Source: a virus
Direction: 5' to 3' (one strand)
Virus record (IMG/VR): IMGVR_UViG_3300031788_000005
Location: 19,068 to 83,067 of that record
DNA length: 64,000 nt
Part shown: positions 1-64,000 of the stretch, piece after piece
Layout of the letters: the number at the start of each line of letters is the position of its first letter
Position numbering within the stretch: position 1 is the first letter of the stretch
The notes under the pieces: model-generated
The model's input: only the letters and a program-made list of their open reading frames with translations
What the model was told of the DNA's origin: nothing
Databases searched by the model: none
Translations under genes and position numbers: made by a program

Positions 1-161
1 CAGATTCTCACAGAATAGCGGGAAAACTTGTTGGCTATCCAAGGATTTCTTACCCCATACTCCGCGCTCCCATTGTGAAGACCATATATATGTCTTTCCG
101 TCAACAGGATAGATAAACTTTATTCCACCCAAATCTGCGTCTTCCGGCAAATCTTTAATTT

Positions 162-560
162 TCATAGTTTTTTCCAATGAGTTACCTTATCCCAAGTACC
201 TTGTTCAAAACCCTTAATAATCCAGTCATAAACATACCAATTTTCGAGTTTACCCCAATGAGTGGTATATACGAGACCACTACCCTTTTCGCTAGAAGTT
301 TTCATCCACACTTGAATTTCAGTTCCATCCTTGGGCGCGATGCTGATGGGTGCCCATTCTGTGTTCCATTTAAATTCCGCGTAAGCAATTGCTTTTTCTA
401 AAGCATCTTCCATGGCGGGAACACCTAAATCCGCCCATTGGTCAGTGGGCCACTTTCCACAGATTGTAGAAATAGCCTTGTTGAGTTGTGTGCCGAGTTC
501 GGCGATTAATTTTTGTTCTTCCATATTCCCAAATTTACCAGAACGTTCTCCCGAAGTCAA
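162..560 (-). CDS. DUF551-like phage protein
   Basis: C-terminal W.PI..APKDGT...VTHW signature. Confidence 0.55.
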   Translation of the reverse strand: MTSGERSGKFGNMEEQKLIAELGTQLNKAISTICGKWPTDQWADLGVPAMEDALEKAIAYAEFKWNTEWAPISIAPKDGTEIQVWMKTSSEKGSGLVYTTHWGKLENWYVYDWIIKGFEQGTWDKVTHWKKL

Positions 561-2259
561 GATAAATTAAAAACAAGTTTGCCATGCTTTTGCGAATGTA
601 ATCTCAGAAGGTCTTCCACCAAACAGGCCGCGTGTTCGGGTAATAGATGCGAGAAAAACCTAACTCCCAAGCCATTATACAGGCTTTTGGTCTGCTTTGG
701 GGTTAGTTGGATTTGGTTTTTTTTGCTCATTTTTCTTTCTTTCCTTGGCGATATAGGCGTCATAATCAGCTTCGCTTTTCTCTACGACTTCTTGGATAAA
801 GTGCCTAACATCATCAAAATCCATAACCTCGCCCCTAGAGTTTATTTTATTAGGCTTGGTAAGGTTTTCTTTAAGAATTTCGCGCTCTTCTGGTGGAATG
901 GCGTTAAACACCAGTTCATAAGTAGATTTATAAAAATCTGAGAGAAGCTTGGGCTTCTCGGGTTTGGGCGTGATTGCAGGTGTTTCTTTAGTTTTTGGTT
1001 GAGTTTCTTGCTTTTGTGACATATTTATATCCTAATAGAATTTTCGTTTAAAGTCAACAAAAATTTCACAGTATTGGCAACCTAGAAAAACACAACAAAA
1101 ACATCAAAGGAGGCCGTGTTCTTTCTCCCACTCTTTGCGCCACTTCCTCCGAAGTTTGCACACAATCTTCCACATTGCCACACCCACAACTCGTTCTAGT
1201 TTAATTACTTGTTTCTCTGTTAATGTAGGGTGAGTCAAGTGGCCAACTATCTCATGAAATCCCGAGAGGAATAATTCACGGTCATTTTGTCGTATACTAA
1301 TTTCTGCTGTATGGTCGTAACCCGTTGCGAGTCCCATTAAATAGCGTTGCCCGTATTTTTTTGCTAAATCCGCATAAATAATTCTAGGCTTTTTAATGAT
1401 TACCCGCGAATTTAAATGTTTAGGCATCTTAACCATAATTACACCATACAACAAGTTTGGTTAATTATTTTCTATTAATTTCCCAAACAACAAAACCACA
1501 TACCAAAGCTCCAATAAATAATCCCAAGTAATATGACCAAATAGAACATTCACTCATATATATTAATCGCTATACTCTTTGTCCCAGAGGGAAATTTTTG
1601 GCGGTTTTTTAATATTTTTTTCTTTGTTTAAGACATTTCTTACAGGTCACTCTATCCCATCTATTACTTGTTTGAACAAGGATATAGCGATTAATAGCGT
1701 TAGAATATTTATAAAGTCCTATCCGGCACTGAGTTTCTCCCCAAGTTGGACAAGTTTTATGGATTATTTTCTTAATAAATTAGCACGGCTTTCCGCAGTT
1801 GGGGCAAATAGCTCTTCCAGAACGAGTTACATTTACTTTACAGTTACATCGCGGACACAGCCCAAAGAAAAGCCATACGCCGCGCTTAAGATATTGTTTC
1901 TTATAATGCCACCAATTACCCGTGAGGATAATAAATGAAGCACTAGAAACAATAATAAAAATTAGTAAATATTTCATTATTTATTGCCCTTCCTACATTC
2001 CATAATGGTGCCATATACCATAATGGCAACCACAATATAGACCCATGAGTTATTAAACATAAAATTAATATATCAGAGTATTCGAGTCATTTCAACTCTA
2101 ATCTCGTCCATTGACCGCAATCACTACAACTAACTGTCTTTTCTGAAGTTTTCATATTTTGAAAATTTTTATTGGCGCATACTGGACAAACCCACCAAAC
2201 TTCAATTGGTTTAGAAATATAAGGATTAATTACGATTGTTTTGTTGGTTTTTTCCATAA

Positions 2260-2523
2260 TTATTCTTGGTATAAAATTTTTCCGTGGTTTTTACAAGATT
2301 CATTCCATTCTTTTCGACGTTGTATCTCGATTTTTGCTTCATCTAAAGATTTAAGAAAGTTTTCTTGTTGTTGTTTGTTTGGCGAAAATATATCTATATC
2401 TGATAATTCTTCGCTTCCATTAAACCATCTTCGAATTGCGCCACCACAAATGAATACCCCAAATTGAGGTTCAATTGGCGGCTTAGTGCCACGCATATCA
2501 TCAGTTTTAAGTTGTATAATCAT
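2260..2523 (-). pseudogene. truncated nucleotidyltransferase head (CCA-adding/poly(A) polymerase-like)
   Basis: GGAIR...SDIDIF Pol-beta NTase motif, but only 87 aa. Confidence 0.45.
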
Positions 2524-4077
2524 TTCCTATCCTCGTCTAAAATCATCCCACTCACTGAGCCACCACTACTTTCCATGTACTGAAATTTAGCTTCGGGGTA
2601 TTGTTTAATCAATTCTTTATACCTATAGTAGTTGCCCAGTGTCGGCTTTTCATCTTTGTAAACAACATCAGTCATAACCCCCATCCAATAACCATTCTTG
2701 GGGAATTCCCTACCCTTCGACAAGACGACAAAAGTATACAACTTATCCCGAACGTCCACGCCAGTGTCACTGAACAAAGCATCACTATTACTATGCCAGC
2801 CGCCATGAAGTTCAAAAGTCGTTCCGTCTACCAAAGGAAACGACAATGTGGCACCACCAAATCCAGCCATACTATCTTTGGAATTAGAAGTATTTTTGGG
2901 GTTATTAGTAACATACACATTCGACGCCGCGTCATCTTCGGTCGAAACTAACCAAGTATTACCACTTTTGCCGATATACTTGTTGTATTTGTGGGAGACG
3001 GCTTCGGCTTGTCCTGAGAACGCTCCCTGAGATTTAATTGTATAATCGCTCATATAAGTAACATTACCACGTTTTGATTTGGAAGTCAAGCACCAAAAAA
3101 TTCATCTTGGCATTTTTGGCACAAACCACTCAGCTTTAATTCTTTAAGAGACAATTCGTCTCGAAAGGTCGTGGCATCAATCGGCATAAGACAGAAGGGG
3201 CATTTACCGCTTTCAACATCCTTGACTTGTTGGTCGAATCCGGCAGATTTCATTATTTGTTTGTTCATGGTTTATGCCTTAGTTTTTCTAACGCTTCACA
3301 AAACTCATTTAATTGTTTGGCAGTTACATTCGTACTGGCCCCACTTCCCATAAATGACAAAACTACCACATCGTCATCTATAATTTTGTTTTCCACCAGA
3401 AAGTATTCGGCGGAAACAAATGCCCACCACGTTGCAATGGGAGAGAATTTTTCTAGTAAATGTTTGTTCATAAATCTTTGTGTAAGGAAACTTAAGACAT
3501 TTCATCGTGACTTCCGCGAGACAGAGTACTTCCAGCATAAAGTCGTTTAACACACTGACAAAGATTAGTCGTATCTACTCGACCTAGGTGGTTCATATAT
3601 TCTAGTGTAAAACCTTTTGGAGTTAGTTTAACAACCTTAGCCTTCACCAAACCCTTATAACTCGGCGGGTTAATGGCGACTTCATCACCAACGAAAACAG
3701 GGTGGCCGAATATGTCTAGTTTATGGTTCATATTATTTTAAGTAAATTTGCATTTTTGTTTTGAGATATTTCAATTTCTCAATATCTCTTCGAACGGCAG
3801 TTTGGCATTCGACGGCTGTACTGTTATAAGACTTCTGACGATTAAGCGTATCAAAATTAGTTTCAATGCGAAATATAAGTTGTCCTAATTCGTCAATAAT
3901 GGTTTCGTTTACAGTCATAAATTTTAAAATGTGGACAAAATTAACACCCGAATGTCATTTCTTAACGAAGCTTGAAATAAAAAGGCGCATCGGCGTCCGT
4001 CCAGTTTACCCCGCGTTTTCGTCTTGCCTTTCGGCGTCCACAAAAATAAGATTAGCAGAAGATTCAATATAAGTCAA

Positions 4078-5088
4078 CTACTTTTTTGAATCGTAGTGTT
4101 TATTAATGACCTTAAAACTTCCACCGTTTTTAAGCTTAATGACAACTCCCTCAAACGGCTGGCCGTTAATTTCGGTTAATTCTTCGTCATACTTTTTAAT
4201 TAATTCTGGAGTCAAAATAACACCCTTTTCCAACATTGGAACAGTTTCAATATTAAGTATTTCAGCTACTTTTTCATAGTAGAATAAACCTTCTGTACCC
4301 TCATAATTTAATGTGTCTAAATTTAAAACACTAAATAAAGCAAAACCCAATGGCAACTTCGCATGAGGATTTACCGGACCTGCCTGAATTCCACCCCCGT
4401 AAATCTCGCCACGAAGAGCAAGATTAACTTTAAATTTATTACAGAAATGAGTAAGTTTATTTAAAATGTCTATTTTTTTGGCAATTATAGTATAATTATT
4501 TACTGCGTCCAATTTCAAATCCATAGAACGAGTTGTAATACCAGTATCATAATGGTAATCCCAATCGGCGGTTTCTAATTCTAGCGTCTTCTCCTTACAA
4601 TAGGCAGTCAAACTACTACCGTCAATTTTCAGAGTCACATCAACAATTTCACCATAAGGAATATTAAGAAGATTCTGGTATCTTTCCTCGTCAGACTTAA
4701 AAATTCCGTGGGGTAGATTACCTTTTGCATCAAGATTTTGAGGAAGAGGGGGTTCATAATGCGTTATCCCCAAAATTCCAGAGACTTCATATCCTTCTTC
4801 AGCCAAAAATGTGTTATATTGAATGATTGACGGGCTTTCGACAATACCCATCGAAAAAACACCCCTTAACTTTATGGCTCGAACCCGACTAGACTTTGCC
4901 TTGTAAAATTTAGCCCATTCTGCGTCAGGTAAGACTGTATCTGGGGAAATAAACACAACCAAATCTTCAACCTTAAATTGGTTTCGCTTTACGATTACTT
5001 GGTAATTTAGCACCGTTACGATGGAAAGAAACTCACCGTTAGGATGGTCAATGATTGATTTAATTTTTTCAATACTTGCTAGTTTCAT
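4078..5088 (-). CDS. RNA ligase, Rnl2/DRB0094 family
   Basis: N-terminal KLASIEKI..HPN, motif I KIDGSS, RGEIYG, EGVVIK, FKVIN. Confidence 0.9.
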   Translation of the reverse strand: MKLASIEKIKSIIDHPNGEFLSIVTVLNYQVIVKRNQFKVEDLVVFISPDTVLPDAEWAKFYKAKSSRVRAIKLRGVFSMGIVESPSIIQYNTFLAEEGYEVSGILGITHYEPPLPQNLDAKGNLPHGIFKSDEERYQNLLNIPYGEIVDVTLKIDGSSLTAYCKEKTLELETADWDYHYDTGITTRSMDLKLDAVNNYTIIAKKIDILNKLTHFCNKFKVNLALRGEIYGGGIQAGPVNPHAKLPLGFALFSVLNLDTLNYEGTEGLFYYEKVAEILNIETVPMLEKGVILTPELIKKYDEELTEINGQPFEGVVIKLKNGGSFKVINKHYDSKK

Positions 5089-5099
5089 AAATTTTAAAT

Positions 5100-5236
5100 G
5101 TTGGTGCCAGATTCTCTCGGCCTTGCGAGCCTATTCCACTGACAAATGACTCATACCTCACACCTTTGAGTCCACGACTTGAGAATTCGTGTGCGTCTCA
5201 CACCCTTCTTGGGGTAATGTTCTTTCGCCAACCAAC
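5100..5236 (-). ncRNA. putative structured leader/ncRNA upstream of the RNA ligase
   Basis: Begins 6 nt after a TTGACT-17-TAGTAT promoter; ends pair (GTTGGT/ACCAAC); internal stems GTGTG/CACAC and GACTCA/TGAGTC; GCAA tetraloop hairpin. Confidence 0.5.
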
Positions 5237-7002
5237 AAAATCATACTATCAAACTATTCCGCAGAAGTCAACTCTTTTTAGGCAGATTGTTTGGCTAAAT
5301 AAATTAAATAATACAACCATTTAAAACTATCATCTTGTTCAAGAGTGGGATTGCAATCGGGACATTTCCTCATTTGTAGTAGAGAGTCCGCGATACTCAT
5401 TTCCGCTTCTTTTATTTTAAGAAGTCTTTTTTGTCTGGGCGTTTTAAATTTTTTCATGACTTTTTTCGCGGCTTTTTAGTTGGCTTCTTGGGCGCGGGTT
5501 TGAGTGTTTCTTTCTGGAACTCAGCAAAGTCTTTTAATTCTTTTTCGAGTTTGGCTTTATTTTTCTGTTGGTCGGAGAATTTTTTCTTTTGTTCGGCAAA
5601 TAGTTTGTGGAAAATTACTTTTTGTTCGTCAGCGGTTTTATAAAGTCCTGCATCTGAGTAACATAGGTAAGTACGTAGGGGCACTTGTTTCTCAATATCC
5701 GTACCTTCTTGGTGACACAAAATCACCGGCCCAAGAAGTACTGAGTCGTTTTTGGCATCGGGGTGCATTGTAATAGCAACACAATTGTCATCCCTCAACT
5801 TTTCAAGCGTCTCAATTAATCGTACCCCACACTCATATTGCTGACAAATTATATCTTGTTCAGCATTGAATTGGTCAAGTTCTACCCTAGCAGAAAAGTT
5901 TACTCCATTCAAAATGTATACTGGCAATTTTAAATCATTGGCAATCATAAATAAATTCTAAATCTTTTTTACTTGAGATAGATATACACTACACATATCA
6001 CCCGTCAAGATATTTTTCACATTTAAATAGCGGAGTTTACCGCCGAATTTAACAACCTCAGTCACTTGACCCTCAAAATCTTTCTCAAAGGTATCGTTTT
6101 CAGTCTTGAAAACAAAAACCTTATCAAAGACATGGAACCCGTCTAAATTAAGTTCAAATTGTGGGCTAATAAATTTCATACGACAACGTCAAATTCTCCT
6201 CTGACCCACCTTACTGGCGGAATAAACTCGTCAGGATTTTCTGATTCAATTAAGTAAGTGTCATCCTTTGCACGAAATTCAGTAATTACGCCGACGAAAT
6301 CCTTGAAATTTCCCACAAGTATCCTGACGCGTACCCCGATTGGAAATAGGTCTTTCATTCGGTTAAATACTCCCTTTTCTGAATCCACACTTGGTCTAAT
6401 ACCAAGTTTTCGTCTTCCTGCTTGGCAATTTCCCATCGCGGGTCAAGACGAATAAGAGTATCAGCGTCTTTATAACTCACTAATTGAGTGTCCAAAATGC
6501 GGTAGGGTTTAAATAATTTGAGATAGATTTTGCGGAACATAGTTTTTTTTAGTTTTTGTTTTGGTGTTGATTGCAGCCGAACCATTTTTCGGTTATAATT
6601 TCTTTGCCATTTGTGCCATATGCTCCGAAAGTCATTTCTCGGGAAGCGCCACAGTACATTTCGTCACTAGGATTTTTACTTTCTCCAAAGTGGCTATCTG
6701 GAATGTCAGTCCAGAATTTGCAAGTTGAGCAGGTTTTGTCCATGTTTAAATCCTAACAGAATATTTGTTTTGTGTCAACAAAAATTACCACTTAATTTTC
6801 CCGCCACGATTACGAGCCTTAATAATACGTGTATTTTCTTCCTTCGAAAGCCTGTTTAGTCTTTTTTGGCGGGTTTCGGGTGTCTTGTCGTATTCAGGTA
6901 TGTGGGTGGTGAGGTTAAGTAAAAGACTGCGTTGGAAACGTAGCTAGTTCGTCGTAAAAAATATACGAAGCCGTCTTTCCGCGAATTGGGTCTGAGGGAT
7001 TA

Positions 7003-7695
7003 TTAGTCATTTTTTAGTCCATGTTTTTTTAATTCTGCTCGGTTGAGTTGACGCTTTAAAATTATCTTAAACGACGGAGGAAAGTTAATTATTGTTTCGA
7101 GAATTATATCATGGGGTTTCAGATTAGTTGGATTACTAATAATTCCCGCTTTTATTTGATACCAAATACCATTTAATTTATAAAGCTGATTGTAATTCCC
7201 CAAAATACGACAACGTGCATCACGTGCTTCTTGCTGTTTTTTTTGATAACTTTTCCTAGTCGGCGGGGTGTAAATACAGATAGTCTTTGAAACAGGATGA
7301 ACATAAAAAATTTTTTGACCACCTTCGACTGGCATTGCCGAATCATCGCGGTCACGCCATGGAGTAGGATAGTCGGAATAATAATAAATTTTCTTATCTT
7401 CTCCTACAAACGTATTAAATTCCAGATGACGGCGCAAATTATGGGCCAACCTAAATTCCTTGGGAACCCATTTGGCGTGAACGTAATTGTGAATAACGGT
7501 ATCGACATTCTTTCCAAGATTAGATTCTAACCAACGCTGCATTCTGCGCCATGAAAAATTCCAACCGAAATATTTATCATTTTCCCAAGAATAATCATGA
7601 TTCCGTTCGCGGGAAGGAAGATTTTCTAACTTTTCTTCGCGTTGTGTTTGCCAGTTCATGATTAAGAATTTATTAGATAGGTTGCTTTTTGTCAA
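7003..7695 (-). CDS. hypothetical protein
   Basis: Long ORF; true start probably the ATG of MNWQ, just downstream of a TTGACA promoter. Confidence 0.65.
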   Translation of the reverse strand: MTKSNLSNKFLIMNWQTQREEKLENLPSRERNHDYSWENDKYFGWNFSWRRMQRWLESNLGKNVDTVIHNYVHAKWVPKEFRLAHNLRRHLEFNTFVGEDKKIYYYSDYPTPWRDRDDSAMPVEGGQKIFYVHPVSKTICIYTPPTRKSYQKKQQEARDARCRILGNYNQLYKLNGIWYQIKAGIISNPTNLKPHDIILETIINFPPSFKIILKRQLNRAELKKHGLKND

Positions 7696-8549
7696 CTGAT
7701 TTTTTGGCTTCTGCGTACCTAAGTTCGCTTTTATTGGCAGAGAAAGCGTAATTAAACAAATCCGCTTCTTTCTTAGAAAGAGGAAGTCCTTTACTGATAA
7801 TTTTGCCAGTGAGAGTGTTGATTAAATTGTATGTTTTGTCTTTCATAAAATTACCTCAAAACAATTTCCTTAACCGTATAAGGCACAACAATATACTCGC
7901 GTTCGGTTTCGAGAATTTGTTCAATTATTTTTTTGGCTTCCCGTGCTATTAAGGTATCAGGAATCAACTTATTCCATTCAAGATTTTTATCGCTCTTTTG
8001 GATTTCGTAATAAATAATTCCAGTACGTGGGCTTCTCCAACTAAATACAATGCGGTATTTTTTCATTCAGGAAATAGTTCTTTTTCTAAAACTTCCACGG
8101 ATTTGTTCAGTTTCAGACGATATAACAAATCAAGTTTACGCTTTCGTTCAATGGTATAATGTTCAATTTCATCAATCATAAATCCACCTTCTCCACGACT
8201 GGGATATTCAACTATGATAAATGAAGTATCTAATATTTTAACTACTACCATGGGCTTATTACCCCATATACTATTTTTAGTAGCGAATACTACGTCGCCA
8301 ATTTCGAATGTTTGATTGTTTTTCATGTTTTTAATATAACAAAAAAATCATTAATCGTCAAGTCTTTTTACAAAATTTTTATAAAATTCTGCTACTTTTG
8401 GGGTATATTCAATACTTGCGCCTTCGTGTTCGCCTTTCATCATAACAGCATATCTCCTTCCACAATGTCTACAAAAAAATAAAGCACTTTGTCTGCTTAA
8501 TGGTCCTTGAACTATTAATTTATGAAAACCAAAGAAACATTTAATTTTA

Positions 8550-9044
8550 TTAATCATATTTACAAATATATAACCTCACAGGAGAATCATCAAAAACAGA
8601 ACCAATAATAGCCCTAACCACGTTCCAATTTCCCCCACCGAGATTGCAGCCCATTTTATAAGGTATAGCTAAAGACCTCCCCGAAGGGTCTTTAGCTTTT
8701 CCGACCACTCCCCTGAGAATTGACGATAATCCCATTTCAAATGCATCATAACTGGTTTTGCGTTCGCTACGACCAATATCGAACTGACCGTATAAATTAA
8801 TGACATACCTAATATTAGGATTGATTCGAGTATCATTAGGGCGAGGGATAACTTTGGCGAATGAATAGGTGCCGAGTTTATTAATATCTCCCTTGGCGGT
8901 CTTGCAGTCAGCTTCATAAGCTTCTGGGAATAACTCTCTTACATAACGAGCCACGCCGCCACCCATAATATGAAAACAATTAGCACTATGAATGATGGCG
9001 TCCGCATCAGCTTTGAACAAATCACACTTAATTTCATTAATCAT
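8550..9044 (-). CDS. macrodomain (ADP-ribose binding/hydrolase) protein
   Basis: DLF...IIHSANCFHIMGGGVA, NLYGQ, PYKMGCNLGGGNW. Confidence 0.9.
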   Translation of the reverse strand: MINEIKCDLFKADADAIIHSANCFHIMGGGVARYVRELFPEAYEADCKTAKGDINKLGTYSFAKVIPRPNDTRINPNIRYVINLYGQFDIGRSERKTSYDAFEMGLSSILRGVVGKAKDPSGRSLAIPYKMGCNLGGGNWNVVRAIIGSVFDDSPVRLYICKYD

Positions 9045-10040
9045 AAATTTCTTTTTCTGTCATCCACAAAGCCGCAGATTCCCAGTTAGCAAACCAAACA
9101 TTTAAATTACTTCTTGGGTTCAATCTTCGGTCCTTAAAATTCCACCACAAAAACCATTTTTTATACTGGCACCTATATCTATGACCGTCTAGTAAGATTC
9201 TTCGTTTCATTTTAATTTGAAAAATGTATTTATAATTAAAATCCTATTACAACCCTCAATCAACGTCAACCTTAAAATGGCATAAACAACAAATCAAATG
9301 CTTTATCCGCCAATTCTCCATCCAAAACATACCAGTCGCCGGATGCATTAACCATTAAATTAATGATGTTGTTGTAGTTAACTGGTTCTTGTTCATTAAC
9401 ATTTGTAGAAAATGGCTTTCGCGGACGACCCCAAGGTTCAACAGACAAAGAATTACCCTGCGGATTCATGCCCACAATCCACTTACCGAGACACGAATGT
9501 TTCAACATTAAAATACGCTTTGAATTTAGCGCCCTAAGAAGGGTTTCCAGTTTGGTAATTTTAAAACATCCAATATTGCGCGTTGAGATAAAGTTATCAT
9601 CCCAAATTTTAGTTATAGACTCTTCTTCAAGAATCTCGTTTTTGACTTTAATTAGGTCATCGATTTGTTGTTGTATTGTTTCGGATTTTTTCATAAATTT
9701 TCCCATCCCTTTTTTGGTTTAGCGTCAGTTGGTTTACGAAAGCCTTTTTTATCTTTCGCGATTTCTTTCCAAATATCCATCATTTCACATGGCAAATCAG
9801 CTACTTCAACAAAATTACCGTCTCCCTCGCGGATTAATTTATTGTGATAATATTTTAGTGAAGATGCAAACTCACTATTTAATTCTTCCCAAGCTTCTTT
9901 TTTGGTTTCCGCGCCCCAACAAGACTTAGACCAGTAAGGATAATTAGGATGCCATGACCACCAATAATAATGATATTGAAGAGTTTTATCCTTAACCTTA
10001 AACGGAGGAACTTCAAAAGGGCAATTTGGTGAATTAGAAT

Positions 10041-10439
10041 TCATAAATTTTTAAGATACTGTACCAAAAATGGTACAAGTTTCAACTTTAAAGCTTCTTT
10101 CTTTGTATAAAGTTTCCATTCTGAGTGTTTTTCGGGTTCTAGGTTTTTTACTCCATCAAAAAAAAATTCACTATCAAAACGATATTCAAAGATAAAAACC
10201 TTATGCTTGTATTTTTCTACAACGTGACAGTCTGTTAAAGTGGGATTTCCCCATAATTGAATATCTGTTTCTTCCATAACTTCCCGCCGTAGACCTTGGA
10301 CAATAGTTTCACCTTTGTTAATCTTGCCACCTACACCACCATAGTAACCATTAAAAACCTTACCATTACGTTGTGCAAGCATGATTTTCCCATTAAACCA
10401 CATCAGACACACGGCGCATTTTTGATAATCTTTCTTCAT
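10041..10439 (-). CDS. Nudix hydrolase
   Basis: Nudix box GGKINKGETIVQGLRREVMEETDI; NLEPEKHSEW. Confidence 0.9.
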   Translation of the reverse strand: MKKDYQKCAVCLMWFNGKIMLAQRNGKVFNGYYGGVGGKINKGETIVQGLRREVMEETDIQLWGNPTLTDCHVVEKYKHKVFIFEYRFDSEFFFDGVKNLEPEKHSEWKLYTKKEALKLKLVPFLVQYLKNL

Positions 10440-10728
10440 AATTATTTCCCCTTTTTGGTTGTTTTTTTACTACCACCCCATACTTGGTTGAATTGGGCTT
10501 GTGATACGACCATCCAAAGACTATCTTTAATTCCCCTAAGACCATGGTCTAAGAAGGCGGCAACAACATGCTCATTGGCCCATTGATTAAATTCCTCGAA
10601 GTTCATTTTGTCTGTTGTTTTTTCTTTCATATTTCAATACTAACACATTATTAAATTATTGTCAATTAAAAAAGAGCGACGAGAATCTCGTGCTTCCCGC
10701 CGCCCTTTCTCGAATCGGCAGACCTATT

Positions 10729-12813
10729 TTAACTACCGACAAGATTCACATATTGGGTAACGCCTTCCAAGAACTTCTCGTTATTTTGCCAATATAAATT
10801 CTCAAACAATGGATAATTTGTGATGACTTCCGAAGCCACCGTCTTCAAATCGTGTTCAGCTTTGCCAGCCATGGAATAATATTCCTTCCAAGCAATGGCA
10901 GTGTCTAGAACCTTTTTGTCGTTTGAATATTTCATATACTCGAATACTTCATTAGCCTTAGCCAATACAGTTGTGTTGCTAACTTTCTTAGCAATCGACC
11001 CAATGTAGGGCAACCAGCTATAAGATGAATTAGACTCATAAGCCAATCTATTAATAAGTTTCTGAGAAATCTTATTAGCGTCAAAATATTTAGTTAACTC
11101 CTGTTCGATAAAGTTCCATAAAGAAATCATACCTGAATTCTTAAGGACAATATCCCGTTTAGCAATCTTGAATCCATAAAGTTTAGGAATAGTAATCCCA
11201 AATACCTTAAGGTCTTCAATAATTTTATTGAGTTTACTGGAATGAACTAACATCCTAGCTTTATCTTCATACTTAAACCCTTCTAAAATAACATATACTC
11301 CCGAATCATTGGCGATATCAACAGTTTCCTTCTCCCAGTAACTAGAGTTGCTATGGCCAGTACTAGTATGACCAGCAGCATAAACATGGTTATAGATAAA
11401 CTCTTTACTTGCATGCTTTAAATTCTTAACTGGCCCACCGCTTACAGTAGATAGAACGATTTTTGGCAGTGAACTTAGGAGGATAAAGTTACTATCCACT
11501 AATCCCGTCTCAGTCAAGAAATCCTGCTTATCCTTTTCAGTGTTATAATGAAGGATATAGACATCCTTACCACCGCTGTTAAAAACTAGGTTATAGATAC
11601 GGTTACTGATACCGTTGGCAATTTTCAGGTCATTGTAGATAAGAACCGTCTTATCGCTACAGGAAATAGTATTATAATCGCAGACTTTAATCTTACTACC
11701 CTTATAACTACTTTCGTACTTACGCAGTAGGAATGTATTAATGTTTTGATTCTCAAAACGGATATCAGAATTCAAGACAGCCTTACCATTGAAGGTTAGA
11801 CTGGATTTAATCATCCCGCGAAGAGCGTAAAGATTACTCCCATAATCCATGATGGTACCATAATATTTACAGGCATCAAACATAGTGGCGCAAGATTGAA
11901 AACGGATATTAAGAGTCGTGGCAACTTCCTTAATAATTTCCTCCAACTTAGCCTTGATAGCGTCTTTGGTTTTGGTGTTGTACTCCAAAGATTCACGGGA
12001 AGCTGAAACAGAAATATCCCCAATACCAAATTGGACTTCCAACCCACAGGAAAGCGCGGCTGAAATAGCTTCGTTCTGTCCAAATTGATTATGAATGGGA
12101 TAGGCAATATTACCCATGATAGCTAGTGCAGTGGTCGTCCCGCCATAGATAGCCCAATCTTTCCCTTCTACAATCGCCGTTCGCGGTTCATAGACCAAAT
12201 CACTTCCATATATAATAGGACGAACCTTGAAATGTTGAAAAAGAGTCTGAGCCTTTTGAATAAAAGCCAACACGTCATAATCCTTAACGGCAACGCAAAC
12301 TTCTACTCCATCGCTTTCCAAAGTGGGTTCGCTTGCCAACTTTGCAATCTGGCTAAGATTTTCGCTATCCACATAAATGTTGTAGGTGTTCTTAACTCCA
12401 CCGTAATAGGAAGTTAGAATAAATGAATCGCCATAAGCCAAGGGAGCGACTTTTCCAATTCCCATAAAACCAGCCTGAAGATTAGTCCCGCGCTTTGAAC
12501 TAGAGCCATAATAAGCATACAGATTGACAATTGAATCTTCGGACATACCAGTGCCGAAATCGCGAATTCGCAAGGTTGTTTCATTACGTGTGGGAAGTGT
12601 TACTTCAATGGGACGGTCAGGGCATCCAGCCTCAACATGAGAGTCAATCGCATTTACCGCAATTTCACGGATGACTGCCATGATTTTATCTGAGTAGATT
12701 TGGGAGCGAAGAATGTTTTGAATGAAACCCATACCCTCCTTATGGATTCCCATTTCTTTGCTCAATTTAATACCGTGTGTTTGGACTGTGTTTACGTTTT
12801 GTTCAATTATCAT
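10729..12813 (-). CDS. rIIA: rIIA-like protein (N-terminal GHKL/HATPase domain)
   Basis: IYSDKIMAVIREIAVNAIDSH, IRDFGTGMS, SSK, GFMGIG; rIIB nearby. Confidence 0.88.
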   Translation of the reverse strand: MIIEQNVNTVQTHGIKLSKEMGIHKEGMGFIQNILRSQIYSDKIMAVIREIAVNAIDSHVEAGCPDRPIEVTLPTRNETTLRIRDFGTGMSEDSIVNLYAYYGSSSKRGTNLQAGFMGIGKVAPLAYGDSFILTSYYGGVKNTYNIYVDSENLSQIAKLASEPTLESDGVEVCVAVKDYDVLAFIQKAQTLFQHFKVRPIIYGSDLVYEPRTAIVEGKDWAIYGGTTTALAIMGNIAYPIHNQFGQNEAISAALSCGLEVQFGIGDISVSASRESLEYNTKTKDAIKAKLEEIIKEVATTLNIRFQSCATMFDACKYYGTIMDYGSNLYALRGMIKSSLTFNGKAVLNSDIRFENQNINTFLLRKYESSYKGSKIKVCDYNTISCSDKTVLIYNDLKIANGISNRIYNLVFNSGGKDVYILHYNTEKDKQDFLTETGLVDSNFILLSSLPKIVLSTVSGGPVKNLKHASKEFIYNHVYAAGHTSTGHSNSSYWEKETVDIANDSGVYVILEGFKYEDKARMLVHSSKLNKIIEDLKVFGITIPKLYGFKIAKRDIVLKNSGMISLWNFIEQELTKYFDANKISQKLINRLAYESNSSYSWLPYIGSIAKKVSNTTVLAKANEVFEYMKYSNDKKVLDTAIAWKEYYSMAGKAEHDLKTVASEVITNYPLFENLYWQNNEKFLEGVTQYVNLVGS

Positions 12814-14337
12814 AATAGGTTTTATATTTTATTTAATTACATCCCTACTTTAGCAGAAGGTTCATTGACAGTCAAGTTCTTTTTTAAAATAATTACCCCA
12901 ATCTGGTTTGATTTTTAAATCCTTTAATTGTCTTTCATAAATAGCAGCGTAATAACGAATTGTAGTTAAAGCATTAAAATAATTAAGTTTACGTTTGATT
13001 ATACCAGCAATAGAAATAGATTTAAAAAGTTTGAATTCCGTTCCACATTTATGACAATGGATAAGTTGATGACATCTTAAATCGCCGCAGGAACACATAT
13101 CACGATTATCATGATAGTAATTTATTGGAGATTCAATCCATTCTTTAAACATCATAAAGATTAAGGAATCGACCCCACATACTCATGTAACAACTGGTTT
13201 ACTTTAATCATCTTAGCCAGATACCACAAACCGCCTTGATTCTTGGGTTTCTTGAGTGTGGTGACATCTTTAATTTCGATTTCCGCCCAGACACGTCCTT
13301 TATTAGTTAAATGTGGCGCGTGAGGTTGAGGGACACAATGCCAGCCGTGTCTTACTTTAAAGCCATCAGTGGGAAAGAGTTCTGCCTTTAGCCATTTTCC
13401 TATTTCCAGAGGTTTGGATTTGTTAATAAATAATGATGTAATTTCGCCATTGGCTTTCAGGCGGAAGAGTTTATAGGCTTTCATTTAAAATTAAGACATT
13501 TCTAGTATTTTTTTAATTTGCTTAAGTTTTTCCAAACCTTTTTTTATCCTACCATGTGATTCTCGTTCAATGCGCTTTTCAATTTCACTGTAATTATCAC
13601 CGCCGTTAGAGGCACAACACAAATTTGTACATTTAATAATGAATCCATCTTCGCCATCAGGAGTTTGACTCATATCTATATCACCACAAATGGGGCATTT
13701 TACATAATTAATCATATTTTTTCATTCCTTGGATAAATAAAGGTTTAATGGTTTTATAATTATCAAACGCCCAAGAATAGGCTTTACCATAATTCGCCCC
13801 CTTTTCTTCTAGAAAATAAGCAAAATATCCTATAAACCATGTGGCTTCTTGTCCTCGGTCGTGGTTGTTTTTAAAGTGTTTTTTTACTCGTTTGAATAAA
13901 TTGTATATAGTCCAAGAAGAAACATTCACAAATTCTCCACTGCATTTTGTACATTTCAATCCGGCGTGATATTGACTATCATAATAATCACATTTGCCGC
14001 ATAATTTTAACTTAGGATTGAAGCGTTTGATTTCAGAAGCAAGAATATCTTCTATATCAGTCAAGGTTATTGTAAAATCAGTAGTTTTCATTTACTTCAT
14101 TCTAAGCGGAAGTCGTTCCATTGCATTAGCCTGAGTATCTTCCTTAGTTTGCCGTTTGTAGTCAGATTTAGCCTTGTTTATCCGAATCATGGTTATTGCC
14201 GGAACATTCAAAAGGTGTCCCACCATATCCATCGCATCGTGTGGCCCAAATTGGGTTTCACATTCGACTTCAATTGTTAATTTAGTTTTATAAAAACTCA
14301 TATTTCTAATCTAACATAAAAATTTATTCTTGTCAAT

Positions 14338-14375
14338 AAAAAAGACCAACCAGAATTTCTTCTAATTGGTCTTTC
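14338..14375 (-). terminator. intrinsic terminator after rIIB
   Basis: AAAGACCAA..TTGGTCTTT stem followed by a U-run on the minus strand. Confidence 0.65.
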
Positions 14376-14401
14376 TTGCTTAGGTGGAGAAAGGCGTTTT
14401 G

Positions 14402-15487
14402 TTAAATAAACTTTCCATTACCATCGCGCTTTTGCCGCTTTGCCGCCTTACGCAACTTGGCACGGGTGGCGGGACTAATTGTGGTCTTTTTTACAACCTT
14501 GGCGACGGGTGCCTTGGCTTGTTTGACTTCGGCGTATACAGAACTATAACCCTCGTTATAACCCTCTGCAAATGAGAAGTCATTAATATTACCGTCTTGG
14601 ATATCAGCCAATGCCTGGCTAGCATCACGAACGACTCCATCCTTGGCGTCATAAACACCTTCTTTGTAGCCAAGTGCGCGAGAATTTGCACCATCGCTGT
14701 CGTAATCGCTTCCATCATTGAAAGCTACAGTAGGTTCAGTTTGATACAATGCGCCGAATTTTTCGCCAGCCTCATAACCAGAACAGTCGCCAAATACCAA
14801 ATACTTACAGCAACGACCCTTGGTATTATTGTAATCTGTTGGAATACAAACTACATCAGCAGGGTTAATCTTGACGATTACTACTCGACCCTTACCACCA
14901 TGATACTGAGATAGATAAGCTTGCGAACAGAAATGCAAACCATTTGAACAAGTTTTATTGGAGTTTTCATCCACATGATTGCGCGGAACTTCAACTGTTT
15001 TTCCAACAGAATTATCAAAGGTCTTGGTATAAAAGTCCTTATAATCTTCAGTCACTTTGCGATAAGCCAAAAAATGACCATCTTCGGTAATTGGCAACTT
15101 CGCGTATTCCAAGAATCCATAAAGTTCCTCAACAGCACGGAAAGAAGGATTCTGCAATAGATTCTCAAGGAAATTAAGTAACGGCTGGAATGGCAAACCA
15201 CTCTTCATGAATTCCTTAATTTTAGTGACCACATAATTGTGGACAGCCTGACCCTTATAGAAAACTTCGCCACCCTTGACGACCAAGTTACCACGAGTAA
15301 ATGAAGCCGTAACCGCGATATTGGCGTTTGGGTTAAGAATATCTTCTAGACGAGAAAAATTCTGGCTGGCAATGAGGTTTTTCAATTCCTCATACTTCGG
15401 GTTGGAATGGTTGACGTTGTATGGCGTGCCGTTGACAACGATGGCGATGGATGAATCAGTAATAATGTAACTTGGACTATTTGTCAT
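14402..15487 (-). CDS. rIIB: rIIB-like protein
   Basis: NPS..AVEELYGFL, ITEDGHFLAYRKV, CSNGLHFC, NPADVVCIPTDYNNTKGRCCKY. Confidence 0.92.
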   Translation of the reverse strand: MTNSPSYIITDSSIAIVVNGTPYNVNHSNPKYEELKNLIASQNFSRLEDILNPNANIAVTASFTRGNLVVKGGEVFYKGQAVHNYVVTKIKEFMKSGLPFQPLLNFLENLLQNPSFRAVEELYGFLEYAKLPITEDGHFLAYRKVTEDYKDFYTKTFDNSVGKTVEVPRNHVDENSNKTCSNGLHFCSQAYLSQYHGGKGRVVIVKINPADVVCIPTDYNNTKGRCCKYLVFGDCSGYEAGEKFGALYQTEPTVAFNDGSDYDSDGANSRALGYKEGVYDAKDGVVRDASQALADIQDGNINDFSFAEGYNEGYSSVYAEVKQAKAPVAKVVKKTTISPATRAKLRKAAKRQKRDGNGKFI

Positions 15488-15574
15488 ATATTTTGTTTGT
15501 TTTTTATTGTTAACTATGAATTTATTATTGCAAAACTTTCAGTAAAAGTCAAGGGGTATTTTAAATTATTTTAA

Positions 15575-15688
15575 AGGGCGTTGAGCGGCAAAGACTCCCC
15601 TTGAATGCTCCAAACACATCTTCCACCAACCTGCTGATTTCAAGGCCCATCCTGACATTTCGATAACGGCTGGCCTTTTACAACCCCT
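15575..15688 (-). ncRNA. putative structured ncRNA
   Basis: GC-rich intergenic island; ends pair (AGGGGTTG/CAACGCCCT); internal CCTTGAA/TTCAAGG and GGCC/GGCC stems; strand inferred from context. Confidence 0.4.
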
Positions 15689-15720
15689 AAGCTGACATTT
15701 ATGTTTTTGGGATTTCATTT

Positions 15721-16149
15721 TTATTTCAACGTAAAAGAACCGTCCTTCTCAAAACTAATAATAGTGGAGGATTCTGATTTGGTACTTTTGATTTCTTTGC
15801 CAGTCGCGGGATTAATACCCAATTTACGCCAATGAACTAAATAACTGTCAACTTCTTCCCGTAACGTTTTTTCCACATCTTCACCTTTAATCGTCGAAAA
15901 CAAGGCTGTCAGTAATAAACCCGAGGCATCATCAGCATGGCAAACACCAAACTTTTTTAGAACATCTTGCATTAAAGAAGTTTTTTGATTCCACAATTTC
16001 CAGCCATTTCTTAGTTGTCGACCCGTCGAATGATGGACCATGGCCGGTTCGTTTTTTTGAATAAATTCTTTCTCTTCGGGGGAAACGTCGGCAACAAGCA
16101 TTTTCACAGCCGAATCAAAATCAGTGGGAATTTCATCAGATATATTCAT
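15721..16149 (-). CDS. DUF6794-like protein
   Basis: HHSTGRQLRNGWKLW...GVCHADDASG pattern. Confidence 0.6.
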   Translation of the reverse strand: MNISDEIPTDFDSAVKMLVADVSPEEKEFIQKNEPAMVHHSTGRQLRNGWKLWNQKTSLMQDVLKKFGVCHADDASGLLLTALFSTIKGEDVEKTLREEVDSYLVHWRKLGINPATGKEIKSTKSESSTIISFEKDGSFTLK

Positions 16150-16193
16150 ATTATCATATTGACACTTTCCTAAAGAATTGTCAAGAGATTTCC

Positions 16194-17231
16194 ATGATTA
16201 TTTATTCCCTGATGGATTATTCAGGTGTAATTCCCTATAATATGATATGGGAAGAAAAAAACTTAACCGAACCAGAGAAGAACTCCTTGAACAACACAGA
16301 GCCTGTCAAAGACGCTACTATTCAAAAAATAGGGAACAACTTAATGTCAAACGACTTAAACGCTACTTCGCCGAAAAAGATTAGCGGTATTTATAAAATA
16401 ATAAATAAAGTTAATGGGAAATATTATGTGGGTAGTAGTATTAATATTTATAGAAGGTGGTCCATGCATAAATCATGGCTTAATCGAAACAAACATCATA
16501 ATTATCACCTACAGTTATCTTGGAATAAATATGGCCAGCAAAACTTTGATTTTATTATCGAAAAAGAAGTACCTCCAGAAACCCTTTTAAAAGTAGAAGA
16601 CGAGTATCTATTACTAGCCAAAAAAGAAGCGTCATATAATCTAAATTTTAACGCCACGGGTTCTGATGTCAGTAATTCTACAAGAAGTATACTATCCCAA
16701 AAAGGAAAAGAAAGATGGTTAAACCAACAATATAGAGAAACTCAAACTTTAAAAATTACTCAAGCCATGAATAAACCAGAAGTGAAATTAAGGGCTTCAA
16801 ATTTGACTAAGGCTACTATGACACCAGCAAGGAAACTACAACTTTCATTTTTTGCAAACGTTCCCAGAAATTTAAATAAAATTAAATTATTTAATAAATT
16901 TACTCAAGAAATCTTTGAAGGAACACAATGGGAATGCCGAAAAAAATATTCTCTTAACGCCTCCCATCTATCAGGATTAATACAAGGAAAAAGACTTTCT
17001 CATAAAGGGTGGATTTTATTCAAAAATCGTTTCAATAAATACGTCTTAGAAAATCAGTTAGGGATAAAGTCTCTAACCAAAATAAAACTAACCAACTCAA
17101 TCAGCCAAGAGATGTTTGAAGGAACTAGAGATGAATTTAAAAAAAGATATAAAATAAGTAAAAGTAATGCTAATAATTTAATAAATAAAAAGATAAAATC
17201 GCACAAGGGATGGAGATTAGCCTCTATTTAA
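16194..17231 (+). CDS. GIY-YIG homing endonuclease with repeated C-terminal DNA-binding modules
   Basis: SGIYKIINKVNGKYYVGSS, RW..H, N..LQ..WNKYG; two SHKGW repeats; opposite strand to its neighbours. Confidence 0.9.
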   Translation: MIIYSLMDYSGVIPYNMIWEEKNLTEPEKNSLNNTEPVKDATIQKIGNNLMSNDLNATSPKKISGIYKIINKVNGKYYVGSSINIYRRWSMHKSWLNRNKHHNYHLQLSWNKYGQQNFDFIIEKEVPPETLLKVEDEYLLLAKKEASYNLNFNATGSDVSNSTRSILSQKGKERWLNQQYRETQTLKITQAMNKPEVKLRASNLTKATMTPARKLQLSFFANVPRNLNKIKLFNKFTQEIFEGTQWECRKKYSLNASHLSGLIQGKRLSHKGWILFKNRFNKYVLENQLGIKSLTKIKLTNSISQEMFEGTRDEFKKRYKISKSNANNLINKKIKSHKGWRLASI

Positions 17232-17591
17232 ATTATTAAAAATATTTCCTACTACTTCTAAACTATTTCGGTCTATCCTATCACCCAAACAAAAAGAATA
17301 TTCCATGTATTCATTAGTCATGTATCGTCCGAAAGAAAAACACGCGTTCTTATCATCCCAAAATACTTCAGCCTTTTTAATATCCTCTGATTCGGGACCA
17401 TGCGCGTATCCTTGCAGGGTGAAATTAATCAGGTCGCCGGAATAAATTTTTTCCCCATTCTTGTCTTTTAAACCAGTATATTGCAAAAACTCATAGGTCG
17501 GGTCATTGAAATCAACCCTTCCAATTAAGTTAAAATCTACAAACTTACTCAAATGGTAATCCCAAGCCTTGAATGATATTTCGCGGTTCAT
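17217..17591 (-). CDS. YopX family protein
   Basis: REISFKAWD, QYTGLKDKNGEKIYSGD, EVVGNIF. Confidence 0.9.
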   Translation of the reverse strand: MNREISFKAWDYHLSKFVDFNLIGRVDFNDPTYEFLQYTGLKDKNGEKIYSGDLINFTLQGYAHGPESEDIKKAEVFWDDKNACFSFGRYMTNEYMEYSFCLGDRIDRNSLEVVGNIFNNLNRG

Positions 17592-17911
17592 ATTATCTTC
17601 CTAAATAACTGGCTCCTTCCTTAAATCCTTCAAAGAAAATATCTTGTCCTTCCCTACTAAGACCTTTGGGGAAATAAGTTATTTTATGTTGAACGTAACA
17701 ACCACCCAAACCGCCATCTTGATGTATTTGCTCAACAATACAAGGATACTTCACTGGATATTCTTTAAGTGCGGGACATGGCTCTTTATTAGGCGGACTT
17801 TTGTAATAGTAAAAATCTTTAAATTCTTTTGGTGTATTAATTATTTTCATTTAACTATCTTTAGTTTAAAATATTTTTCTCACAAAGTCAACAAAAATCT
17901 GTATAATATAT

Positions 17912-18008
17912 TGCGTAGTGATAATAAAACCAACCAACAGAATTTTGGCTTTTCGTGAGCGTTTTGGAAACGCACTTCGATTTATTTGAACTACGCAGCA
18001 CGAAAGGC
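17912..18008 (+). promoter_or_regulatory. pseudoknotted 5' UTR, copy 1
   Basis: TGCGTAGT/ACTACGCA crossed with GCTTTTCGTG/CACGAAAGGC, ending 4 nt before an ATG. Confidence 0.55.
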
Positions 18009-18012
18009 TTTT

Positions 18013-18147
18013 ATGACTAAAAAATGGACACCCAAAGAAATAGCTTATCTTAAAGAAAATTATTCAAAATTTAGAGCCAAAAAATGCGCTCAAGATTTAA
18101 AAAGAAGTTTAAATTCTGTTTATTGTCAAGCTAAATTATTGAATTAA
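18013..18147 (+). CDS. 44-aa HTH protein, likely a homing endonuclease N-terminal remnant (MTKKWTPKEIAYLKENY...)
   Basis: Translated by hand; WT..E..YL..NY..A..L.RS..SV pattern. Confidence 0.5.
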   Translation: MTKKWTPKEIAYLKENYSKFRAKKCAQDLKRSLNSVYCQAKLLN

Positions 18148-19490
18148 TTAGTTCTGCTCCTAGTGTGAAATTCCACTGAAGATTCAGGAACTTCGTTAAC
18201 AACACCACTAAAAGAAATTAGAAAAGACTTATTGTGTAATAGACAGCACCATAAATATCCCTCAGTATTTTTTGGGATATGAATGTCTCCAACCGTCACG
18301 TCTTTTTTGAGAAAAACCCTCATTCTAGAATCCCATTTTCCAAATCCTCTAAGATAGAGGTTGAGATTTTAGCCGCGTTAGTTTCACCACTTTCCACGTA
18401 ATTTCCTACAAATTCTTTGATTTTAAGAAGCCCTAATGTTTGAATTTCGGAGTCTTTGCCAGCGGTTCTTAGTTCGGTTAAGACATCCATAAACAGATTT
18501 TCAATATCGTCAGTACTCATATTATTCTTCTATCTTGCCACTATTCTCGGGAAATGTCAAGTAAAATTCCTTCTTAAGACTTTCGTACTTAGCAATAAAA
18601 TCAGTAAATTCCTTAATAACTTTTTTCCCTGCTTTTTTATCGCGAAGAATTATCAAGACCTTAGACAGTAGTAATGAGTTGTGGTTCAGGGACATAAGTT
18701 GATTCGACTTCTATAAAAAATTCTTGTGGTTTTTGTTGCAAATGAGAAAAGATATGTTCGTTGGGTATTACCCTTTGAGACTGGTAAATGCACCCGAATT
18801 TATTTCCATCTTTATGGGTTAACATAGTTTCAAAATGAAAGCCGTCTAGCTGTCTGGTTGTAAATGTGAAATCTGCTATGTCCATATTAATCTCCATTAA
18901 TCTTTGCAGCCAGTGGTTTCGGCATAAATCCCTCGCATCGGCCCTCTGGTGAAATTTTACAGATACTTGGAGTCATACATTTTAGTCTTATATTGAATTT
19001 ACAACCGACCGCCTGACAGTCTATATCTAGCCAATCGCGACTTAGCCACGGATGATGTTCCTTTCCGTGACCGACTCTAGGATTAGTCCGGCAGTTTTCA
19101 TTCGTCGTGTCCGTCATTCTCCAACAATTCTTCGTATTCGCACGTCTCAATCATATCCTGCAATAACTCTATAACATCCTTTTTATTAGAATCAAAATTA
19201 TCTTGTAAGTCGCCTGTGGAAAACAGGTGTGATATATTTTCGAGTTTTTCAATGATTTTTTCTAAGTTGTGGATAATTTTGTCGGGTTTCATAATTATTA
19301 ATTAATTCTGTTAAAATCTCGGCTGTATAACGTGGGATAAATTTTATTCATATTCAAATCATTAATAAATAATAGTTTATATTGGTTTTCTGATAAAGTC
19401 AAGTATTTTATTTTTAGTTAATGATTTAAATTTGTTCCAGTCGTTTTCCCACACAAAAACCTATAGATGTGAAATTAAAATACGAATGGA

Positions 19491-20033
19491 CTATTTCCCA
19501 CTTGACCCAAAACCACCCACTCGCGCTGTTTGAGACAAAAAGTCAACCAACTCAAATTTAATGGGGATTGTTGTTCTGGCTACTAATTGTCCAATACGGT
19601 CGTTTTTAGAATAAATTTTTTCATAATTTATTTTATAATAAATTCTTGTGATACCGGCTTCTGGCAAAACAAACAAATCCTCTGCGGCTGGTATGTAGCG
19701 AAAACGAAGTAATATTTCTTGCGTAAAATCAGCATCTATTAATCCAATTCCGTTAGCTAATATCAGATTCTTATTTGAAACACTGGAACGAGGAAGAATC
19801 TCAATATGTTCATTGGGACTTTCGGGAGAAATATAAATTCCAGTATGATATTGAATATAGTCAATTCGACGATATAACGTAAAATTATCCAATGGAAAAT
19901 TAACTATGTCGCCGACGATTATTGGTTCAGAAAGCGCGGTCACATCATAACCCGCGCTATGTTCAGTTGCTTGTTTTGGTGGTTCAATCTTGAAACTAGT
20001 CCTGTCGCATTTATTTTTTAGATATACCTTCAT
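19491..20033 (-). CDS. dut: trimeric dUTPase
   Basis: SAGYD, PRSS, GLIDAD, RIGQL, RVGGFGSSG. Confidence 0.92.
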   Translation of the reverse strand: MKVYLKNKCDRTSFKIEPPKQATEHSAGYDVTALSEPIIVGDIVNFPLDNFTLYRRIDYIQYHTGIYISPESPNEHIEILPRSSVSNKNLILANGIGLIDADFTQEILLRFRYIPAAEDLFVLPEAGITRIYYKINYEKIYSKNDRIGQLVARTTIPIKFELVDFLSQTARVGGFGSSGK

Positions 20034-21114
20034 ATTTTAATTAATCCAATCTCCAATGACTCGTCTGCTTCCTGCAAATTCGTCTAACTGCATATAAGCC
20101 CACGAACTACCCACCTTGTTTGTTGCTAGAAATTTTCCGTCTTTATAAGATACCGTATATTTGTCGGGATTATTTTTCGCAACATAGCACCACGCTTTAA
20201 AAGCCTTTTGGCGAACGGTTAATGAGGGACAATTTTTGTATGCGCGTTTGACTTTTTGAGCGAAATTCATATTATTTTGTCTTAATTGGTTCCCATTTTC
20301 CATTTTTAAAAACTTGCATATAAACATCAATGGTTTCTTTGTCAGCATAACCTTAATAAAGATACTCACTAACTTCATCTTTTACACCTAAGAACCCTTG
20401 TGTTTCATTTTTTAGTTCCTCGTCGGGAATTTCGAATGTGCGGGTTACTGTATAAATATGTTGAATTTTCATATTAATCGTGATTATACTCTTCTGTACT
20501 AACACCATTCGGTGTAACTGTTACTTTAACATGGTCTCCAAACATAGCCAACATCGTATTATCTTCTATGGCTCCAACGATGTCAGATGCTAGTTCAAAG
20601 GCATTTTTAGGAACTTCATCTTGTTTGTCATAATCATCATAATCATTAATTTTAACGTCATTATTAACTGAAAAACGACATTCATCACCATCATTAAAAT
20701 ATGGCGTATATTGATTCCACGAAATACTCTTGACCGAAGGAAAAAGTTCAAAAAACTCTTTCATTGATTCATTAAATAGTTTTTGGGATTCAGATTTAAT
20801 TTCCTCTTGTAGTGAGGAAACTCTTTCTTTTAGGTTTTCGAGTTTATCTTGTATGGATTTGTTCATAAAATTATAAAATAATAGCTAAATCATCTTTCTC
20901 CTCATTAGTTTCTGAGCATTCGACATTTGAAAGAATTTCCATGATTTTTTCAGTACAAGCCTTCTTAGGCAGAAGTTCTTCCTTATTTCGGTCAAAAACC
21001 ATTAGACTTTGGACGCTATTATCATATGTGCAATCATTGTATTCAGAATTAAATCTGACAATTGCATAAAATGCCGAATCAGGATAATTTTCTTTAACGA
21101 ATTGTTTAATTTCT

Positions 21115-21540
21115 TTAGTCATAACGTGTTTGGTTTATTAGGTTGGGTATTTCAATTGGTAATTTTGATTTTAATTTGTCTTCAATTTTCTGGAAACTGG
21201 GAGGGACACCACGTCCATTATTCATCCAGTCTTTCATTTCCATTTCTTGCAAATAATCTTGGGCGGTAGGAATAAATTTTCCTCGAAAATCTTCTGCTAC
21301 ATGCTGTTCACCAATATCACGAACAGATATTTTTTTATTTTCCGAATTAGTAATTGTAACTCCAAAAATTTTTTCAAGTATGAAACTCAAAAACCAAGAA
21401 TTATGAGTCAAAGCACGGTGACGATTGTCACAAATAGCTCCTTTTGAACTATCCATAAGATTATGAATTTCAATGTAGTCTTCAGGAACACCGCCAAAAC
21501 GTTTGGCGGAAGATACTGCATGTATGTATGGTTTACTCAT
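21115..21540 (-). CDS. DUF6915-like protein
   Basis: PYIHAVSSAKRFGG.PEDY..IH..MDSSK, HRALTHN, EQHVAED. Confidence 0.7.
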   Translation of the reverse strand: MSKPYIHAVSSAKRFGGVPEDYIEIHNLMDSSKGAICDNRHRALTHNSWFLSFILEKIFGVTITNSENKKISVRDIGEQHVAEDFRGKFIPTAQDYLQEMEMKDWMNNGRGVPPSFQKIEDKLKSKLPIEIPNLINQTRYD

Positions 21541-21541
21541 A

Positions 21542-22051
21542 TTAAACTTCACATTCCTTTTCTGAAATCATACACTTAATACCCAATTCCTTATCAAACC
21601 ACCTAGCCGCAACCCCTGCTTCATTAAACATAATCATACTGCGGTCATCATGACCATTCCACTTTTCACCCTTAATTTTATCCCACAAGTTTTCCCATTG
21701 TTTGTGTAAAACAATTTCTGTAATTCCGGCTTGAATAATTGCACGAGCGCAGTCCGTACATGGAGTAGAGTTGGTATACATTATAGAACCAAAAGTCTTA
21801 ATTCCATTACGGGCAGCGTTGTATACTGCATTGCGTTCGCCGTGCTCAAACCAATAATATTTTTCAGGTCGTTTATTTCTTTCTGTAGCTTTATCGTTAA
21901 CTTTACGACAGATTCCATTGTAACCCTCTGAAACTACACCACCGTCTTGAACAAGAATAGCTCCTATTTGGGTAGAAATATCTTTGCTTTTGGAGCCAAT
22001 TAAATAGACGTGCCTCATAAAAAGCTCGTCCCAAGATGGAATAGGTATCAT
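21542..22051 (-). CDS. dCMP deaminase
   Basis: SKD.STQIGA, GYNG, HGERNA, PCTDCARAIIQAGI. Confidence 0.92.
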   Translation of the reverse strand: MIPIPSWDELFMRHVYLIGSKSKDISTQIGAILVQDGGVVSEGYNGICRKVNDKATERNKRPEKYYWFEHGERNAVYNAARNGIKTFGSIMYTNSTPCTDCARAIIQAGITEIVLHKQWENLWDKIKGEKWNGHDDRSMIMFNEAGVAARWFDKELGIKCMISEKECEV

Positions 22052-22447
22052 ATTAAAAGAAAAAGAAGCAATATAGGATTTATTATTTTACATTCCCTAA
22101 AAGTAGGGGACTTTGCCATCCATGATTGCTTCAATATTGATTACACGCAATAAGATTCAACTAGATATTTATTTACCTTATGCTTGTCAATCTTTTTGAG
22201 TTCGGAGTCTTTAACAAAACCGAACAAAGTATGATGCAAACTAACAAGTCTGGCACCCTTATCGTCCTTCTTTAAGGCTCGAACTACTTGGTTTTTCCAA
22301 GAATAGAGTCGGCCAGCCACTATCTTATTAGGCGAAGCAAACTTCCCATCATTTGCGCGATTTACTTTACGCGTGAATTGGCCAGCCGAGTTTCGAATGT
22401 TATAGAATTTATTCATAGTATTATTGTGGATTATATTTCTTAAATTG

Positions 22448-22828
22448 TCAAGGATTATTGGTCGATTTTTCTTTAATTTTTTCTTTTACGTATTCAGCGG
22501 CATTAATATTAAAATAAGTTGCCGAAGCATGGTCTTCGTCTACATCGCCCGAAAACCATTGTAGAAAATGTCTAAGCGCGGATTCGCGGAAACGTTCAAG
22601 TTCTTCTTCTCCATTCGCCAGCATCCAATTGCGCTTTTTATATTTCTTAGCCCCTAAAGTAAGATGTTTGGCAAATCTTTTGAACATCGGGCCATCAAGA
22701 GCCAGAGAATAATCGATTTTGTCGGTAGTTACGTCTCTAACCATGCCGCTTTTATATTCAGTTCTTACGCCTGAATCTTTAATAGTGAATTCGGTTTTAG
22801 AGGATTGGATTGGGGGGTTTGATTGCAT
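22448..22828 (-). CDS. dATP/dGTP diphosphohydrolase domain protein (DUF5664-like)
   Basis: DSG.R..Y.SG.VRD, GAKKY..RNW, SALRH, EDHA. Confidence 0.8.
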   Translation of the reverse strand: MQSNPPIQSSKTEFTIKDSGVRTEYKSGMVRDVTTDKIDYSLALDGPMFKRFAKHLTLGAKKYKKRNWMLANGEEELERFRESALRHFLQWFSGDVDEDHASATYFNINAAEYVKEKIKEKSTNNP

Positions 22829-22922
22829 ATTAAATTAATACTTCTGCTTTTTCTAATTAAATAGATAGTTTTTGGATATTTGGTATTGATGTATTTACGG
22901 CCAACTTTTATTTGGGAGGGTT

Positions 22923-23315
22923 TCATAGTTCTGGATTGCCTTCTATAACACCCGTATTTGGAATAACATGATAAGCACGGTCATCAACAAAATGAGTAAA
23001 ATAATACATCTTCAAACAAGTAATCTGCAATGTTTCCGGCAACCCGTTCTCTTTGAGAAAATTTTGGATTTTTTGAATTTCTACTTCTGATGTAGTTTGT
23101 GAATGAGAAAGTCGCGCTGTAAAAATAGAAACTTTATAACCCTTTTTAAGCCACTCTTTGACTTTACTAACCATATATTTAACAGGTTTACCTACCTTAT
23201 TACCCTGAGCTTCCCAACTATCGTAATGAGCAATTACTCCATCAAAATCAAGTGCTATATACACTTCCTTATGAGCCTTCTCTGGGTCTGGGATTTCTAT
23301 TTCTATTTTTGCCAT
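22923..23315 (-). CDS. HAD-family phosphatase (polynucleotide 3'-phosphatase-like)
   Basis: DFDGVI, FTAR, K...FVDDRA. Confidence 0.8.
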   Translation of the reverse strand: MAKIEIEIPDPEKAHKEVYIALDFDGVIAHYDSWEAQGNKVGKPVKYMVSKVKEWLKKGYKVSIFTARLSHSQTTSEVEIQKIQNFLKENGLPETLQITCLKMYYFTHFVDDRAYHVIPNTGVIEGNPEL

Positions 23316-23692
23316 AAAAGTATATTAATCTATCTTTCCGTCTTTGTCAACAACAATCATCCTACGATAATCTGATAATTGCAATTAGGACAGGTTATAT
23401 AAGTATAAGTATCGGTATCACCAGTGTAGTCCGTGTGTATTTTTGTGAAAGTATCCACGGGCATGTATTCAAGCAGTGCGCCACAATTACGACAAGTACA
23501 CTGTTTGACTAATTTTTTGTCTGGTTCTTTGTTTATAATTTTAATAGGCATAAATTTATAATGAGTTACGGAAGGGCTTCCATCTTCAGGTAGTTATCGG
23601 CCATGTATGCATCCATGCGCTGTTATTGCTTTTATTATTATAATCTTAAATCTAGATTACTGTGCAGTTGTGTTTCTGCCAATCGCTCGAAA

Positions 23693-23861
23693 TGGTGGAG
23701 CAGGAGAGTCAACACGCTTTTGGACTTACGCGCCTACATTTGGCGCAACCTTGGCTAAAAGTCGTTGCCTTTTGTGTCTGCTGTCGTCTTGCGGTGTCCC
23801 GCTATCGTAGTAACAGACTTCTCCGATTAACTTGCTTCTCCCCGCTTTAAACGGGATGCTC
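23693..23861 (-). ncRNA. 169-nt CCA-ending tRNA-mimic-like RNA
   Basis: GGAGCA...TGCTCC-ACCA acceptor-like stem enclosing several hairpins. Confidence 0.55.
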
Positions 23862-24237
23862 CGAAAATTTTCAATCTACGGAAGTGTTTTACTTCCCATA
23901 GACACCCCAACAACGCCACTAACAGAAATAATGGCAAAAATAATACAATCAAAAAAGTTGCTAACAATATTATTGGTATTTTTTTTTATATTTTCTTTTG
24001 ATTTGATTTGTTGTTTAAAATTATTTGGGGAAAAATTAACTAATGTTATACAGATAATCATTAAAATGAGAATAACTAAACATACGACACAATATAACGG
24101 CCAGCCTAATGACATTATTATTAATGATAAAATCGCAAGTGGAGACCGTTGTCTATCTGCTTTATCTAATATGCTTTGAAGCCAAATAAAGAAGGTACAA
24201 AATAAAAAACATCCAGCAAAGTAAAGGTATAAAAATA

Positions 24238-25071
24238 TCATAATTTCTTAAAAGTAATTTTAGAGTCATTTGCTATTGGCGCATAACGATACGCCGTTGT
24301 ATGAGGTGAATAAATAGTAATATCCTTAACATTAGCAAATCCAGCTAGGTGAGCTATTAAAGAGTCTGTCCCAATAAATCTGTCTGTTAATTTTAGTAAC
24401 TCAATAATAACGCCAAGTGGTAATCCGAAATAATATCTAGTTGAGAATATTGGGGCGTGAGACTTCTCTTCTTCTTTTGAGCCGACAACAATAGGATAAA
24501 TTTTGTCTTTCAACCACAAGTTACTAATTACGTCGTTAATAATATTTTGACCCATTTTTCTTTTTTTACCTTTAGAAAATGGATGAATAACTGCAAAGGA
24601 GCCACGCAAATGATTTTTTATTTTTAAAGCCTGAACTTTATCTTCTAAAGAAGTATATAAATCGCAAGGATATTTATTTCTTGGAACCCCTAAATCATCG
24701 CAAATTCTTTCAATCTTATGTTGGGCGTTATAGGAATTGGTTAGGTTATAAAATATTTCTGGCATGGTTTGAATCTCAGAAAGGATTACTTCGTCATATC
24801 CAACCTGCTTCCATTTTTCTGCCAAAAATATCATCTTTAAAAATCCAAAACCGAGATAATAAACAAAAGGATTCCAATATTTTGGATTTTTTCCAAAAAA
24901 CGAATACACTTCATTAATATTGGGGTTTTCTTTAAAAATCCAGCGACAATCATCCAATACGAGAAGGTCAATTATGTCATTGGGATGCATTTCGCGATAT
25001 TTTTTTAAAACACCCGTAAGCATGACACAATCACCCATACCGTGAAGGAAAATTATTAAGGTTTTTTTCAT
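24238..25071 (-). CDS. glycosyltransferase family 9 (heptosyltransferase-like)
   Basis: HGMGDCVM, NPNINEV, IHPF, FIGTDSLIAHLA. Confidence 0.85.
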   Translation of the reverse strand: MKKTLIIFLHGMGDCVMLTGVLKKYREMHPNDIIDLLVLDDCRWIFKENPNINEVYSFFGKNPKYWNPFVYYLGFGFLKMIFLAEKWKQVGYDEVILSEIQTMPEIFYNLTNSYNAQHKIERICDDLGVPRNKYPCDLYTSLEDKVQALKIKNHLRGSFAVIHPFSKGKKRKMGQNIINDVISNLWLKDKIYPIVVGSKEEEKSHAPIFSTRYYFGLPLGVIIELLKLTDRFIGTDSLIAHLAGFANVKDITIYSPHTTAYRYAPIANDSKITFKKL

Positions 25072-26704
25072 TTAATTTAACGGATTTTCTGGACACATTC
25101 ATTTTCCCACGATTTCCACATTTTATCTGCTATTTTTTTTTATCTCTTTAATAGGGACAATGTGTCCAGATGGGCGTTCTTTACCAATTACAAGTTTAAG
25201 TTTCTTTATCTTCACAGCTTATTTTCTTCCTTCGACGAGTCTAGTTCAAAAGTCACGGGGCCGACCTCAAGCTTGGCAAACATTTCTTTGGCTTTATCAG
25301 AAGCTCCTTGACTTGGTCGTAATAGGGCAGCTAATTCCTTTGGATAGTCAAAATATAGGCAGAACGAATCCGTTCCAGCATATGACTTTCCTACCTGACG
25401 CTCTAGAGCCTTTCCGAACTCGCGGAGAGTAGCGAAATCTTTCTTCTCAAATGTTAATGTAACTTTCATGACTGATAATGTATACCATCCGTCGCGGGAA
25501 TGCAAGCAGGAAATAGTTTATTTAAAATTTCTTTGTCTCTTTTTTCCTCTTCCAAAATTGATTTTTGTCTTTGTTTAAAATCTATATCGGACAGGGCATG
25601 ACAAATCATTTTTTGTTCGGTGATACTCAAAGGATTTATTTCAATTTCACTTATTTTTACATGTGAAAAATGTGAAAAATACTTTTTTCCTATTTCGTAA
25701 AAGCCCCAAATTAAATGATATTCTTTGCCGTTCATTTTTGCTATCCCGTTATGACTGCCAGAGAAAGACCATTTGTCATGATTTTCAAGAGATAAATCAT
25801 TTAAAATTTCCCTAGCGATACATCCAATTTTGGGAATTGGAGGCGGTGGGGGAAGTGCGTCTTCAACGCGTGCAACATAACTAAAAGGTTCATCCCATAG
25901 GAATGAAATACTACTCCATAATTTATTTAGTGAAACCATATTAGACCTTAATCTTTAATTTCCCCAATTCAAATGTCAAACCCTGCAAACGTTGGGTCTT
26001 TCGTTCGATTTCAGGTGCCAAGTCTTTGATTCGCTTGGCAAGACGGCGACAGCGACTAATTTTACGGTTTTGGATATGTGATACATTCATATTAAAATAT
26101 TAGCTGATATTACCAACAAAGTCAAGTTATTTCTTCCGCGCCCCAATTTTCATCAATTTTTGCCATAAACTCTACAGAGACCAGTTCCATCGATACTTTA
26201 TCGTTAAAGGCGTAATAATCTCCTAATTTAATCAATGTTTTAATGCGGGGTATTTAATCTTGGATTTCGTCACTTTCTAATTCCTCTCCATTAGCATACG
26301 CTTTAGATTCAACTAAACAATAATGAAAATAGGAAGGTATATTATAAAGCATTTCTTCAAAAGTCTTGCCTCCCCACATTCCATTAAATAAGAAGAAAAA
26401 GCAACTAAAAAGCAATTTATGGAATAAACTGTTAGCCTTCATTGATTCCTGCGTTGGTTTTCCAGAGGAGGGGTCTATCTCCGTTAATGCCACTGTGCTA
26501 TTCCACTGATATACAGTTTGTTTGGTTCTATCGTCCATACTGGGAAGTTGGGCAAAAAGATAGAAAGGAACTCCCGCTTTTAAAAGCGCGGTTGTGGCTT
26601 TCATGGCGGCTTCGAATTTTTTTCTTTCTAGTGGCAACAACGAATCAATGAAATTGTCACGTTCGACATTGATATCGTTTTGTTTAGCCTCTAATTGTTC
26701 TAGG

Positions 26705-27610
26705 TTAGGAAGTGACATTTGGTTTAAATTTTTGTATTACTCGCGGGTCAGAAAGATTTTCATTATCAAACATTTTTCTATATTGTTTGAACCCTCTATA
26801 ATTACCACTCCAGTCTGAATTATTCTGCGCTTGGGCAACGTGTTCAGTTGGGGAAAGGTGTTTGGGATTTCCACCAAATAATCTATCACAAAGTTTTATG
26901 TCAGCTTCGTAGTCGTCTTTGCCTTCAAAATTATTGTAACTGACGCGGGCGCAACGGGCGATAGCAATTTTCTTTTTTGCATCATCTACGGAAATCATAT
27001 GCAACTGAGGATAAGTAGCTGCATCATTAAGATATTTATTAAAAAGTCTATCTTCATTAATTTTATCTCCAAATGGAATATGCCAATCCCCTTCATTCAG
27101 ATATTTGGGTTCTGAAGCATTATAAGCTTCTAACATCTTATAAGCCAATTCTGCAATATGAATTTCAGCGTCCTTATGGGCGCGTAGAGCAAAGAAATTT
27201 TCAAATTCAGTAGCCGAAAGGATGACCTTGTGCCACATAAATGGTTCTAGCAACCTATTTCGAAGTTGTTTGGTGACTGGAAATCTAAAATCTAGAGCAG
27301 CATCTACCGCTTTATCTCGTGCATTAAGCCAGTCTTGAATACATAACTTATCTTCATTAGCCTCATAATATTCAGTGCCCTGCATCCCCGAATGGTCTTT
27401 TTGAAACTTAGTTGGGATAAATGGGTCAGTTTTAGCTCTCTCTAACATTTTCTCAAATGGAATAGCGCGACTAGAGGCACTATTTTTTGAGAGTGACCTG
27501 TGAGTATTAAGCTCACTTAATATAATTCTAGGAAATTCAAGAACGAAAGTCGTTAGGCGATTTCCTACTGGGTTGAAACTATCAGCGATGATGGAGGCTT
27601 GGATTGGCAT
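26705..27610 (-). CDS. thyX: FAD-dependent thymidylate synthase (phage Thy1 type)
   Basis: ELNTHRSLSKNSASSRAIP, KQLRNRLLEPF, NFFALR, ARCARVSY, HLSPTEH. Confidence 0.9.
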   Translation of the reverse strand: MPIQASIIADSFNPVGNRLTTFVLEFPRIILSELNTHRSLSKNSASSRAIPFEKMLERAKTDPFIPTKFQKDHSGMQGTEYYEANEDKLCIQDWLNARDKAVDAALDFRFPVTKQLRNRLLEPFMWHKVILSATEFENFFALRAHKDAEIHIAELAYKMLEAYNASEPKYLNEGDWHIPFGDKINEDRLFNKYLNDAATYPQLHMISVDDAKKKIAIARCARVSYNNFEGKDDYEADIKLCDRLFGGNPKHLSPTEHVAQAQNNSDWSGNYRGFKQYRKMFDNENLSDPRVIQKFKPNVTS

Positions 27611-28274
27611 ATTTATATATTATTTTGTATTTCTTATTTTGTCAAGGTTTTTATGTCATTGGATTCATTTTCTTAATAACATCCATAGTGGGATTTTCTT
27701 GGGCTTTGGCGGCGGATTTTCACTGTTTTATCATTTTATCGGAAGGAGTAGTTATTATTTCTACTTTTGATAATTCCTCTTGTAATTTACCTTGCATTGC
27801 TGCGATAGGCCCATTGATAATAGCTGTAAGTTCTTTATCACTCAGGGGTTCACCAGATTGGGTATGATGGGCAAAAATACCGAACTTGTTTTTGGGTACA
27901 GGAAAGGTAACATTTTTATCCCAATTAATTTCGTCCCAATTATCTTGGACAGTTTTAAAACTTTCTTGGCGTCTTTTAGAACCTTTTGACATAATTTAGT
28001 GGGGTTTGGGTTCGGGTATTTCTCAATGCCGCGTATTCTGCTATTTTACGAGCCTTGAATTCCTCGGATTTTTTGATTTTTTTATCTGTTTCTTCTTTTA
28101 TATCAAGAATGATTGCCTTATCAACGTTAAGTTCGAATTCTAAAACATCAGGACATCCATATTCATCATCAGGGACTTCGGTATAACCAAAACTTCCACC
28201 ATAGACCCCCCTTACATGTTCGGTCATATTATCTGGCTTAATAAATGCCCATAAACGATTCAAAAGACTAGATT

Positions 28275-28898
28275 TCATAATGCGCTCCTATAAGTGGCGT
28301 AAGGATTTAACCAATAGGGGTTTATTTTTTTAAAACCTTCTTTAATAATATCCCAACATTCACCCACACTAACTGAATTATGTCGGTCAAACTCATTATC
28401 TGGTTGTTTGTCATATGGACACGCTATGTATACTTCCTTATTAGTAACCTCAACCTTAGTCATTAACGTCATTACTAATCCTTCGGACAATGATTCGTGA
28501 TAGGCTCCAGCCTCAAAAAAGTATTCATTCCAAATTCTGTTTTCTGACTGTAGAACCATAAAGCAGCGCGAATTGTCTTTTTTAACTAAAACAGTGTTCC
28601 TACCAACTGTATGTTGCGGGTTATACAAATCCATATCGCCCTTATCTGTGAAGAATGGAGCATATATTTTATTAACTAATTTGCCATTTCCGGCGATGAC
28701 CCTACTTCTGAAAGAAAATCGATGGTTGTGAATTTGGGTATTGACCTTCTGACATTGGAGACGCTGTTCCGGCCATACATTCAATCGTGTGTTAGGTTCA
28801 AAATCCAATTGAACGAAACCATTTCCATGATAGCGAGGAAGGATGTTTTCCTTTATGCAATTCAAATATAACTTATCAAATTCTAGAGTAATTTTCAT
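28275..28898 (-). CDS. putative cupin-fold metal-binding protein
   Basis: IHNHRFSFRS and a distal AYHES His pattern. Confidence 0.45.
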   Translation of the reverse strand: MKITLEFDKLYLNCIKENILPRYHGNGFVQLDFEPNTRLNVWPEQRLQCQKVNTQIHNHRFSFRSRVIAGNGKLVNKIYAPFFTDKGDMDLYNPQHTVGRNTVLVKKDNSRCFMVLQSENRIWNEYFFEAGAYHESLSEGLVMTLMTKVEVTNKEVYIACPYDKQPDNEFDRHNSVSVGECWDIIKEGFKKINPYWLNPYATYRSAL

Positions 28899-29686
28899 AG
28901 TTTATTTAAGTAATTCCGAAATAGTACTAGCGCATTTCCAGCCATTAAGACACCAATTTCCTTGTTTATTTTCCCAAAATACACGCCTAAAACATTCAAA
29001 AGTAGTATCATAAAAAATCATCCTGCCTTCACCAATATCAGCTACAAATTCGCATGTTGATACAAGGTCTCCAGCCCAAATATCTTTAGTGACATCTCCT
29101 AGTTGAAATTTGGTTTGCATGTTTTACTTTTAAAGCCTATTCTTTCGGCCATTTCCACTGGATTTGCCCACCCAAAATCAACGCGAAATTTCTTACCTCG
29201 ACTGATAAGATACTCTATAGCATTAACATATTCAGTTAGTTCTTCTTCTGTGAATATATAGGTCGCGGGATGATGGATTGCATATGCTGGTTTTTTAATC
29301 ATATTAAAGTCCCTTGGGCAACGGACGTTTTGGAGCCTTCATACTAGATAGGAGGTCTTTTAAAAATCTCACAAACTGTCTATGATTGGTTATTGGCCTT
29401 CCATAGGTTGTACCACTCAAAAATTTATCATCTACAAAGATATTAACCCTATGAGTATTAGCAAAAGGATTTGTATTCTTGTTGCCATTTTTCGCAAAAG
29501 AATTAATTCGGCGGCGGACTTGCAAAGCCGTCAAACCCTTTGGCACAATATAGGGACTATGAAACTGATGAAGATTTTCCATGTCGCGCTTTGTCTTAAA
29601 ATATTCCTTTCGGAGATAAGTAAGCAAAACTGGATTTTCTTTTAGCCAATTTTGGGTAGATGCTTCTAAATTTTCTAATGTTAGTT

Positions 29687-30457
29687 TCATAGGTCTGAGA
29701 ATTTTTTAATTGTTAGTTTGTTATCTTTAATTAATAAATATTGGTTAAGATGGCAGTCGATATCTATATTTTGCCAAATATTTTCATCAAACGAACCCTC
29801 GGTACTGTGGGGTAAAATATTAGTATGGGAACTATGCCCAACTACCTGCGGAAGTCCTTCAATCGGTTCAAATTCCGTATCAAAATCCAACCAGTCCAAT
29901 CCACCCACTGATTGACTACCTCCTCTACCATATCCAGCGCGGTACATCCAATGTCTTCCATTAGCAGAAAGAGATATTTCGGCCTGTTCTACCTGTTCAT
30001 CCAACCATTTAGAAAGACTTATTTTATCTAATTTTTGGTTTGGAGGAAGGAATGAGGGGTGAAGACCCGCGTGGGATAATAGCCGGTCGTCCAAAAACAA
30101 ATACCACAAAAACTTTTCCCTGATTGCTGGCATAAAAGACCCAAATTCTTTGGTAATTAACTTGTCCTTCCACCTATAATAACCACTACATTGAGTGTGC
30201 TGAGTATAACCCCACAAGTAACTTATATCGTGATTGCCGATTGTGGTAAAGAAGTTTGGCTCAAACAAATACTTTTTGAGAAATTTACACGTTTTGATGG
30301 CGTCTTCTTCGCTATTATGACTAAAACTATCGAAAAAATCGCCGAGACAAACTACTTTATCGTAATTTTCACGCTTGAGAATTGTCTCTAGTTTATTAAT
30401 CTCCTGATGCGGGTCGCTCAGGACAAGAATCGTCTGGTTTTTACTTGAAAGTTCCAT
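29687..30457 (-). CDS. calcineurin-like metallophosphoesterase
   Basis: SDPH, GDFFD, GNHD, SHAG, VGHS. Confidence 0.9.
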   Translation of the reverse strand: MELSSKNQTILVLSDPHQEINKLETILKRENYDKVVCLGDFFDSFSHNSEEDAIKTCKFLKKYLFEPNFFTTIGNHDISYLWGYTQHTQCSGYYRWKDKLITKEFGSFMPAIREKFLWYLFLDDRLLSHAGLHPSFLPPNQKLDKISLSKWLDEQVEQAEISLSANGRHWMYRAGYGRGGSQSVGGLDWLDFDTEFEPIEGLPQVVGHSSHTNILPHSTEGSFDENIWQNIDIDCHLNQYLLIKDNKLTIKKFSDL

Positions 30458-31518
30458 CTTTTAATCTTAACAAAGTGTTAGAAAAAAGTCAAGCCTTAAT
30501 AATCACCAAATTTAACGTCCGGTTGCGCGGCAAAACTTTCGGCTATTTCTTTTTCAAAAATCTTCTCGGCGGTTCTGCAAAGTTCACCTTGTTGTTTCAT
30601 TCTTTTCCAATTTATGGAGTATTCGCTTTTTAGCAGCGATTCCTTCATATACCTCTTGAGCCAAATAATCTTTTCGTAGACCTTTTTTTCTTCTTCATTT
30701 AGATATTGGGGTATATAAGTTTTTGCCGTGTCAAAGTCAAAATGGTCAGCGCGGCATTCGTCGCAACTATGTCCATTACAAGAAGAACCATGGCACTTTT
30801 TGTCAGTACATCCAATAGTAAATACATCACAGAGGTCACAAAATCGAATAGGGTATTTGCCCTTCCACTTCTTACCACAGTCAAATATATCGTCTAGTAA
30901 TTCTTCTTCGTTCATAATTAAGTTTTAGGTACCAATGCCAACTCTGTATTTTCGGGGAAAACATACCCACATCTTAGCAAATAGTCTTCCATTATTTCTA
31001 TCATTTCTTGAAGGTTTTTCTCGTCTTCCACGAGGATTTCTACATCATAAGGGATTTTATCATCGAATTCCGATGGTTCGCTGCGATAACATAGTGCGTG
31101 TTTAATCATATTATTATTGTAGGTGTTAACTTGATAATTGGCATAAAAATCACCCAAGGAACGGCATCATACGGTAAATATCGCCCCTGAAGAGTGGCTT
31201 CCCAATGTTCTTCTTCAATTTCTTTCATGCGAGTGAGAATATTATCAAATTCTACATCCTCATTCCACCATTGTAATGTCCCAGATGGTAGGGGTGTTGC
31301 TTCCAAAGGGATATTTTTTGGAATTTTATTATTGCGACAAATACGATATGTCAGTCGATATTTCATACAAATGCCGAAGCGATTAATAAAACTAGTCCTA
31401 GCAAACACGAGTAGGGAAATAGAAATCGGTTTTCTGAAATATTCATCAGTCCATCCTCTAATTGGAGATACTGTCGTTTCAGGTCTTGTAGGTCTTTAAT
31501 CAGTTGGTTCATAAATTA

Positions 31519-32166
31519 TTAAGGTTCAAATTCTTTCTTTAAAATTTCATAGTCGCGCTTTCTTTCGGCTTTGGCATAATCATCTTTAGAAAGTCCCACT
31601 CCACCATCTTGAAGTCTTTCGCCATGATGGTCTATAGGTTTCCAATTTTTCTTTTCCATTATCGCCGCGACTTGCTCAAAGCTAATAGGATAAAAGTTAT
31701 GGCAGTCAACCCCCACATCAATCGCTCTAGCGTTGGGGTCGTCTGGCAAACTGCCGTGGCTATGAGCATAAAGATTATAGCTTCCATAATGACTGCGATT
31801 CCATACGCGAAAAGCGTAATGCGACAAAACGATAAATTGACCGTTAATAGTAACTTCCGCGTAATCTCCTAAATAATTCACCTTATTAAGAACAACATGT
31901 TTGGCAAAATTTCTCAATGACTTGTCGTGATTACCAAAAATAATATTAATGGTTCCATTAAGCCTAGATAAAAATCTAGCCACTTCTGATTCACCACCAA
32001 AGACAAAATCTCCTAAAAAAAATCCAACATCGTTAGGTGATACACGGCTATTCCAATTTGTGATAATAGTCTCATTCATTTCTTCGACATTCTTAAATGG
32101 ACGCTTAGAATAGGTCAAAATATTAACATGGTTAAAATGAAAATCTGAACTAAAAAAATACTTCAT
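31519..32166 (-). CDS. metallophosphoesterase (phage phosphoesterase family)
   Basis: SDFHFNH.NI, LGD, GNHD, HY, HSHG, DVGVD; start moved to MKYFF. Confidence 0.9.
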   Translation of the reverse strand: MKYFFSSDFHFNHVNILTYSKRPFKNVEEMNETIITNWNSRVSPNDVGFFLGDFVFGGESEVARFLSRLNGTINIIFGNHDKSLRNFAKHVVLNKVNYLGDYAEVTINGQFIVLSHYAFRVWNRSHYGSYNLYAHSHGSLPDDPNARAIDVGVDCHNFYPISFEQVAAIMEKKNWKPIDHHGERLQDGGVGLSKDDYAKAERKRDYEILKKEFEP

Positions 32167-32850
32167 ATTAAAATAATAATATACTTTTATTAACAAGTCA
32201 AGGATTTATTTTTACTTTATCTCCGTTTTTTAATTCACTAATTTTGCAATAACGCTTATAAGGATTTACCCCGTGTTCCTCTTCACCCACGTCGGCGCGG
32301 TGCTCCCAATCATGCGGGCAATGGAATATAAACTGCAACGTATTCCTGATATTAACAAAGAACGGGTTAGTTTCTTTGGCTGAATAAATCCATTTTATGA
32401 GTTTATTTTTCATGCTGAAGTCATTACTAAGCCCATATTTTTAGCACTAGAGATTTCTATTGGAGTAAAAAATGCTCTATCTCGGTCAAACAAAACTTCT
32501 CTTCCCCAATATACCTTATCAGCTAGATATGTTTTAGAATATCTCAATTTTTTCCTTCTTGGCATAGCTTCCATGTAGTTTTTACGCTTAACAAACTTAA
32601 TTCTACAACCCATTAACGAAGGAGTAAAGTTATTAGTATATCTAATATAAGCTTGAGGTATTTTATTAATATCATCTGAGAATTCGTGGCTCATAGAGAC
32701 GGATTCAGGACTTTTCCCATTTTTATCGTAATATTTGTTAATTGTCCAATTTAATCTTCGCAGTAAATCTGACATATAACCAATATTATCTCACATTTCA
32801 AAATTTGTCAACTATTTTCTTTTTTTCTTACAATAATTCTATATAATAAA

Positions 32851-33627
32851 TTGATTAAAAAATTTATGCAATATATGAACCCAAATACCACCCCTAACCT
32901 CTTTGAACGGGATAAACAGAAACTCGAAATTATTACAATCTCGGTGGGATTTGATGATATTTTAGATGTTACAATTAGTGAGAATCATACTCAGTGTGAC
33001 CATCTAATTATTGTTACAACACACGAAGATAAAGCCACCCAATCAGTTTGTAGGAAACATGGAGTAACTTGCGTACCAACTGATGTAATTAATCCTTCAC
33101 CAAATGAGTTTAGGAAAGGAGCCGGAATAAATAGAGGATTTGACTTTTTGAGATATTACGGATGGAGACTTTACTTGGACGCAGATATCTTTCTTCATAA
33201 TAATTTTAATAGAATATTATTTAATCATACTTATTTGGATGAATCTGTCCTTTATGGATGCGACCGTATTAACGTTTCTGGGTTAAAAGAATTCGAAGAT
33301 ATTAAAAAACGCCTAGACAATAATCCTCAACATGCGTATGGTTATTTAATTAATCCAAGTCATGGTGGAACTTTTGGAAGTCGTTATGTTGATGGTTACG
33401 ATTTATTTTGTCCTATTGGGGCATTTCAACTTTGGCACGCGAGTCAGCAGAAGCCATATCCATCTTCAAAAAATGAAGCAAGTCATGATGATGTAAGTTG
33501 GGCTAAACTTTGGCCCAGAAGCAAAAGGCAATTATTGCCTAGCACATTTGTTTATCACCTCGTACCAGAAGGAGAAGTGGTTTTTGGAGCAAATTGGAAG
33601 GGTAGGACACAACCCCGAATAAAATAA
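32851..33627 (+). CDS. GT-A fold glycosyltransferase-like protein
   Basis: FRKGAGIN.G, YLDADI (DxD), GAFQLW, A..DD..W. Confidence 0.7.
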   Translation: MIKKFMQYMNPNTTPNLFERDKQKLEIITISVGFDDILDVTISENHTQCDHLIIVTTHEDKATQSVCRKHGVTCVPTDVINPSPNEFRKGAGINRGFDFLRYYGWRLYLDADIFLHNNFNRILFNHTYLDESVLYGCDRINVSGLKEFEDIKKRLDNNPQHAYGYLINPSHGGTFGSRYVDGYDLFCPIGAFQLWHASQQKPYPSSKNEASHDDVSWAKLWPRSKRQLLPSTFVYHLVPEGEVVFGANWKGRTQPRIK

Positions 33628-34036
33628 TTTTGTTATATTTTCCTTAAAAGTTCCGCTGCTGCTCTACGGCTTATATCAAAATTTGCCGCTACTTCGCTGG
33701 CAGAAGCTCGATTAATAAATTCTGTTTTAGATATCAATTCGCTATTAAATTGCTTCTCATTAGACCAACCTTTTGGATTAATAATACGTAGACCGAGTTT
33801 TTCGGCCCAATCTTTGCCAGTTTTTTTTGTACGACTCATAAAAAAGGGGTTAGAATTAATCTTCTTCTCTGATATATTCTGCAAGTTTTTTAGCCGCTTC
33901 GACATATGCCACGCGAAGTTTGTGAAATTCAGGGTCTTTTATCTCTTCAAACCTAGAATAATGCCTAAAAGCATAATCAAAGCCTTCATTATCAACACAT
34001 TCTTGAATAAATTTTAAGTTTTTTGCATTCATATTA

Positions 34037-34300
34037 TTGAATATAGAGAATTTTTCGGGGTTTGTCAAGAATTATTTAAATTTTAAACAATGGGCCATTT
34101 CCCATGGATATAAAGAAGGTTTAAGTATAGAAAGAATCAACCCAGATGGAAATTATTGTCCAGAAAATTGCGAATGGATAACTAAATCTGAAAATTCAAG
34201 TAGAGTTACGTCAGGTAGAGACGCAAAAATCCATTTTTTAACTGAAGAAAATATTCAATTAAAAAATAGGATAAAAGAATTAGAATTATTACTTAGGTAA
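34037..34300 (+). pseudogene. HNH endonuclease C-terminal remnant
   Basis: F.QWA...GY...LSIERINPDGNYCPENCEWIT..EN with no N-terminus. Confidence 0.65.
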
Positions 34301-34924
34301 AAAATAAAACCAATCGACGTGAGCCGCGTTTTTTACCGCATATGAGGCGGGAATAGGTCTAGGCTCCTGATGAAAAAACAGGGGAACTAACCCCACGTCT
34401 TCTAATTTTTTATTTCCGCGCTTGCTATTGATATCTTTATTCACGAGCATTAAATTTTCAAAATTACTTTTGCCTCCATGGGAGCGGGCAATTTTGTGTT
34501 CTATGTTAAGTTTGGAATACGGCAGACGAACCCCGCTATAACCACAGATTCCTTTTTGTTTTTCAAAAAGCACTGTTTTCGTAGGGCGAAATTTCCGAAG
34601 AGGCATTTTTGAATAGGACGTAACAATAATCGAGGGCGACCTTATTTGTATTTTCGCGCCGTGAATAACTTGGTCTATTCCGTTACGGATAGGTACTTCT
34701 AACCATTCTTCAAAAGAACAAGCTTTAAAACCAATAACATTATCAAAATCCCAAGACCCATCTTCTTTTTTGCCATATTCAATATTAATGGCTTTGGCAG
34801 CAGGACGTTCTCCATCCGAAGAACTATTCATTGCAACCACGGCTTGGCGCGGACTAGTTTGGCCAATAATTTGATACAACGCGTTCAAGACCAGTGTGCT
34901 GGATTTATTTAAAAAATCACTCAT
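34289..34924 (-). CDS. HNH endonuclease (McrA-like)
   Basis: LVLNA.Y, CGYSG, EHKIARSHGG..FENL, N..RGN. Confidence 0.85.
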   Translation of the reverse strand: MSDFLNKSSTLVLNALYQIIGQTSPRQAVVAMNSSSDGERPAAKAINIEYGKKEDGSWDFDNVIGFKACSFEEWLEVPIRNGIDQVIHGAKIQIRSPSIIVTSYSKMPLRKFRPTKTVLFEKQKGICGYSGVRLPYSKLNIEHKIARSHGGKSNFENLMLVNKDINSKRGNKKLEDVGLVPLFFHQEPRPIPASYAVKNAAHVDWFYFLPK

Positions 34925-34983
34925 ATTCTTTTAATAATAAATTATTTTTACCCATTTGTCAATACCAAGGTGTAATTATTTTC

Positions 34984-35793
34984 ATGAATATTCACGCTCA
35001 CCCAACGAAGAAAATTGGCGTTTTGCCTCGTCCAGCACACGTTAAAACCTGTAAATTAGCCAATTATTTAAATATTGGGATGATTCCAACTCCCCCCGCA
35101 TCTTATGATTGGGGTACGACCGCTCCAAATTCTCTTCAAATGTTCATGAATGATTCCATAGGTGACTGCGCGGTAGCAGCTTATCTTCATCACAAAGAAA
35201 CAGTTTTGCAAACTGCTGGTTTGGGAGTTTCATTTCTTGACCCTGTTGCTTTGGAAGTTTATGAATGGGCAACAGCCGATGAAAATGGCGGACAAGGATA
35301 TAATCCAAAAGCAGGTTCTGGCGATAATAATCCAACCGATACTGGTTTAGTACTAGTGAGTTTTTTGGAAGATTTAAGGACTCGTGGATTGATTTATGCT
35401 CATGCCGAAGTTAATTTAAATAATGCCAAAGAAGTTGCAGCCGCGCAATATTTATTTGGTGGACTTTATGTGGGAGTTGCACTTCCTGTTTTTGTTCAAA
35501 ATCTTCAGAATCTTTGGTATATTCCAACCACCGCTCAAAACTTAGGAGACCCAACAAAAGGAAGTTGGGGCGGGCATTGCATTTATACTCGTGGAATTAC
35601 GCCAACGACTGGAAATACTATTTTAACGAGTTGGGGAGAAACTATTCAAGCAACTCCACAATGGATGCAAACTTATCAGGATGAGGCTCATATTATTGTT
35701 CATAAGCATTCAGCCGCAGCTTTTGATAAATTAGCTAGTGCTAATTTTGGAATTAATGACCTTATTGCCGACCTAAATGAAATAAAAAAATAA
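34984..35793 (+). CDS. papain-like cysteine peptidase-like protein
   Basis: NDSIGDC (catalytic Cys), GGHC, LTSWG; start set after the GTGTAAT motif. Confidence 0.65.
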   Translation: MNIHAHPTKKIGVLPRPAHVKTCKLANYLNIGMIPTPPASYDWGTTAPNSLQMFMNDSIGDCAVAAYLHHKETVLQTAGLGVSFLDPVALEVYEWATADENGGQGYNPKAGSGDNNPTDTGLVLVSFLEDLRTRGLIYAHAEVNLNNAKEVAAAQYLFGGLYVGVALPVFVQNLQNLWYIPTTAQNLGDPTKGSWGGHCIYTRGITPTTGNTILTSWGETIQATPQWMQTYQDEAHIIVHKHSAAAFDKLASANFGINDLIADLNEIKK

Positions 35794-35807
35794 TTAGATA
35801 TTTCTAC

Positions 35808-35855
35808 TTAAATTTTATTATTTATTAAATTGGTAATAGAGTATATTCCAGTCAT
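35808..35855 (-). pseudogene. GIY-YIG N-terminal relic (MTGIYSITNLINNKI*)
   Basis: GTGTAAT-7nt-ATG, then the GIY motif and a premature stop. Confidence 0.6.
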
Positions 35856-35885
35856 ATACTATATTACACTGTTTTACGTTTTTTA

Positions 35886-36111
35886 GCCGATATTTTGTGT
35901 TAATCTGACATTTTTCTCACTAACTGGATGTGGCGATGTGTTAATAATCGCTGCCCAAACCCGCTCTCAATGGAAAACATTATCCTCAAGCTGTTTTGGT
36001 TGCATCTACCTTTTGGTACAAACGAGTTTTTAAGACTCTCCCATGGCTGTTTTGATGTATCGAACTTCCTCTAATATAGGACTTTACCCATATCAGCGTC
36101 AGAATATTAAC
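35886..36111 (-). ncRNA. candidate minimal RNase P RNA-like element
   Basis: P3-like hairpin then GAGGAAGTTCGATACATC; GATGCAACC; P15-like CCAAA/TTTGG; distal AAAAATGTCAGATTA. Confidence 0.45.
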
Positions 36112-37138
36112 GTAATAATTCAATTTACACCATCCATCAAAATTTGTCAATTATTATCTTCAATATTATCTCCCCACCAAAAAACATCCGATTTGCTACC
36201 AAAGAAATTAGCTCCACCAAGTTCTATACTTAATTGCAAATTAGTATTATAGGTAAAATTAAAATAAGGAGGCATTTCATCTACTTGTAATGTTACAAAA
36301 ATACACTTCTTGGGGAGTTTATATGATGCAGAATTAATCGTTATTGGCGTTTGAATCATGCCGTGATTTAATGCTACGCGGCAGGTCTCGCGGAGACCAT
36401 CCAAATATCCCTGCTCATAAGTATGTTTCGGGTCAACGGTTGTTTTGCTACATCCCGCAAATAGCAGGACGGCAATTAGTAGTATTATATTTTTCATATT
36501 TATTTTTTAATCATGAATTTTTTAATGCGTTTTAAAAAAGCATCCAGATTTTCATTTTCTTTTACAATGTGGTCGTGGTCGTAATATGCTCCGTCGCCCT
36601 TGGTATTAAAATCTAATTCTTGGACTTCACAAGGAATATTCGAAAATTTCAGGAATTCTTTTATACCTTCAAATTTGTAAGAGAGTTTAGTATGATAATC
36701 GTCTCCTTCATCAAACTTTTTTCCGTCAACAAAAATGATGTAATACGCATCATATGACACATCCAATGTTACTAATGTTAATTTCATAAAATTATTATTT
36801 TCAAGGAATTTTTAAATCGAATTTAGGTACTTTTACGTTTTTATCAGGCTTTAATTTTTGTTGGTGTATTTTGGATAATTTTTCTCTCAATTCATAAACC
36901 TCTAATGCCAAACCAATTACCAGATTATCTCCCACTAAATCACGCCATTTTTCGCCATACCTTAAGGCTTCACCACCGCCATTTTTCCAATGTTGGACAG
37001 TATATTTTCCATCGCAGATAGTCACTTCCCAATCAATTTCTTTTTCGGTAACGGGTTCCCATGGACTTGGACTGACTATACATCCACATTTAAAAGTCTC
37101 TGGATTAACAATTTGTTTACAACGTTTGCATTTCCATT

Positions 37139-37318
37139 TCATTTGTCAATTATCGTTTCACCATCTTGAGCATAGTTCCATCCTTTTGGGAGATTTTTGC
37201 CAGTTTCTTCCATAAAACGCTCGTTCATGGCATCAATAATATCTGATTCGGCGGGGCCGAAGTCGGCATGATGACGAAACCATTCTAAGTATTCTAAATT
37301 AGTTGCTCTTTTTCTCAT
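37139..37318 (-). CDS. 59-aa protein MRKRATNLEYLEWFRHHADFGPAE... (paralog of 42771-42920)
   Basis: Translated by hand; shared LEYL.WFR..ADFGPA and ETGK..P.GW. Confidence 0.75.
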   Translation of the reverse strand: MRKRATNLEYLEWFRHHADFGPAESDIIDAMNERFMEETGKNLPKGWNYAQDGETIIDK

Positions 37319-38223
37319 AATTATTTATCAAATCCCAATTCAAGACTATATTCTGCTTCTTCAAGGTAATTTTTCTCTTTTTCCAAAAAGTTTTCCGCTC
37401 GTATGACTTCTTCCTTTAATCGGGAATATTCTTTTTCTAAATTAGCCTTTTCTTGCTCAACTATGGCGTAGGATTTTTTATATCCTTCTTCAAGATTTGT
37501 TTTAGCTTCACGGAGTTTAGATTCGGCGTCTTTTACGTCGATTTTAGCTCGGACAACTCTGGCTTGTTTGTCGGTCATGATTTCCTCCAATTAGGATACT
37601 CTGGATACTCTGATTGACTTCCTAGAGTGCTATTACCCATTAGTCGGGTAGGGCATAATCGGCGACTACAACATTGCCATTTTTGTTCCATAGTTTTCAA
37701 AATTAGCGTTGCATTGTGGGCAGCAGCCTTGTATTGCAGGGCATCCATTTGGATGAATCGGACAATTTCCGTCACCATCGGTATCTAGTTCGCATCCTTT
37801 CATAATCATAAATAAGGGTTTTCCTCTTCGCAGATTGGGCAGATTTTCCAATTATTTGCAGTTAAACCACAGGGGGCTTCGTCAGTTTTAAATGACCATC
37901 CTCCCGCTTCGGGAAATGATTCGCGACCGCAAAAAAAAACTTCCTCTCCAGCAGCACGACTCCAAAAATGGATATGTTTACACCATTTAGGCTTATTGCC
38001 GGATAAGTCTTGTTTAATTAATTGATTAATTGTCATTTATAACTTTCCCCCGCTTCTTGGGTTGGTTGACCGCATGTTGGACAGAGTAACGCGGAATTAA
38101 CATCACGTTCCGATTCATAAGAATAATCGCATCTAAAACACTTCCAAATTATCCTATGTTCATGATTTCTTTCCCACTGGTATTGAAAATCATCATCCCT
38201 ACCATAATCTTTATAATCGTAAC

Positions 38224-38658
38224 TCATATATTAAATTCCTCAATTTCCCCATCAGGAAATACAATCATACCTTTTTTCTTTACTTTTTTAGAAAATCGAA
38301 CTGTACTCCACGTTCCAGACCTTAACTGTTCTTCTTTTTCTTTCGGGGCCGCAATTAAGAAATCACAATTATTAACAATATCATGATTTCTTTCAAGGTA
38401 GGGTTTCGGAATTAGTTGTATATCATACTTACAGAAGGCTCTATGAGCCTTAATATTGGGTACATGCCCAAATGTTTTGATTTTTTGAAAATTTTTATTT
38501 GCATTTGCTAAGGTAATTAGGTCGTAGAATTCGCGGTCGCTTCCAGAGCAATCACCGCTATGACTTTCTGTTATATAATGTTCGGCGATAAAAAGGGCAA
38601 CTTTTAGTAATTGCATGGGTGTCATTCCATCGCGGGTTCCAGTAAATCCTAGTTTCAT
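38224..38658 (-). CDS. SLOG/DprA-like nucleotide-binding protein
   Basis: GFTGTRDGM, HSGDC.GSD, RNHDIV, RSGTWSTVR. Confidence 0.7.
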   Translation of the reverse strand: MKLGFTGTRDGMTPMQLLKVALFIAEHYITESHSGDCSGSDREFYDLITLANANKNFQKIKTFGHVPNIKAHRAFCKYDIQLIPKPYLERNHDIVNNCDFLIAAPKEKEEQLRSGTWSTVRFSKKVKKKGMIVFPDGEIEEFNI

Positions 38659-38985
38659 AATTATTTTTTTAAAAAAGCAGAAATTGTTTGTTCCTGATTC
38701 TTATTTCTAAAAGAAATACTTGGTCGCCATGGCAAACAGCCCATCGTCCAAAGTGTCGGCAGATGCTCTTTTTTAGTTACCTCAGAAATGTTTGAAATAC
38801 CTATCTGTTTTGATTCAAGGGCTTGTGAAACTATTTCACCTTTATTTGCGCGAAAAGCAGACTCAACACATTTATATGGGTCTTCGTCATAAAGGTTTTC
38901 TACTACAATTTCGGTTTTAATGGTGATTTTCGCTCGAATCAGTTTGGACTTCATATCCTTATGATTACATATCCTTCAAAAAATG

Positions 38986-39285
38986 TCAAGCGCAAACATC
39001 AATTGAAGAGACCCATATGGTGTGCTGCAATAAATATGTACATGAAATTTCCCATACCATAATATCCCCTTGGTAAAGTTCTTGGCCCTTGTCGTCGTAT
39101 TCGCCAAAAAATTGTTGAACTACCGCTGGTACAAAATTAAAATCCCAAGGGGGAATCCAAATTTTATTATTGTCCCAGATAATCATATTGTTCACATGAT
39201 GAACATAAAAATGCCCCGAAGAGTCGGGGTATCGGTAAGATTGGTCTTGTTCACTAAATAACCTTATTTTTTTGATATTTTTCAT
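38986..39285 (-). CDS. YopX-like protein (degenerate)
   Basis: QQFFGEYDDKGQELYQGDI. Confidence 0.5.
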   Translation of the reverse strand: MKNIKKIRLFSEQDQSYRYPDSSGHFYVHHVNNMIIWDNNKIWIPPWDFNFVPAVVQQFFGEYDDKGQELYQGDIMVWEISCTYLLQHTIWVSSIDVCA

Positions 39286-39360
39286 ATTATCAATAATAAT
39301 ACTATTTTCTTTTTAAGTCCATAAGGTGTTTCCCCCATATAAAAAAGTGTAATTTTTATT

Positions 39361-39618
39361 ATGAGCAAATCCATTGGTGATTTTTGGGAAAAACATAAGA
39401 CCCTCGCACAGATTATTGCGATTCTAGGGGTCGTTGCTGGTATTTATGGCAACCATTACGAAACTTCTCAAAATTCAGATATTATTCAAGGCCAGAATAA
39501 TTGGATGAAAGACGTTATTAAAGAACAAGCGCGGGAAATCCAATCATTAGAAATTTCCAACGCCGTTCAAGAACAGCAAATTTGTGATTTGAAGGAATTT
39601 TATTTAAATAAAAAATAA
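39361..39618 (+). CDS. small membrane protein with coiled coil
   Basis: N-terminal TM helix; GTGTAAT-7nt-ATG. Confidence 0.6.
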   Translation: MSKSIGDFWEKHKTLAQIIAILGVVAGIYGNHYETSQNSDIIQGQNNWMKDVIKEQAREIQSLEISNAVQEQQICDLKEFYLNKK

Positions 39619-39621
39619 AAA

Positions 39622-40440
39622 TTAAACACCTTCAATTATCTGATTGACAGCCGCTACCACCTTTTTCTTATCTGTGCAATACAGTCCAGCCGACGAGAAA
39701 GACGTTAATTCTCCTAACCAAAAAGAATTATCTCCATCTTGAAAAATATCCACACAGAAAATGGGGTCAGGATAATATCCAACTTCCAGAATTTGTTTGC
39801 ATTTTTCAGTAGCTCCCAAGGGGGCGCTTGGAATTAATGTTTTCTTTCCTTGATATTGGTAAGTAGAACAGGAAATAATATCTTTTTTAGTACAAACAAA
39901 ACGCCATTCACCCATAATTTTCTTGGGTGTCGAAACGATGACAATATCAGAACTGGAACAATTACCGCCGCCACTAGTAGCGTTATCCCAAAATCTATCA
40001 AAGTCTTGTAAATCAAGTAACTGGGCTTGAAAAGTCTTTTCGCCGCTATCAGGACGAATAAAGATTAAGGCTTCCCTACCGAACTTTTGATAATAATCAA
40101 ATTTGAATTCTTTTAAATTACCAATGAATGTAAATTCATTAAAATCATTAAATAGCAAGTCTTTAAAATAAGGATAATATGACGAGCAAAGATACTTCTC
40201 CCATGAAGAATATGCAACAGGATGACATCCTTTGGGAAGTCGGCTGGCAATATTTTTAGTCATTTGAATAGAACCCTGTACGATAACAAGGTCATTTTCC
40301 TCAAATCCTGATGGGTCGAAATCAAAGTGATTATTCTTATCAATAACAAAACAATACCGCCCCGAATCGCGGACGGCTTGAATAAGGTCGCGGTAGTCTT
40401 CAGAATCAGTGAAATTTTCTATGATATATTTAACTTTCAT
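39622..40440 (-). CDS. ATP-grasp domain protein (DUF4343/R2K-like)
   Basis: FIRPDSGEKTF, EWRFV, VDI, ELTSFSSAGLY. Confidence 0.8.
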   Translation of the reverse strand: MKVKYIIENFTDSEDYRDLIQAVRDSGRYCFVIDKNNHFDFDPSGFEENDLVIVQGSIQMTKNIASRLPKGCHPVAYSSWEKYLCSSYYPYFKDLLFNDFNEFTFIGNLKEFKFDYYQKFGREALIFIRPDSGEKTFQAQLLDLQDFDRFWDNATSGGGNCSSSDIVIVSTPKKIMGEWRFVCTKKDIISCSTYQYQGKKTLIPSAPLGATEKCKQILEVGYYPDPIFCVDIFQDGDNSFWLGELTSFSSAGLYCTDKKKVVAAVNQIIEGV

Positions 40441-40486
40441 ACAAGAATGTTAACGTAATTATTAAATAATGTCAAGTATAAACAAA

Positions 40487-40517
40487 GAAAGCCCCCAAGA
40501 ATTAACTTGGGAGCTTT
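40487..40517 (-). terminator. intrinsic terminator
   Basis: AAAGCTCCCAAG..CTTGGGGGCTTT stem plus U-rich tail. Confidence 0.6.
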
Positions 40518-40535
40518 GGGTATCGGTTTAAATTA

Positions 40536-40973
40536 TTATTGAACGTTCCAGTGAACACCGTCTCCAAAAAAGAAACGGGTTGTTCCCGAAGGAATTGTGA
40601 ATCCTGATGTAAGTGTTCCAGTGTTGAAGAAAACAATACCAGTAGTAACACCGGATACCGCCAATCCACCACCTTTAGAAGTAATACTTAGTTCTTGTCC
40701 AATAACCACTTGTGGGAAAAGACCAGTTGATACACCAGCGCCACTTCCTACAACATAGGAATATCCTCCTACAATTCCACTCATTGAACCAGTCAAGATT
40801 AGTGGTGGATTAATATAACTGCCATAATTATTAATACCGCCGCCAGTGTTGAGATTTAGTACGCCGGAAACGTCAAAGGCATATTGTGGGTTGGAATTAT
40901 TAATACCAAATTGTCCTGCGTCGGTGACTGTTAGACCAGCACCTGATGTATATTGAATGGTTTCTTTTGACAT
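40536..40973 (-). CDS. Gly/Ser/Thr-rich putative virion (fibre-like) protein
   Basis: GINNSNP...DVSG repeat, DGVHW end; GTGTAAT motif upstream. Confidence 0.5.
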   Translation of the reverse strand: MSKETIQYTSGAGLTVTDAGQFGINNSNPQYAFDVSGVLNLNTGGGINNYGSYINPPLILTGSMSGIVGGYSYVVGSGAGVSTGLFPQVVIGQELSITSKGGGLAVSGVTTGIVFFNTGTLTSGFTIPSGTTRFFFGDGVHWNVQ

Positions 40974-41069
40974 ATATACTTTATATTACACAGAAAAAGA
41001 ATAAAATTGAGAAAATTTTTGAAATAGTTATAATAGACTAATTAATAATAACTAAGAAAGGTAAAAGTT

Positions 41070-41161
41070 TGGCGGTTCGCAGATATCACGCTTACCAGAC
41101 GGGTTTTAACCGTCCCAATAGCTTTCCAAGCTACGCTGGTGCCTCGACCAGTTTACGAACC
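41070..41161 (-). tRNA. tRNA-Ser(GGA)
   Basis: GTAGC-TTGGAAA-GCTAT, long variable arm, G73, CCA. Confidence 0.8.
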
Positions 41162-41165
41162 AAAA

Positions 41166-41259
41166 TGGCGGATAAGTAAAGTGCCGACCTCTATCCGTGG
41201 TATTAGCACGAATCACCTGCTTTCAAAGCAGAGGCCATCGCCGGATGGCTAACCTATCC
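41166..41259 (-). tRNA. tRNA-Ser(TGA)
   Basis: TCTGC-TTTGAAA-GCAGG, long variable arm, GCCA. Confidence 0.85.
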
Positions 41260-41791
41260 AAATTATAAAAAATTTATTTTATCTAAATTTATTTTTGGAT
41301 TAATAATAGTTTCCCCAATTTCCGTAGTCGCTAGAAATTTCCTAACTTCTTGGATTTTACTTTTATTACCCTCCCCATATTCAATCAACGCCTGCATGGT
41401 TTGATGTTCACAAATAAATTTTACATCGGAGGGAATATATTTTTCCCATAGTTTTTTAAATTGTTTATATTTCATAATATTCTAATTCAGCTATTCTTCT
41501 GGCCGCTTTTTTATCTACTCGCAAACAACGCCTTCTATGGGTTGTGTCTTTAGATTTTCGCCTTCCAGATATGCCTTTTAAAAAAGATTTACTGCTATAC
41601 GGTTTCATAATATTATTGGGTAAATTTTAGATTTGTCTTTCTGCAACTCCTTCCACATCAAAACCTGCTGACAAGCATGAATTCCATCGCGGAAATAACG
41701 TTGGTGGTCGGGATGGGTTTGTGGCAAAAGGATAAATTTATCCCACGCTTCGACAAGACATTGCATTATTTCTTTTTCCTCATTCATAAAT

Positions 41792-41864
41792 TGGTGAATC
41801 CTTGATGGCTCACACACCACAAGCGGTTTGCCGCAGTCGTCTTTCTCATTGCAGACGAGGACTC
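41792..41864 (-). ncRNA. tRNA-like RNA with a 4-nt loop in place of an anticodon loop
   Basis: GAGTCCT/AGGATTC-ACCA; D-like and T-like arms; GCGG-CAAA-CCGC. Confidence 0.55.
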
Positions 41865-41870
41865 GTAAAT

Positions 41871-41957
41871 TGGCGGATAATTACCCTCCTGCCGAGTAAA
41901 CCTTTCGGTTCGCACCGTTTTCGAAACGGGCCTAGAAACTTTTCTAGTTAATTATCC
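41871..41957 (-). tRNA. tRNA-Ser(CGA)
   Basis: CCGT-TTCGAAA-ACGG, long variable arm, GCCA. Confidence 0.85.
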
Positions 41958-42403
41958 AAATCATTGGTCTCCATCCATTAAAGTTTGTAACGTCAAAGCT
42001 GCTAGATTTGCTTTGGTAGGCCGTTCAATACCGCAGATGGGACACATTTTCCAAGATTTTGGAATATCCCTGTGTAATGAGTCCATCCACCAAGAATAGC
42101 GCCTATTTCCATCAATATATTCATGGAGATATTTAATATGGTCACACCAAGTTTTCATAAAGCCGCTTGCCAGAATGTATCGACTGCCCCAATCATAGTC
42201 CCTGATAAAACCCAAAAATCACCTTCTGCTCGTGGATATGGATTAGGGATAATCTCTACTTCATGTTCTCCCGCTGACAATGGCACTATGATATCTCGCG
42301 GTAGACGCATTTTAGATGCATCAATTAAATTTAATATTCTAGTCGTAATTACTTTCATTAATTTAAGCTTAACAAATTTTTCATTCAAAGTCAAGAAAAA
42401 AAA

Positions 42404-42478
42404 TGGAGGCTAATCAGGGATTTGTTTCGCCCTGTCTTGTAATTTACGAAATTACTGTGCATACAACACCTAAAAGCC
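42404..42478 (-). tRNA. tRNA-Thr(CGT), atypical
   Basis: GTAAT-TTCGTAA-ATTAC; imperfect acceptor; enlarged T-loop. Confidence 0.6.
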
Positions 42479-42483
42479 GAAAG

Positions 42484-42558
42484 TGGAGGACAAGCCGGAA
42501 TTTACATCCGATTCCCAATTTTACCAAAATTGAATTTTATTACATAAACTACAAGTCC
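42484..42558 (-). tRNA. tRNA-Thr(GGT)
   Basis: CAATT-TTGGTAA-AATTG; mismatched acceptor; CCA. Confidence 0.7.
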
Positions 42559-42572
42559 AAAAAATCATAAAT

Positions 42573-42651
42573 TGGTGCTGCGGACAGGAGTTGAACCTGC
42601 ATTATTCCAATTATGCGCTTCCTCTTTAGGAAAGAGTGCCATTACCGCAGC
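42573..42651 (-). tRNA. D-armless tRNA-Arg(CCT)
   Basis: GCTGCGG/CCGCAGC-ACCA, CTCT-TTCCTAA-AGAG, GCAGG-TTCAACT-CCTGT. Confidence 0.65.
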
Positions 42652-42659
42652 GTAAAATC

Positions 42660-42767
42660 GTGCTGACTGTCTGTTGAGTTGGCAATCCCAATTAACGACC
42701 CGACAGCTAGGTGGCTCACTAAACGTGGTGTTCGGTAGCGAATCGAACGCGCCTTTGATATCAGCAC
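42660..42767 (-). ncRNA. permuted tRNA-like (YrlA-like) RNA, weaker copy
   Basis: GTGCTGA/TCAGCAC closing stem; GTTCGATT T-loop precedes an AATTGG D-loop-like segment. Confidence 0.45.
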
Positions 42768-42770
42768 AAA

Positions 42771-42920
42771 TTATTCGTCGTCCCAACCTTGAGGGACTTT
42801 CTTGCCCGTTTCCTTTTCAAACTGGCGGTGCATTTCGTAACGCACATCACCATCGGCAGGGCCAAAATCAGCGTTGATACGAAACCATTTAAGGTATTCA
42901 AGTTCTGTTGCTTCTTCCAT
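42771..42920 (-). CDS. 49-aa protein MEEATELEYLKWFRINADFGPAD... (paralog of 37139-37318)
   Basis: Translated by hand; TTGACA-17-TAATGT-6-ATG promoter. Confidence 0.75.
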   Translation of the reverse strand: MEEATELEYLKWFRINADFGPADGDVRYEMHRQFEKETGKKVPQGWDDE

Positions 42921-42961
42921 ACTCAAACATTATCATCAATGTCGGATTATGTCAAGCGAAA

Positions 42962-43052
42962 TGGAGGAAGGAGCAAATCCCGCCTTTGACACCCCTTTCA
43001 GGGTGCGATGTGTTTAGCAAACACTCCTAGAACCTCGTCTAGTTCACCTTCC
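42962..43052 (-). tRNA. tRNA-Ser(GCT)
   Basis: GTGT-TTGCTAA-ACAC, long variable arm. Confidence 0.8.
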
Positions 43053-43446
43053 ATTGTTCAAAGTTTTCTGCTAATTTTACATCTGGATGTCTTTTTGAAG
43101 CAGAAAAACTAAGATAAATTTTACTTTTACCGCGAGCCAAATGCAACGGAACAAAATAGACCTTATCATTTGCTGGATAATAAATGGCAAAATAATCTAT
43201 TTTGCCTTCGTAATCTTTGCTTACTTGCTGTCCCTTAATTTTGTAAGTAGATTTTCCATCAAATTCGATGCTGTTATTTACTTTTCGTCCTGTTTTTGTT
43301 TGGATGCGAATTAAATTATTATCGTCTTGAACGATTAAATCTACACCCGTATTTTCTCCAAATGGGAGAAATGCCGTTTTCCCTAATTCCAAAACTTTAG
43401 CTAAAACTTTGGCTTCAGAAATACTTCCTTTGCTTTTTGTGTTCAT
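43039..43446 (-). CDS. PD-(D/E)XK endonuclease (PDDEXK_5-like)
   Basis: KG.ISE, PFGEN..VDLI, RIQTKT, IDYFAIY. Confidence 0.8.
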   Translation of the reverse strand: MNTKSKGSISEAKVLAKVLELGKTAFLPFGENTGVDLIVQDDNNLIRIQTKTGRKVNNSIEFDGKSTYKIKGQQVSKDYEGKIDYFAIYYPANDKVYFVPLHLARGKSKIYLSFSASKRHPDVKLAENFEQWKVN

Positions 43447-43486
43447 GTCTATCTAGTAATACACTAGACACGTTTCATTGGGAAAT

Positions 43487-43571
43487 TGGTCGCAATGGTG
43501 GGACTTCCACCCACAAAGGTCGGAGATTTTAAGTTTCCATGCTCTTGTATTCGCTGTCAACCCACATTGCG
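43487..43571 (-). tRNA. tRNA-Leu(TAA), short variable loop and enlarged D region
   Basis: CGCAATG/CATTGCG-ACCA; loop CTTAAAA. Confidence 0.65.
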
Positions 43572-43659
43572 TTGAAATTGGTGTGTTCTTTCCCACCGTC
43601 AGCAGCCAAGGGAGCGGCTTTACCAGCCATCCTCGGTATCGTTTTGTGCGAACGTATAT

Positions 43660-43737
43660 TGGTGCGCCCCCTCGGTAATGCTCCGAGTCCTATCGGGTAA
43701 GAGCCGATTGCTTGCCACTATTAGAGCTTGGAACGCA
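43660..43737 (-). tRNA. tRNA-Lys(CTT)
   Basis: ATCGG-CTCTTAC-CCGAT. Confidence 0.85.
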
Positions 43738-43742
43738 GTAAA

Positions 43743-43818
43743 TGGTTGTCGTGACAGGTGCCGACCCTGCTAAATTCTCCATGTAAAGGAGATAATCATG
43801 CCGATGATACTCACGACA
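43743..43818 (-). tRNA. tRNA-Val(TAC)
   Basis: TCTCC-TTTACAT-GGAGA. Confidence 0.8.
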
Positions 43819-43824
43819 GTAAAA

Positions 43825-43899
43825 TGGATGCCTGTGATGGTGCTGCCCCATCGCCTCGACTTTCAGAGAGTCGCGAACTACTGTTATTCAGAACAGGCA
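43825..43899 (-). tRNA. tRNA-Gln(CTG)
   Basis: CGACT-CTCTGAA-AGTCG; U1-A72. Confidence 0.85.
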
Positions 43900-44366
43900 A
43901 TAAAATTACTTTTCTTGTAATGATTCAGAATGACCGCATTGTGGACATTTCCAACATCTAACAAGTTTTCCTTCTGAATAATGAGTGTATTCTGTTTTAA
44001 TATTTTCATCAACAAAATCAACAGACTCACCCAATTTTAAATTAATTTTGCAGTATTTACATTTTTTATTTTTCATAAATTTAAAATCTCAACAAAAAGG
44101 TTAATTCTTCGCTGAGAATCCAAGGTATATTACTACCCTTGAAAACCCCTATGGTGCACTTTAACCATTCCCCTTGCAAAAAGAACAAGCGTTAAGGGTA
44201 CTAAATCTCTCTAATCCACTCCGTAACTGGAATAAATTTTTCACATTTACAATTAGGACATTTTTTAAAAACCTCGTCTAAATTAAAAATCTCAGAACAT
44301 CCTATGCATTTTTTGAAATTTTGCAATCTTGGTTTAATTTTGTAATAATCTTTGATTTTCATAAAA

Positions 44367-44441
44367 TGGAGCCAAGCCTCGGTAATGCTCCGAGTTCTCT
44401 CGATTACAAGTCGAGTGCATCACTTTGTATGCTTGCAAGGC
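44367..44441 (-). tRNA. tRNA-Thr(TGT)
   Basis: CTCGA-CTTGTAA-TCGAG. Confidence 0.85.
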
Positions 44442-44446
44442 GAAAT

Positions 44447-44522
44447 TGGTGCATCCTGTCGGAACTGCCCCGACATCCCATTCCTTAAGAGGGAAGGCTC
44501 TATCTCGCTGAGTTAAGGATGC
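44447..44522 (-). tRNA. tRNA-Lys(CTT), second copy with an Arg-like body
   Basis: TTCC-CTCTTAA-GGAA; GCATCC acceptor; GATAGAG D-loop. Confidence 0.75.
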
Positions 44523-44791
44523 AAAATTATTAATATATTATTTAATTTCTAAATTATCTAGAACTTCTATTAGTTTAACATCCAAAATTTGGGCATCATC
44601 TTCTGTTAGAGAGCGGTCATAAATCAAACCTTTCGTAGGAGAACCGTATCTCCAATCTTTCCAGTATTTTTTACCATCTCTATCTTGCCAAATTGTTGTT
44701 CCACCGTCACGAATTGTATTAATTTTCTTAACCAAAATTTCTTGCATATTTTTATTATGAATGAAGTTTAGATTTTTGTCAAGGAGAAAAA

Positions 44792-44866
44792 TGGTCCCAG
44801 TAGAAGAAATTGCATCTTTAACTCCGAATGACTTATGAAATCACCGTTCCACTCTGGATTACTGGG
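44792..44866 (-). tRNA. atypical tRNA(CAT), Met/Ile2
   Basis: CCCAGTA/TACTGGG-ACCA; GGTGAT-TTCATAA-GTCATT; very small D arm. Confidence 0.55.
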
Positions 44867-44871
44867 AAAAA

Positions 44872-44947
44872 TGGTGGACATTTCGTGTTACGCTCACGAC
44901 TTTCAACTTTTTCAGAGTTGCACTTTCACTAGATTAGTTTAATGTCC
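44872..44947 (-). tRNA. tRNA-Phe(GAA)
   Basis: CAACT-CTGAAAA-AGTTG. Confidence 0.85.
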
Positions 44948-45340
44948 TTAAATTTTTAATTTATTTTCTATTTGGTCAAGATGTTTTCCCATAAATACTA
45001 GGATTTTATGAGATTGCTCTCTTGCAGCTTTCCATTTTAGTAAATCTTTTGGCTGAACATAACCCTTAGTTTCTACTCTTAAAATTTTATTGGAATTAGT
45101 TAAAATATCAAAATCTACTAAATAAGAATGTTTTTTGTTATCTTCACCAATATAAGGAATTCTTAATTTGGATTTACTCCAATCTAATATCATTCCTTTT
45201 TCTTTTAGTTTATCAAAAATAATACAAGCTCGATACTCATAAGACCCCTGTACTCGAATATTATTATATGTAAGCCATTTCGTTGTTCCACCAGAAACTT
45301 CTAAATTACCAGAAGAAAACATCTTTTTATTGGTAGCCAT
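44948..45340 (-). CDS. TnsA-like PD-(D/E)XK endonuclease (probably 5'-truncated)
   Basis: QGSYE, YLVDF, VETKG; ATG lies inside the tRNA-Arg acceptor stem. Confidence 0.7.
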   Translation of the reverse strand: MATNKKMFSSGNLEVSGGTTKWLTYNNIRVQGSYEYRACIIFDKLKEKGMILDWSKSKLRIPYIGEDNKKHSYLVDFDILTNSNKILRVETKGYVQPKDLLKWKAAREQSHKILVFMGKHLDQIENKLKI

Positions 45341-45406
45341 ACTCGGAATCCCACCGAGAACTAAGGATTAGAAGTCCCCTATGATATGTATTTTCACCAT
45401 ACGGCC
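45331..45406 (-). tRNA. tRNA-Arg(TCT)
   Basis: GGGGA-CTTCTAA-TCCTT. Confidence 0.85.
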
Positions 45407-45498
45407 AGAAATTATGATGGCATCCCATTTAGGAACACCACCAAACCCAAAGGCTCTATTGCAGAGTCAAATGCAAGGAAGAGTTACTGCGGAAGATA

Positions 45499-45588
45499 TG
45501 GTCGGTCTGCGGCGTAACGCTCGCCGTCTAGCTTATTAGGCAGTACCTGCGCCCAAGGCAGGTGGGTTCACTTTTTCCCTACAGACCG
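45499..45588 (-). tRNA. tRNA-Pro(TGG) with long variable region
   Basis: CGGTCTG/CAGACCG-ACCA; CCTGC-CTTGGGC-GCAGG. Confidence 0.8.
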
Positions 45589-46528
45589 ATAAATTTGTTT
45601 TTCTAAAAATCAATTGATTTGAACCCAGAAAATCGGCCACAGATTTAGCTGCTGTTAGTTCGTCATTAAATCTTTTTGAAAATTGTATTTTTCCTTGTTT
45701 TTTAACATTAGCAATCCATTTATTCCTAGACGAACTAAACGAAACATAAAGATATTTAGATGGAAAAACACGACTTATAGGTGTGATTTTTTTAATCCTG
45801 TTTCGTCTTGAAAATCTGGAAATATTTTTCCAATCTATGTTATAATAGACGCACCATTTACGTAGGGTATTATCACTTATATTATATTGTTTAGCAATAG
45901 TTAAAATGGGATGTATCTTAATTAGAGCAATCAAATCCTCTTTGGATGGTCTTCTCTGCTTTCTTCGGTTTTCATTAGAGCAAATAGCACATATATCATT
46001 GTTAGAGTATCCTTTTGATGGTTTCCCACACTCCTTACAAAAATAATATTTTTTATGTTTTTTCCCTGCAAATGTTGATGTCTGACTATGACAATTTGGA
46101 CAAAGAAATTCAAGATTTTCAATTCTATCATCGTCAGAAACTCCATTTTTATGTTCTAATTGTAAGGAAAGTTTCAAATTATTCCATTGTCCTTCATTTG
46201 AGCACTTTGAGCATTTATAAGGCAATAAATTAAATTTAATTAAATATTTTTTAGTACTTACGCGTTTGTGTGGAGAATGTTCCACTAATCTAGTTAAAAA
46301 CTCGTCCTTTGAAACTTCTTTAGTTAATATCGAAGAATGAAGTCTGTTTAGAAAATGGGAAGAGTCTATATTTAGTTCCTTAATTCTATTTTTACAGGTT
46401 ACATAGTTTCCACCTTTATTTTCCATCCCAAAAAACTTTAACACTTGGGACATTGTTTGGCTTGTAAGAATTAGTTTCTTAAAATCTGGTTCTGGATATG
46501 ACCATATGATACTTGTTCTTTTTCGCAT
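45536..46528 (-). CDS. HNH homing endonuclease with HTH and AP2-like C-terminal domains
   Basis: C..C...W....L.LQLEHKNG...D.R.ENL.FLCPNCHSQT; start MRKRT after GTGTAAT. Confidence 0.88.
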   Translation of the reverse strand: MRKRTSIIWSYPEPDFKKLILTSQTMSQVLKFFGMENKGGNYVTCKNRIKELNIDSSHFLNRLHSSILTKEVSKDEFLTRLVEHSPHKRVSTKKYLIKFNLLPYKCSKCSNEGQWNNLKLSLQLEHKNGVSDDDRIENLEFLCPNCHSQTSTFAGKKHKKYYFCKECGKPSKGYSNNDICAICSNENRRKQRRPSKEDLIALIKIHPILTIAKQYNISDNTLRKWCVYYNIDWKNISRFSRRNRIKKITPISRVFPSKYLYVSFSSSRNKWIANVKKQGKIQFSKRFNDELTAAKSVADFLGSNQLIFRKTNLSVCREKVNPPALGAGTA

Positions 46529-46584
46529 ATAGTATATTATACACGAATAATGGTGAACTATGAAGTAGGGGTTCGATATAAATT

Positions 46585-46668
46585 TGGCAGCCCCGATTCG
46601 ATTTGCACGAATGATGTTTATATTTCGGTTCCAAAGACCGACGCGTTCGACTACTCCGCCACGGGGCA
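46585..46668 (-). tRNA. tRNA-Gln(TTG) with long variable region
   Basis: TCGGT-CTTTGGA-ACCGA; G73. Confidence 0.8.
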
Positions 46669-46954
46669 ATAAAATTTCGGGAGCAACGTGTTACTAAACT
46701 AATCTAGTAGACATGACCCCCATCACCATAAAGGTGAGAAGTAAATTAATCTTGTGGAAACAAAAATTTCGCAAGAGAATCGTTATGCTCGTTGACGATT
46801 GTGTTAGCGTGGTCTGGCCACATTGCTTTTCCGAGAGTTACTTCATCTGGAAATCCAAGACATTTAACAACGTCCGCAACATCGTAATCAGTACCGCGTT
46901 TAACGATTCGAACGCCCCATTTGTTATGACGGAAATATTGGTCGTTGGTCATCT

Positions 46955-47458
46955 TTATTTTTTAATAGGAAATTCCAAACAAACCTCTCCTCTATCAGAA
47001 TAGTATGCTCCATCTGTAATTGACGCCTTAGATTTGTAAGCTTTTTTCTTGGAACGGTCATTCAAAAACTCAGCCAAGCATTTTTCATTATGTAAATGAT
47101 ATTGTTTATCTATCCCATCTGGACCTTTTAGGGTAGCAGCAATGGAATCTTCCTTGTCGTCTTTATCTTTGGTGTCGATTGGACGTTTACAGTTGTCACA
47201 AATTGTTTGGATTTTTGCCTCAGCAGTATAAGAAGCGACTGCACTTTTTTGAGTTTCCATTTTCTTGTTGATAAACGACGCCATACAAGCCATATCACAA
47301 AATTCATGTTGTTTTTTATAAGTGGCACCATTTGCTTCTGGCTCGCTAAGAAGAGCAACAGATATGTTTTTATGACCTTCTGGATAATGTTGGCCGAGTT
47401 CAGCGCCGCATTGGTCACACGCAACTACTTGTCTCGCGAAAGATTCTAAATTATTCAT
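46955..47458 (-). CDS. tandem Zn-finger (TRASH/YHS-like) protein
   Basis: CDQC...HEFCDMAC and CDNC...HLHNEKC; start MNNLES after GTGTAAT. Confidence 0.55.
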   Translation of the reverse strand: MNNLESFARQVVACDQCGAELGQHYPEGHKNISVALLSEPEANGATYKKQHEFCDMACMASFINKKMETQKSAVASYTAEAKIQTICDNCKRPIDTKDKDDKEDSIAATLKGPDGIDKQYHLHNEKCLAEFLNDRSKKKAYKSKASITDGAYYSDRGEVCLEFPIKK

Positions 47459-47536
47459 ACAACAAGTATTACACGCAAAAATACCCAAATAAAAAGAAAA
47501 AATCATACATTATTACCATTTTTGTGCATAATATAT

Positions 47537-47634
47537 TGAATTGAAAATGATACCGACTAACCGTTTTAGCCGTCCTTATGTGCTCCTAAGAAGAGTGTCT
47601 CTGTTTATCAGTTTCAATTCACCATAAGGGCGGT
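47537..47634 (+). promoter_or_regulatory. pseudoknotted 5' UTR, copy 2
   Basis: TGAATTGAAA/TTTCAATTCA crossed with GCCGTCCTTATG/CATAAGGGCGGT, ending 4 nt before the ATG. Confidence 0.55.
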
Positions 47635-47638
47635 AATT

Positions 47639-48322
47639 ATGATTTTTAACGACCTGCCAAAAACCTTCGGAATATATAAATTTACCAACAAAATAAATGG
47701 TCGCATCTATATTGGTAAGTCTAATAATCTTCGGTATAGAATAAAACACCATTTAAGAAAAAGTGCTAATCAAGTAATAGATAGAGCTATAAAAAAATAT
47801 GGATTAGATAATTTTGATATTGAAATTATTGATACATTTGAAAATATTGACAATACGGAACTTCTAGCTTTAGAGACTTCGTATATTGAATATTTTGAAT
47901 CTTTGGTTGGTCAAAATGGATATAACATTTGCCTGTTTGGTTTGAATAATACAGGGTGTAAAGTTTCAAATGAAACTAAATATAAAATAAGCATCGCACA
48001 TTTTGGAAAAAAACTTTCTCAAGAACATCGTCGTAAAATTAGTTTAAGTAGTTTGGGTAGAAAGGCTTCGGAAGAAACAAAAATCAAAATATCCATATCC
48101 CGTTTAGGAGATAAAAATCCTAATAAAAAATGGAAAGCCTATGGAAATCCGACTTTTAACAAAAACATATATCATTTCCAAAACCGAATAACTAATGAAA
48201 CTTTTACCGGCTATCAATATGATTTTTATACAAAATACAATCTACGCTCAACAAATGTAAATAGAATTATAAGTGGTAAAGACAAATCATTTAAAAATTG
48301 GATATTTTTAGGCCGTCTTTAA
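47639..48322 (+). CDS. GIY-YIG homing endonuclease with NUMOD3 repeats
   Basis: GIYKFTNKINGRIYIGKS, AIKKYG, GYN, S.ETK.KIS repeats. Confidence 0.92.
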   Translation: MIFNDLPKTFGIYKFTNKINGRIYIGKSNNLRYRIKHHLRKSANQVIDRAIKKYGLDNFDIEIIDTFENIDNTELLALETSYIEYFESLVGQNGYNICLFGLNNTGCKVSNETKYKISIAHFGKKLSQEHRRKISLSSLGRKASEETKIKISISRLGDKNPNKKWKAYGNPTFNKNIYHFQNRITNETFTGYQYDFYTKYNLRSTNVNRIISGKDKSFKNWIFLGRL

Positions 48323-48850
48323 ACTAAGATTTTTCCTACCCACTTTGTCTGGCAGCGAGTATAAAAGAGAGTTAACTGAAAATTTTTCTCCCTTTAAACC
48401 TTCGTGACCATCCAACTCCTTGTGGCTACCCTTTTTAACGTATGCTAGGGTGGCATGAGCATGATAAATTGGATAAGTTGTTTGAATTGAATTTTTAAAT
48501 TTGTCTTTTAAAGCGTAGTGAAGTTTTTGAGCATCTGGACTAATTACTTCAGCCTTTAAAACATCATAATCTGGACATTCAAAACGGCTTACAGAGCCTA
48601 ATTCAAAAGCTATAGATTCTTGATTTTCCAGAAAAGCTTTAAGTGGTTCAGTTTCAAAATCAGGGTCAAAACCATAAAGTACCGTTACATGATACTCGGT
48701 CTCTTTGCCATCTCCCGCAAGATTACTATCAGAAATATGTTTGTCGCTAAAAGTAGTGAGTTTTTGTGACAAATCTTTGCTAATCATCGCCATTAAACAG
48801 CCCTTGGAAACTCCCTCCTTGGCGTAGGCCAGTAAATCAATTATTATCAT
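48308..48850 (-). CDS. 2H phosphodiesterase (T4 gp57B/Acb1- or LigT-like)
   Basis: Two HxT motifs: HVTVLYG and HATLAY. Confidence 0.8.
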   Translation of the reverse strand: MIIIDLLAYAKEGVSKGCLMAMISKDLSQKLTTFSDKHISDSNLAGDGKETEYHVTVLYGFDPDFETEPLKAFLENQESIAFELGSVSRFECPDYDVLKAEVISPDAQKLHYALKDKFKNSIQTTYPIYHAHATLAYVKKGSHKELDGHEGLKGEKFSVNSLLYSLPDKVGRKNLSLKTA

Positions 48851-48858
48851 ATATTATT

Positions 48859-49173
48859 TTACACTTTTAATAGCGGAAAATATTGAAAACATTCAGGCCA
48901 GTCAACGCGGGGACAAAAAACAATGGCAATTTCTTGATTATTTAAATTCGATTCGGTAACGATAACGTAGTCTTTTTGAGTCTTTAGCATTTCGAATTCG
49001 ATATCCCTTACTTCAACAACTACCTTGCGAAAAGACTGGGAGAGCCACTCTTGATAAACGGGGTCATTCCCGAATTTAAGATGCGCCATTAAAACGCCGT
49101 GTGCTGCTCCCAAAACTTTATGAGAAGGAAGGGACTTCTTAATACAGATGTACATTTTTAGATTATTTTTCAT
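48859..49173 (-). CDS. peptidyl-tRNA hydrolase, Pth2-like
   Basis: KMYICIK, AAHG, W....FRKVV, C-terminal F.PR...F..L. Confidence 0.75.
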   Translation of the reverse strand: MKNNLKMYICIKKSLPSHKVLGAAHGVLMAHLKFGNDPVYQEWLSQSFRKVVVEVRDIEFEMLKTQKDYVIVTESNLNNQEIAIVFCPRVDWPECFQYFPLLKV

Positions 49174-49424
49174 ATCAGCGTCAAACCAGTTGGGTCTTTT
49201 AAAGCTTTTACTAAATTTCTGGCTGAGTTTCTAGCATCTTTGCGAGTAGGGATTCTCAAGCCTTCAAGGACACTGCCTTTAGGAAAATGGGTAAGACCTT
49301 TGTATGGATTTTTTTGATTTGATTTCATAAAATTTTTGCTGGAAGTTAGTGTCCAGCGGCACTGATGCAATTCGCCTATGCAACTAAGCTGGCCGATTAC
49401 TAACTCATCGGACCACTCGGAGAT

Positions 49425-49500
49425 TGGTATTGCCGACCAGAGTCGCACTGGCTAGGAATAGCTTGAAAGGCTACTTACTCCACTCTTTGTATTCAGCAAC
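49425..49500 (-). tRNA. tRNA-Glu(TTC)
   Basis: GTAGC-CTTTCAA-GCTAT. Confidence 0.75.
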
Positions 49501-49505
49501 ATAAA

Positions 49506-49886
49506 TTATTTTTTATCCTCATATAGAGTGACGTAATTCTTTCCATATTTTTTGATTGTGTAATCTAGAAAAGGCTTCATGTCTTTTTGGAAAATTACTT
49601 TGAGTTTTCCCTTAAATTGTGAAATTTTTTCTTTATTTTTAGGGGTTAACCATCCTTTTATCTCCACATATTCGTCGTTAATTTTAAAATCGGGATAAAA
49701 TTTAAATGTTCTGCCTTCAAAAACATAATCAAATCCAAAAGTATTTCTTGTAAATAAAATTCCATGTTCGATATTGTAAATAACCCAAGCCAATTCCCAA
49801 GAACTATTACAATAATAACCTTTATACCAACCCATGTGGCCCCGGCCAGCCTTTTCCCTGTATCCTCCGCGATTAGAATAATCCAT
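49506..49886 (-). CDS. PD-(D/E)XK endonuclease (TnsA-like), probably 5'-truncated
   Basis: SSWE, YPDF, VEIKGW; an in-frame KFCSREC Zn-finger remnant upstream runs into the tRNA. Confidence 0.75.
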   Translation of the reverse strand: MDYSNRGGYREKAGRGHMGWYKGYYCNSSWELAWVIYNIEHGILFTRNTFGFDYVFEGRTFKFYPDFKINDEYVEIKGWLTPKNKEKISQFKGKLKVIFQKDMKPFLDYTIKKYGKNYVTLYEDKK

Positions 49887-49981
49887 TCCCTTCCGTGTGC
49901 ATTCACGGGAACAAAATTTTCGTTTACCGTCAAAATAATCAGCAAACCTTTTGTGACAATAATGATTTTGATTGATAATAT

Positions 49982-50057
49982 TGGTAGGGTTAGCTGGTTT
50001 TGCGCCAATGCGTTTAAACTTTGAGAAAGTTTCGTGCTACTATTACACCATAACCCC
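49982..50057 (-). tRNA. tRNA-Glu(CTC)
   Basis: AAACT-TTCTCAA-AGTTT; bulged T stem. Confidence 0.7.
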
Positions 50058-50059
50058 AT

Positions 50060-50097
50060 AAAAAAGCCCGCGTTGCTACTTTTACACTATACTGCTA
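50060..50097 (-). pseudogene. orphan 5' half of a tRNA (TTT-like loop)
   Basis: AGCAGTA-TA-GTGTAAAAGTAGCAAC-GCGGG-CTTTTTA, then directly the next tRNA. Confidence 0.4.
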
Positions 50098-50184
50098 CAT
50101 TAGTCTAGCTTCTTTGTCCTCGACGGACGCCATTTAATGCAACTGTGTATTCGGTATTGCGCCGAATCCTCGGGACGATTGATA

Positions 50185-50252
50185 GCCAGTGTGCTGCCGC
50201 TGCACCAATACCGGCGAGGCCGGTATGTGGGATTCGAACCCACGTCTCTGAC
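50185..50252 (-). ncRNA. circularly permuted tRNA domain (YrlA/Y RNA-like)
   Basis: GTCAG, GTGGG-TTCGAAT-CCCAC, ATACCGGC-CTC-GCCGGTAT, GTGC-AGCGGCA-GCAC, CTGGC. Confidence 0.8.
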
Positions 50253-50328
50253 ACGATTGGACACCAGTGATTCATTAAAGAATTCTCCAAGTTAAAGGCT
50301 TGGCATGTTTCCATAGGCTGGTGAAATT

Positions 50329-50418
50329 TGGTGCAACCGGAGGGACTCGCACCCACGATGGAGCTATTAGCTCACAAGATTAAAAGTCTTGTCCTTTCGC
50401 TGCTAAGGGAACGATTGC
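50329..50418 (-). tRNA. tRNA-Lys(TTT) with a type II-like variable arm
   Basis: CAAGA-CTTTTAA-TCTTG; GAGCT-AAT-AGCTC arm. Confidence 0.8.
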
Positions 50419-50425
50419 ATTAAAT

Positions 50426-50503
50426 TGGTAGCGCAAGTGGCTTGAGGAACCACAACCTATCCCCTATCAAGGGAGTACTCTTACTCATTTGAGTTACTGC
50501 GCC
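50426..50503 (-). tRNA. tRNA-Ile(GAT)
   Basis: TCCC-TTGATAG-GGGA. Confidence 0.8.
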
Positions 50504-50521
50504 ATAAATTAATTAACTCTT

Positions 50522-50631
50522 TGGTTGTTTTCGGACGACTACTCTTGATGCCTCTCAAGTCGATTCAGACGTTACGGATTCAAAGTCCGTCACAACCTGT
50601 CTCTGCCCCGTCTATGCTATTCGAATAACAT
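50522..50631 (-). ncRNA. enlarged tRNA-like RNA with a Gln(TTG) anticodon hairpin
   Basis: ACGGA-CTTTGAA-TCCGT; TGTT-A-TTCG/CGAA-AACA-ACCA. Confidence 0.45.
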
Positions 50632-50658
50632 ATTCAGCCTCTTTTCCGTGAGTTAAAA

Positions 50659-50732
50659 TGGTGGGGTGTATAGGAATCGCACCTATGTTACGAAAGTGTC
50701 ATTCTCGTGTCCTAACTACTAGACTAACTCCC
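50659..50732 (-). tRNA. tRNA-Val(GAC)
   Basis: CGAGA-ATGACAC-TTTCG. Confidence 0.7.
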
Positions 50733-50737
50733 CGAAA

Positions 50738-50800
50738 TTGGTGAGTCCCAAGTTTCTAAACTTGGCCAGTCTCCTATTCGAAGAATGGCTTTTAAGACCC
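50738..50800 (-). ncRNA. approx. 63-nt mini tRNA-like RNA
   Basis: GGGTC/GACTC-ACCA, CCAAG/CTTGG T-like arm, one further hairpin. Confidence 0.45.
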
Positions 50801-50806
50801 ATAAAT

Positions 50807-50886
50807 TGGTCGCGGCGATGGGTACTGCCCCCACACGAATATTCCGATTAAAAGTCGGCTGCACGTTCTTTGGTAGCTTCACCGCG
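50807..50886 (-). tRNA. tRNA-Lys(TTT), second copy
   Basis: CCGA-CTTTTAA-TCGG. Confidence 0.75.
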
Positions 50887-50892
50887 AAAAAT

Positions 50893-50966
50893 TGGTTCCG
50901 AACCTTGGTAACGCTCCAAGTCTTAATGGGTAACAACCATTTGTGCGACTTTCACACTCGTAGGGA
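50893..50966 (-). tRNA. tRNA-Asn(GTT)
   Basis: AATGG-TTGTTAC-CCATT; mismatched acceptor. Confidence 0.75.
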
Positions 50967-51061
50967 ATAAAAAAAATCAATGCAAATAACCACACCTAGA
51001 TATTAGGCTACAAGTATATCGAGTCCTTGACGGCTCTTACGAAATCCGCCTTGCATTAAAT

Positions 51062-51149
51062 TGGCTCTAGAGGCTTGAGTTGAACAAGCAGTGCTTTTTA
51101 AAGCGGTGGATTAACAATCCACTGAGTTTACCAATTCTTCTACTCTAGA
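51062..51149 (-). tRNA. tRNA-Asn(GTT) with long variable arm
   Basis: GTGGA-TTGTTAA-TCCAC; GCTTT/AAAGC arm; G73. Confidence 0.85.
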
Positions 51150-51156
51150 ACCAATT

Positions 51157-51450
51157 TTACTTGCTGACCTCATTTTTGACTATACACTCATTTGCTGGGG
51201 AATTTAGCAGCGTGGCGTCCAAGCCTTTTATGTTCCCTCTATCTTATCACTAAGATGCAAAATTTACCCTAACGATTGAATAATTGCTACACGGCCAAGC
51301 TCATAATCGCATTATGAAGTATTAACGACAAATCTCCTTCTCTATGTGCGTTTTTAAAATGGACGAAAACGCTGACTACTTACGATATACCCTTTGGGGC
51401 CGTCGTCCCATGGGCTAGGGAATTAATTCCCGCAATGACAGACCAAGTAA
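51157..51450 (-). ncRNA. approx. 294-nt unknown structured RNA
   Basis: TTACTTG..CTG/CAG-CAAGTAA closing stem; several hairpins; no ORF. Confidence 0.5.
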
Positions 51451-51494
51451 ATTAAATTTTTGTCTTCACTACATTTCAAGTGTAATAACAATAT

Positions 51495-51902
51495 GTGAGA
51501 GAAAAAATATTACAATTACGAAAAGAAGGTAAAACATTCAGAGAAATACAAAAACTTGTTCCATGTAGCGCATCAACAGTTTGGTATCATTGTGGAAAAG
51601 GCGCAAAGGAAAAACATAGAAGACAAAAAAGGAAAAACTATGCTCGTATTCAAATAGAGATAAAATCTCACTTCGAAGGAAAATGCAAAATTTGTGGATA
51701 TAATAAATGTTTGTCAGCTCTGGAATTTCATCATCTCGATTCCTCTAAAAAGGAAAAAACAGTATCTAGGTTTATCCAAGCTGGTTCAAAAAGTAAAGCC
51801 TATAAAGAAGCAGAAAAATGTATTCTAATATGTGCTAATTGCCATAGAGAATTACATGAAAACGAAAAGCTTATTCGCCATCCTACAATGACAGACCATT
51901 AA
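51495..51902 (+). CDS. HNH endonuclease with N-terminal HTH
   Basis: CKICGYNKC.SALEFHH.D, C.LICANCHRELH. Confidence 0.85.
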   Translation: MREKILQLRKEGKTFREIQKLVPCSASTVWYHCGKGAKEKHRRQKRKNYARIQIEIKSHFEGKCKICGYNKCLSALEFHHLDSSKKEKTVSRFIQAGSKSKAYKEAEKCILICANCHRELHENEKLIRHPTMTDH

Positions 51903-51983
51903 TTTAAAACAGTTTCGCCTCCCTATAACACTATAGACTTTATTTTTTCTTAACCAGCGCGATTGCTGGTGAGGTTACTAAAT

Positions 51984-52058
51984 TGGAGCACTTGGGGAAT
52001 TTTGAAATCCCGACGTTCACTTTGGAAGAGTGACACTCTGCCTCTGAGTTACAAGTGC
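51984..52058 (-). tRNA. tRNA-Gly(TCC)
   Basis: TCACT-CTTCCAA-AGTGA; U73. Confidence 0.9.
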
Positions 52059-52063
52059 ATAAA

Positions 52064-52136
52064 TGGATGCAGCGATTGGGATTGCACCAATGGAGTTCGT
52101 CTTATGAGGGCGAATTGAATACTAATTCTCACTGCG
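52064..52136 (-). tRNA. tRNA-Met(CAT), initiator-like
   Basis: C1:A72 mismatch; loop CTCATAA. Confidence 0.7.
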
Positions 52137-52219
52137 ATAAAAAATGGTCGTAAAAACTATTAAAGTAATCTCAAAAATCATCTTTCTCTTTGAGTTTACT
52201 TTTGTGTATCTATTAATAT

Positions 52220-52744
52220 ATGAAAAATAAATATACCAAAGAACAAGTAGAAAACGCGGTTTTAGAATCTAAATGTTATTCAGATGTTTTTAGAAATTTA
52301 GGACTTAAAATAAATGGTGGTTCTTATCATTGGATTAAAAATTTAATAAAAAAACATGATATAAATATTACTCATTTCTTAACATCAAAAGAATTATTTA
52401 AATTAAATCATTTTATTAAAAAAACTAATTTTTTGGGTATACAAAAAATTGAATCTAATCAACGCATCAGAGCTAAAAAACTTAGAAAATTTATGTTAGA
52501 TAATAATGTTGATTATAAATGTAACATTTGTAATATTTTAGAATGGCTCGGGAAACCTATGACGCTAGATATAGACCACATTGACGAAAATTGTCTAAAT
52601 AATCAAATTGAAAATCTTCAATTTCTTTGTCCAAATTGTCATAGACAGAAGACTCAATTAAAATTAAATGGTTGCGTTCGCCAGAATCGGACTGGTCCTT
52701 TGCCTTATGAGGACAACGTGCGCCATTACACTCCCACGCAATAA
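52220..52744 (+). CDS. HNH endonuclease
   Basis: CNIC...WLGKP.TLDIDHID....NN.IENLQFLCPNCHRQ. Confidence 0.88.
   Translation: MKNKYTKEQVENAVLESKCYSDVFRNLGLKINGGSYHWIKNLIKKHDINITHFLTSKELFKLNHFIKKTNFLGIQKIESNQRIRAKKLRKFMLDNNVDYKCNICNILEWLGKPMTLDIDHIDENCLNNQIENLQFLCPNCHRQKTQLKLNGCVRQNRTGPLPYEDNVRHYTPTQ
52669..52740 (-). tRNA. tRNA-Met(CAT)
   Basis: TTGTC-CTCATAA-GGCAA. Confidence 0.75.
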
Positions 52745-52746
52745 AT

Positions 52747-52822
52747 TGGTCGCTTTCACAAGACTTCTTCCTTGTATTTCCAGCCTCATTGCTGGTGTCC
52801 TAGAATTTTAGACGATACGGCG
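52747..52822 (-). pseudogene. degenerate tRNA-like gene
   Basis: D and T arms and CCA present, but a 6-nt anticodon loop and broken acceptor. Confidence 0.5.
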
Positions 52823-52827
52823 ATAAA

Positions 52828-52903
52828 TGGTACAGGCGGTGGGACTCGCACCCACGAAAACTCCGCCCCAAACGGAGTGGCATAGCTACTAACCGACGCC
52901 TAT
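52828..52903 (-). tRNA. tRNA-Pro(TGG)
   Basis: CTCCG-TTTGGGG-CGGAG. Confidence 0.75.
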
Positions 52904-52974
52904 AAATTTTAAAATGTTAGTCCCATTTATTCTTTGACGAGAAAATAATGGTTCGGTACTCAACTAGCATAAAT

Positions 52975-53052
52975 TGGAAGTCAGTTTCGGTAACGCTCCG
53001 AATATACGAGCAGGTTTGCAATCTGCGGGGTTTTCTTACTCCCTCACTGACT
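52975..53052 (-). tRNA. tRNA-Cys(GCA)
   Basis: GCAG-A-TTGCAAA-C-CTGC; U73. Confidence 0.85.
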
Positions 53053-53061
53053 ATTATAAAA

Positions 53062-53138
53062 TGGCGGACATGACCGGACCTGCCCCGGCTTAATCATCGT
53101 TGACAACGATGCGATTCGACTCCTTCATCTTCATATCC
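53062..53138 (-). tRNA. tRNA-Asp(GTC)
   Basis: CATCG-TTGTCAA-CGATG; G73. Confidence 0.85.
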
Positions 53139-53144
53139 ATAAAT

Positions 53145-53235
53145 TGGTGCATCCAGAAGGATTTCCACCTTCACGCTACTATTACTTCGCAACAGAGTCT
53201 AAATCTGTCATGGCTGGTTGTTTCATCATGGATGC
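53145..53235 (-). tRNA. tRNA-Leu(TAG)
   Basis: ACAGA-TTTAGAC-TCTGT; long variable arm. Confidence 0.85.
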
Positions 53236-54285
53236 ATTTCTTAAAATTAACTTATCAGAATTAAAATATTTTGCAATCGCTTCTGCTGCCTCCAACTCTG
53301 TTTCTCCTCTCTTAAAAAATAATGCTTTGCCGTTTTTTCTCACAATGGCTCTCCATTTAGAATTTCCTTTATCAACTTGAACATAAGCATATTGAGACGC
53401 CCTAATCACTTTTTCTTTGACTGATTTGGGGTTCGCTTTTTTATAAAAATGAGAAAATGGAGACAAACTTTTATAGTCTATTTGATAATCTTCGCACCAA
53501 CGGACAATTGCGTTGCCGGTTAAGTTAAAACTTTTCGCTATTTGCGAGAACGACTTTCCCTTTATTAAAGAAATTAATTCATTTTTTGATGGCCTAATTA
53601 CTTTACGCTTATTTAATCTAGGGGCAGTTCTCCAGAATGGATTAGGAATATATTTTAATTTATCCTCTCTCGTTGGAGCTTTTAAAAATTCCAGATTGTA
53701 TTTTTCTTTAATCTTCTTGATTCTGTTATGAGATTTCCCATAAAGATTTCTTCCTAATTTTCTTAATACGTCGGTTGCCGAGTAAGATGTTTTAATGGCT
53801 TCTACTAAGACCTGTTCGTCAACCGGTTTTGAGATTTTTCTGATTCCAAAGTTGGTTGTTTTTGAATGGCAATTTGGGCATAAAATCTGTAAATTTTCCA
53901 AATGATTATTATGATGATTCCCGTCTTTGTGGTGAAGTTCTAGTGGAATATCGTCTCCTAGCCATGATGTATTTGAGCATACTTCGCACTTCCTTTCTTT
54001 TATCTGTTCGTCAAAAAGGCGGAACTTTAATGGGTTAGAGTTAATCCTCCTTTTTCCATTAAAATAATCAGAAATTGGATATTTGAATCCAAATATGCCG
54101 CCTCTCCTACTAGCTTGCCCTAAAAAATGAGAATCATCTAAATTAAACTTTTTAATTGTGTTGTAGATTTTTTTATAATTCTCCCCTCCGCGTTCATACA
54201 TCCCCATTGCTTTAAGAATTGCGGCTACTGATTTTAATTGTTTTTGTTGAATTAACTTGACAGCTTCTTGTTCGTTATATTTCAT
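53182..54285 (-). CDS. HNH homing endonuclease with HTH and AP2-like domains (paralog of 45536-46528)
   Basis: CEVC...WLG..IPLELHHKDG...NN.LENLQILCPNCHS; RPSK.ELI.LIK; SQY.YV...KW.A. Confidence 0.9.
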   Translation of the reverse strand: MKYNEQEAVKLIQQKQLKSVAAILKAMGMYERGGENYKKIYNTIKKFNLDDSHFLGQASRRGGIFGFKYPISDYFNGKRRINSNPLKFRLFDEQIKERKCEVCSNTSWLGDDIPLELHHKDGNHHNNHLENLQILCPNCHSKTTNFGIRKISKPVDEQVLVEAIKTSYSATDVLRKLGRNLYGKSHNRIKKIKEKYNLEFLKAPTREDKLKYIPNPFWRTAPRLNKRKVIRPSKNELISLIKGKSFSQIAKSFNLTGNAIVRWCEDYQIDYKSLSPFSHFYKKANPKSVKEKVIRASQYAYVQVDKGNSKWRAIVRKNGKALFFKRGETELEAAEAIAKYFNSDKLILRNASMMKQPAMTDLDSVAK

Positions 54286-54342
54286 AAGACACTCTTTAAG
54301 ATATTATACCGCTGATTGTGCTAAAATTACAATATATTTAAA

Positions 54343-54421
54343 ATGGTGCAAAACTCCAGATTTCCACTGGAAAGCCACTAATTTTGAGTTAGCGAGGTAT
54401 GGTAGTTCCCGTCAGTTTTGC
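54343..54421 (-). tRNA. tRNA-Leu(CAA) lacking the long variable arm
   Basis: GCTAA-CTCAAAA-TTAGT; GCAAAAC/GTTTTGC-ACCA. Confidence 0.75.
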
Positions 54422-54422
54422 A

Positions 54423-54512
54423 TGGTGTCATTGATAGGACTCGCACCTATACGCTGCTTTGATTTCGCCCAAAGTTCTCAACCTTGGATGTATTCTATTC
54501 CATCACAATGAC
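54423..54512 (-). tRNA. tRNA-Leu(GAG)
   Basis: CAAGG-TTGAGAA-CTTTG; long variable arm. Confidence 0.85.
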
Positions 54513-54516
54513 AAAT

Positions 54517-54627
54517 TGGTGGGAGATGCGAAGCTTTTCACTATCGCAGCAATTCGAATTCAACTGGCCAGTTAACATAAGAATTAGAGTGTTATATTAC
54601 CCCGCGTTTATCTTTCGCCAATCTCCC
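54517..54627 (-). ncRNA. 111-nt enlarged tRNA-like RNA
   Basis: Perfect GGGAGAT/ATCTCCC-ACCA; D arm; no 7-nt anticodon loop; approx. 35-nt variable arm. Confidence 0.55.
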
Positions 54628-54632
54628 GTAAA

Positions 54633-54710
54633 TGGTAGTTCGTGCAGGCTGATGTCCTGCGCCTCTTCGCCTATAAAGCAAACGCTCTTAATCGTGTAAG
54701 CTAACGAACC
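54633..54710 (-). tRNA. tRNA-Ile(TAT)
   Basis: TTTGC-TTTATAG-GCGAA. Confidence 0.8.
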
Positions 54711-54718
54711 ATAAAAAT

Positions 54719-54795
54719 TGGTAGGTATTAAAGGATTCTAACCTATATCTTTCACGTTCGAAGCGTGACACTCTATACATTTGAGATAAATACCC
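54719..54795 (-). tRNA. tRNA-Arg(TCG)
   Basis: TCACG-CTTCGAA-CGTGA. Confidence 0.85.
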
Positions 54796-54813
54796 ATTAA
54801 ATGTTTCTTAAAA

Positions 54814-54891
54814 TGGTGTCCCAAGAAAGAGTCGAACTTTCATAATCCAATTATGCACAAGACGCTTCGCAAGCGTAGCCATTACTGGGAC
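54814..54891 (-). tRNA. D-armless tRNA-Arg(GCG)
   Basis: GTCCCAG/TTGGGAC-ACCA; ACGC-TTGCGAA-GCGT; GAAAG-TTCGACT-CTTTC. Confidence 0.65.
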
Positions 54892-55146
54892 GTAAAATTT
54901 TGAGTTCAATATTTCATTCTCACTAGAGCTAGGGAATCGCACCAATGCCATATTAAACTTGGTAGTCAAGCAGTAGTAGGAAATAATTTTCCAACCGTTT
55001 TGACGACCCTAAAACTCGCTGATTTTTTTCAGAAACCGAGGCTAAACCAGTAAAACCTATCCGACTTCACTGTTTTTCTCTGCACTTACTTCTCCGCTTT
55101 GCCGCCACGTCCCCGTCCGAATACGACAACTAACTCGCGGCAAAAA

Positions 55147-55222
55147 TGGTCAGGTGGCCGAGTGCCGACCTCGGTTAGTCAGTTTCACGAACTGAGAAAT
55201 TAGCCGTTATTATACGCACCTG
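55147..55222 (-). tRNA. tRNA with GTG (His) anticodon on an atypical body
   Basis: TCAGT-TCGTGAA-ACTGA (C33); C1-G72 and A73, no obvious G-1. Confidence 0.55.
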
Positions 55223-55286
55223 TAAAAATGCTAGGATAAATTTCTCTATCCCGCGTCTAACCGTCGAAACGATTAGAGGAGTAAAA

Positions 55287-55371
55287 TGGTGGTAGTTGAG
55301 GAAATTGCATCCCCGTAGGCCGAAGCCAACGCGTTTACAGCGCGTCACAATTGCTACTCTGTCAAACTACC
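55287..55371 (-). tRNA. tRNA-Tyr(GTA)
   Basis: ACGCG-CTGTAAA-CGCGT; GGC-TTCG-GCC variable arm. Confidence 0.9.
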
Positions 55372-55751
55372 AATTTAAATTTTTTATAAAAATCTGACAA
55401 TGTAATAGAAGTATTTGCTTTAATTTCATTTATTGGAATAATATATATCTCATCCAAGTCGGTTAAAACAAACAATATATCAACTTTAGTTTTGTCAATA
55501 TTTTTACACCAATATTTTTTTTTGTTGCCACCCATAGTTCTCATATTAACAACGTAATATCCTTTTTTATTTTTGTGTGCGGTAGTTTTAACCTGTACCT
55601 TTTGTAAATTTACGTTCTCAACTATTAAATCATATTCTTGACTATCTGTTAATGGAATAGATACCGTATATCCTTTAGCACAGTAATGGGCAATTGCTTT
55701 TCCAAGGCCATGGTCGCCTTGTTTTTTCGAGTTTTTACAATTTTCAAACAT
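55362..55751 (-). CDS. PD-(D/E)XK endonuclease (PDDEXK_5-like)
   Basis: QGD.G...AI..Y...GY.VSIPL.DSQEYDLI, KVQVKT. Confidence 0.85.
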   Translation of the reverse strand: MFENCKNSKKQGDHGLGKAIAHYCAKGYTVSIPLTDSQEYDLIVENVNLQKVQVKTTAHKNKKGYYVVNMRTMGGNKKKYWCKNIDKTKVDILFVLTDLDEIYIIPINEIKANTSITLSDFYKKFKLVV

Positions 55752-55854
55752 ACACCTGTATAATACACAGATTATGACGTTTTATCTAAAAAATTTGGTG
55801 GAAGTATCGTTCCCTTTACGCCTGATTCTAACAGGAGGATTTTTCATCCTACGA

Positions 55855-55936
55855 TGGTGGACACATGAGGGTATCGCGCCCTTAATTTTAAACTTGCGTG
55901 CAAAGCAAGTACAGCACCTTTGTTGTCACATGGCCC
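55855..55936 (-). tRNA. tRNA-Ala(TGC)
   Basis: CTTGC-TTTGCAC-GCAAG; G3:U70; A73. Confidence 0.8.
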
Positions 55937-55992
55937 AAAATATTTCATCTGCTAATCAGACCGTTTTTCGGTTCAATCTGCAAACGTTAAAA

Positions 55993-56065
55993 TGGCAAGA
56001 CGTGAACCATCGCAGGCTCGCTAAGTGGTTTGGAATCACTTGTGCTACTCTTACACCAACGTCCT
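55993..56065 (-). tRNA. tRNA-Trp(CCA)
   Basis: AGTG-A-TTCCAAA-C-CACT; G73. Confidence 0.85.
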
Positions 56066-56310
56066 ATAAATTAAATTCAGCTAAGTTGCTAGGGACGAGA
56101 AGTAGTCCCCGAATACTCTCATGTCGAAGTGACTTTTTGAACTTGGGCGTAGAGCTAACGCCTCCAGAACTCGTTATTTACTTAACTGAAATTTTTAGCT
56201 ATTACGGGCAAACCCGATTCAGGTACCAACCCTGACATTTTTATAAGGGGAGTTTTCTCCCCCGACTGGATTCTTTTTAGTTTTTATGATTACTCATGAC
56301 TGAGTAAATT

Positions 56311-56385
56311 TGGAGTGCTCGATGGGTAACGCTCCCACTTAAACAATCTTGGCAAGATTGCGCCTCACTTGTCGGCCCCGAACAC
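56311..56385 (-). tRNA. tRNA-Gly(GCC)
   Basis: CAATC-TTGCCAA-GATTG; U73. Confidence 0.85.
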
Positions 56386-56740
56386 AAAAATTGGGGAGTC
56401 TAATTTCTCTGCTATCACAGTCGTAAATCACTGTATAGAATTGCAGTTTGACCCCGAATTACGAAATTAAAGGAGGCGAGTAAACTCAAACACTCCTGAA
56501 AAAATTAAGAAGGTTGGGGCGAGCTAAACTCAAACCCCAATCCTTCATCTTAGTGCCTATTTTGTCCCGTATTAAGGGCATATTCAGCTACTATTCGTCT
56601 GGCAGCGAGTATTGTCCTCAAAGCCAGCAGTGTGTTAACGCTGTCTCGCGGTCATCGTCCTCCTCAGAAGCTCTATTAGCTACTTTGGGCTGATGCCACT
56701 CAGCGGGATTTTTCTAAGTTTAATCTCAACTTCTAAAGTC

Positions 56741-56769
56741 AATCTAACATATTCATCCAAACTTGTCAA
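56741..56769 (-). promoter_or_regulatory. sigma70-like promoter internal to the array leader
   Basis: TTGACA-17-TAGATT. Confidence 0.65.
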
Positions 56770-56812
56770 CTACTTTCTTCGCCCCGCAACCAGTCTATTT
56801 TACTAGACAAAC

Positions 56813-56877
56813 AAAAAACCCGAAAAACTTTCTTTTTTCGGGCGACCCTACCATCTTATCTTTAATCCCAGTCGCCC
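56813..56877 (-). terminator. attenuator: overlapping antiterminator and intrinsic terminator
   Basis: GGGCGACT/GGTCGCCC shares CCC with CCCGAAAAA/TTTTTCGGG-TTTTTT. Confidence 0.7.
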
Positions 56878-56991
56878 TTACATCTGTCTATCCCCCATGG
56901 CCCATGTATAATTAGTGTGTTGTATTACGGGTGAATTACCTTTAATGGGATATTCACTACGCAAACTAAATTGTTCAGACACTAATTTCAT
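56878..56991 (-). CDS. putative 37-aa leader peptide MKLVSEQFSLRSEYPIKGNSPVIQHTNYTWAMGDRQM
   Basis: Translated by hand; stop codon abuts the antiterminator; lies directly after three tandem promoters. Confidence 0.65.
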   Translation of the reverse strand: MKLVSEQFSLRSEYPIKGNSPVIQHTNYTWAMGDRQM

Positions 56992-57002
56992 CTTTCTAAT
57001 CT

Positions 57003-57205
57003 ATTGTACATTAAAAGAATGTTTTTGTGAAGTTATTTTTAAAACTATTTTTACCGCTTCACCAAACCATCTCTTATCTTTTTCTATCATAGAGCAGATT
57101 TATCATTTTGTCAAATCTTTTTTTTAACTATTTTCAAACCGTCAATTTGACACTATTTCGTCTCTTAACTTACTTAACTATAAAATATACCTCAAAAAAA
57201 GTCAA
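57003..57205 (-). promoter_or_regulatory. three tandem sigma70-like promoters heading the tRNA array
   Basis: TTGACT-17-TATAGT (57205-57177), TTGACA-17-TATGAT (57114-57086), TTCACA-17-TACAAT (57031-57003). Confidence 0.7.
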
Positions 57206-57228
57206 GAGATTTTTAAAACTTTCTTTAT

Positions 57229-57897
57229 TTAAATTTTATTCAATAATATTAATCCATCATCATATATTTCAAGATAATGGCATTCAGCCTCGGTAAAGCA
57301 ACCCGTATTGATATATGGGTTGCCTTCTTCCAAGAAAGCCATGTGGGTATGACTACACACAATATAATCATAACCCTTTGATTTAGAATAGGTTTCGGCA
57401 TTTTTACGGATTTTGTCGCAGCATTGAATGAAACCCTTTGACTGACGTTTTAAAGCACGAGCCAAAGCTTGTTTTTTAGGACTTAAACACTGAATCCAGT
57501 GATAAATAGCCGAAGCAATTTCGGTTGTTATTGGAAATTTAGAAATAAAGGTATCAAATTTATGACCGTGTGTTATATGAAATCTGCTGCCCGAAACTTC
57601 AAAATCAAAATCATTTTTAAATTTAAATCCTAATAATTCAGATATCATTTTAGCCACTTCCCCGTCGTGATTGCCAGCGATATAGATAATATGAGTGTTT
57701 TTACTCATTTTACGGAGTAGTGATAGGATTTCCCAGTCTTTCTTTTTTAGACGCTTTGTATTATTAACATCAATTAAATCACCGTTTATAATGAGCGTTT
57801 CCGTCTTAATTGTCTTAAGAAGATGGATAATTTTGTCGCGCTGACAGACTTCCGAGCCGATATGGAAATCGCTTACAATGGTATATTTTGTGGGCAT
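57229..57897 (-). CDS. LpxH-like (UDP-2,3-diacylglucosamine diphosphatase-like) metallophosphoesterase
   Basis: SDFHIGS, NGDLID, GNHD, HGHKFD, HTH, YINTG. Confidence 0.75.
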   Translation of the reverse strand: MPTKYTIVSDFHIGSEVCQRDKIIHLLKTIKTETLIINGDLIDVNNTKRLKKKDWEILSLLRKMSKNTHIIYIAGNHDGEVAKMISELLGFKFKNDFDFEVSGSRFHITHGHKFDTFISKFPITTEIASAIYHWIQCLSPKKQALARALKRQSKGFIQCCDKIRKNAETYSKSKGYDYIVCSHTHMAFLEEGNPYINTGCFTEAECHYLEIYDDGLILLNKI

Positions 57898-58459
57898 ACC
57901 ACTAATTACACTATTCTGGTTTAGGATTTTTCCTAATTGAGAAATACTCCGGTTGTTTCTTCTTGCTTCGCGGCAAACCCCTCATTTTACGGCATTTGGC
58001 ATGACCTCCATTACAAATTCCTCCGAATTTGCCACAAATAATAAGAGGATTTCCATTCCATTCTCCGCTTTTAATTAAAAGAAAACCTTCTTTATTTGGA
58101 AATGCGGGTAATAATTCAGGGAATTCTTCAAAAGAAAAGAACCTAGTATTATTTGTTAGTCCATCTTTGCCGCACTGAATGAATTGAGTTCTAAATGGTA
58201 TTGGTTCCATATATAACTAATTATGCATAATATTTTAGAAAATGTCAAGATTATTCTTTTGCCAAAATATGAGAAGCTATATTCCTAAGAAGTTGACATT
58301 TGAGACAATTTTTACCATTGGTGCATTTTTCATTATAAATTTGAGAAAGAAATATCCAGTTTTCGTGAGAGTGATTGAGAAAGTACTTCTTCATGGCCAT
58401 CCGTAAATTTTCAGAACAGTCAAAAGTTTTATCAATCCCATCTAATAAGCCGCTATTAT

Positions 58460-59122
58460 TCATTGTTCGCTAAGTACCTTTAAAGCACCCACATAACCAA
58501 ATCTTCCAGTTTTACAAGCGACAGTAGAAACCTTATATTTTTTACCACGAGAATCAACTATGGTGTAAGTATCTTCAGAGTCCCTTCCATCCTTTACACA
58601 TAAATCCCAATTTTGGATTACTCGATTTCTATCTTCTTCCGCTATGAAGTTTTTCCACCCATGACCCAAAATAGAATTTAAGTCTCTTTTAATTAAATTT
58701 AAATAAGCTGGATTAGCCCAAACACATTTACCATCATTATCACTTTCAAAAATTGGAGTTTCCCTATTGTCGAATATCCATTTCTGCCTAGTAGAAATTT
58801 TCTCTGTTAATTCTGTATTTCTGGCTAGTTCCCATTGGATTTTGTTTATTTGGTCTTTTAAAGAAGAACCGTGATTAGGAAGGAACTCTTTGGAAATTGT
58901 GTCAATTTTTTCTAATGAGTCTTCTAGGTATAAGTATTTATTTTTAATGAATTTAGCTATTTTTTTGCTAATACTCCAAATAAAAGCTAAAATTGCTCCA
59001 ATTCCAGTTATTATAAATACCCAATTATATATTTCGGTAGAAGATTCCTTTCCTAAAAGGGAGGGAAATTGATTGTTTACAACATGAGAGAGGACGTTAG
59101 TAGCAATATCGGGTATTATCAT
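58460..59122 (-). CDS. membrane protein with C-terminal PAS domain
   Basis: TM helix, PNHGSSLKD, then IFESD.DGKCVWAN..Y......G.GW..FI..EDR. Confidence 0.8.
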   Translation of the reverse strand: MIIPDIATNVLSHVVNNQFPSLLGKESSTEIYNWVFIITGIGAILAFIWSISKKIAKFIKNKYLYLEDSLEKIDTISKEFLPNHGSSLKDQINKIQWELARNTELTEKISTRQKWIFDNRETPIFESDNDGKCVWANPAYLNLIKRDLNSILGHGWKNFIAEEDRNRVIQNWDLCVKDGRDSEDTYTIVDSRGKKYKVSTVACKTGRFGYVGALKVLSEQ

Positions 59123-59150
59123 CCATGAATATTACACGAAAATATTAATA

Positions 59151-60059
59151 TTAAGAAGATAAAGATATAAAAATAGGTAAACTACTAATACTTATCAATT
59201 CCGCCGCCGTTTTAAGGGCACCAAGAGTAGCAGTAGAGGCATCATCAATAGCGTAACCATTACCTAAATTTGGTGCGATTCTATTATATTTACTTTTTAA
59301 AATTTTGGAAGCCTTATAGACTTCAGAGGATTCACCAGCGGAAAATACGATTTTGATGGTATTAAGACCAGCCACAGCAATACTAGGATTAATCATAGAA
59401 CTAGCCGAAACATCCCAATTAGTGTCTCCAGCGCCAATAGATAACATGTTTAAATCAGATATAGGAACAAAATCTAAGGCTTCCGAAATAACTAATACAT
59501 CTGGGGCATTGTCGCCTATATTACCACCATCCATTAGTACCATGTTGTTATATTGATAAGCCGGAAAATACGTCTGGGCTGCACTACTTGACCGGCACAC
59601 TTCCCATAATTTAATGGGGCTATCATTTCCTATAATAACCCAATCTTTGTTCTCAGAAGACTTCTCATAAGACTTAAAGTAAACCGGCCTATCGGTAGCC
59701 CAATCATAAGAAGTTATTAGTAACTTTGTTTTGCAGTCTGCTAACGTTGCATCCTTTAGTCTGGATTGAAGAGCGGCTTCTAATGACACGGCGGAATACT
59801 TAGCCCCCCAAAGTTCTTCTATATCATTTAGGATGTTTCCTTTAAAAATATTAGGAGCATCTGTTGTAAAAAATGTTTGAATATCCGAAGAAGGTATTCC
59901 TATTGACAAACACGCTCCAATTATGCTACCAATCGAAGTTCCACCGATTATATCAAAAAGAGAGTAGCATGGTTTTTTGGCGATATTCTCTAAATTGGCA
60001 AGGATAATGGTTTCTCCATAGCCCAAAATTCCACCACCTTGAATTGCAAGAGCGTTCAT
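59151..60059 (-). CDS. patatin-like phospholipase
   Basis: GGGILG, GTSIG, SSAAQTYF, DGG. Confidence 0.92.
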   Translation of the reverse strand: MNALAIQGGGILGYGETIILANLENIAKKPCYSLFDIIGGTSIGSIIGACLSIGIPSSDIQTFFTTDAPNIFKGNILNDIEELWGAKYSAVSLEAALQSRLKDATLADCKTKLLITSYDWATDRPVYFKSYEKSSENKDWVIIGNDSPIKLWEVCRSSSAAQTYFPAYQYNNMVLMDGGNIGDNAPDVLVISEALDFVPISDLNMLSIGAGDTNWDVSASSMINPSIAVAGLNTIKIVFSAGESSEVYKASKILKSKYNRIAPNLGNGYAIDDASTATLGALKTAAELISISSLPIFISLSS

Positions 60060-60085
60060 AAATATATGATATATTACACATATTT

Positions 60086-60118
60086 AAAAAAAACCCCGAT
60101 TCAAATTAATGAATCGGG
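60086..60118 (-). terminator. intrinsic terminator
   Basis: CCCGATTCA..TGAATCGGG followed by TTTTTTTT. Confidence 0.8.
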
Positions 60119-60159
60119 TGCCCTTCTCGTGCTCTACCTCTTGTAAGGTCTAGATAAAT

Positions 60160-60612
60160 TTAAGGCTTCTTGAGTGTCGCAAGACCAGAGAGGGTCAAAC
60201 CCTGTTGAATACCGTTTGCGACTGCCCCAGCGACCTGTTGAACTGCAACGAGTTGGGCGGGAGTATTTGTGCTGGTATTAGCAGCAATCAAAGAATCTCC
60301 AAGTTGGATAGCGTTTGCAATCGAATCGGCTATAACAATATTCGTTACTCCGGCAGATTGTAGACCGACCTCAATAGTAGAGATTGTAACTGCATTCGTT
60401 CCGGTAGCTAGCGTCTGCAACGCCTGTTCTGCCCCTACGAAATATACAGCATTTGCTGGTTTACTCTGGATGGCGAGTTCTGTGCCTGTTGAAGCGGCCA
60501 ATGTAATGGCAGCAAGTTCAGTCGCATTATTGGACGATGATGTGGTTGAGCAACCAACGAAAGCAAAAGCTGTCATGGCTACAATAGATACTGATACAAT
60601 TAATTTCTTCAT
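60160..60612 (-). CDS. lipoprotein
   Basis: MKKLIV... signal peptide with FVGC lipobox; start corrected. Confidence 0.75.
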   Translation of the reverse strand: MKKLIVSVSIVAMTAFAFVGCSTTSSSNNATELAAITLAASTGTELAIQSKPANAVYFVGAEQALQTLATGTNAVTISTIEVGLQSAGVTNIVIADSIANAIQLGDSLIAANTSTNTPAQLVAVQQVAGAVANGIQQGLTLSGLATLKKP

Positions 60613-60665
60613 ATAACCTATATTAAACGATACTTCTTTTTTTGTCAAGTGTTTTCGTAAGATAT

Positions 60666-61211
60666 TTAGAATGAAAACAACTTTACTTCAAATTTAATCG
60701 TTGTACTGTTTATATCCGACTTTGTATTAATACTTTGTAAGAATGAAAGATTAGGACGAAAATGATAATTTTTGATTTTAATATCGGCATCAATACCTAA
60801 ACCAAAATCAAGCCCCTGCGAACCATATAGAAAATCCTGCTCGGCTCCTGTTTCAAAAGTAAAGGCGAATTTATTTAAATATTTATTGTCGGCAAAGGGG
60901 AGAATACGATAGTCCGCTAAAGTGGAAATATATGTAATGGGATACCTGTCGCTATAATCTCGATTTCCTAATAAAAGAGTAGTTCCAATTGTTTGGGACG
61001 CAAAATAAGAAATCTCACCTTCATATCCATAAGTAGAACCTTTAATACCTTTAGAAAATAGAGAACCAGATGAAATAGTAGGTGCAACAGCAAGAGTAAA
61101 ATCTCCAGCTTTATACATACTATTTGTGTTTAGTGTTAAAACAGAACTTTGCCCCAACACCCCAAACGACGTTAAAAACAAAACCAACAAAATAACAATA
61201 AGATTTTTCAT
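60666..61211 (-). CDS. outer-membrane beta-barrel-like protein
   Basis: Signal peptide, alternating amphipathic beta strands, C-terminal Phe. Confidence 0.6.
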   Translation of the reverse strand: MKNLIVILLVLFLTSFGVLGQSSVLTLNTNSMYKAGDFTLAVAPTISSGSLFSKGIKGSTYGYEGEISYFASQTIGTTLLLGNRDYSDRYPITYISTLADYRILPFADNKYLNKFAFTFETGAEQDFLYGSQGLDFGLGIDADIKIKNYHFRPNLSFLQSINTKSDINSTTIKFEVKLFSF

Positions 61212-61456
61212 TATTTTTTTGATGTGGCAATGGCGTGTCCAAAATAATAGGAAACTACGGAAATCGTAATATTACTAAAAGTTTCACTTGGAACAACTTT
61301 AATAAATTCAAGAGCGCATAAGGTAACTACAAGCAAAATCGTAATAATACCCCTTAAAGAAACTCCCTTGATTTGTGACCCTTCGTTCGTGGGTTGCGAT
61401 GCAACCGTCAAAGTCTCTGTTTTTATTTCGGGTGAAGGTGAAGCGTTATCTGTCAT
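61211..61456 (-). CDS. two-TM holin-like protein
   Basis: SLRGIITILLVV..., second TM ending YYFG, basic tail. Confidence 0.55.
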   Translation of the reverse strand: MTDNASPSPEIKTETLTVASQPTNEGSQIKGVSLRGIITILLVVTLCALEFIKVVPSETFSNITISVVSYYFGHAIATSKK

Positions 61457-61516
61457 ATAATGTATTATACACTCATTTAAACTAAAATATCTCTTAATGT
61501 TTGTGTAATATATGAT

Positions 61517-62338
61517 ATGAAGACTCTAAATCAGTACGACAAACAAATCGACCTATTTGACGGAGAGCAGCCAGATTCTTGGAGACGCAATTATTGGAAA
61601 GAGAAGTTGAAAAATCCTGACGTAGTTCAGAAAATTTCCGAAGAAATTAACTCGGCTAGTACTACAGCCCCAACAAAACAAGAAAAACAAGATGATTTTT
61701 TCTATGCTGGCTCTACCGTTGAAACGGTCTTGAAACCCCGCAATTTACATGAGGAGAGTAAAGATTTTTTTAAAGCCCAACTTGACCTAACTAAAGACGG
61801 ATTACCTAAGGAAACCATGGGCCAAAATGGCACAACGGTTGATAGTGACCGTGTCCGATTGGATTTGTTCGACCAACAGTGGCACCGAAATAGTGATTTT
61901 GCCGCAAAAGCCACATTAAAAGATGGTAAGATGACCATGACTCCTACAGAAGCGTTTATTGAAGTCTACCCTCATGGTAAACAAACACCTGTTAGCGCAG
62001 CCCAGAAGCCTACATCGAGCATTACAGACGGCATTCCAGCCAATCACAAGGGCGGCGTTCGTGGAGACGATGGCGGCGTTGTAGATTCTATTCAACTTGA
62101 GGAGAAGAGTGGTGCTAGTGTACCAATAGGAGACAGATTTTTACCCGCTCCTACTCAAGACGGAAAACTTCCTTTGCCCGCTAATCCTCAAATTTCTAGT
62201 GGAAACCTTCAAGCGAAAGCTTGGGATGGGCAGAAATATGACGACGGAGGCTTTCAAGGCGGATTGGGTACTAACTTGGGCGATTTACTCCAAAAATACA
62301 TCCAAGATAAAGGTTTGAATTTTAAACAGGAAAAGTAA
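61517..62338 (+). CDS. hypothetical late protein
   Basis: 273-aa ORF; GTGTAAT-7nt-ATG. Confidence 0.7.
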   Translation: MKTLNQYDKQIDLFDGEQPDSWRRNYWKEKLKNPDVVQKISEEINSASTTAPTKQEKQDDFFYAGSTVETVLKPRNLHEESKDFFKAQLDLTKDGLPKETMGQNGTTVDSDRVRLDLFDQQWHRNSDFAAKATLKDGKMTMTPTEAFIEVYPHGKQTPVSAAQKPTSSITDGIPANHKGGVRGDDGGVVDSIQLEEKSGASVPIGDRFLPAPTQDGKLPLPANPQISSGNLQAKAWDGQKYDDGGFQGGLGTNLGDLLQKYIQDKGLNFKQEK

Positions 62339-62362
62339 TCTAAATAGGTGTAATAATCAAAT

Positions 62363-62884
62363 ATGAGCTTAATAGATGTGTCATCCGCAATTGCAGCAAC
62401 AAAAGAAAAACAAGTATTAAATAAGCCTTTTAAAACGCCAAAAGGCAAAGCCGCTTACGCCGTATATGTTAAAAACGACAAAGACGCGATTATCCGTGTA
62501 GATTTCGATGCTTGTCAAGCGAGCGACCCTACAAACCTCGGTCCACTTTGGACTTCAGAACATTGGGGGTCTCAAGTTAATACTGCAAAAGCAGAAGATA
62601 ATACTAACACCGCAACACAAACTGTAGACCAACTTTCCAATTTTTATTACGAAGGCAATTATAAGACGAAGGACGAACAGTGGGATGGTTACAGTTTTTA
62701 TAGCCAACAGGCTCTTATTGATGCAATGCCAAAACTAAAACTTGCTCCGTCAGTTTATACTTTAAACATTCCTACCGCCAAGGAAACAAAGATTGGTTCA
62801 GATACTCTCTATAATTCCGAAGTAAAAACTCAATTGGATAAAGCCGCCCAAAAGGTCAAAGACCCAGTGAGCGGCAATATTTAA
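62363..62884 (+). CDS. hypothetical late protein
   Basis: 173-aa ORF; GTGTAAT-8nt-ATG. Confidence 0.7.
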   Translation: MSLIDVSSAIAATKEKQVLNKPFKTPKGKAAYAVYVKNDKDAIIRVDFDACQASDPTNLGPLWTSEHWGSQVNTAKAEDNTNTATQTVDQLSNFYYEGNYKTKDEQWDGYSFYSQQALIDAMPKLKLAPSVYTLNIPTAKETKIGSDTLYNSEVKTQLDKAAQKVKDPVSGNI

Positions 62885-63393
62885 TTAACGCGGTGGTTTG
62901 CAAAATCTACTAGGAAATGCGTTTGGAATAGATACTTTTACTTCCTTTGTTACAGGAACGCCCTTCTTAATCAAGCCATCCCGATAATCGTAGAAAATCT
63001 CAAATGTCAAGATAAATTTTTATTTAGAATTTGAAACCACAAATTTATAAATAGTAGGAGTGTCTAAAATTTGGGCAAGAGTTAACCAATCAGTTACTGG
63101 ATTTTCTTTTTCAATGGGATAATCTGTCATAACAACACAAACATTTTCGGGTTCCATTTCGTGGCGGGCTGTAGTTTCGGGGAAAGGAACAATAAATCCT
63201 GAATATGGCCATTGATTTACTGGCCTCATACCATCATCAAATTCCTTCCAAAATTCAACATCCTCTTCGTAACACCAGAAACATTCCGAACCGGCAATAA
63301 GTTTACCCTCTATTCGGCTCAATAAATTCTCATTTTTAAAAATTAAATCTCCTGCCTTATCGTATTCTTTGGCTAAATTAGCTAAATAATGTT

Positions 63394-63879
63394 TCATATG
63401 AACCGAATTGGTTTCAAATCACCCTTTAAATACAGGGGATGACTAGGACTTCCATCACCGTTAATTTTAAGACAGTGAAGTTTTACTCCGATATTATTTA
63501 ATAATTGTTTGATATTAATATCTTGATTGTGGTGTTTTCCATGTTTTCCCCAACCCGCTACTACGACGGATGCTTCACTAGCACACTGTAATATATAATG
63601 CTGATTATGAACTCCCACTGGATTAGGAACCGCTTTCATATTTTCAGGAGACGTGTCACGCCACGCGAACAAATTCGTCATACAAAAACCACCGTAACCC
63701 CAAGCCTTTGAATAGGCTATACATCTGCGAATAGTAGGGTCATCAATGGATTCATCGGCGGTCGAAGGATTGAGTCCTATAAAATTCACATAAAGACTGT
63801 TATTATCCCATTTTCTCCAAAGACTATACCTATAAAGTCTATCTGGACTAAAAGTTGTTTCACGATTGGTCATCAGCAA
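63394..63879 (-). CDS. DUF1643 family protein
   Basis: YRYSLWR.W, IGLNPSTAD...DDPTIRRC, NLFAWR.T.P, HPLY. Confidence 0.92.
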   Translation of the reverse strand: MLMTNRETTFSPDRLYRYSLWRKWDNNSLYVNFIGLNPSTADESIDDPTIRRCIAYSKAWGYGGFCMTNLFAWRDTSPENMKAVPNPVGVHNQHYILQCASEASVVVAGWGKHGKHHNQDINIKQLLNNIGVKLHCLKINGDGSPSHPLYLKGDLKPIRFI

Positions 63880-64000
63880 GTAATTACAATGTTACTAGCA
63901 TCAATTCCAGCATAACATGGAGATAAGCCCGTAAAAGAACAGACGATAAATACTAACTGGCCACAATAACGCAATTTGAAGGTAAACCCAAAATGGAATA

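Follow-up and report, generated by a model that had tools for sequence, protein, structure and literature searches.

Two copies of a proposed promoter-plus-leader module with predicted interleaved helices over the ribosome-binding site of backwards-inserted genes in an uncultured peat phage

The translation of homing endonuclease genes in T-even phages is limited by sequestration of the ribosome-binding site, and the sequestering structures of I-TevI, I-TevII, I-TevIII, segB and Aeh1 mobE are simple local hairpins (PMC2988022). Control by a leader peptide together with a pseudoknot is described, as cited in PMC8053102, for repZ/repA of the IncI1 (ColIb-P9) and IncB (pMU720) plasmids. E. coli mRNAs of the 5′-uAUG class, which are Shine-Dalgarno-led and carry a start codon near the 5′ end, can load 70S ribosomes at that codon and influence the downstream gene (PMC4965119). 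In leaderless initiation a CA-rich sequence after the start codon helps, and structure and distance from the 5′ end hinder (PMC9031893).

The window analyzed here, 64,000 nucleotides of the 83-kb contig of an uncultured peat phage, holds two leader elements on the + strand, copy 1 at 17900-18015 and copy 2 at 47525-47641. The two are the whole set found in the contig, and each stands upstream of one gene inserted backwards. Open reading frames are strongly biased in strand, 149 on the − strand versus 19 on the + strand; both leader-bearing genes are + strand genes among − strand genes, and both leaders are situated between two − strand genes. The copy 1 gene and the convergent − strand gene 18144-18323 overlap at their stop codons, and the copy 2 gene shares 15 nt at its 3′ end with the convergent − strand gene 48308-48850. 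The original prediction placed a full GIY-YIG gene behind one copy and a 44-aa helix-turn-helix ORF behind the other. Both identifications were confirmed, the former encoding a GIY-YIG protein with NUMOD3 and the latter one Myb/GcrA-type module (Table 1). The proteins downstream of the two leaders are unrelated, an endonuclease versus a lone helix-turn-helix module, and the homology between the copies stops exactly at the start codon. In other proteins the copy 1 module is found in 3–9 tandem copies, some with a LAGLIDADG_3 domain; the single-module ORF may be a dead remnant.

Both copies begin with a promoter motif that is identical at 13 of 14 positions and, within the 83-kb contig, unique to these two sites. 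ATAATATATT is found at 17903-17912 and at 47528-47537, its longer form TGYATAATATATTG has two occurrences in the whole contig, which are these two sites, and the distance from motif to ATG is 113 nt in copy 1 and 114 nt in copy 2. The ATAATATATT box is the phage's own −35-less promoter type, (G/C)TG-TAnAAT, as at its other genes. Elsewhere in the genome this type sits 5–9 nt before a leaderless ATG, whereas at the two sites it launches a leader of ~100 nt and a gene with a Shine-Dalgarno sequence. Outside these sites the genome is largely leaderless, and the internal operon genes of the phage carry GGAGG-type Shine-Dalgarno sequences. The start-site rule, taken from 48 leaderless promoters, is TAnnnT followed by 6 nt (28 cases) or 7 nt (10 cases) and then ATG; transcription is predicted to start at ~17913-17915 in copy 1 and ~47538-47540 in copy 2. 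Scans for + strand promoters identified none between strands B and B′, the sole promoter-like box being upstream of A and B. Contigs from RNA libraries of peat samples do not extend over the leader. The −35-less promoter type, the largely leaderless genome and a short ORF present in both leaders are points that the original prediction did not contain.

Table 1. Features of the two leader copies and of the genes behind them, in window coordinates.
Copy	Feature	Position	Strand	Sequence or description
1	Promoter box	17900-17913	+	TGTATAATATATTG
1	Promoter elements	17902-17907; 17879-17884		-10 TATAAT; weak -35 CTCACA
1	Strand A	17912-17928	+	core TGCGTAGT 17912-17919, 3-nt internal loop, extension AATAAA 17923-17928
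1	Short upstream ORF	17918-17989	+	GTG to TGA, 23 codons, (M)IIKPTNRILAFRERFGNALRFI
1	Conserved A/C-rich stretch	17929-17938	+	ACCAACCAAC
1	Strand B	17947-17957	+	GGCTTTTCGTG, anti-Shine-Dalgarno strand
1	Small hairpin	17959-17973	+	GCGTTT-TGG-AAACGC
1	Strand A′	17981-17997	+	extension TTTATT 17981-17986, core ACTACGCA 17990-17997
1	Strand B′	17999-18009	+	CACGAAAGGCT, includes Shine-Dalgarno AAAGG 18003-18007
1	Gene	18013-18147	+	44 aa, single Myb/GcrA-type helix-turn-helix module
2	Promoter box	47525-47538	+	TGCATAATATATTG, TG directly before (TGTGCATAAT)
2	Strand A	47537-47552	+	core TGAATTGAAA 47537-47546, one mismatch, extension TGATA 47548-47552
2	Short upstream ORF	47547-47627	+	ATG to TAA, 26 codons, MIPTNRFSRPYVLLRRVSLFISFNSP
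2	Conserved A/C-rich stretch	47552-47561	+	ACCGACTAAC
2	Strand B	47569-47580	+	GCCGTCCTTATG
2	Small hairpin	47592-47602	+	AGAG-TGT-CTCT (weak)
2	Strand A′	47606-47621	+	extension TATCA 47606-47610, core TTTCAATTCA 47612-47621
2	Strand B′	47623-47634	+	CATAAGGGCGGT, includes Shine-Dalgarno AAGGG 47626-47630
2	Gene	47639-48322	+	GIY-YIG + NUMOD3 homing-endonuclease-type protein, 227 aa

The layout is the same in both copies: promoter, A, an A/C-rich stretch, B, a small hairpin, A′, 1 nt, B′, about 4 nt and ATG. The coordinates and this order of elements had been predicted, and re-inspection of the sequence, the shuffles and the covariation bear them out. In copy 1, A pairs with 17981-17997 (−15.7 kcal/mol) and B pairs with 17999-18009 (−16.3 kcal/mol, 2 G-U pairs); the corresponding partners in copy 2 are 47606-47621 for A (−15.0 kcal/mol) and 47623-47634 for B (−20.4 kcal/mol, 2 G-U pairs). 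The spacer between A′ and B′ is a single unpaired nucleotide, G 17998 in copy 1 and C 47622 in copy 2. The Shine-Dalgarno sequence in B′ lies 5 nt (copy 1, AAAGG) or 8 nt (copy 2, AAGGG) before ATG, and its unpaired probability is 0.0 in both copies in a nested thermodynamic model (partition function). B and B′ are 41–42 nt apart with A′ of the other helix between them, so that the strands of the two helices alternate as A, B, A′, B′. With 11–12 bp, B:B′ is longer than a loop-loop kiss, and no self-complementary loop was seen in the leaders. In copy 2, the A:A′ fold places B in a 16-nt hairpin loop closed by 6 bp (47564-47569 with 47586-47591), inside the A:A′ stem; in copy 1 it spans a hairpin 3′ strand and the junction, and is mostly a junction strand.

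The stem sequences were said to be unrelated between the copies with the pairing intact, and the alignment agrees. When the helices are aligned at the junction (shared CA-N-CA), 8 of the 19 positions are identical and 11 are changed on both sides, with none changed on one side and none unpaired; this covariation is one pairwise comparison, because there are only two copies and no homologue was found in other genomes. Shuffles with promoter and ATG fixed were scored for A at the promoter end, A′ 0–2 nt before B′, B′ ending 2–6 nt before ATG, and minimum stem lengths of 8/9 and 10 bp. The layout arose in 21 of 200,000 for copy 1 (~1e-4) and 5 of 200,000 for copy 2 (~2.5e-5). Crossing helices as such are common enough when G-U is allowed, with ~30 mostly G-U-rich sites in 128 kb; the improbable part is the helix placement and the co-occurrence with the unique shared motif. 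Folding z-scores of the whole leader are weak (−1.3 to −1.8). Identity between the copies outside the promoter box is modest and its local alignment is not significant, the position-restricted identity being 16/22 (p ~0.002).

The original prediction also held that the element travels with endonuclease cassettes, and this part is not supported beyond the present genome. No homologue of the leader was found by pattern scans in IMG/VR or JGI metagenomes, by blastn in cultured phages or in Rfam. Among the upstream regions of IMG/VR GIY-YIG homologues, a weak G-U-rich version is present in 3 of 27 distinct regions, and the shuffle rate of 5% predicts a similar number. The leader is absent from relatives of the 44-aa module, and the same phage's other endonuclease genes (16194, 45536-46528, 52220) have leaderless-type promoters and no leader. 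Against the Rfam covariance models, nothing in the window but tRNAs attained the gathering score. The leaders matched neither a Shine-Dalgarno-sequestering pseudoknot riboswitch nor any other family, their highest-ranking weak hits having E values of at least 0.1, far below threshold.

A translation-limiting pseudoknot or two-state leader is the natural reading, because the interleaved helices covary and B′ lies over the Shine-Dalgarno sequence; to this extent the earlier interpretation stands, without the endonuclease travel and the cofactor RNA. Given the anatomy, covariation, energetics and promoter class described above, we propose, with a probability of about 0.6, that the two sites are paralogous copies of a portable promoter-plus-leader module which limits translation and whose helices form a long-range pseudoknot. 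The module would begin at the promoter −10 box, end with the start codon after 116 nt, and serve genes antisense to the main transcription. In B:B′ the internal CUUU/CCUU strand would pair with the Shine-Dalgarno strand and close the ribosome-binding site. A:A′, with a core of 8–10 bp and an extension of 5–6 bp, would tie the very start of the transcript to the segment that stops 1 nt short of B′. With the strands in the order A, B, A′, B′ and no other stable pairing among them, the helices can coexist only as a long-range pseudoknot, in which the 27–29-nt A′-N-B′ strand would be wholly covered and the mRNA 5′ end would be placed at the junction. Such a structure is sterically demanding; if the helices stack, the 16–18-nt loop 1 must span both. 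We infer that both helices form simultaneously and act on translation. The likely outcome would be default-off translation of the downstream gene, with the 5′ end probably shielded. A default-off leader would lead to low expression, as is typical for selfish endonucleases, and the role of the leader is most likely to keep the encoded proteins scarce.

A possible elaboration, compatible with the masking module and put forward tentatively, is a gate opened by the predicted short ORF. In both copies this ORF starts inside strand A. Its stop in copy 1 abuts the A′ core, upstream of B′ by 10 nt and of the main ATG by 24 nt, and in copy 2 it lies in B′, overlaps the Shine-Dalgarno sequence and is 11 nt before the main ATG. 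Since the ORF runs from A across the A/C-rich stretch, B and the small hairpin to A′ or B′, its translation could open the gate. A ribosome loading before A′ is transcribed would hold A and B unpaired, and at the end of the ORF it would expose the main ribosome-binding site or re-initiate there; once it is gone, A:A′ would cover the short-ORF start and B:B′ the Shine-Dalgarno sequence, with roughly one endonuclease burst per transcript as the result. The short ORF has the same place and frame in both copies, and such ORFs arise by chance in 8% and 9% of the shuffles with ATG/GTG starts (jointly ~0.7%), but in 25% and 15% when TTG starts are allowed. The conserved linker encodes Pro-Thr-Asn-Arg in both copies, all 4 nucleotide differences in its 12 nt are synonymous (CCA/CCG, ACC/ACT, AGA/CGT), and the conserved TTTAT is in frame as Phe-Ile 15 codons later in both; the peptide middle, however, is not conserved, and there are two sequences only. 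The phage is built around leaderless initiation, which is enhanced by a CA-rich stretch behind the start codon and impeded by structure at the start (PMC9031893). It was also reported that 5′-terminal upstream ORFs on Shine-Dalgarno-led mRNAs of E. coli are translated and can affect the downstream gene (PMC4965119), and control by leader peptide and pseudoknot has a precedent in IncI1/IncB repZ, as cited in PMC8053102. Against the gate, the start codons are 3 nt (copy 1, GTG) and 7–8 nt (copy 2) from the predicted 5′ end and thus not strictly leaderless, the short ORFs have no Shine-Dalgarno sequence, and the stop positions differ between the copies. With the copy 1 stop 10 nt before B′, a ribosome that terminates there would free A′ but scarcely B′.

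The 1-nt spacer between A′ and B′ would strain a coaxial pseudoknot, which favors a two-state switch, where A:A′ and B:B′ would be sterically exclusive and an external cue (protein, small RNA, antisense read-through RNA, RNase III, ligand or temperature) would choose the open ribosome-binding site. If the transcript contains all of A, the two nested folds have almost the same energy (−22.1 vs −23.0 and −24.6), and complementary RNA is expected because the cassettes are fully antisense to the flanking operons. We nevertheless consider the switch unlikely. If transcription starts at 17915 or 47539, the core of A is 2–3 pairs shorter and the nested A state is 6–7 kcal/mol worse than the B state, Rfam offers no match to a riboswitch or other family, and no conserved core resembling a ligand pocket is visible in the two copies. 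No stable A:B, A:B′ or B:A′ pairing was found in either leader; therefore it is not a 1:2/2:3/3:4 attenuator, and with no strand common to both helices the sequence forces no exclusivity. It is very improbable that the helices serve the − strand or the DNA, as a terminator or processing site for read-through transcripts or as a protein or recombination site. Each leader is indeed flanked by − strand genes, A:A′ is equally stable on that strand (−14.7 and −15.2 kcal/mol), and prediction places a terminator-like hairpin and T run at 47572-47554 (−), but copy 1 is without a matching − strand terminator. On the − strand the B:B′ energies are −10.5 and −14.6 kcal/mol, ~6 kcal/mol short of the −16.3 and −20.4 on the + strand, because all four G-U pairs turn into A-C, and the register of B′ on the Shine-Dalgarno sequence and the fixed ~4-nt spacing to ATG would be meaningless there. 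Nor is the element a protein-binding inverted repeat, as the stem sequences differ between the copies. Least probable of all is that the endonuclease uses the leader as a free RNA cofactor or guide, or that the similarity is functionless, a duplicated promoter with chance helices. The small hairpin and T-rich tail of copy 1 score as terminator-like, so release of a short RNA is possible in principle, but copy 2 has no such terminator. The idea of a cofactor RNA, raised in the original prediction, has no support; the downstream proteins are unrelated, the homology stops at the start codon and the structure is located on the ribosome-binding site. Chance similarity is excluded at the ~1e-4 and ~2.5e-5 per copy given above, plus the 11 two-sided changes.

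For the plasmid repZ/repA genes, Asano & Mizobuchi in 1998 and Praszkier & Pittard in 2002 reportedly described a leader peptide, a helix inhibiting the ribosome-binding site, a pseudoknot adjacent to the Shine-Dalgarno sequence and an antisense RNA. The peat phage leaders may resemble this type in a predicted short leader ORF whose stop lies close to the ribosome-binding site of the main gene (in B′ in copy 2, farther upstream in copy 1), and in a helix sequestering this site. A distal 5′ sequence would likewise pair right beside the Shine-Dalgarno strand in a pseudoknot topology, and complementary transcription is expected, by read-through of the flanking − strand operons. The repZ pseudoknot is reportedly short, a hairpin loop contributing a few G-C pairs, and turns translation on once the leader peptide has been made, whereas A:A′ here has 13–15 bp, involves the 5′ end of the transcript and may be activating or locking. 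There is no sequence relationship to the repZ-type plasmids. The comparison with the E. coli 5′-uAUG class differs in that translation of the short ORFs here is something we infer, from a start 3–8 nt from the predicted 5′ end. The E. coli examples are not known to have interleaved helices.

The T-even hairpins are similar in that the Shine-Dalgarno sequence of an endonuclease gene is tied up in a stable RNA structure and a phage promoter directly adjoins that structure. The T-even structure is a simple local hairpin, whereas the Shine-Dalgarno helix of the peat phage is long-range, enclosing 41–42 nt, and is interleaved with a helix of the 5′ end. The T-even late promoter is inside or after the 5′ arm and yields a shorter, translatable RNA; here the promoter is upstream of both 5′ strands, so that the whole leader is part of every transcript. 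T-even genes also ride on co-oriented early/middle polycistronic transcripts, whereas the genes here are antisense. With antisense genes and the leader complete in each transcript, the T4 trick of a late promoter within the hairpin is inapplicable. Masking of the ribosome site is known from phage T4; the interleaved-helix design is not.

The two leaders are a real, covarying two-helix structure of the + strand mRNA that buries the Shine-Dalgarno (SD) sequence of the downstream gene, and they occur twice in one phage, each behind a promoter of the phage's own type without a -35 box. Both sites are built alike: TG(T/C)ATAATATATTG leads into strand A, which an A/C-rich stretch separates from strand B; the small hairpin and A′ come next, then a single unpaired base, B′ and, after four more bases, the ATG of the main gene. 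The original prediction had described this arrangement, and its coordinates and order are confirmed here. The promoter 14-mer has only these two occurrences in the whole contig, 113 nt and 114 nt from the main ATG. Helix A:A′ (-15.7 and -15.0 kcal/mol) consists of a core of 8 bp in copy 1 and 10 bp in copy 2, with an extension of 6 and 5 bp over a small internal loop; B:B′ comprises 11 and 12 bp (-16.3 and -20.4 kcal/mol). The crossing-helix pattern alone, with G-U allowed, is common, with about 30 sites in 128 kb that are mostly G-U-rich and intragenic. When the leaders were shuffled with the promoter box and ATG fixed, copy 1 gave the layout in 21 of 200,000 shuffles and copy 2 in 5 of 200,000. 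The evidential weight lies in the placement of the helices, not in the crossing pattern by itself.

A conserved CA-N-CA junction adjoins both helices. The 19 helix positions aligned from this junction comprise 8 identical pairs and 11 two-sided changes, with no one-sided change and no mismatch, bearing out the claim that the pairing is kept in stems that differ. Outside the helices, the copies have in common the promoter box, a 22-nt stretch, TTTAT before A′ and TTATGA at the start; the 22-nt stretch shows 16 identities at the same offset, a level reached in 10 of 5000 shuffles. The plain local-alignment score of the two leaders is not significant, and their MAFFT alignment places B′ two columns out of register. 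The case for homology between the leaders comes from matching positions and lengths, the unique box and the common architecture, not from overall identity. It ends at the start codon, and the proteins encoded downstream are unrelated to each other.

B:B′ contains all four G-U pairs, as read in the + sense, and is about 6 kcal/mol weaker on the − strand. B′ contains AAAGG in copy 1 and AAGGG in copy 2, 5 and 8 nt before the main ATG, and GGAGG-type SD sequences are in use in internal operon genes of the phage. The two-helix structure is therefore part of the + strand mRNA. Separately, a scan predicts a terminator-like hairpin and T run on the − strand at 47554–47572, complementary to the A/C-rich stretch and the first bases of B in leader 2; leader 1 has no counterpart.

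The phage has two promoter types. Class I reads TTGAC(A/T)-N16-18-TAnnnT. In 48 instances it precedes an ORF of 45 codons or more, and its spacing to the ATG is 6 nt in 28 of them, 7 nt in 10 and 8 nt in 6. Because this spacing equals the canonical distance to +1, class I genes are predicted to be leaderless, and private promoters with leaderless mRNAs appear to be a genome-wide design. Class II has no -35 box and reads (G/C)TG-TA(T)AAT, followed by 5–9 nt and the ATG. Class II promoters cluster in the window's right half, on both strands, and may mark a different temporal class. The ATAATATATT box of the leaders is a variant of class II and not a special motif, with CTG-TATAAT in copy 1 and GTG-CATAAT in copy 2. 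After this box, the leaders carry about 100 nt of structured RNA and an SD where a leaderless ATG would be expected. From the phage's own promoter spacing rule we infer that transcription starts at about 17913–17915 and 47538–47540, which would make strand A the 5′ end of the RNA.

Table. Positions of the leaders, their ORFs and the promoters discussed in the text
Feature	Position	Strand	Copy	Basis
Leader 1	17900-18015	+	1	
Leader 2	47525-47641	+	2	
Single Myb/GcrA-type helix-turn-helix (HTH) module, 44 aa	18013-18147	+	1	
GIY-YIG + NUMOD3 gene, 227 aa	47639-48322	+	2	
Short ORF, 23 codons	GTG 17918 to TGA 17987-17989	+	1	conceptual translation
Short ORF, 26 codons	ATG 47547 to TAA 47625-47627	+	2	conceptual translation
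Class I, predicted leaderless, examples	162-524, 6549-6743, 14092-14301, 29687-30457	−		promoter-ATG spacing
Class II promoters	45536-46528, 48308-48850, 55362-55751, 57229-57897, 58460-59122, 61211-61456	−		sequence scan
Class II promoters, further positions	34984, 52220, 55774, 61517, 62363			sequence scan

In nested folding from the predicted starts, the B:B′ state is the minimum (-23.0 and -24.6 kcal/mol), the SD bases are unpaired with a probability of 0.0, and the best fold that contains A:A′ is 6–7 kcal/mol worse. With the whole of A transcribed, the A and B states come within 1–2.5 kcal/mol of each other. The MFE folds also contain a third, weak pairing (-6 kcal/mol) between A and the start-codon region. 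A classical 1:2/2:3/3:4 attenuator was rejected: cross pairings of A, A′, B and B′ reach -4.6 kcal/mol at best, and the helices do not compete for bases. In these models A:A′ and B:B′ could coexist only as a pseudoknot, in which the A′-N-B′ strand of 27–29 nt would be covered end to end by B and A, with the 5′ end of the transcript at the nick between the helices and a spacer of 1 nt between A′ and B′. Loop 1, of 16–18 nt, would have to span both helices, and loop 2, which is about 20–30 nt long and includes the small hairpin, would need to reach across helix A. Judged by these loop lengths, the pseudoknot seems feasible but strained. Within the A:A′ stem of copy 2, a 6-bp hairpin presents B in its 16-nt loop; B of copy 1 extends over a hairpin strand and a junction. 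Both helices may form together as a pseudoknot, or they may represent alternating states.

The original prediction was of a pseudoknot or two-state RNA that limits translation. Its structural part stands, with covarying helices and a buried SD, and its functional part is likely: we put the probability that the leader holds down translation of these antisense-inserted selfish or accessory genes at about 0.6. The same prediction gave the leader anatomy as found here and missed a short ORF present in both copies. This ORF starts inside strand A and stays open across the A/C-rich stretch, B and the small hairpin, stopping just before the A′ core in copy 1 and, in copy 2, inside B′ over the SD, 11 nt before the main ATG. 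The A/C-rich linker reads Pro-Thr-Asn-Arg in both copies, and all four nucleotide differences in its 12 nt are synonymous (CCA/CCG, ACC/ACT, AGA/CGT). The conserved TTTAT reads Phe-Ile in frame, 15 codons after the linker, in both copies. With ATG or GTG as start codon, 8% and 9% of shuffles contained such an ORF; admitting TTG raised these rates to 25% and 15%.

The short ORF brings up an elaboration of the translation-limiting leader, a self-closing gate for a phage of leaderless type, which we regard as rather unlikely. In this genome, organized around leaderless initiation, a ribosome would bind the 5′-terminal region before A′ is made or the RNA has finished folding. While translating, it would keep A and B single-stranded; on reaching or entering the SD strand it would hand over to the main start, opening the endonuclease ribosome-binding site (RBS) once, and the interleaved helices would then permanently close both start sites. 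Each transcript would supply roughly one burst of an enzyme that may damage the genome. Leaderless translation is reported to gain from CA-rich sequence behind the start codon and to suffer from structure and from distance to the 5′ end (PMC9031893). Upstream ORFs at the 5′ end of SD-led mRNAs are reported to be translated and to be able to influence the gene that follows (PMC4965119). Both reports are consistent with such coupling. However, the short-ORF starts lie 3 and 7–8 nt from the predicted 5′ end, one of the two is GTG, the stops are placed differently in the two copies, and the comparison comprises two sequences. If the coupling is true, the leader would work as a compact device for "one burst per transcript", with leaderless and SD-led initiation linked on one mRNA.

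The phage is known from an 83-kb IMG/VR record with an estimated completeness of 75% and a G+C content of 36%; the window covers bases 19068–83067 of it. It harbors rIIA- and rIIB-like genes, a tRNA array and several homing-endonuclease genes; it has no close relative among cultured phages, and the public runs containing it are peat metagenomes (22 peat DNA runs). ORFs of at least 60 aa number 168, with 149 on the − strand versus 19 on the + strand, and both leader-bearing genes are + strand inserts flanked by − strand genes. Elsewhere the HTH module occurs as 3–9 tandem copies in proteins of 200–800 aa (search of 1.8 billion representatives), with a LAGLIDADG_3 domain alongside in 2 of the 10 matches scanned against Pfam, and the 44-aa ORF has no paralogue in the contig. 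These relatives make it plausible that the 44-aa HTH is a remnant of a mobile gene, as had been proposed.

At 18144–18147 the 44-aa ORF and the neighboring − strand gene overlap convergently at their 3′ ends, both stops sharing TTAA; at 48308–48322 the GIY-YIG gene overlaps its − strand neighbor likewise, by 15 nt. Because both cassettes end in a convergent 3′ overlap, their transcripts must run antisense into the neighbor. A third antisense endonuclease, a GIY-YIG protein of 345 aa as called (16194–17231, +), has a catalytic domain that begins only at residue 65. It carries a class-II-like box, TATAATA-tgat-ATG, near 16230–16247 and no structured leader; given this box, translation may actually begin inside the called ORF, on a leaderless mRNA. 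Two genes of the same PHROG (phrog_10822), 45536–46528 (−) and 52220–52744 (+), encode HNH endonucleases; they lie in and beside the tRNA array on opposite strands, and both have leaderless-type class II promoters.

Other copies of the leader were sought widely. Rfam, at gathering and permissive thresholds, matched no family besides tRNAs, and blastn (distant mode) of both leaders and of a 2.5-kb flank against 50,697 phage records gave only chance matches of at most 40 nt. Consensus patterns built from positions common to both copies were scanned over IMG/VR and JGI metagenomes, and the matches were an unrelated coding family or chance. An initial resemblance in the contigs L068 and L074 proved to lie at the 3′ end of a − strand ORF and does not fold. 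The unrelated IMG/VR contig L087 (− strand, about position 2836) shares TATATTG(C/T)GTAGTGATA ... CCAAC(A/C)AAC with leader 1; the first block is identical at 16 of 17 nt, within chance, and as the contig has neither the promoter box nor the helices, it was judged a chance match. No syntenic relatives were found in IMG/VR through the flanking 183-aa protein and rIIB. Three metagenome protein fragments (P0001–P0003) are 86–100% identical to the GIY-YIG protein, P0002 lacking the N-terminus; the other GIY-YIG relatives, those with DNA examined, are at most 47% identical. A descriptor search upstream of phage endonucleases gave no enrichment: the relaxed architecture is no more frequent in 27 distinct regions upstream of GIY-YIG homologues than in shuffles, and the leader architecture is absent from two upstream regions of HTH-module relatives. 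The other endonuclease genes of the same phage have leaderless promoters. With no homologue in Rfam, cultured phages, IMG/VR, JGI metagenomes or the flanking-gene searches, the idea that the structure travels with endonuclease cassettes is unsupported beyond this genome, within which it is a portable module used twice, before unrelated ORFs.

Many IMG/VR homologues of the GIY-YIG gene (L010, L012, L015-L018, L020, L022, L023, L025-L027, L029-L032) carry a GCTAACGAGG/GGGG ... AATC(T/C)CGTG-type sequence about 60–130 nt upstream of the start. It resembles what we take to be group I intron core elements, and those homologues would presumably be intron-borne, not free-standing. Contigs of four peat runs over 46000–50000 show no variants and no cassette-free joints, that is, no empty site. 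Over the same interval, contigs of a peat RNA library (metatranscriptome run X23) match exactly 46202–46451 and 47174–47389, inside − strand genes; the leader is outside their cover, and they say nothing about its expression. Phage sequence is thus present in the RNA library, where DNA carry-over is possible.

A homing endonuclease has to be produced at the right time and in very small quantity. To our knowledge, the one solution worked out so far is the T-even hairpin with an internal late promoter, which depends on co-transcription with the neighbors. An antisense cassette may solve the low-dose problem by its own promoter and a leader that hides the RBS and the 5′ end in interleaved helices. 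The module, 116 nt long and ending exactly at the start codon, would offer a ready means of keeping toxic genes at low expression.

Sequestration of the RBS is established for the homing endonuclease genes of I-TevI, I-TevII, I-TevIII, segB and Aeh1 mobE (PMC2988022); our literature search found no pseudoknot leader described for homing endonucleases. The peat-phage leader resembles the T-even hairpins in sequestering the SD of an endonuclease gene. However, the T-even hairpins are local, while the leader is not a local hairpin; a promoter inside the T-even hairpin makes a translatable late RNA, whereas the leaders have no such promoter; and the T-even genes are co-oriented with polycistronic transcription, unlike the leader-bearing genes. 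The closest mechanistic analogue for long-range pairing next to an SD together with a leader ORF is repZ/repA control in the IncI1 and IncB plasmids (as cited in PMC8053102). These plasmids have a short, activating pseudoknot and a dedicated antisense RNA. What is known is the sequestering of the RBS of endonuclease genes, and what is new is a variant of that control.

Follow-up and report, generated by a model that had tools for sequence, protein, structure and literature searches.

A candidate tRNA-like, CCA-ending RNA encoded far from the tRNA array of a phage from peat metagenomes

Does a 170-nt stretch that begins and ends like a tRNA gene, yet lies well apart from the tRNA array of its phage, encode a discrete RNA, and if so, of what kind? 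The stretch is found on the minus strand of a 64,000-nt window (the whole piece of DNA analyzed here), which covers bases 19068-83067 of an IMG/VR record of 83,067 nt, and every DNA run that contains it carries a peat metagenome label. The contig consists of short, tightly packed ORFs, predominantly on the minus strand, and its genes include rIIA, rIIB, an RNA ligase, thymidylate synthase, dCMP deaminase and homing endonucleases, with a tRNA array at ~41-55 kb on the minus strand (detected by ARAGORN and Rfam). The rIIA protein shares ~26-35% identity with its best GenBank matches and, judging from sequence, the phage is only distant kin of cultured phages.

The candidate RNA gene (23862 to 23693, minus strand; RNA position i corresponds to window position 23863 - i) occupies a 324-nt gene-free gap on the minus strand, compared with a median gap of ~76 nt in the contig. 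The gap is bordered by two ORFs of the same orientation, namely an upstream ORF (23876-24241), whose stop codon lies 14 nt before the candidate RNA, and a downstream 64-aa zinc-ribbon ORF (23357-23551). We found no credible small ORF within the gap, the frames present there being implausible (on the plus strand or 25 aa long). Measured to the nearest called tRNA (42576), the distance is 18.7 kb, and to the first T-arm-like hairpin of the tRNA region (41114) ~17.2 kb; the first-pass annotation, an earlier reading of the bare sequence, had given 17 kb to the array.

A 130-aa ORF near the locus (22923-23315, minus strand) matches a phrog annotated "phosphoheptose isomerase," and a 277-aa orphan (24238-25071, minus strand) resembles, by eye from its sequence, a GT9 heptosyltransferase; the genes on either side thus look sugar-related. 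The relatives of the 277-aa protein are confined to its own cluster (95-100% identical), with strain variants of the gene at 95-96%, and the 64-aa protein has two distant relatives, so the immediate neighbors of the candidate RNA appear to be near-orphans. A DUF6915 (PF21866) protein at 21115-21552 (minus strand) is exceptionally well conserved, with 66-87% identity among the best 120 of more than 2,000 homologues, some of which (81-84%) lie on Logan/ENA contigs of 172-189 kb. Its relatives in GTDB genomes belong for the most part to Bacteroidota MAGs, which may hint at the phylum of the host.

Architecture of the candidate RNA

Read 5′ to 3′ on the minus strand, the candidate RNA has the form GGAGCA...UGCUCC-ACCA. 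The first-pass annotation had recognized this stem and its tail, and both are present (23862-23857 paired with 23702-23697, followed by ACCA at 23696-23693, minus strand); its length of 169 nt missed the first G, and the stretch actually spans 170 nt (23693-23862). Constrained partition functions assigned this acceptor-like helix, P1 (5′ strand GGAGCA, 23857-23862; 3′ strand UGCUCC with the encoded ACCA, 23693-23702; RNA 1-6 with 161-166), a probability of 0.81. Its 5′ strand leads into a T-arm-like hairpin, HP1 (UCCCG-UUUAAAG-CGGGG, 23840-23856), whose CCCG/CGGG pairing (RNA 8-11 with 19-22), also proposed earlier, reached 0.93. Although a T-loop had been denied, HP1 has the 5-bp stem, G-C closing pair and U-U-N-R-A loop that make up the T-arm pattern of this phage. 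It is followed by an A-rich single-stranded linker of 15 nt (23825-23839; RNA 24-38), which is unpaired in both the MFE and the centroid structure and occupies the place of the D-to-variable region of a tRNA.

A second helix, P2, pairs GGAGA (23820-23824; RNA 39-43) with UCUCC (23703-23707; RNA 156-160) with a probability of 0.77, and its 3′ strand runs directly into that of P1, as the T stem of a tRNA does. Inside P2 lie the P3 arm (23776-23818), composed of GUCUGUU/AGCAGAC (RNA 45-51 with 81-87; probability 0.77) and an inner GCGG-GACA-CCGC hairpin (GCGG/CCGC, 0.996), and the 3′ half of the body (23708-23775), whose fold is ambiguous. A single G-U pair in P3 favors the minus strand. The multibranch domain originally drawn for this region survives in part: GGAGA/UCUCC and the GUCUGUU/AGCAGAC arm are retained, and GCGCC/GGCGC, at 0.38, is one of the alternative pairings open to the 3′ half. 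Its GUC/GAC extension of P2 (0.01) cannot coexist with P3 because the same GUC is used in GUCUGUU/AGCAGAC, and GCAAC/GUUGC (0.007) is incompatible with GCGCC/GGCGC because the two share two bases. The domain as drawn is therefore internally inconsistent, with two helices reusing bases, and cannot form as a whole.

Two stackings are open to P1 (6 bp) in the modeled fold. With P2 (5 bp) it would share a continuous 3′ strand, like that of the tRNA T stem; alternatively, P1 may stack on HP1 (5 bp including U7-G23) through a continuous 5′ strand and end in a T-loop-type loop. Either stacking gives an 11-bp stack ending in ACCA, one pair fewer than the 12-bp acceptor/T minihelix of tRNA. Unlike in a tRNA, ~110 nt (P3 and the ambiguous 3′ half) emerge at the position of the T-loop, and the T-arm-like HP1 comes after the 5′ acceptor strand, not ahead of the 3′ one.

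The flanks are those of a tRNA gene in most respects. Upstream, GAAAAUUUUC (23863-23872, minus strand) carries ATTT 0-3 nt from the 5′ end, like the tRNA genes of the phage, and the base before G1 is a C, a position at which most phage tRNAs have U. Downstream, an adjacent 141-nt segment (23552-23692, minus strand) starts with UUU right after the CCA, as in a tRNA-like 3′ flank. The first-pass annotation had noted adjacent non-coding sequence here, and the segment is indeed non-coding; it folds no better than shuffles (z-score of -1.1), contains a promoter-like TGCACA-N18-TATAAT (23666 to 23637, minus strand) and is probably the ordinary promoter and 5′ UTR of the 64-aa ORF, outside the RNA. 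A further promoter candidate, TTGAAA-N17-TTTAAA, internal to the RNA and with a start near 23837, was rejected because the key A2 and T6 are missing from its -10 box. In closely similar metagenome contigs (L097-L103, three of them 380-400 kb long), a homologue of the 64-aa ORF (phrog_2834) lies at ~3881-4183, ~30 nt after a tRNA-Ser (GCU) that is the last of a 10-13-gene array, a position that only faintly suggests a link with tRNA genes.

Evidence for a discrete RNA gene

The foremost alternative to a gene is that no discrete RNA is made here, that the helices arose by chance in a regulatory spacer (a promoter, UTR or DNA-level site) and that the CCA stem is a coincidence. Base composition argues against this: the candidate RNA has a GC content of 51.8% versus 36.4% in the window, and the gap that holds it (0.44) resembles the tRNA-holding gaps, whereas the other long gaps (≥200 nt) outside the tRNA region are mostly AT-rich, with GC contents of 0.26-0.34. 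So does folding, with an MFE of -54.1 kcal/mol and a z-score of -2.64 on the minus strand, on which 1 of 200 shuffles was as good; the complementary plus strand has a z-score of -1.65.

Two features tie the stretch to the tRNA genes of the phage. The first is the T-arm pattern, drawn from the phage's own tRNAs and defined as a U[GU]NRANN loop on a 5-bp stem closed by G-C, which matched 17 times on the minus strand and 4 times on the plus strand. Sixteen of the minus-strand matches fall within 41.1-54.8 kb and the 17th is HP1; the chance of a match in a segment of the candidate's size is ~1%. The second concerns the flanks, since tRNA genes here typically have ATTT(N0-3) before and CCA(N0-2)TTT after them. 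When all sites with a 6-bp terminal stem and NCCA were scored for both motifs, 13 of 134 on the minus strand and none of 128 on the plus strand carried them; 12 of the 13 are tRNA-type array genes of 75-111 nt, and the remaining one is the candidate RNA. Both motifs occur at a random position with a frequency of 0.0053, and because ~0.6 chance sites are thus expected window-wide, which is a point for the spacer explanation, the flank test supports the candidate but cannot stand alone.

An encoded NCCA, present in all 11 ARAGORN tRNAs of the contig as well as in the candidate RNA, also speaks for a gene. The terminal stem is a poorer guide: a perfect 6-bp terminal stem with NCCA occurred in 12.6% of dinucleotide-shuffled gaps, and a 6+5 composite of the P1+P2 type in 1.4%. 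Moreover, the real window contains ~30 such composites per strand, the tRNA-free plus strand included, and the stem-plus-CCA cue alone is therefore not significant; that such sites arise often by chance favors the spacer explanation.

Expression data come from one insert. The single matching contig of a peat metatranscriptome run (X24) has a 140-nt insert, 100% identical to 23698-23837 and bounded by Illumina adapter at both ends; the insert lies wholly within the candidate RNA and reaches to within 5 nt of its predicted 3′ end. The strand is not determinable from the contig, which shows no true ends, may represent PCR copies of one molecule and could derive from carried-over DNA; conversely, its missing cover of the flanks carries no weight as evidence. 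We take the insert as a supporting hint that falls short of proving a discrete transcript. Where DNA contigs from three peat runs cover the candidate RNA, they are identical to it in base sequence, which is uninformative. Within the contig, the candidate RNA is single copy, with no paralogue, and neither it nor its linker has an antisense target of at least 12 nt, 11-mers matching at chance level.

Homologues were sought by several routes across GenBank phages, IMG/VR, JGI metagenomes and GTDB genomes. No RNA homologue was returned by blastn against GenBank phages, by searches of IMG/VR with three RNA patterns (exact or degenerate), by way of neighbor proteins (the 277-aa and 130-aa proteins and rIIA) in IMG/VR, or by way of the 277-aa protein in JGI metagenomes with near-identical records masked. 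DUF6915, used as a synteny anchor, yielded 51 IMG/VR loci and 28 genome loci, none syntenic beyond 3 genes, in which blastn, nhmmer and a covariance model of the candidate (R1) found the window's own copy only. R1, run on ~1.5 Mb of loci, also found no homologue in 39 whole virus records or in the 5 cultured phages that best match it in rIIA. With filters off, it gave only noise (E ≥ 0.9) at the 25 metagenome loci with homologues of the 64-aa gene, most of which have no upstream gap, an ORF directly preceding the gene. A search with the tRNA T-arm pattern returned two contigs, both unrelated. Because no homologue was found, the candidate has no covariation or conservation support, and this failure is the main weakness of the case.

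The spacer explanation gains from the missing homologues and from there being a single RNA-library insert. Against it, GC content, fold z-score, T-arm pattern (~1%), paired flanks (0.5%) and the X24 fragment all coincide on 170 nt, and we consider it rather unlikely. Since several features converge on the same 170 nt, we therefore credit the stretch as a real, processed RNA, which is very likely in our estimate; that estimate joins our best reading with the variants below in which the RNA is a decayed tRNA or a cis element. The earlier proposal of a tRNA-mimic RNA accordingly stands insofar as the RNA is very probably real, discrete and tRNA-related (by its flanks and the X24 fragment). The roles it suggested, as a decoy or as a substrate for aminoacylation or CCA addition, are conjectural, and because the CCA is genome-encoded, no such addition is needed to make the 3′ end.

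Known RNA classes and remaining alternatives

With canonical tRNAs, and with the aberrant tRNAs of this phage, the candidate RNA shares an acceptor stem with a discriminator base and encoded NCCA, a T-arm-type hairpin and the flank motifs; it differs in its 6-bp acceptor stem, in its misplaced T-arm-like hairpin and in that its acceptor strands do not enclose a cloverleaf of D, anticodon and T arms. ARAGORN at default settings called neither a tRNA nor a tmRNA at the candidate, and Rfam 15 gave no match at gathering thresholds and none at E ≤ 10 on 901 nt; on a 186-nt stretch, its best match was GIR1 (9.8 bits, E 3.3), and no curated family claimed the RNA by covariance model. Together with the deletion scans, these searches bear out the first-pass annotation in that the RNA has no cloverleaf, is not a tmRNA and matches no known family. 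A tRNA with one insertion or intron was rejected because none of 7,347 derivatives with a single internal deletion scored as an ARAGORN tRNA at thresholds of 100%, 90% or 80%.

The resemblance to tmRNA (SsrA) lies in the 3′ end GCUCCACCA, in G1-C72, G2-C71 and the discriminator A73, in the absence of an anticodon arm and in a large insert between the acceptor strands. Nevertheless, tmRNA is ruled out on several grounds. AlaRS needs G-U at 3:70, whereas the candidate has A3-U70, as previously read; immediately 5′ of the acceptor 3′ strand, in place of a T arm, stands UCUCC, which pairs with the distant GGAGA; and there are no pseudoknots and no plausible tag frame. Furthermore, tmRNAs measure ~260-400 nt, compared with 170 nt for the candidate, and lowering the ARAGORN threshold to 60% produced noise only. 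The bacterial Y RNA-like YrlA is likewise an ncRNA in which a tRNA-like module, T arm included, is embedded, but its ends form a Ro-binding stem and its acceptor-like stem is loop-closed and not known to end in CCA, unlike the candidate, in which Rfam found no match.

The nearest parallels in kind are RNAC (species 1) and RNAD (species 2) of phage T4, which, like the candidate, are phage-encoded and non-decoding and contain tRNA-like pieces, with lengths of 119-139 nt, and whose roles are still unknown (PMC3014915, PMC9697503). The T4 RNAs are stable, are made alongside the phage tRNAs and lie inside the tRNA cluster, whereas the candidate, for whose stability and processing with the tRNAs the tRNA-type flanks and the one X24 insert give indirect hints, lies 17-19 kb from the array. 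RNAC has a canonical T arm before the 3′ strand, in contrast to the T-arm-like hairpin after the 5′ strand of the candidate; as for RNAD, the DNA past its annotated end reads ...CACC|A. R1 found no match in the T4 tRNA region and the folds differ, with no detectable homology in sequence or structure, which suggests that the candidate RNA is like RNAC and RNAD in kind and not their homologue.

A second group of parallels concerns processing. Bacterial RNase P accepts non-tRNA helices with an RCCA tail, as in 4.5S RNA, tmRNA, M3 and C4 (PMC11143913). Pre-4.5S RNA, the M3 RNA of phage phi80 and the C4 antisense RNA of P1/P7 resemble the candidate in joining a helix to a 3′ RCCA-like tail; they are experimentally defined RNase P substrates, whereas cleavage of the candidate is inferred, and none of them has been reported with a T-loop hairpin beside the 5′ strand.

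Among the explanations that accept an RNA, one holds that the locus was once a tRNA gene and has since decayed or been rearranged, being still transcribed and perhaps excised but without a function of its own. Such an origin would account for the retained T-arm-like hairpin and tRNA-type flanks and for the orphan status of the RNA, which has no relatives, in a phage whose tRNA set is aberrant in general. It could also appeal to a "tRNA-Phe" at 23832-23906, found by relaxed ARAGORN, which overlaps the candidate and takes the same hairpin, HP1, as its T arm. That pseudo-tRNA, however, has two acceptor G-A mismatches and no CCA and overlaps the end of the upstream ORF, and we treat it as spurious, at most a fossil. 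Decay would also erode both the GC-rich body and its better-than-shuffled fold, and no single internal deletion restores a tRNA, even at the 80% threshold. We regard a decayed tRNA as improbable.

Another explanation is a cis-acting processing or stability element, at which an RNase P cut in a polycistronic early transcript would separate or protect messages. The position of the candidate between two co-oriented ORFs, 14 nt past the stop codon of one and far from the tRNA array, would suit such a role, and structures other than tRNA, in operon mRNAs as well as in phage RNAs, are known RNase P targets (PMC11143913). Yet the downstream gene seems to own a promoter-like site located after the candidate RNA, 170 nt of GC-rich structure far exceed the needs of a cleavage signal, and the X24 fragment represents the structured part itself. 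We regard a cis element as quite improbable.

The reading that we favor, and hold to be probably correct, is a discrete phage ncRNA gene of ~170 nt whose product would be a stable, tRNA-like RNA that matures as tRNAs do and, by analogy, is akin in kind to T4 RNAC and RNAD. Under this reading, the tRNA-maturation machinery would cut the RNA out of a longer read-through transcript, as the flanks in common with the tRNA genes suggest by analogy. With the ~11-bp acceptor stack and the RCCA end as guides, G1 would be the RNase P cut site, endo- and exonucleases would trim the 3′ end to the encoded CCA, and the excised RNA would accumulate as a stable RNA. The prerequisites for RNase P are present in the sequence (G+1, the 11-bp stack and the 3′ ACCA); further points against this reading are the stack of 11 bp, the T-arm-like hairpin on the "wrong" side and the C before G1. 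More tentatively, the mature RNA might show an acceptor/T-arm look-alike to tRNA-binding proteins, although it has no anticodon arm and cannot decode.

A more specific form of the favored reading, and an improbable one, is a dedicated acceptor-arm mimic, a CCA-ended tRNA look-alike that does not decode and whose strand connection is reversed, with the T-arm-type hairpin on the 5′ acceptor strand. Host factors recognizing the acceptor stem and CCA end would be occupied by the RNA, or would modify it in place of tRNA. Its targets, which are speculative, could include CCA-pyrophosphorylating toxSAS effectors, acceptor-stem nucleases or a synthetase. If true, the RNA would be either a decoy that counters tRNA-targeting immunity or a charged RNA of a new kind.

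Other RNA features of the contig and their significance

The contig contains a second CCA-ending RNA that is not a cloverleaf, a 111-nt RNA (54517-54627, minus strand) of the form GGGAGAU...AUCUCCC-ACCA. It lies in the array between tRNA-Leu(gag) and tRNA-Arg(tcg), shows the flank motifs of the tRNA genes and, by analogy, looks like a counterpart of T4 RNAC and RNAD. The phage would thus have more than one such RNA, as T4 has both RNAC and RNAD, which strengthens the parallel and supports the favored reading.

Nine further genes of 75-87 nt on the minus strand (41871-41957, 43487-43571, 43743-43818, 43825-43899, 44447-44522, 44792-44866, 44872-44947, 54814-54891 and 55147-55222) each combine a perfect 6-bp terminal stem and NCCA with flanks of the tRNA type and received no call from ARAGORN at default settings or from Rfam at the gathering score. 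Because these nine tRNA-sized genes went uncalled, the array is about twice the size reported by the detectors. Among the called tRNAs, many (45499-55371, minus strand) have the T-loops UGCGAGU or UGCGAUU, with G at position 55, and several with Lys, Asn, Pro or Gln anticodons measure 84-91 nt, apparently owing to long extra arms, which is unusual for these identities. A fully canonical T arm, GUGGG-UUCGAAU-CCCAC, is present at 50227-50243 (minus strand), in a stretch with no called tRNA.

Elsewhere in the window, a candidate for a minimal form of RNase P RNA (35874-36115, minus strand) drew no Rfam match to RNase P in 35600-36400, even at E ≤ 10. With the first 512 nt of the window set aside, 6744-7002 is the other long gap outside the tRNA region with a raised GC content (0.40); it contains a plus-strand T-arm-like hairpin (6927-6943) and may hold another small RNA.

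The aberrant tRNA set and the second CCA-ending non-tRNA indicate that the locus may belong to a wider remodeling of tRNAs by the phage. The candidate RNA combines clear tRNA-gene boundaries with a T-loop hairpin reversed in its connection and no decoding arm. It would also be a compact substrate for probing the recognition needs of RNase P, the CCA-adding enzyme, synthetases and tRNA-targeting defense toxins. A second case besides T4, unrelated to it, would make tRNA-like stable RNAs a recurring invention of phages rather than an oddity of T4.

What the first reader, a model, noticed from the sequence alone, without database searches (positions are those of the whole stretch)
35886..36135. 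Candidate minimal RNase P RNA with most of the specificity domain missing
Seen (minus strand, about 225 nt, after a GGTGTAAA promoter-like motif), in RNase P order: GCTGA (pairs with distal TTAGT, P2-like), hairpin ATATGGG/CCTATAT (P3-like), GAGGAAGTTCGATA (CR-I-like), CATC pairing with GATG in GATGCAACC (P5-like), CCAAA/TTTGG (P15-like), a GCGAT/ATCGC hairpin, and AAAAATGTCAGATTA able to close an imperfect P4. Only about 45 nt sit where the S-domain would be. Known: the S-domain reads the tRNA D/T elbow, and archaeal type T RNAs lack most of it. Inference: an elbow-independent RNase P would suit this phage's non-canonical tRNAs. The CR-V match is weak and an alternative end-to-end pairing exists.
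Basis: partly seen in the sequence, partly recalled or inferred. Interest (0 to 1): 0.75.

Follow-up and report, generated by a model that had tools for sequence, protein, structure and literature searches.

The report
Phage-encoded miniature RNase P RNA
A T4-like peat phage carries its own 242-base, stripped-down RNase P RNA (the ribozyme that trims the 5' ends of new tRNAs); it keeps the catalytic half, has almost none of the half that reads the tRNA elbow, and belongs to a widespread phage family that I found in no paper or RNA catalogue.

Summary

- **What it is:** window 36115-35874 (minus strand) is a ~242-nt RNA gene behind a TTGACA-17-TAAATT promoter. It lies between two convergent protein genes.
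- **Family:** I found at least 43 distinct homologues (about 235-415 nt) in IMG/VR phage contigs, nearly all inside tRNA arrays. One sits unannotated in the cultured Stenotrophomonas phage DLP6.
- **Structure:** covariation supports P2, P3, P5, P15-P17, a P15.1-like hairpin, P18 and both pseudoknots, P4 and P6. P1 rests on position-consistent complementarity.
- **Conserved strands:** CR-I, J5/15, the L15 GGU, J18/2 and CR-V are all kept, in RNase P order.
- **Model matches:** two longer members align end to end to Rfam RNaseP_bact_b (E 2e-8 and 3e-5). The window copy itself matches no Rfam model.
- **S-domain:** only 47 nt lie between the P5 strands.
- **Expression:** three peat metatranscriptome runs each hold a 203-220-nt contig inside the gene.
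- **Partner protein:** no RnpA gene was found in six phage records.
- **Likely function:** it probably works with host RnpA on the phage's CCA-ending pre-tRNAs.

The link to this phage's odd tRNA elbows is unproven, because the reduced S-domain is family-wide. The scan had already noted similar mini RNase P RNAs in other phage genomes.

The parts
36122..36150 (-). Sigma70-type promoter: -35 TTGACA (36150-36145), 17-nt spacer, -10 TAAATT (36127-36122). The -35 overlaps the stop codon of the upstream 116-aa lipoprotein ORF.
   Evidence: 10 of 12 matches. Homologues in G001 and G002 have TTGACA-N17-TAnAnT at the same place (read by eye).
35874..36115 (-). The whole RNase P RNA gene as encoded (P1 to P1'), 242 nt.
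36109..36115 (-). P1 5' strand, UUACGUU. It pairs with AACGUAA at 35880-35874.
   Evidence: A terminal helix at this position is present in most family members (median z = -3.0; 28 of 39 below -2). The window's own duplex is weak (z = -1.3).
36097..36103 (-). P2 5' strand, UCUGACG. It pairs with UGUCAGA at 35910-35904.
   Evidence: helix 1: 100% paired, 3 covarying pairs.
36071..36096 (-). P3 hairpin, CUGAUAUGGG / CCUAUAUUAG, loop UAAAGU.
   Evidence: helix 2: 98.4% paired, 3 covarying pairs.
36058..36070 (-). CR-I equivalent: J3/4 AGGA plus the P4 5' strand AGUUCGAUA, with one bulged U.
   Evidence: UAGAGGAAGUUC is near-invariant: one of the 22 sequences differs at one base. It aligns to GAGGAAAGUCC of RF00011.
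36054..36057 (-). P5 5' strand, CAUC. It pairs with GAUG at 36006-36003.
   Evidence: helix 4: 97.7% paired, all 4 pairs covary.
36048..36052 (-). P6 pseudoknot 5' strand, AAACA. It pairs with UGUUU at 35979-35975, in the loop of the P17-like hairpin.
   Evidence: helix 5: 96.3% paired, all 5 pairs covary.
36009..36046 (-). Vestigial S-domain: a P7-like stem (CCAUGG / CCAAAAGG) enclosing one hairpin (GAGU/ACUC, 36038-36024) and the single strand GUUUGUA.
   Evidence: P7-like 95% paired and hairpin 93% paired, each with 3 covarying pairs.
35955..36002 (-). J5/15 CAA (36002-36000); P15 CCAAA/UUUGG; P16-like GCU/AGC; P17-like GGA/UCC; the GGU motif (35961-35959) next to the P15 3' strand.
   Evidence: P15 100% paired in 43 sequences. 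GGUU is invariant in A2.
35933..35951 (-). P15.1-like hairpin, GCGAU / AUCGC.
   Evidence: helix 5: 95.8% paired, all 5 pairs covary. It aligns to P15.1 of RF00011.
35918..35932 (-). P18-like hairpin, CAC / GUG, with a 9-nt loop. Several relatives have a GNRA tetraloop here; the window copy does not.
   Evidence: helix 6: 94.5% paired. Loops read.
35904..35917 (-). J18/2 AGAAAAA followed by the P2 3' strand UGUCAGA.
   Evidence: GAGAUAAAUGU is near-invariant. It aligns to AGAuAgAUg + P2' of RF00011.
35885..35903 (-). CR-V equivalent: J2/4 UUAACACAAAA (the ACA.AA motif) plus the P4 3' strand UAUCGGCU.
   Evidence: helix 3: 99.4% paired; 4 pairs with 6-12 double changes each and no unpaired cell. 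It aligns to ACAaAACAUGGCUUA of RF00011.
35874..35880 (-). P1 3' strand, AACGUAA.

Best explanation
The locus is a phage-encoded homologue of bacterial RNase P RNA (rnpB). It is transcribed from its own sigma70-type promoter.

It has a complete catalytic (C) domain:
- Helices P1-P5, P15-P17 with the P6 pseudoknot, a P15.1-like hairpin, P18, and the P4 pseudoknot with its bulged U.
- The conserved single strands CR-I, J5/15, L15 GGU, J18/2 and CR-V.

Its specificity (S) domain is reduced to a P7-like stem plus one small hairpin.

Inferred mechanism: the RNA assembles with the host's RnpA protein, since none is encoded in the phage records examined. It then removes 5' leaders from the phage's own tRNA precursors. 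Substrates would be held by the acceptor stem, by pairing of the genomically encoded 3' CCA with the retained GGU, and by protein-leader contacts, rather than by S-domain stacking on the T-loop/D-loop elbow.

Shown here: homology, structure, conservation, and presence in RNA libraries. Inferred: catalysis, the protein partner and the substrates.
For: 1. Family. Pattern scans plus nhmmer found 57 loci and 43 distinct sequences in IMG/VR contigs. Nearly all lie within tRNA arrays.

2. Covariation on 22 sequences:
- P2, 100% paired.
- P3, 98.4%.
- P4 pseudoknot, 99.4%, with 4 covarying pairs and no unpaired cell.
- P5, 97.7%.
- P6 pseudoknot, 96.3%, with all 5 pairs covarying.
- 0 of 500 shuffles reach the observed values, and slid controls give 35-44% paired.
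- On 43 sequences: P15 100%, P15.1 95.8%, P18 94.5%.

3. Link to RNase P.
- L198 and L141 align to RF00011 over model positions 1-365, at 35.9 bits (E 2e-8) and 25.6 bits (E 2.9e-5).
- CR-I, P5, P15, P15.1, P18, J18/2 + P2' and CR-V are all placed correctly.
- A model of the phage 3' half (R1) hits the 3' half of 6 of 10 genuine bacterial rnpB genes, on the right strand and at the right place. The best hit overall has E 0.046.
- Motif-by-motif comparison with real rnpB sequences agrees.

4. Near-invariant UAGAGGAAGUUC, GCAA, GGUU, GAGAUAAAUGU and ACA.AA...GGCUA are all present in the window copy.

5. Nearly all tRNAs next to family members end in an encoded CCA (11 of 11 in the window; a few loci are exceptions). 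This fits the retained GGU.

6. Three RNA-library runs from three peat studies each hold a contig of 203-220 nt lying wholly inside the gene (35886/7 to 36089-36105). All three stop at 35886/7 where a DNA contig runs on. This shows presence in RNA libraries and gives a weak hint of a defined 3' end.

7. No PF00825 (RnpA) was found in the window's record or in five relatives. Two of those are at least 91% complete, and the control rings in 10 bacteria.
Against: - The window copy itself matches no RNase P model at E <= 10: Rfam; RF00010 and RF00011 over the whole record.
- The RF00011 scores of the relatives are far below the gathering score (26-36 bits against 97). RF00010 found nothing in five longer members.
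- The reciprocal hits of R1 are individually weak (E 0.05-2.5), and unrelated hits score in the same range.
- A sequence-only HMM of the family finds nothing in bacterial rnpB loci.
- P4 differs slightly from the canonical form: GUUC instead of GUCC, and one A fewer in J3/4.
- P18 in the window lacks the GNRA loop that several relatives have.
- Catalysis, RnpA binding and substrates are untested.
- Logan contigs cannot prove transcription, strand or RNA ends.
Confidence: 0.7

Rival explanations
1. It is an RNase P RNA-derived ribozyme with a changed job. Having lost elbow recognition, it would cleave other phage or host RNAs (mRNAs, tmRNA precursors, the tRNA-like RNAs of the array, or host transcripts), much as RNase MRP diverged from RNase P in eukaryotes.
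For: The S-domain is reduced across the family. The arrays also hold tmRNA, GOLLD and tRNA-like RNAs. In the window the gene stands about 5 kb from the tRNA array, with its own promoter.
Against: The GGU that pairs with the tRNA 3' CCA is invariant, and nearly all neighbouring tRNAs encode CCA. The gene sits inside tRNA arrays in nearly all relatives. Every catalytic-core element typical of pre-tRNA cleavage is kept.
Confidence: 0.12
2. It is a decoy or sponge. A catalytically weak RNase P RNA look-alike would soak up the host's RnpA protein, or compete for pre-tRNAs, so as to shut down host tRNA maturation during infection.
For: No RnpA gene was found in six phage records, so any protein partner must come from the host. 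The protein-binding C-domain regions (P2/P3, J18/2, P15) are the best conserved parts.
Against: Conservation extends to elements needed for chemistry and substrate docking rather than for protein binding alone: the P4 bulged U, J3/4, J5/15 and the L15 GGU. The phage's own large tRNA set needs 5' processing too, so blocking RNase P would hurt the phage.
Confidence: 0.1
3. It is an unrelated phage non-coding RNA whose resemblance to RNase P is convergent or accidental.
For: No Rfam model reaches its gathering score on any member. The window copy gets no RNase P hit at all.
Against: Five conserved single-stranded motifs and at least ten helices, including two pseudoknots, occur in exactly the RNase P order. 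There are end-to-end RF00011 alignments at E 2e-8 and 3e-5, and reciprocal hits fall on true rnpB genes at the right place.
Confidence: 0.03
4. It is a decaying relic of a captured host rnpB gene, or eroded coding sequence, with no function.
For: The S-domain is missing and P18 has lost its GNRA loop in the window copy. A 54-aa ORF (35986-36150, minus strand) overlaps the 5' half.
Against: Compensatory changes keep all helices paired across 43 divergent sequences. The invariant core motifs are intact in the window copy. A promoter is kept. RNA-library contigs match the gene. Insertions and deletions among homologues are not in multiples of three.
Confidence: 0.03

Closest known systems
Bacterial type A RNase P RNA (Rfam RF00010; M1 RNA / rnpB of E. 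coli and relatives)
   Same: - The same order of P1, P2, P3, CR-I/P4, P5, P6, P15-P16-P17, P18, J18/2, P2', CR-V/P4', P1'.
- A P6 pseudoknot between J5/7 and the P17 loop.
- GGU next to the P15 3' strand.
- A bulged U in P4.
Compare.
   Different: - The S-domain (P8-P14 with CR-II/CR-III) is replaced by a P7-like stem and one hairpin: 47 nt against about 150 nt.
- There is an extra hairpin between P15 and P18.
- P4 reads GUUC instead of GUCC.
- It is encoded by a phage.
- It gets no RF00010 hit.
Bacterial type B RNase P RNA (Rfam RF00011; Bacillus subtilis type)
   Same: This is the only Rfam model that aligns to family members, and it does so end to end. The hairpin after P15 aligns to P15.1, and some members (G002, L198) have a P19-like hairpin between P2' and CR-V.
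   Different: The phage RNAs keep P6/P16/P17, which type B lacks. They lack P5.1, P10.1 and the whole P10-P12 module. Scores are 26-36 bits against a gathering score of 97.
Archaeal type T RNase P RNA of Thermoproteaceae (Rfam RF02357; from my own knowledge: Lai et al. 2010)
   Same: It is a natural RNase P RNA that keeps the C-domain and has lost almost the whole S-domain, so it is the best functional analogy for elbow-independent substrate recognition.
   Different: It has an archaeal core and works with several archaeal proteins; its origin is independent, and it is cellular and essential rather than viral. There is no Rfam hit of this family in the window.
Reduced cellular bacterial RNase P RNAs (Mycoplasma fermentans and some CPR bacteria lacking P12; PMC8172020) and engineered C-domain-only ribozymes (my own knowledge)
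   Same: They show that bacterial RNase P RNA tolerates loss of S-domain helices. Engineered C-domains still cleave pre-tRNA in vitro, especially with the protein or at high salt.
   Different: Those cellular forms lose single helices, not the whole P8-P14 block. The CPR forms often lack the CCA-binding motif, whereas the phage family keeps GGU.

Membership tests
Bacterial RNase P RNA (clan CL00002) | P4 helix formed by long-range pairing of CR-I and CR-V, with a bulged U. | tested here: met
   helix 3: 99.4% paired, with 4 pairs showing 6-12 double changes and no unpaired cell. In the window, AGU[U]CGAUA (36066-36058) pairs with UAUCGGCU (35892-35885).
Bacterial RNase P RNA (clan CL00002) | Conserved single strands in order: CR-I (GAGGAAAGUCC), J5/15 (AGCAA), J18/2 (AGAUnAAUG), CR-V (ACAGAAnnCGGCUUA). 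| tested here: met
   Invariant or near-invariant UAGAGGAAGUUC, GCAA, GAGAUAAAUGU and ACA.AA...GGCUA. They were compared with the RF00011 consensus and with real rnpB genes. Small deviations: GUUC for GUCC, and one A fewer.
Bacterial RNase P RNA (clan CL00002) | P1-P2-P3 stack at the 5' end, with the P2 3' strand lying just 5' of CR-V. | tested here: met
   P2 100% and P3 98.4% paired, both with covariation. P1 is present in most members.
Bacterial RNase P RNA (clan CL00002) | L15 GGU motif for the tRNA 3' RCCA. | tested here: met
   GGUU is invariant and directly 5' of the P15 3' strand. Window position 35961-35959. Nearly all neighbouring tRNAs encode CCA.
Bacterial RNase P RNA (clan CL00002) | Specificity domain with P10-P12 and the CR-II/CR-III T-loop modules. 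| tested here: not met
   Only 47 nt lie between the P5 strands in the window: the P6 strand, a P7-like stem and one hairpin.
Bacterial RNase P RNA (clan CL00002) | Score at or above the Rfam gathering threshold (RF00010 100 bits, RF00011 97 bits). | tested here: not met
   The window gets no hit at E <= 10. Relatives score 25.6 and 35.9 bits on RF00011. RF00010 found nothing.
Bacterial RNase P RNA (clan CL00002) | Site-specific 5'-leader cleavage of pre-tRNA, stimulated by RnpA. | not testable with these tools
   This needs a bench assay. No RnpA gene was found in six phage records, so the host protein is the presumed partner.
Type A architecture | P6 pseudoknot with P16/P17. | tested here: met
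   P6 is 96.3% paired and all 5 pairs covary; P16 is 87.9% and P17 81.8% paired.
Type B architecture | P5.1, P10.1, P15.1 and P19 present; P6, P16 and P17 absent. | tested here: not met
   A P15.1-like hairpin is present, and P19 occurs in only some members. But P6/P16/P17 are present, and P5.1 and P10.1 are absent.
Archaeal type T RNase P RNA (RF02357) | Archaeal C-domain sequence and structure; match to the type T model. | tested here: not met
   No Rfam hit. The core motifs and P15/GGU are bacterial in type. The resemblance is functional only (loss of the S-domain).

The most novel reading that the evidence does not exclude
The phage enzyme is truly elbow-independent, and this has freed, or co-evolved with, a rewired tRNA elbow in this lineage. 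Most tRNAs of the window phage and of its close relative G002 carry G55 in the T-loop (UGCRA) together with AG in place of GG in the D-loop.

The phage would then run a partly orthogonal tRNA maturation system: its own ribozyme plus tRNAs whose altered elbows are poor substrates for host factors or host tRNA-targeting defences.
Probability: 0.2. Interest if true: 0.9.

Novelty: new variant of a known kind. Interest (0 to 1): 0.82.

Why it matters
- RNase P RNA is regarded as a universal cellular ribozyme. I found no paper describing one encoded by a virus, and no Rfam family captures this group.
- It is a natural bacterial-type RNase P RNA of about 240 nt that keeps the full catalytic core and has almost no S-domain. 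That makes it a ready minimal ribozyme for asking how substrates are recognised without the tRNA elbow.
- It adds tRNA 5' processing to the translation-related functions that tRNA-rich phages bring with them (tRNAs, tmRNA).
- The family is widespread. It occurs in T4-like and huge phages, including two 735-kb records.
- It is present in environmental RNA libraries.
- It occurs in a cultured phage with a known host, Stenotrophomonas phage DLP6, so the question can be tested directly.

Tried and rejected
**Searches that gave nothing**
- Rfam on the window found only tRNAs at gathering threshold and no RNase P at E <= 10 in 1001-nt and 266-nt searches.
- RF00010 and RF00011 over the whole phage record gave nothing at the locus. 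RF00010 on five longer members gave nothing. An Rfam E-value search of 13 loci together gave no RNase P hit; the filters are tighter with more sequence.
- blastn of the window RNA, of a 12-kb context and of L084 against cultured phages found no match.
- The search for related loci with the neighbouring 269-aa protein found nothing. The first exact-pattern scan found nothing.
None is a family member by nhmmer. The one weak hit, L327, looks coding and has no Rfam match. This suggests, but does not prove, absence from cellular genomes.
- A sequence-only HMM of the family against 10 bacterial rnpB loci found nothing.

**Readings I rejected**
- I first thought the P2 3' strand lying 5' of the P4 3' strand contradicted RNase P topology. 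That was my error: the RF00011 structure line shows this is the normal order.
- An alternative pairing of GCUGAU with AUCGGC was rejected, because G002 does not support it while P4 covaries.
- A protein-coding reading (54-aa ORF 35986-36150) was rejected on the pattern of substitutions and indels.

**RNA-library cover**
- The flanking ORFs (35300-35665 and 36106-36800) had no cover in the three RNA runs, and the P1 strands were not covered.
- Only the shared stop at 35886/7 counts, and only as a weak hint.

No complex prediction was run.
Full report
**Context.** The window is part of an 83-kb IMG/VR phage record from peat metagenomes. The phage is T4-like: it has rIIA, rIIB, an RNA ligase, thymidylate synthase and homing endonucleases. 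The finding lies in a 353-nt gap (35794-36146) between two convergent ORFs:
- a 269-aa protein of PHROG 19005 on the plus strand;
- a 116-aa lipoprotein on the minus strand.

A tRNA array lies 5-20 kb away on the same strand.

**The observation.** On the minus strand there is a sigma70-type promoter, TTGACA-17-TAAATT, at 36150-36122. A structured region follows it. Its single-sequence fold is only modestly better than shuffles (z = -2.06). The window copy matches no Rfam family, including every RNase P model, at E <= 10. The comparative evidence overturns this.

**Homologues.**
- Two related phages were found through a nearby protein. Both hold colinear homologues of the RNA.
- Degenerate pattern scans of IMG/VR, followed by nhmmer, gave 57 loci and 43 distinct sequences. 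With the ~16 nt of added flank removed they are about 235-415 nt long.
- Nearly all lie inside tRNA arrays, sometimes with tmRNA or GOLLD RNA nearby.
- None of 120 pattern matches in bacterial and archaeal genomes is a member.
- Members also occur in two 735-kb huge-phage records.
- One member sits in the cultured T4-like Stenotrophomonas phage DLP6. Model R1 scores it 63.5 bits (E 8e-12), in an unannotated 258-nt gap next to tRNA-Arg. The DLP6 paper (PMC5349666) never mentions RNase P.

**Structure.** A 22-sequence MAFFT alignment (A1) shows invariant ACGCUG and invariant or near-invariant UAGAGGAAGUUC, GCAA, GGUUG, GAGAUAAAUGU and ACA.AA...GGCUA. Counting pairs on it gave:

| Helix | Cells paired | Covariation |
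|---|---|---|
| P2 | 100% | 3 pairs |
| P3 | 98.4% | 3 pairs |
| P4 (long-range) | 99.4% | 4 pairs, 6-12 double changes each, no unpaired cell |
| P5 | 97.7% | all 4 pairs |
| P6 pseudoknot | 96.3% | all 5 pairs |
| P15 | 93.9% | all 3 pairs |
| P16 | 87.9% | all 3 pairs |
| P17 | 81.8% | all 3 pairs |

- None of 500 shuffles reached the observed values, and slid controls gave 35-44% paired.
- On a model-fitted alignment of 43 sequences, P15 is 100% paired, the hairpin after it 95.8% and P18 94.5%. That alignment leans towards the model's structure.
- A terminal P1 is present in most members.
- Window coordinates of every element were verified.

**Why it is RNase P.**
- The order of elements is exactly that of bacterial RNase P: P1, P2, P3, CR-I/P4, P5, P6, [S], P5', J5/15, P15-P17 with GGU, P15.1-like hairpin, P18, J18/2, P2', CR-V/P4', P1'.
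- I first mistook the position of the P2 3' strand for a conflict. The RF00011 structure line corrected me.
- In narrow Rfam searches the longer members L198 and L141 align to RNaseP_bact_b over model positions 1-365, at 35.9 bits (E 2e-8) and 25.6 bits (E 2.9e-5). All conserved blocks are in register.
- In the reverse direction, a covariance model of the phage 3' half (R1) was searched against 34 kb around ten genuine rnpB genes. Its best hit overall, and five further hits, fell on the 3' half of rnpB on the correct strand (E 0.046-2.5). Each hit is weak, but together they are strongly enriched.
- Direct comparison with those rnpB sequences shows the same motif blocks.
- The architecture is a hybrid. 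It is type A-like in P6/P16/P17, with a type B-like P15.1 hairpin and, in some members, P19.

**The S-domain.**
- Between the P5 strands the family has 40-174 nt, and the window has 47.
- In the minimal members this region holds the P6 5' strand, a P7-like stem (95% paired), one small hairpin (93% paired) and a conserved single strand. Both helices covary.
- P8-P14 and the CR-II/CR-III modules that contact the tRNA elbow are absent.

- P3, CR-I, P5, P15 and the GCGAU hairpin were right.
- The 'P2-like GCTGA/TTAGT' pairing and the assignment of AAAAATGTCAGATTA to P4 were wrong. That stretch is J18/2 plus P2'.

**Expression.**
- Twenty-one peat DNA runs (kind guessed from their records) and three peat metatranscriptome runs, all from different studies, hold the sequence.
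- Each RNA run has one contig of 218, 220 or 203 nt lying wholly within the gene: 35886-36102, 35886-36105 and 35887-36089.
- All three stop at 35886/7, where a DNA contig continues.
- Contigs cannot prove transcription, strand or ends. I take this as presence in RNA libraries and a weak hint of a defined 3' end near the end of P4.

**Partner and substrates.**
- No RnpA (PF00825) gene is detectable in the window's record or in five relatives. Two of those are at least 91% complete, and the control rings in 10 bacteria. The host protein is the likely cofactor; this is an inference.
- All 11 ARAGORN tRNAs of the window, and nearly all tRNAs beside other family members, end in an encoded CCA. This fits the invariant GGU.

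**The tRNA-elbow idea.**
- Eight of 11 window tRNAs have G at position 55 (T-loop UGCRA and similar), with AG rather than GG in the D-loop.
- The close relative G002 shares this.
- G001 has an equally small RNase P RNA but mostly canonical tRNAs. So do nearly all other family-bearing phages, including minimal-form ones such as L190, L194 and L147.
- Loss of the S-domain is therefore a family trait and not a response to this phage's tRNAs. It may have permitted the elbow changes, but that is untested.

**Novelty.**
- Seven searches of about 8.4 million papers and preprints for phage or viral RNase P RNA returned nothing relevant.
- PMC8172020 shows how unusual loss of P12 is, even in cellular bacteria.
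- Subscription journals are not covered, so prior description cannot be excluded.
- Earlier notes of this scan report comparable mini RNase P RNAs in other phage genomes. I did not examine those sequences.

**Verdict.** This is a real, conserved phage gene for a miniature RNase P RNA that is present in environmental RNA libraries. Homology and structure are shown. Catalysis with host RnpA on phage pre-tRNAs is the most likely function (0.7) but remains to be tested.

Noticed in passing
window 45499-55371 (minus strand); L367 (G002:C1:116500-131500); L368 (G001:C1:336000-353772): Most tRNAs of the window phage (8 of 11) and of relative G002 have G at T-loop position 55 (UGCGA-type or AGCGUUA loops), with AG instead of GG in the D-loop. 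G001 and most other phages carrying the RNA family have canonical UUC loops. A few UGC-loop tRNAs turn up at low frequency in many of these phages, for example 6 of 29 in L234.
   Followed up: partly
L369 2300-2550 = KU682439.2 about 105,770-106,020: The cultured Stenotrophomonas maltophilia phage DLP6 has an unannotated member of this RNA family (R1 63.5 bits) between a hypothetical CDS and tRNA-Arg-CCG, inside its 30-tRNA region. Its published description does not mention RNase P.
   Followed up: partly
L198 9185-9273: In the longest family member, the S-domain position holds a tRNA-shaped insert with a canonical GGUUCAAUUCC T-arm (weak Rfam tRNA-Sec match, E 0.45). This could be a tRNA-like module inside an RNase P RNA.
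   Followed up: no
LR756501.1 / LR756503.1 181324-181523; LR745206.1 502106-502227: Uncultured huge phages of 735 kb and 635 kb hold family members (79% and 73% identity to L194 over part of the RNA). These records carry no annotation.
   Followed up: no
L135 10181-10407: Model R1 hits two adjacent stretches (43.7 and 36.9 bits) in one locus. The 3' half may be duplicated, or may carry a large insertion, in this 415-nt member.
   Followed up: no
window 35830-35867 (minus strand): A long A+U-rich imperfect hairpin (GUAAUAUAGUAUAU ... AUAUACUCUAUUAC) lies just 3' of the RNA gene, between the convergent genes. It may be a bidirectional terminator or a processing stem. The G+C-based terminator scan does not flag it.
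   Followed up: no
window 35666-35841: One RNA-library run (X22) also has a 176-nt contig over the 3' end of the 269-aa plus-strand gene and the start of the intergenic region.
   Followed up: no
L156 3020-3403; L141 5523-5903; L168 7795-8171; L187 2524-2979 and 5446-5667: Phages carrying the RNA family also encode tmRNA (standard or permuted) and, in one case, a GOLLD RNA within the same tRNA arrays.
   Followed up: no
window 34289-34924 (minus) and 16194-17231 (plus): Free-standing HNH and GIY-YIG-type homing endonuclease genes lie near the locus. This is typical of T4-like genomes.
   Followed up: no

What the first reader, a model, noticed from the sequence alone, without database searches (positions are those of the whole stretch)
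42573..54891. Two D-armless tRNA-Arg genes with a D-loop-like motif moved 3' of the anticodon arm
Seen: 42573-42651 (CCT) and 54814-54891 (GCG) share one layout: a 7-bp acceptor with ACCA, only TAATGGC where the D arm should be, a 4-bp anticodon stem with 7-nt loop, then GCATAATTGGA(A/T)TA before a canonical T arm. The stems differ between copies but stay paired, while the single-stranded motifs are identical, which suggests selection and not decay. Known: G18G19 docks on the T-loop and A20 is the main ArgRS identity element; AATTGGA looks like that D-loop. Inference: an arm-permuted tRNA fold that supplies the elbow and A20 from the variable position. A GCG anticodon is also rare in bacteria.
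Basis: partly seen in the sequence, partly recalled or inferred. Interest (0 to 1): 0.85.

Follow-up and report, generated by a model that had tools for sequence, protein, structure and literature searches.

The report
Phage arginine tRNAs with permuted core
Both loci are real, conserved phage genes that look like arginine tRNAs with every standard tRNA part, except that one D-stem strand and the D-loop come after the anticodon arm; the layout is widespread in phages, including Felix O1, and I found it in no paper.

Summary

They are not isolated. Pattern scans and a covariance model found about 60 distinct relatives in IMG/VR contigs and at least 252 GenBank phage records, including Felix O1, phAPEC8-like, Klebsiella and jumbo phages. 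Every member has an arginine anticodon.

"D-armless" is not quite right. The five bases after U8-A9 act as the D-stem 3' strand. They pair with the four bases just before the AAUUGGA D-loop motif, and compensatory changes are seen at pairs 12-23, 11-24 and 10-25. So the D/anticodon domain is permuted, not lost.

Function as a tRNA is inferred, not shown:
- U8, A9, C35, G18-G19-A20 and the T-loop are conserved.
- The genes share the leader and CCA trailer of neighbouring tRNA genes.
- In Felix O1 the permuted Arg(UCU) fills the cluster slot that a canonical Arg(UCU) holds in phage Sf14.

No expression or charging data were obtained. tRNA finders mostly miss or mislabel these genes, and I found no paper describing them. 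Earlier agents of this scan reported the same family on other DNA.

The parts
42573..42651 (-). Permuted-core tRNA-Arg(CCU) gene with encoded CCA (RNA 5' end at 42651)
   Evidence: Sequence. Family model R1 83.6 bits. Rfam tRNA 30.2 bits. Not called by ARAGORN.
42638..42644 (-). U8 A9 followed by AUGGC, read as positions 22-26 (the D-stem 3' strand placed before the anticodon arm)
   Evidence: U8-A9 are invariant in 53 of 53 members. Pairs 23-12 and 24-11 covary.
42621..42637 (-). Anticodon arm ACUCU-UUCCUAA-AGAGG; anticodon CCU at 42628-42630
   Evidence: This helix is 97% paired across the family, with compensatory changes.
42606..42616 (-). GCAU (positions 10-13, D-stem 5' strand) plus AAUUGGA (A14 A15 U16 U17 G18 G19 A20)
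   Evidence: A20 is present in 53 of 53 members although the scan left it free.
42584..42605 (-). Linker AUAAU ending in the invariant A-U, then T arm GCAGG-UUCAACU-CCUGU
   Evidence: The A-U before the T stem is present in 53 of 53 members. The T stem is 98.5% paired.
54814..54891 (-). Permuted-core tRNA-Arg(GCG) gene with encoded CCA (RNA 5' end at 54891)
   Evidence: Sequence. R1 77.1 bits. Rfam tRNA 24.6 bits, below the gathering score. Not called by ARAGORN.
54878..54884 (-). U8 A9 followed by AUGGC (positions 22-26)
   Evidence: Same evidence as for the first copy.
54861..54877 (-). Anticodon arm UACGC-UUGCGAA-GCGUC; anticodon GCG at 54868-54870
54846..54856 (-). GCAU (positions 10-13) plus AAUUGGA (positions 14-20)
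54825..54845 (-). Linker UUAU, then T arm GAAAG-UUCGACU-CUUUC
54722..54795 (-). Context: the phage's canonical tRNA-Arg(UCG), 22 nt downstream of the GCG gene on the RNA strand
   Evidence: ARAGORN. Rfam 56.5 bits.

Best explanation
The two loci are genes for arginine tRNAs of a conserved phage family whose core is wired in a different order from the cloverleaf. CCU would read AGG, and GCG would read CGC and CGU.

The order of parts is:
- acceptor 5' strand;
- U8 A9;
- D-stem 3' strand (positions 22-26);
- anticodon arm;
- a 4-8 nt linker;
- D-stem 5' strand (10-13) and D-loop (A14 A15 Y16-17 G18 G19 A20);
- a 4-10 nt segment that ends in an invariant A-U;
- T arm;
- acceptor 3' strand, then N73 and CCA.

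Compared with a normal tRNA, the chain is rejoined 9 to 22, 47 to 10, and 21 to 48.

Shown here: all four helices exist and are kept by compensatory changes.

Inferred: the split D-stem stacks on the anticodon stem and G18-G19 dock on the T-loop, giving the usual L-shape. Host ArgRS reads A20 and C35 and charges the RNA. The phage uses it in translation alongside its canonical Arg(UCG).
For: Family:
- About 60 distinct members in IMG/VR. Every hit with 21-nt spacing that has a paired acceptor and a T arm has the same layout.
- At least 252 GenBank phage records carry it.

Isotype and conserved positions:
- Only arginine anticodons occur: UCU 29, CCU 13, ACG 5, UCG 4, GCG 2.
- C35, U8, A9, A20 and the A-U before the T stem are invariant, although the scan left them free.
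- The discriminator is A or G in 51 of 53.

Helices:
- Acceptor, anticodon and T stems are 97-98% paired, with two-sided changes at every pair.
- Split D-stem pair 23-12 is U-A 43, C-G 8. Pair 24-11 is G-C 43, U-A 6, A-U 2, C-G 2, with none unpaired.
- Pair 25-10 is Watson-Crick in the divergent lineages.
- 20 cells show two-sided change, which 0 of 500 shuffles reach.

Model: members score 60-85 bits, canonical tRNAs 40 bits or less, and 770 kb of bacterial DNA 25 bits or less. An untrained member, Alishewanella phage Slicko01, scores 81 bits.

Context:
- Both genes carry the same ATTTWAY leader and CCA plus (A)TTT trailer as the other ~17 tRNA genes of the array.
- The phage's three Arg anticodons do not overlap, and their codons are all used.

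Felix O1:
- The permuted Arg(UCU) sits between Ile(GAU) and Ser(UGA). Related phage Sf14 has a canonical Arg(UCU) in that slot.
- The Felix O1 genome paper lists no AGA-reading tRNA and says one would be expected for that over-used codon (PMC3185647).
Against: - No RNA, charging or decoding data. The one RNA-library run that holds this phage has no contig over either gene, which says nothing either way.
- In the main subfamily, which includes both window copies, pair 10-25 is G.G. Only two or three stem pairs are then certain, and the exact register is open. A shifted pairing of G25 and C26 with the linker's conserved G-Y is equally possible.
- A test for anticodon complementarity with canonical Arg genes across loci was not significant (3 overlaps against 4.2 expected, P = 0.33). 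One lineage carries both a canonical and a permuted UCU.
- Whether the rejoined chain can adopt the L-shape was not modelled.
Confidence: 0.7

Rival explanations
1. A tRNA-like RNA that is not used in translation. It could be a decoy or sponge for a host enzyme that binds or cuts tRNA-Arg, such as an anticodon nuclease, or some other tRNA mimic.
For: - Conservation of the anticodon loop, T arm and acceptor would also be expected of a mimic.
- One lineage keeps a canonical and a permuted Arg(UCU) side by side.
- Phage tRNAs are known to counter tRNA-targeting defences (PMC11555353, seen).
- This phage encodes an RNA ligase.
Against: - Five different Arg anticodons from both codon boxes occur. 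C35, A20 and an A or G discriminator are kept, which is the pattern expected for ArgRS recognition and not for one nuclease target.
- In Felix O1 the element fills the syntenic slot of a canonical Arg(UCU), and it is that phage's only candidate AGA decoder.
Confidence: 0.15
2. A truly D-armless tRNA. UAAUGGC would be an unpaired connector, and the post-anticodon segment a free or self-folded extra arm carrying a D-loop mimic.
For: - A local hairpin (bases 11-13 with the invariant A-U-G49) is compatible in 94% of cells.
- In the window's first copy, GCAU could pair with AUGC.
- Pairs 13-22 and 10-25 are often not standard in the main subfamily.
Against: - The local hairpin shows no two-sided change. 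It also needs G49, which pairs with position 65 in the T stem (G-C 37, G-U 15, A-U 1).
- Pairs 23-12 and 24-11 change on both sides in several lineages and are never broken when correctly aligned.
Confidence: 0.1
3. Decayed tRNA pseudogenes, or chance tRNA-like sequence.
For: ARAGORN does not call them and the Rfam scores are marginal.
Against: - There are hundreds of conserved copies with compensatory changes in every stem and invariant functional positions.
- The model separates them cleanly from canonical tRNAs.
Confidence: 0.02
4. A tRNA(CAU) (Met or Ile2) with a hairpin inserted in its 5' half. CAUAAUUGGA is identical to the anticodon loop plus 3' stem of canonical phage tRNA(CAU) genes.
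For: - The plus strand weakly matches Rfam Plastid-ycf2 5'UTR through CCAATTATG. From memory I take that model to be the antisense of a plastid tRNA(CAU) gene; this was not checked.
- Canonical tRNA(CAU) genes L184 and L189 share the motif and score 35-40 bits with R1.
Against: - The five bases that would have to pair with UUGGA do not (2 of 5 in the first copy), and position 33 would be G.
- The upstream hairpin has a perfect anticodon-loop form and only Arg anticodons.
Confidence: 0.01

Closest known systems
Canonical class I bacterial and phage tRNA-Arg (Rfam RF00005), e.g. this phage's Arg(UCG) at 54722-54795 and Sf14's Arg(UCU)
   Same: 7-bp acceptor, anticodon arm with C35, standard T arm, G18-G19-A20 motif, U8, A or G at position 73, and CCA. 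Total length is the same (75-80 nt). In Felix O1 it occupies the same cluster slot as the canonical gene in Sf14.
   Different: The D-stem 5' strand and D-loop lie after the anticodon arm, so the D arm is not a hairpin. There is no ordinary 44-48 variable loop. ARAGORN misses them, and Rfam scores them at or below threshold.
D-armless mitochondrial tRNAs of animals, e.g. Ascaris mt tRNA-Ser(UCU) (review PMC7609411)
   Same: No D hairpin between the acceptor and anticodon stems.
   Different: The mitochondrial tRNAs have lost the D-loop and its contact with the T-loop (from general knowledge). The phage family keeps a D-stem (split), the GG motif and a standard T-loop, and keeps full length.
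Circularly permuted tRNA genes of the red alga Cyanidioschyzon merolae, and tRNAs circularly permuted in vitro (from memory: Soma et al. 2007; Pan, Gutell and Uhlenbeck 1991; not read here)
   Same: tRNA segments occur in a non-standard order. The in vitro work indicates that the tRNA fold tolerates moved chain ends.
   Different: In those cases the whole molecule is permuted, and in the alga processing restores a normal tRNA. Here the acceptor ends are normal and only the inner 10-47 domain is permuted, so the mature RNA itself would be non-cloverleaf.
Class II tRNAs and allo-tRNAs with long variable arms (PMC5389517)
   Same: A long segment lies between the anticodon arm and the T arm. One GenBank record labels a member tRNA-Ser.
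   Different: Class II tRNAs have a normal D arm and a self-paired variable arm. Here there is no D hairpin, and the long segment pairs with bases upstream of the anticodon arm.

Membership tests
Canonical tRNA (Rfam RF00005 / cloverleaf) | Score at or above the Rfam gathering threshold (29 bits) | tested here: inconclusive
   The first copy scores 30.2 bits (passes) and the second 24.6 bits (fails). Both are aligned with the D-arm region skipped.
Canonical tRNA (Rfam RF00005 / cloverleaf) | D stem-loop between position 9 and the anticodon stem | tested here: not met
   Only 5 nt lie between A9 and the anticodon stem. ARAGORN makes no call.
Canonical tRNA (Rfam RF00005 / cloverleaf) | 7-bp acceptor, anticodon arm with a 7-nt loop and U33, 5-bp T stem with a UUCRANY loop | tested here: met
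   These helices are 97-98% paired across 53 members.
Arginine isoacceptor (identity set known for E. coli ArgRS: A20, C35, U/G36, A/G73; from the literature, e.g. PMC9976931, not re-read) | C35, U or G at 36, an A after G18-G19, and A or G at 73 | tested here: met
   Both copies have them. Across the family, C35 and A20 are present in 53 of 53 and A/G73 in 51 of 53.
Arginine isoacceptor | Charged with arginine by ArgRS | not testable with these tools
   Needs an aminoacylation assay.
Permuted-core phage tRNA-Arg family (defined here and by earlier agents of this scan; not found in print) | Order: acceptor, U8 A9, 22-26, anticodon arm, linker, 10-13, AAY(Y)GGA, linker ending in A-U, T arm, acceptor | tested here: met
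   R1 scores are 83.6 and 77.1 bits. Both copies are in the training set, but members outside it score 61-85 bits (for example Slicko01 81, Felix O1 65).
Permuted-core phage tRNA-Arg family | Split D-stem: positions 23-24 pair with 12-11 | tested here: met
   Both copies have U23-A12 and G24-C11. Covariation across lineages supports the pairing.
D-armless (mitochondrial-type) tRNA | No D-stem and no D-loop/T-loop elbow motif | tested here: not met
   A split D-stem, the GG-A motif and a standard T-loop are present.
Class II tRNA (long variable arm) | A self-paired variable arm with covariation, plus a normal D arm | tested here: not met
   The local hairpin shows no two-sided change and competes with the T stem. 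There is no D hairpin.
Permuted tRNA gene (C. merolae type) | The 3' half lies upstream of the 5' half, and the acceptor strands are not at the gene's ends | tested here: not met
   The acceptor strands are at the two ends, with CCA at the 3' end.

The most novel reading that the evidence does not exclude
A natural elongator tRNA that is not a cloverleaf. Its inner domain is circularly permuted, yet it folds into an L-shape, is charged by the host's ordinary ArgRS and works on the ribosome. It is maintained in hundreds of phages, including Felix O1 and E. coli K-12 phages. The different wiring might spare it from host enzymes that recognise the normal D-arm or core of tRNA-Arg.
Probability: 0.6. 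Interest if true: 0.9.

Novelty: new variant of a known kind. Interest (0 to 1): 0.8.

Why it matters
Outside animal mitochondria, the order of arms in the tRNA cloverleaf is treated as universal. A conserved, widespread family with a different strand order would show that the L-shaped fold and recognition by ArgRS, RNase P, EF-Tu and the ribosome do not need the standard connectivity.

There are practical consequences too:
- Hundreds of phage genomes lack or mislabel an arginine tRNA. In the GenBank records sampled, most have no feature there; labels seen were tRNA-OTHER, tRNA-TERM, tRNA-Ser and overlapping CDS calls.
- Analyses of phage codon usage against tRNA content are therefore off. The "missing" AGA tRNA of Felix O1 is one example.
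- The scaffold could interest people who design orthogonal tRNAs.
- Because members occur in cultured phages of E. coli K-12, Salmonella and Klebsiella, the question is directly testable.

Tried and rejected
- **tRNA(CAU) with an insertion:** rejected. The anticodon stem would not pair and position 33 would be G.
- **Self-paired variable arm:** 94% compatible but with no covariation, and it conflicts with the T-stem pair 49-65.
- **Expression:** one peat metatranscriptome (X24, contigs only) holds parts of the tRNA region, but no contig covers either gene. This is no evidence either way.
- **Anticodon complementarity with canonical Arg genes across 18 loci:** not significant.
- **Cellular genomes:** Absence from cells is not established.
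- **Megablast of 42000-56500 against GenBank phages:** no match.
- **Gordonia and Mycobacterium phage hits (L318, L320):** tRNA 3' fragments with no acceptor partner, probably attP-type. They are not members.
- **L289 hit with anticodon CGG:** 32 bits with R1, so not a member.
- **Third GCATAATTGGA at 59916:** coding sequence, a coincidence.
- **Earlier check of this family's claim:** I could not learn what an earlier check found wrong with a related claim ("part of it fell"). Further look-ups gave nothing.
- **Literature:** seven searches and three papers read found no description. Only the held open-access library was searched.


Full report
**Observation.** Both elements lie on the minus strand inside a 14-kb array of about 19 tRNA genes. 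In RNA orientation the first reads GCUGCGG-UAAUGGC-ACUCU-UUCCUAA-AGAGG-AAGC-GCAUAAUUGGA-AUAAU-GCAGG-UUCAACU-CCUGU-CCGCAGC-A-CCA. The second has the same plan with different stems and anticodon GCG. ARAGORN finds 11 tRNAs in the window but neither of these. Rfam's tRNA model scores them 30.2 and 24.6 bits (gathering score 29) and skips the D-arm region. The description and coordinates are correct.

**A family, not a curiosity.** The pattern TAATGGC-N(17-25)-GCATAATTGG hit 61 IMG/VR loci. The hits with a 21-nt spacer that also have a paired acceptor and a T arm (about 40) all share the same tRNA-like layout with an arginine anticodon. Two scans each left one half free:
- With the 5' motif free, it is U-A-(A/U/C)-U-G-G-C.
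- With the 3' motif free, it is GCAU-AA-(UU/U/C)-GGA. That is the variation a real D-loop shows at positions 16/17.

A structure-only scan that did not fix the stem sequences found 53 distinct members. Their anticodons are UCU 29, CCU 13, ACG 5, UCG 4 and GCG 2. A covariance model (R1) gives members 60-85 bits, canonical tRNAs 40 bits or less, and 770 kb of bacterial DNA 25 bits or less. The 83-kb phage record holds exactly two members.

**The D-arm is split, not missing.** GCAU-AAUUGGA reads like D-stem positions 10-13 followed by A14 A15 U16 U17 G18 G19 A20. The 7 nt after the acceptor read like U8 A9 followed by positions 22-26. Divergent lineages test this:

| Lineage | 22-26 | 10-13 |
|---|---|---|
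| Cultured enterobacterial phages | UCUCA | GAGU |
| Bas94 | UCUUC | AAGU |
| IMG/VR variants | AUAGC | GUAU |
| IMG/VR variants | UACCC | GGUU |
| IMG/VR variant | UCGAC | UCGU |

On the 53-sequence alignment:
- Pair 23-12 is U-A 43, C-G 8. The two "unpaired" rows are a one-column alignment shift of the GGUU members.
- Pair 24-11 is G-C 43, U-A 6, A-U 2, C-G 2, with none unpaired.
- Pair 25-10 is Watson-Crick only outside the main subfamily, where it is G.G.
- 20 cells change on both sides, and 0 of 500 shuffles reach that.

A rival local hairpin (bases 11-13 with the invariant A-U-G49) is compatible but shows no two-sided change, and it takes G49 away from its covarying partner 65. The acceptor, anticodon and T stems are 97-98% paired with compensatory changes at every pair.

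The chain therefore runs 9 to 22...26, then 27-43, a linker, 10-21, a linker, and 48-49. This is a circular permutation of the inner domain. Whether U13 pairs with position 22 or with the invariant A before U48, and the register at 10-25 in the main subfamily, remain open.

**Evidence that it works as tRNA-Arg (inferred).**
- Positions the scan left free are invariant: U8, A9, C35, A20 and the A-U before the T stem. The discriminator is A or G in 51 of 53, and CCA is encoded in 34 of 53. C35, A20 and A/G73 form the known E. coli ArgRS identity set (established knowledge).
- In this window, both genes have the same A/T-rich leader and CCA-(A)TTT trailer as every other tRNA gene of the array.
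- The phage has three Arg anticodons that do not overlap: CCU and GCG (both permuted) and UCG (canonical). Their codons are all used (AGG 6.0, CGC 6.1, CGU 8.7 per thousand).
- In Felix O1 the member lies at 25951-26029 (65.2 bits), between Ile(GAU) and Ser(UGA). Related phage Sf14 has a canonical Arg(UCU) in that slot and no permuted gene.
- The Felix O1 genome paper lists 22 tRNAs with only Arg-ACG. It notes that a tRNA for the over-used AGA codon would have been expected (PMC3185647).

**What is not shown.** There are no expression or charging data. The only RNA-library run holding this phage has no contig over either gene. Complementarity with canonical Arg genes across loci is not significant, and one lineage has both forms of UCU. 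A decoy role is therefore not excluded.

**Distribution and annotation.** The window is part of a T4-like phage (rIIA, rIIB, RNA ligase, thymidylate synthase) that recurs in peat metagenomes. Members occur in at least 252 GenBank records:
- Felixounavirus (119 near-identical copies);
- phAPEC8-like coliphages;
- Klebsiella Mydovirus and Sugarlandvirus;
- jumbo phages such as PBECO4;
- Bas94;
- in addition to those records, the Alishewanella phages Slicko01 and Slickus01.

In the rows sampled, most have no feature at that place. Others say tRNA-OTHER, tRNA-TERM or tRNA-Ser, or have an overlapping CDS call.

**Novelty.** Seven full-text searches and the main review of non-canonical tRNAs gave no description. 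Earlier agents of this scan reported the same family on other genomes, and one related claim is flagged as partly failed, without detail. I reached the permuted-core reading before seeing those notes, and I tested it independently here. It is best classed as a new variant of a known kind (tRNA).

Noticed in passing
window 51155-51452 (-): A raiA-motif-like RNA between tRNA genes. It scores 56.7 bits (E = 1e-11), below Rfam's gathering score of 101, and has a 113-nt insertion.
   Followed up: no
window 45499-45588, 46588-46668, 50332-50418, 51065-51149 (-): tRNA-Pro, Gln, Lys and Asn are 81-90 nt long. Gln has a 9-nt insertion in the variable region, and Lys and Asn have 12-14 nt hairpin insertions there. 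This is unusual for these isotypes.
   Followed up: no
window 44449-44522 (-): A tRNA-Lys(CUU)-like gene with a non-standard T-loop (GGCAGUU). ARAGORN and Rfam's gathering threshold both miss it.
   Followed up: partly
window 45334-45406, 49985-50057, 50429-50503, 54636-54710, 55996-56065 (-): Five more tRNA genes that only Rfam finds (31.7-43.1 bits) and ARAGORN does not call.
   Followed up: no
window 50227-50243 (-): A perfect T arm (GUGGG-UUCGAAU-CCCAC) outside any called tRNA. It gives a weak tmRNA hit and a weak R1 hit. A first-reader note (e1-6109753) calls this region a permuted tRNA domain.
   Followed up: no
window 42660-42767 (-): First-reader notes (e1-6109760, e1-6109749) describe another permuted tRNA-like RNA directly upstream of the first Arg gene. 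I did not examine it.
   Followed up: no
window 41000-57000 (-): All ~19 tRNA genes share an ATTTWAY leader just before position 1 and an encoded CCA followed by (A)TTT. This suggests one common processing context.
   Followed up: partly
window 4078-5088 (-), 10729-12813 (-), 14402-15487 (-): RNA ligase (phrog_968), rIIA and rIIB genes, marking a T4-like phage. An RNA ligase together with a large tRNA array fits a tRNA-repair or counter-defence theme.
   Followed up: no
window 45688 and 49640: Contigs of two peat DNA runs join 49640 to 45688 with the same 30 extra letters between them. This indicates a rearranged variant of the tRNA region in the population (table 5c).
   Followed up: no
L333 (Felix O1 AF320576.1 26003-26395) and relatives: The annotated CDS 'ORF100' (labelled HNH endonuclease in other records) starts inside the permuted tRNA gene, so its start is probably called too far upstream.
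   Followed up: no
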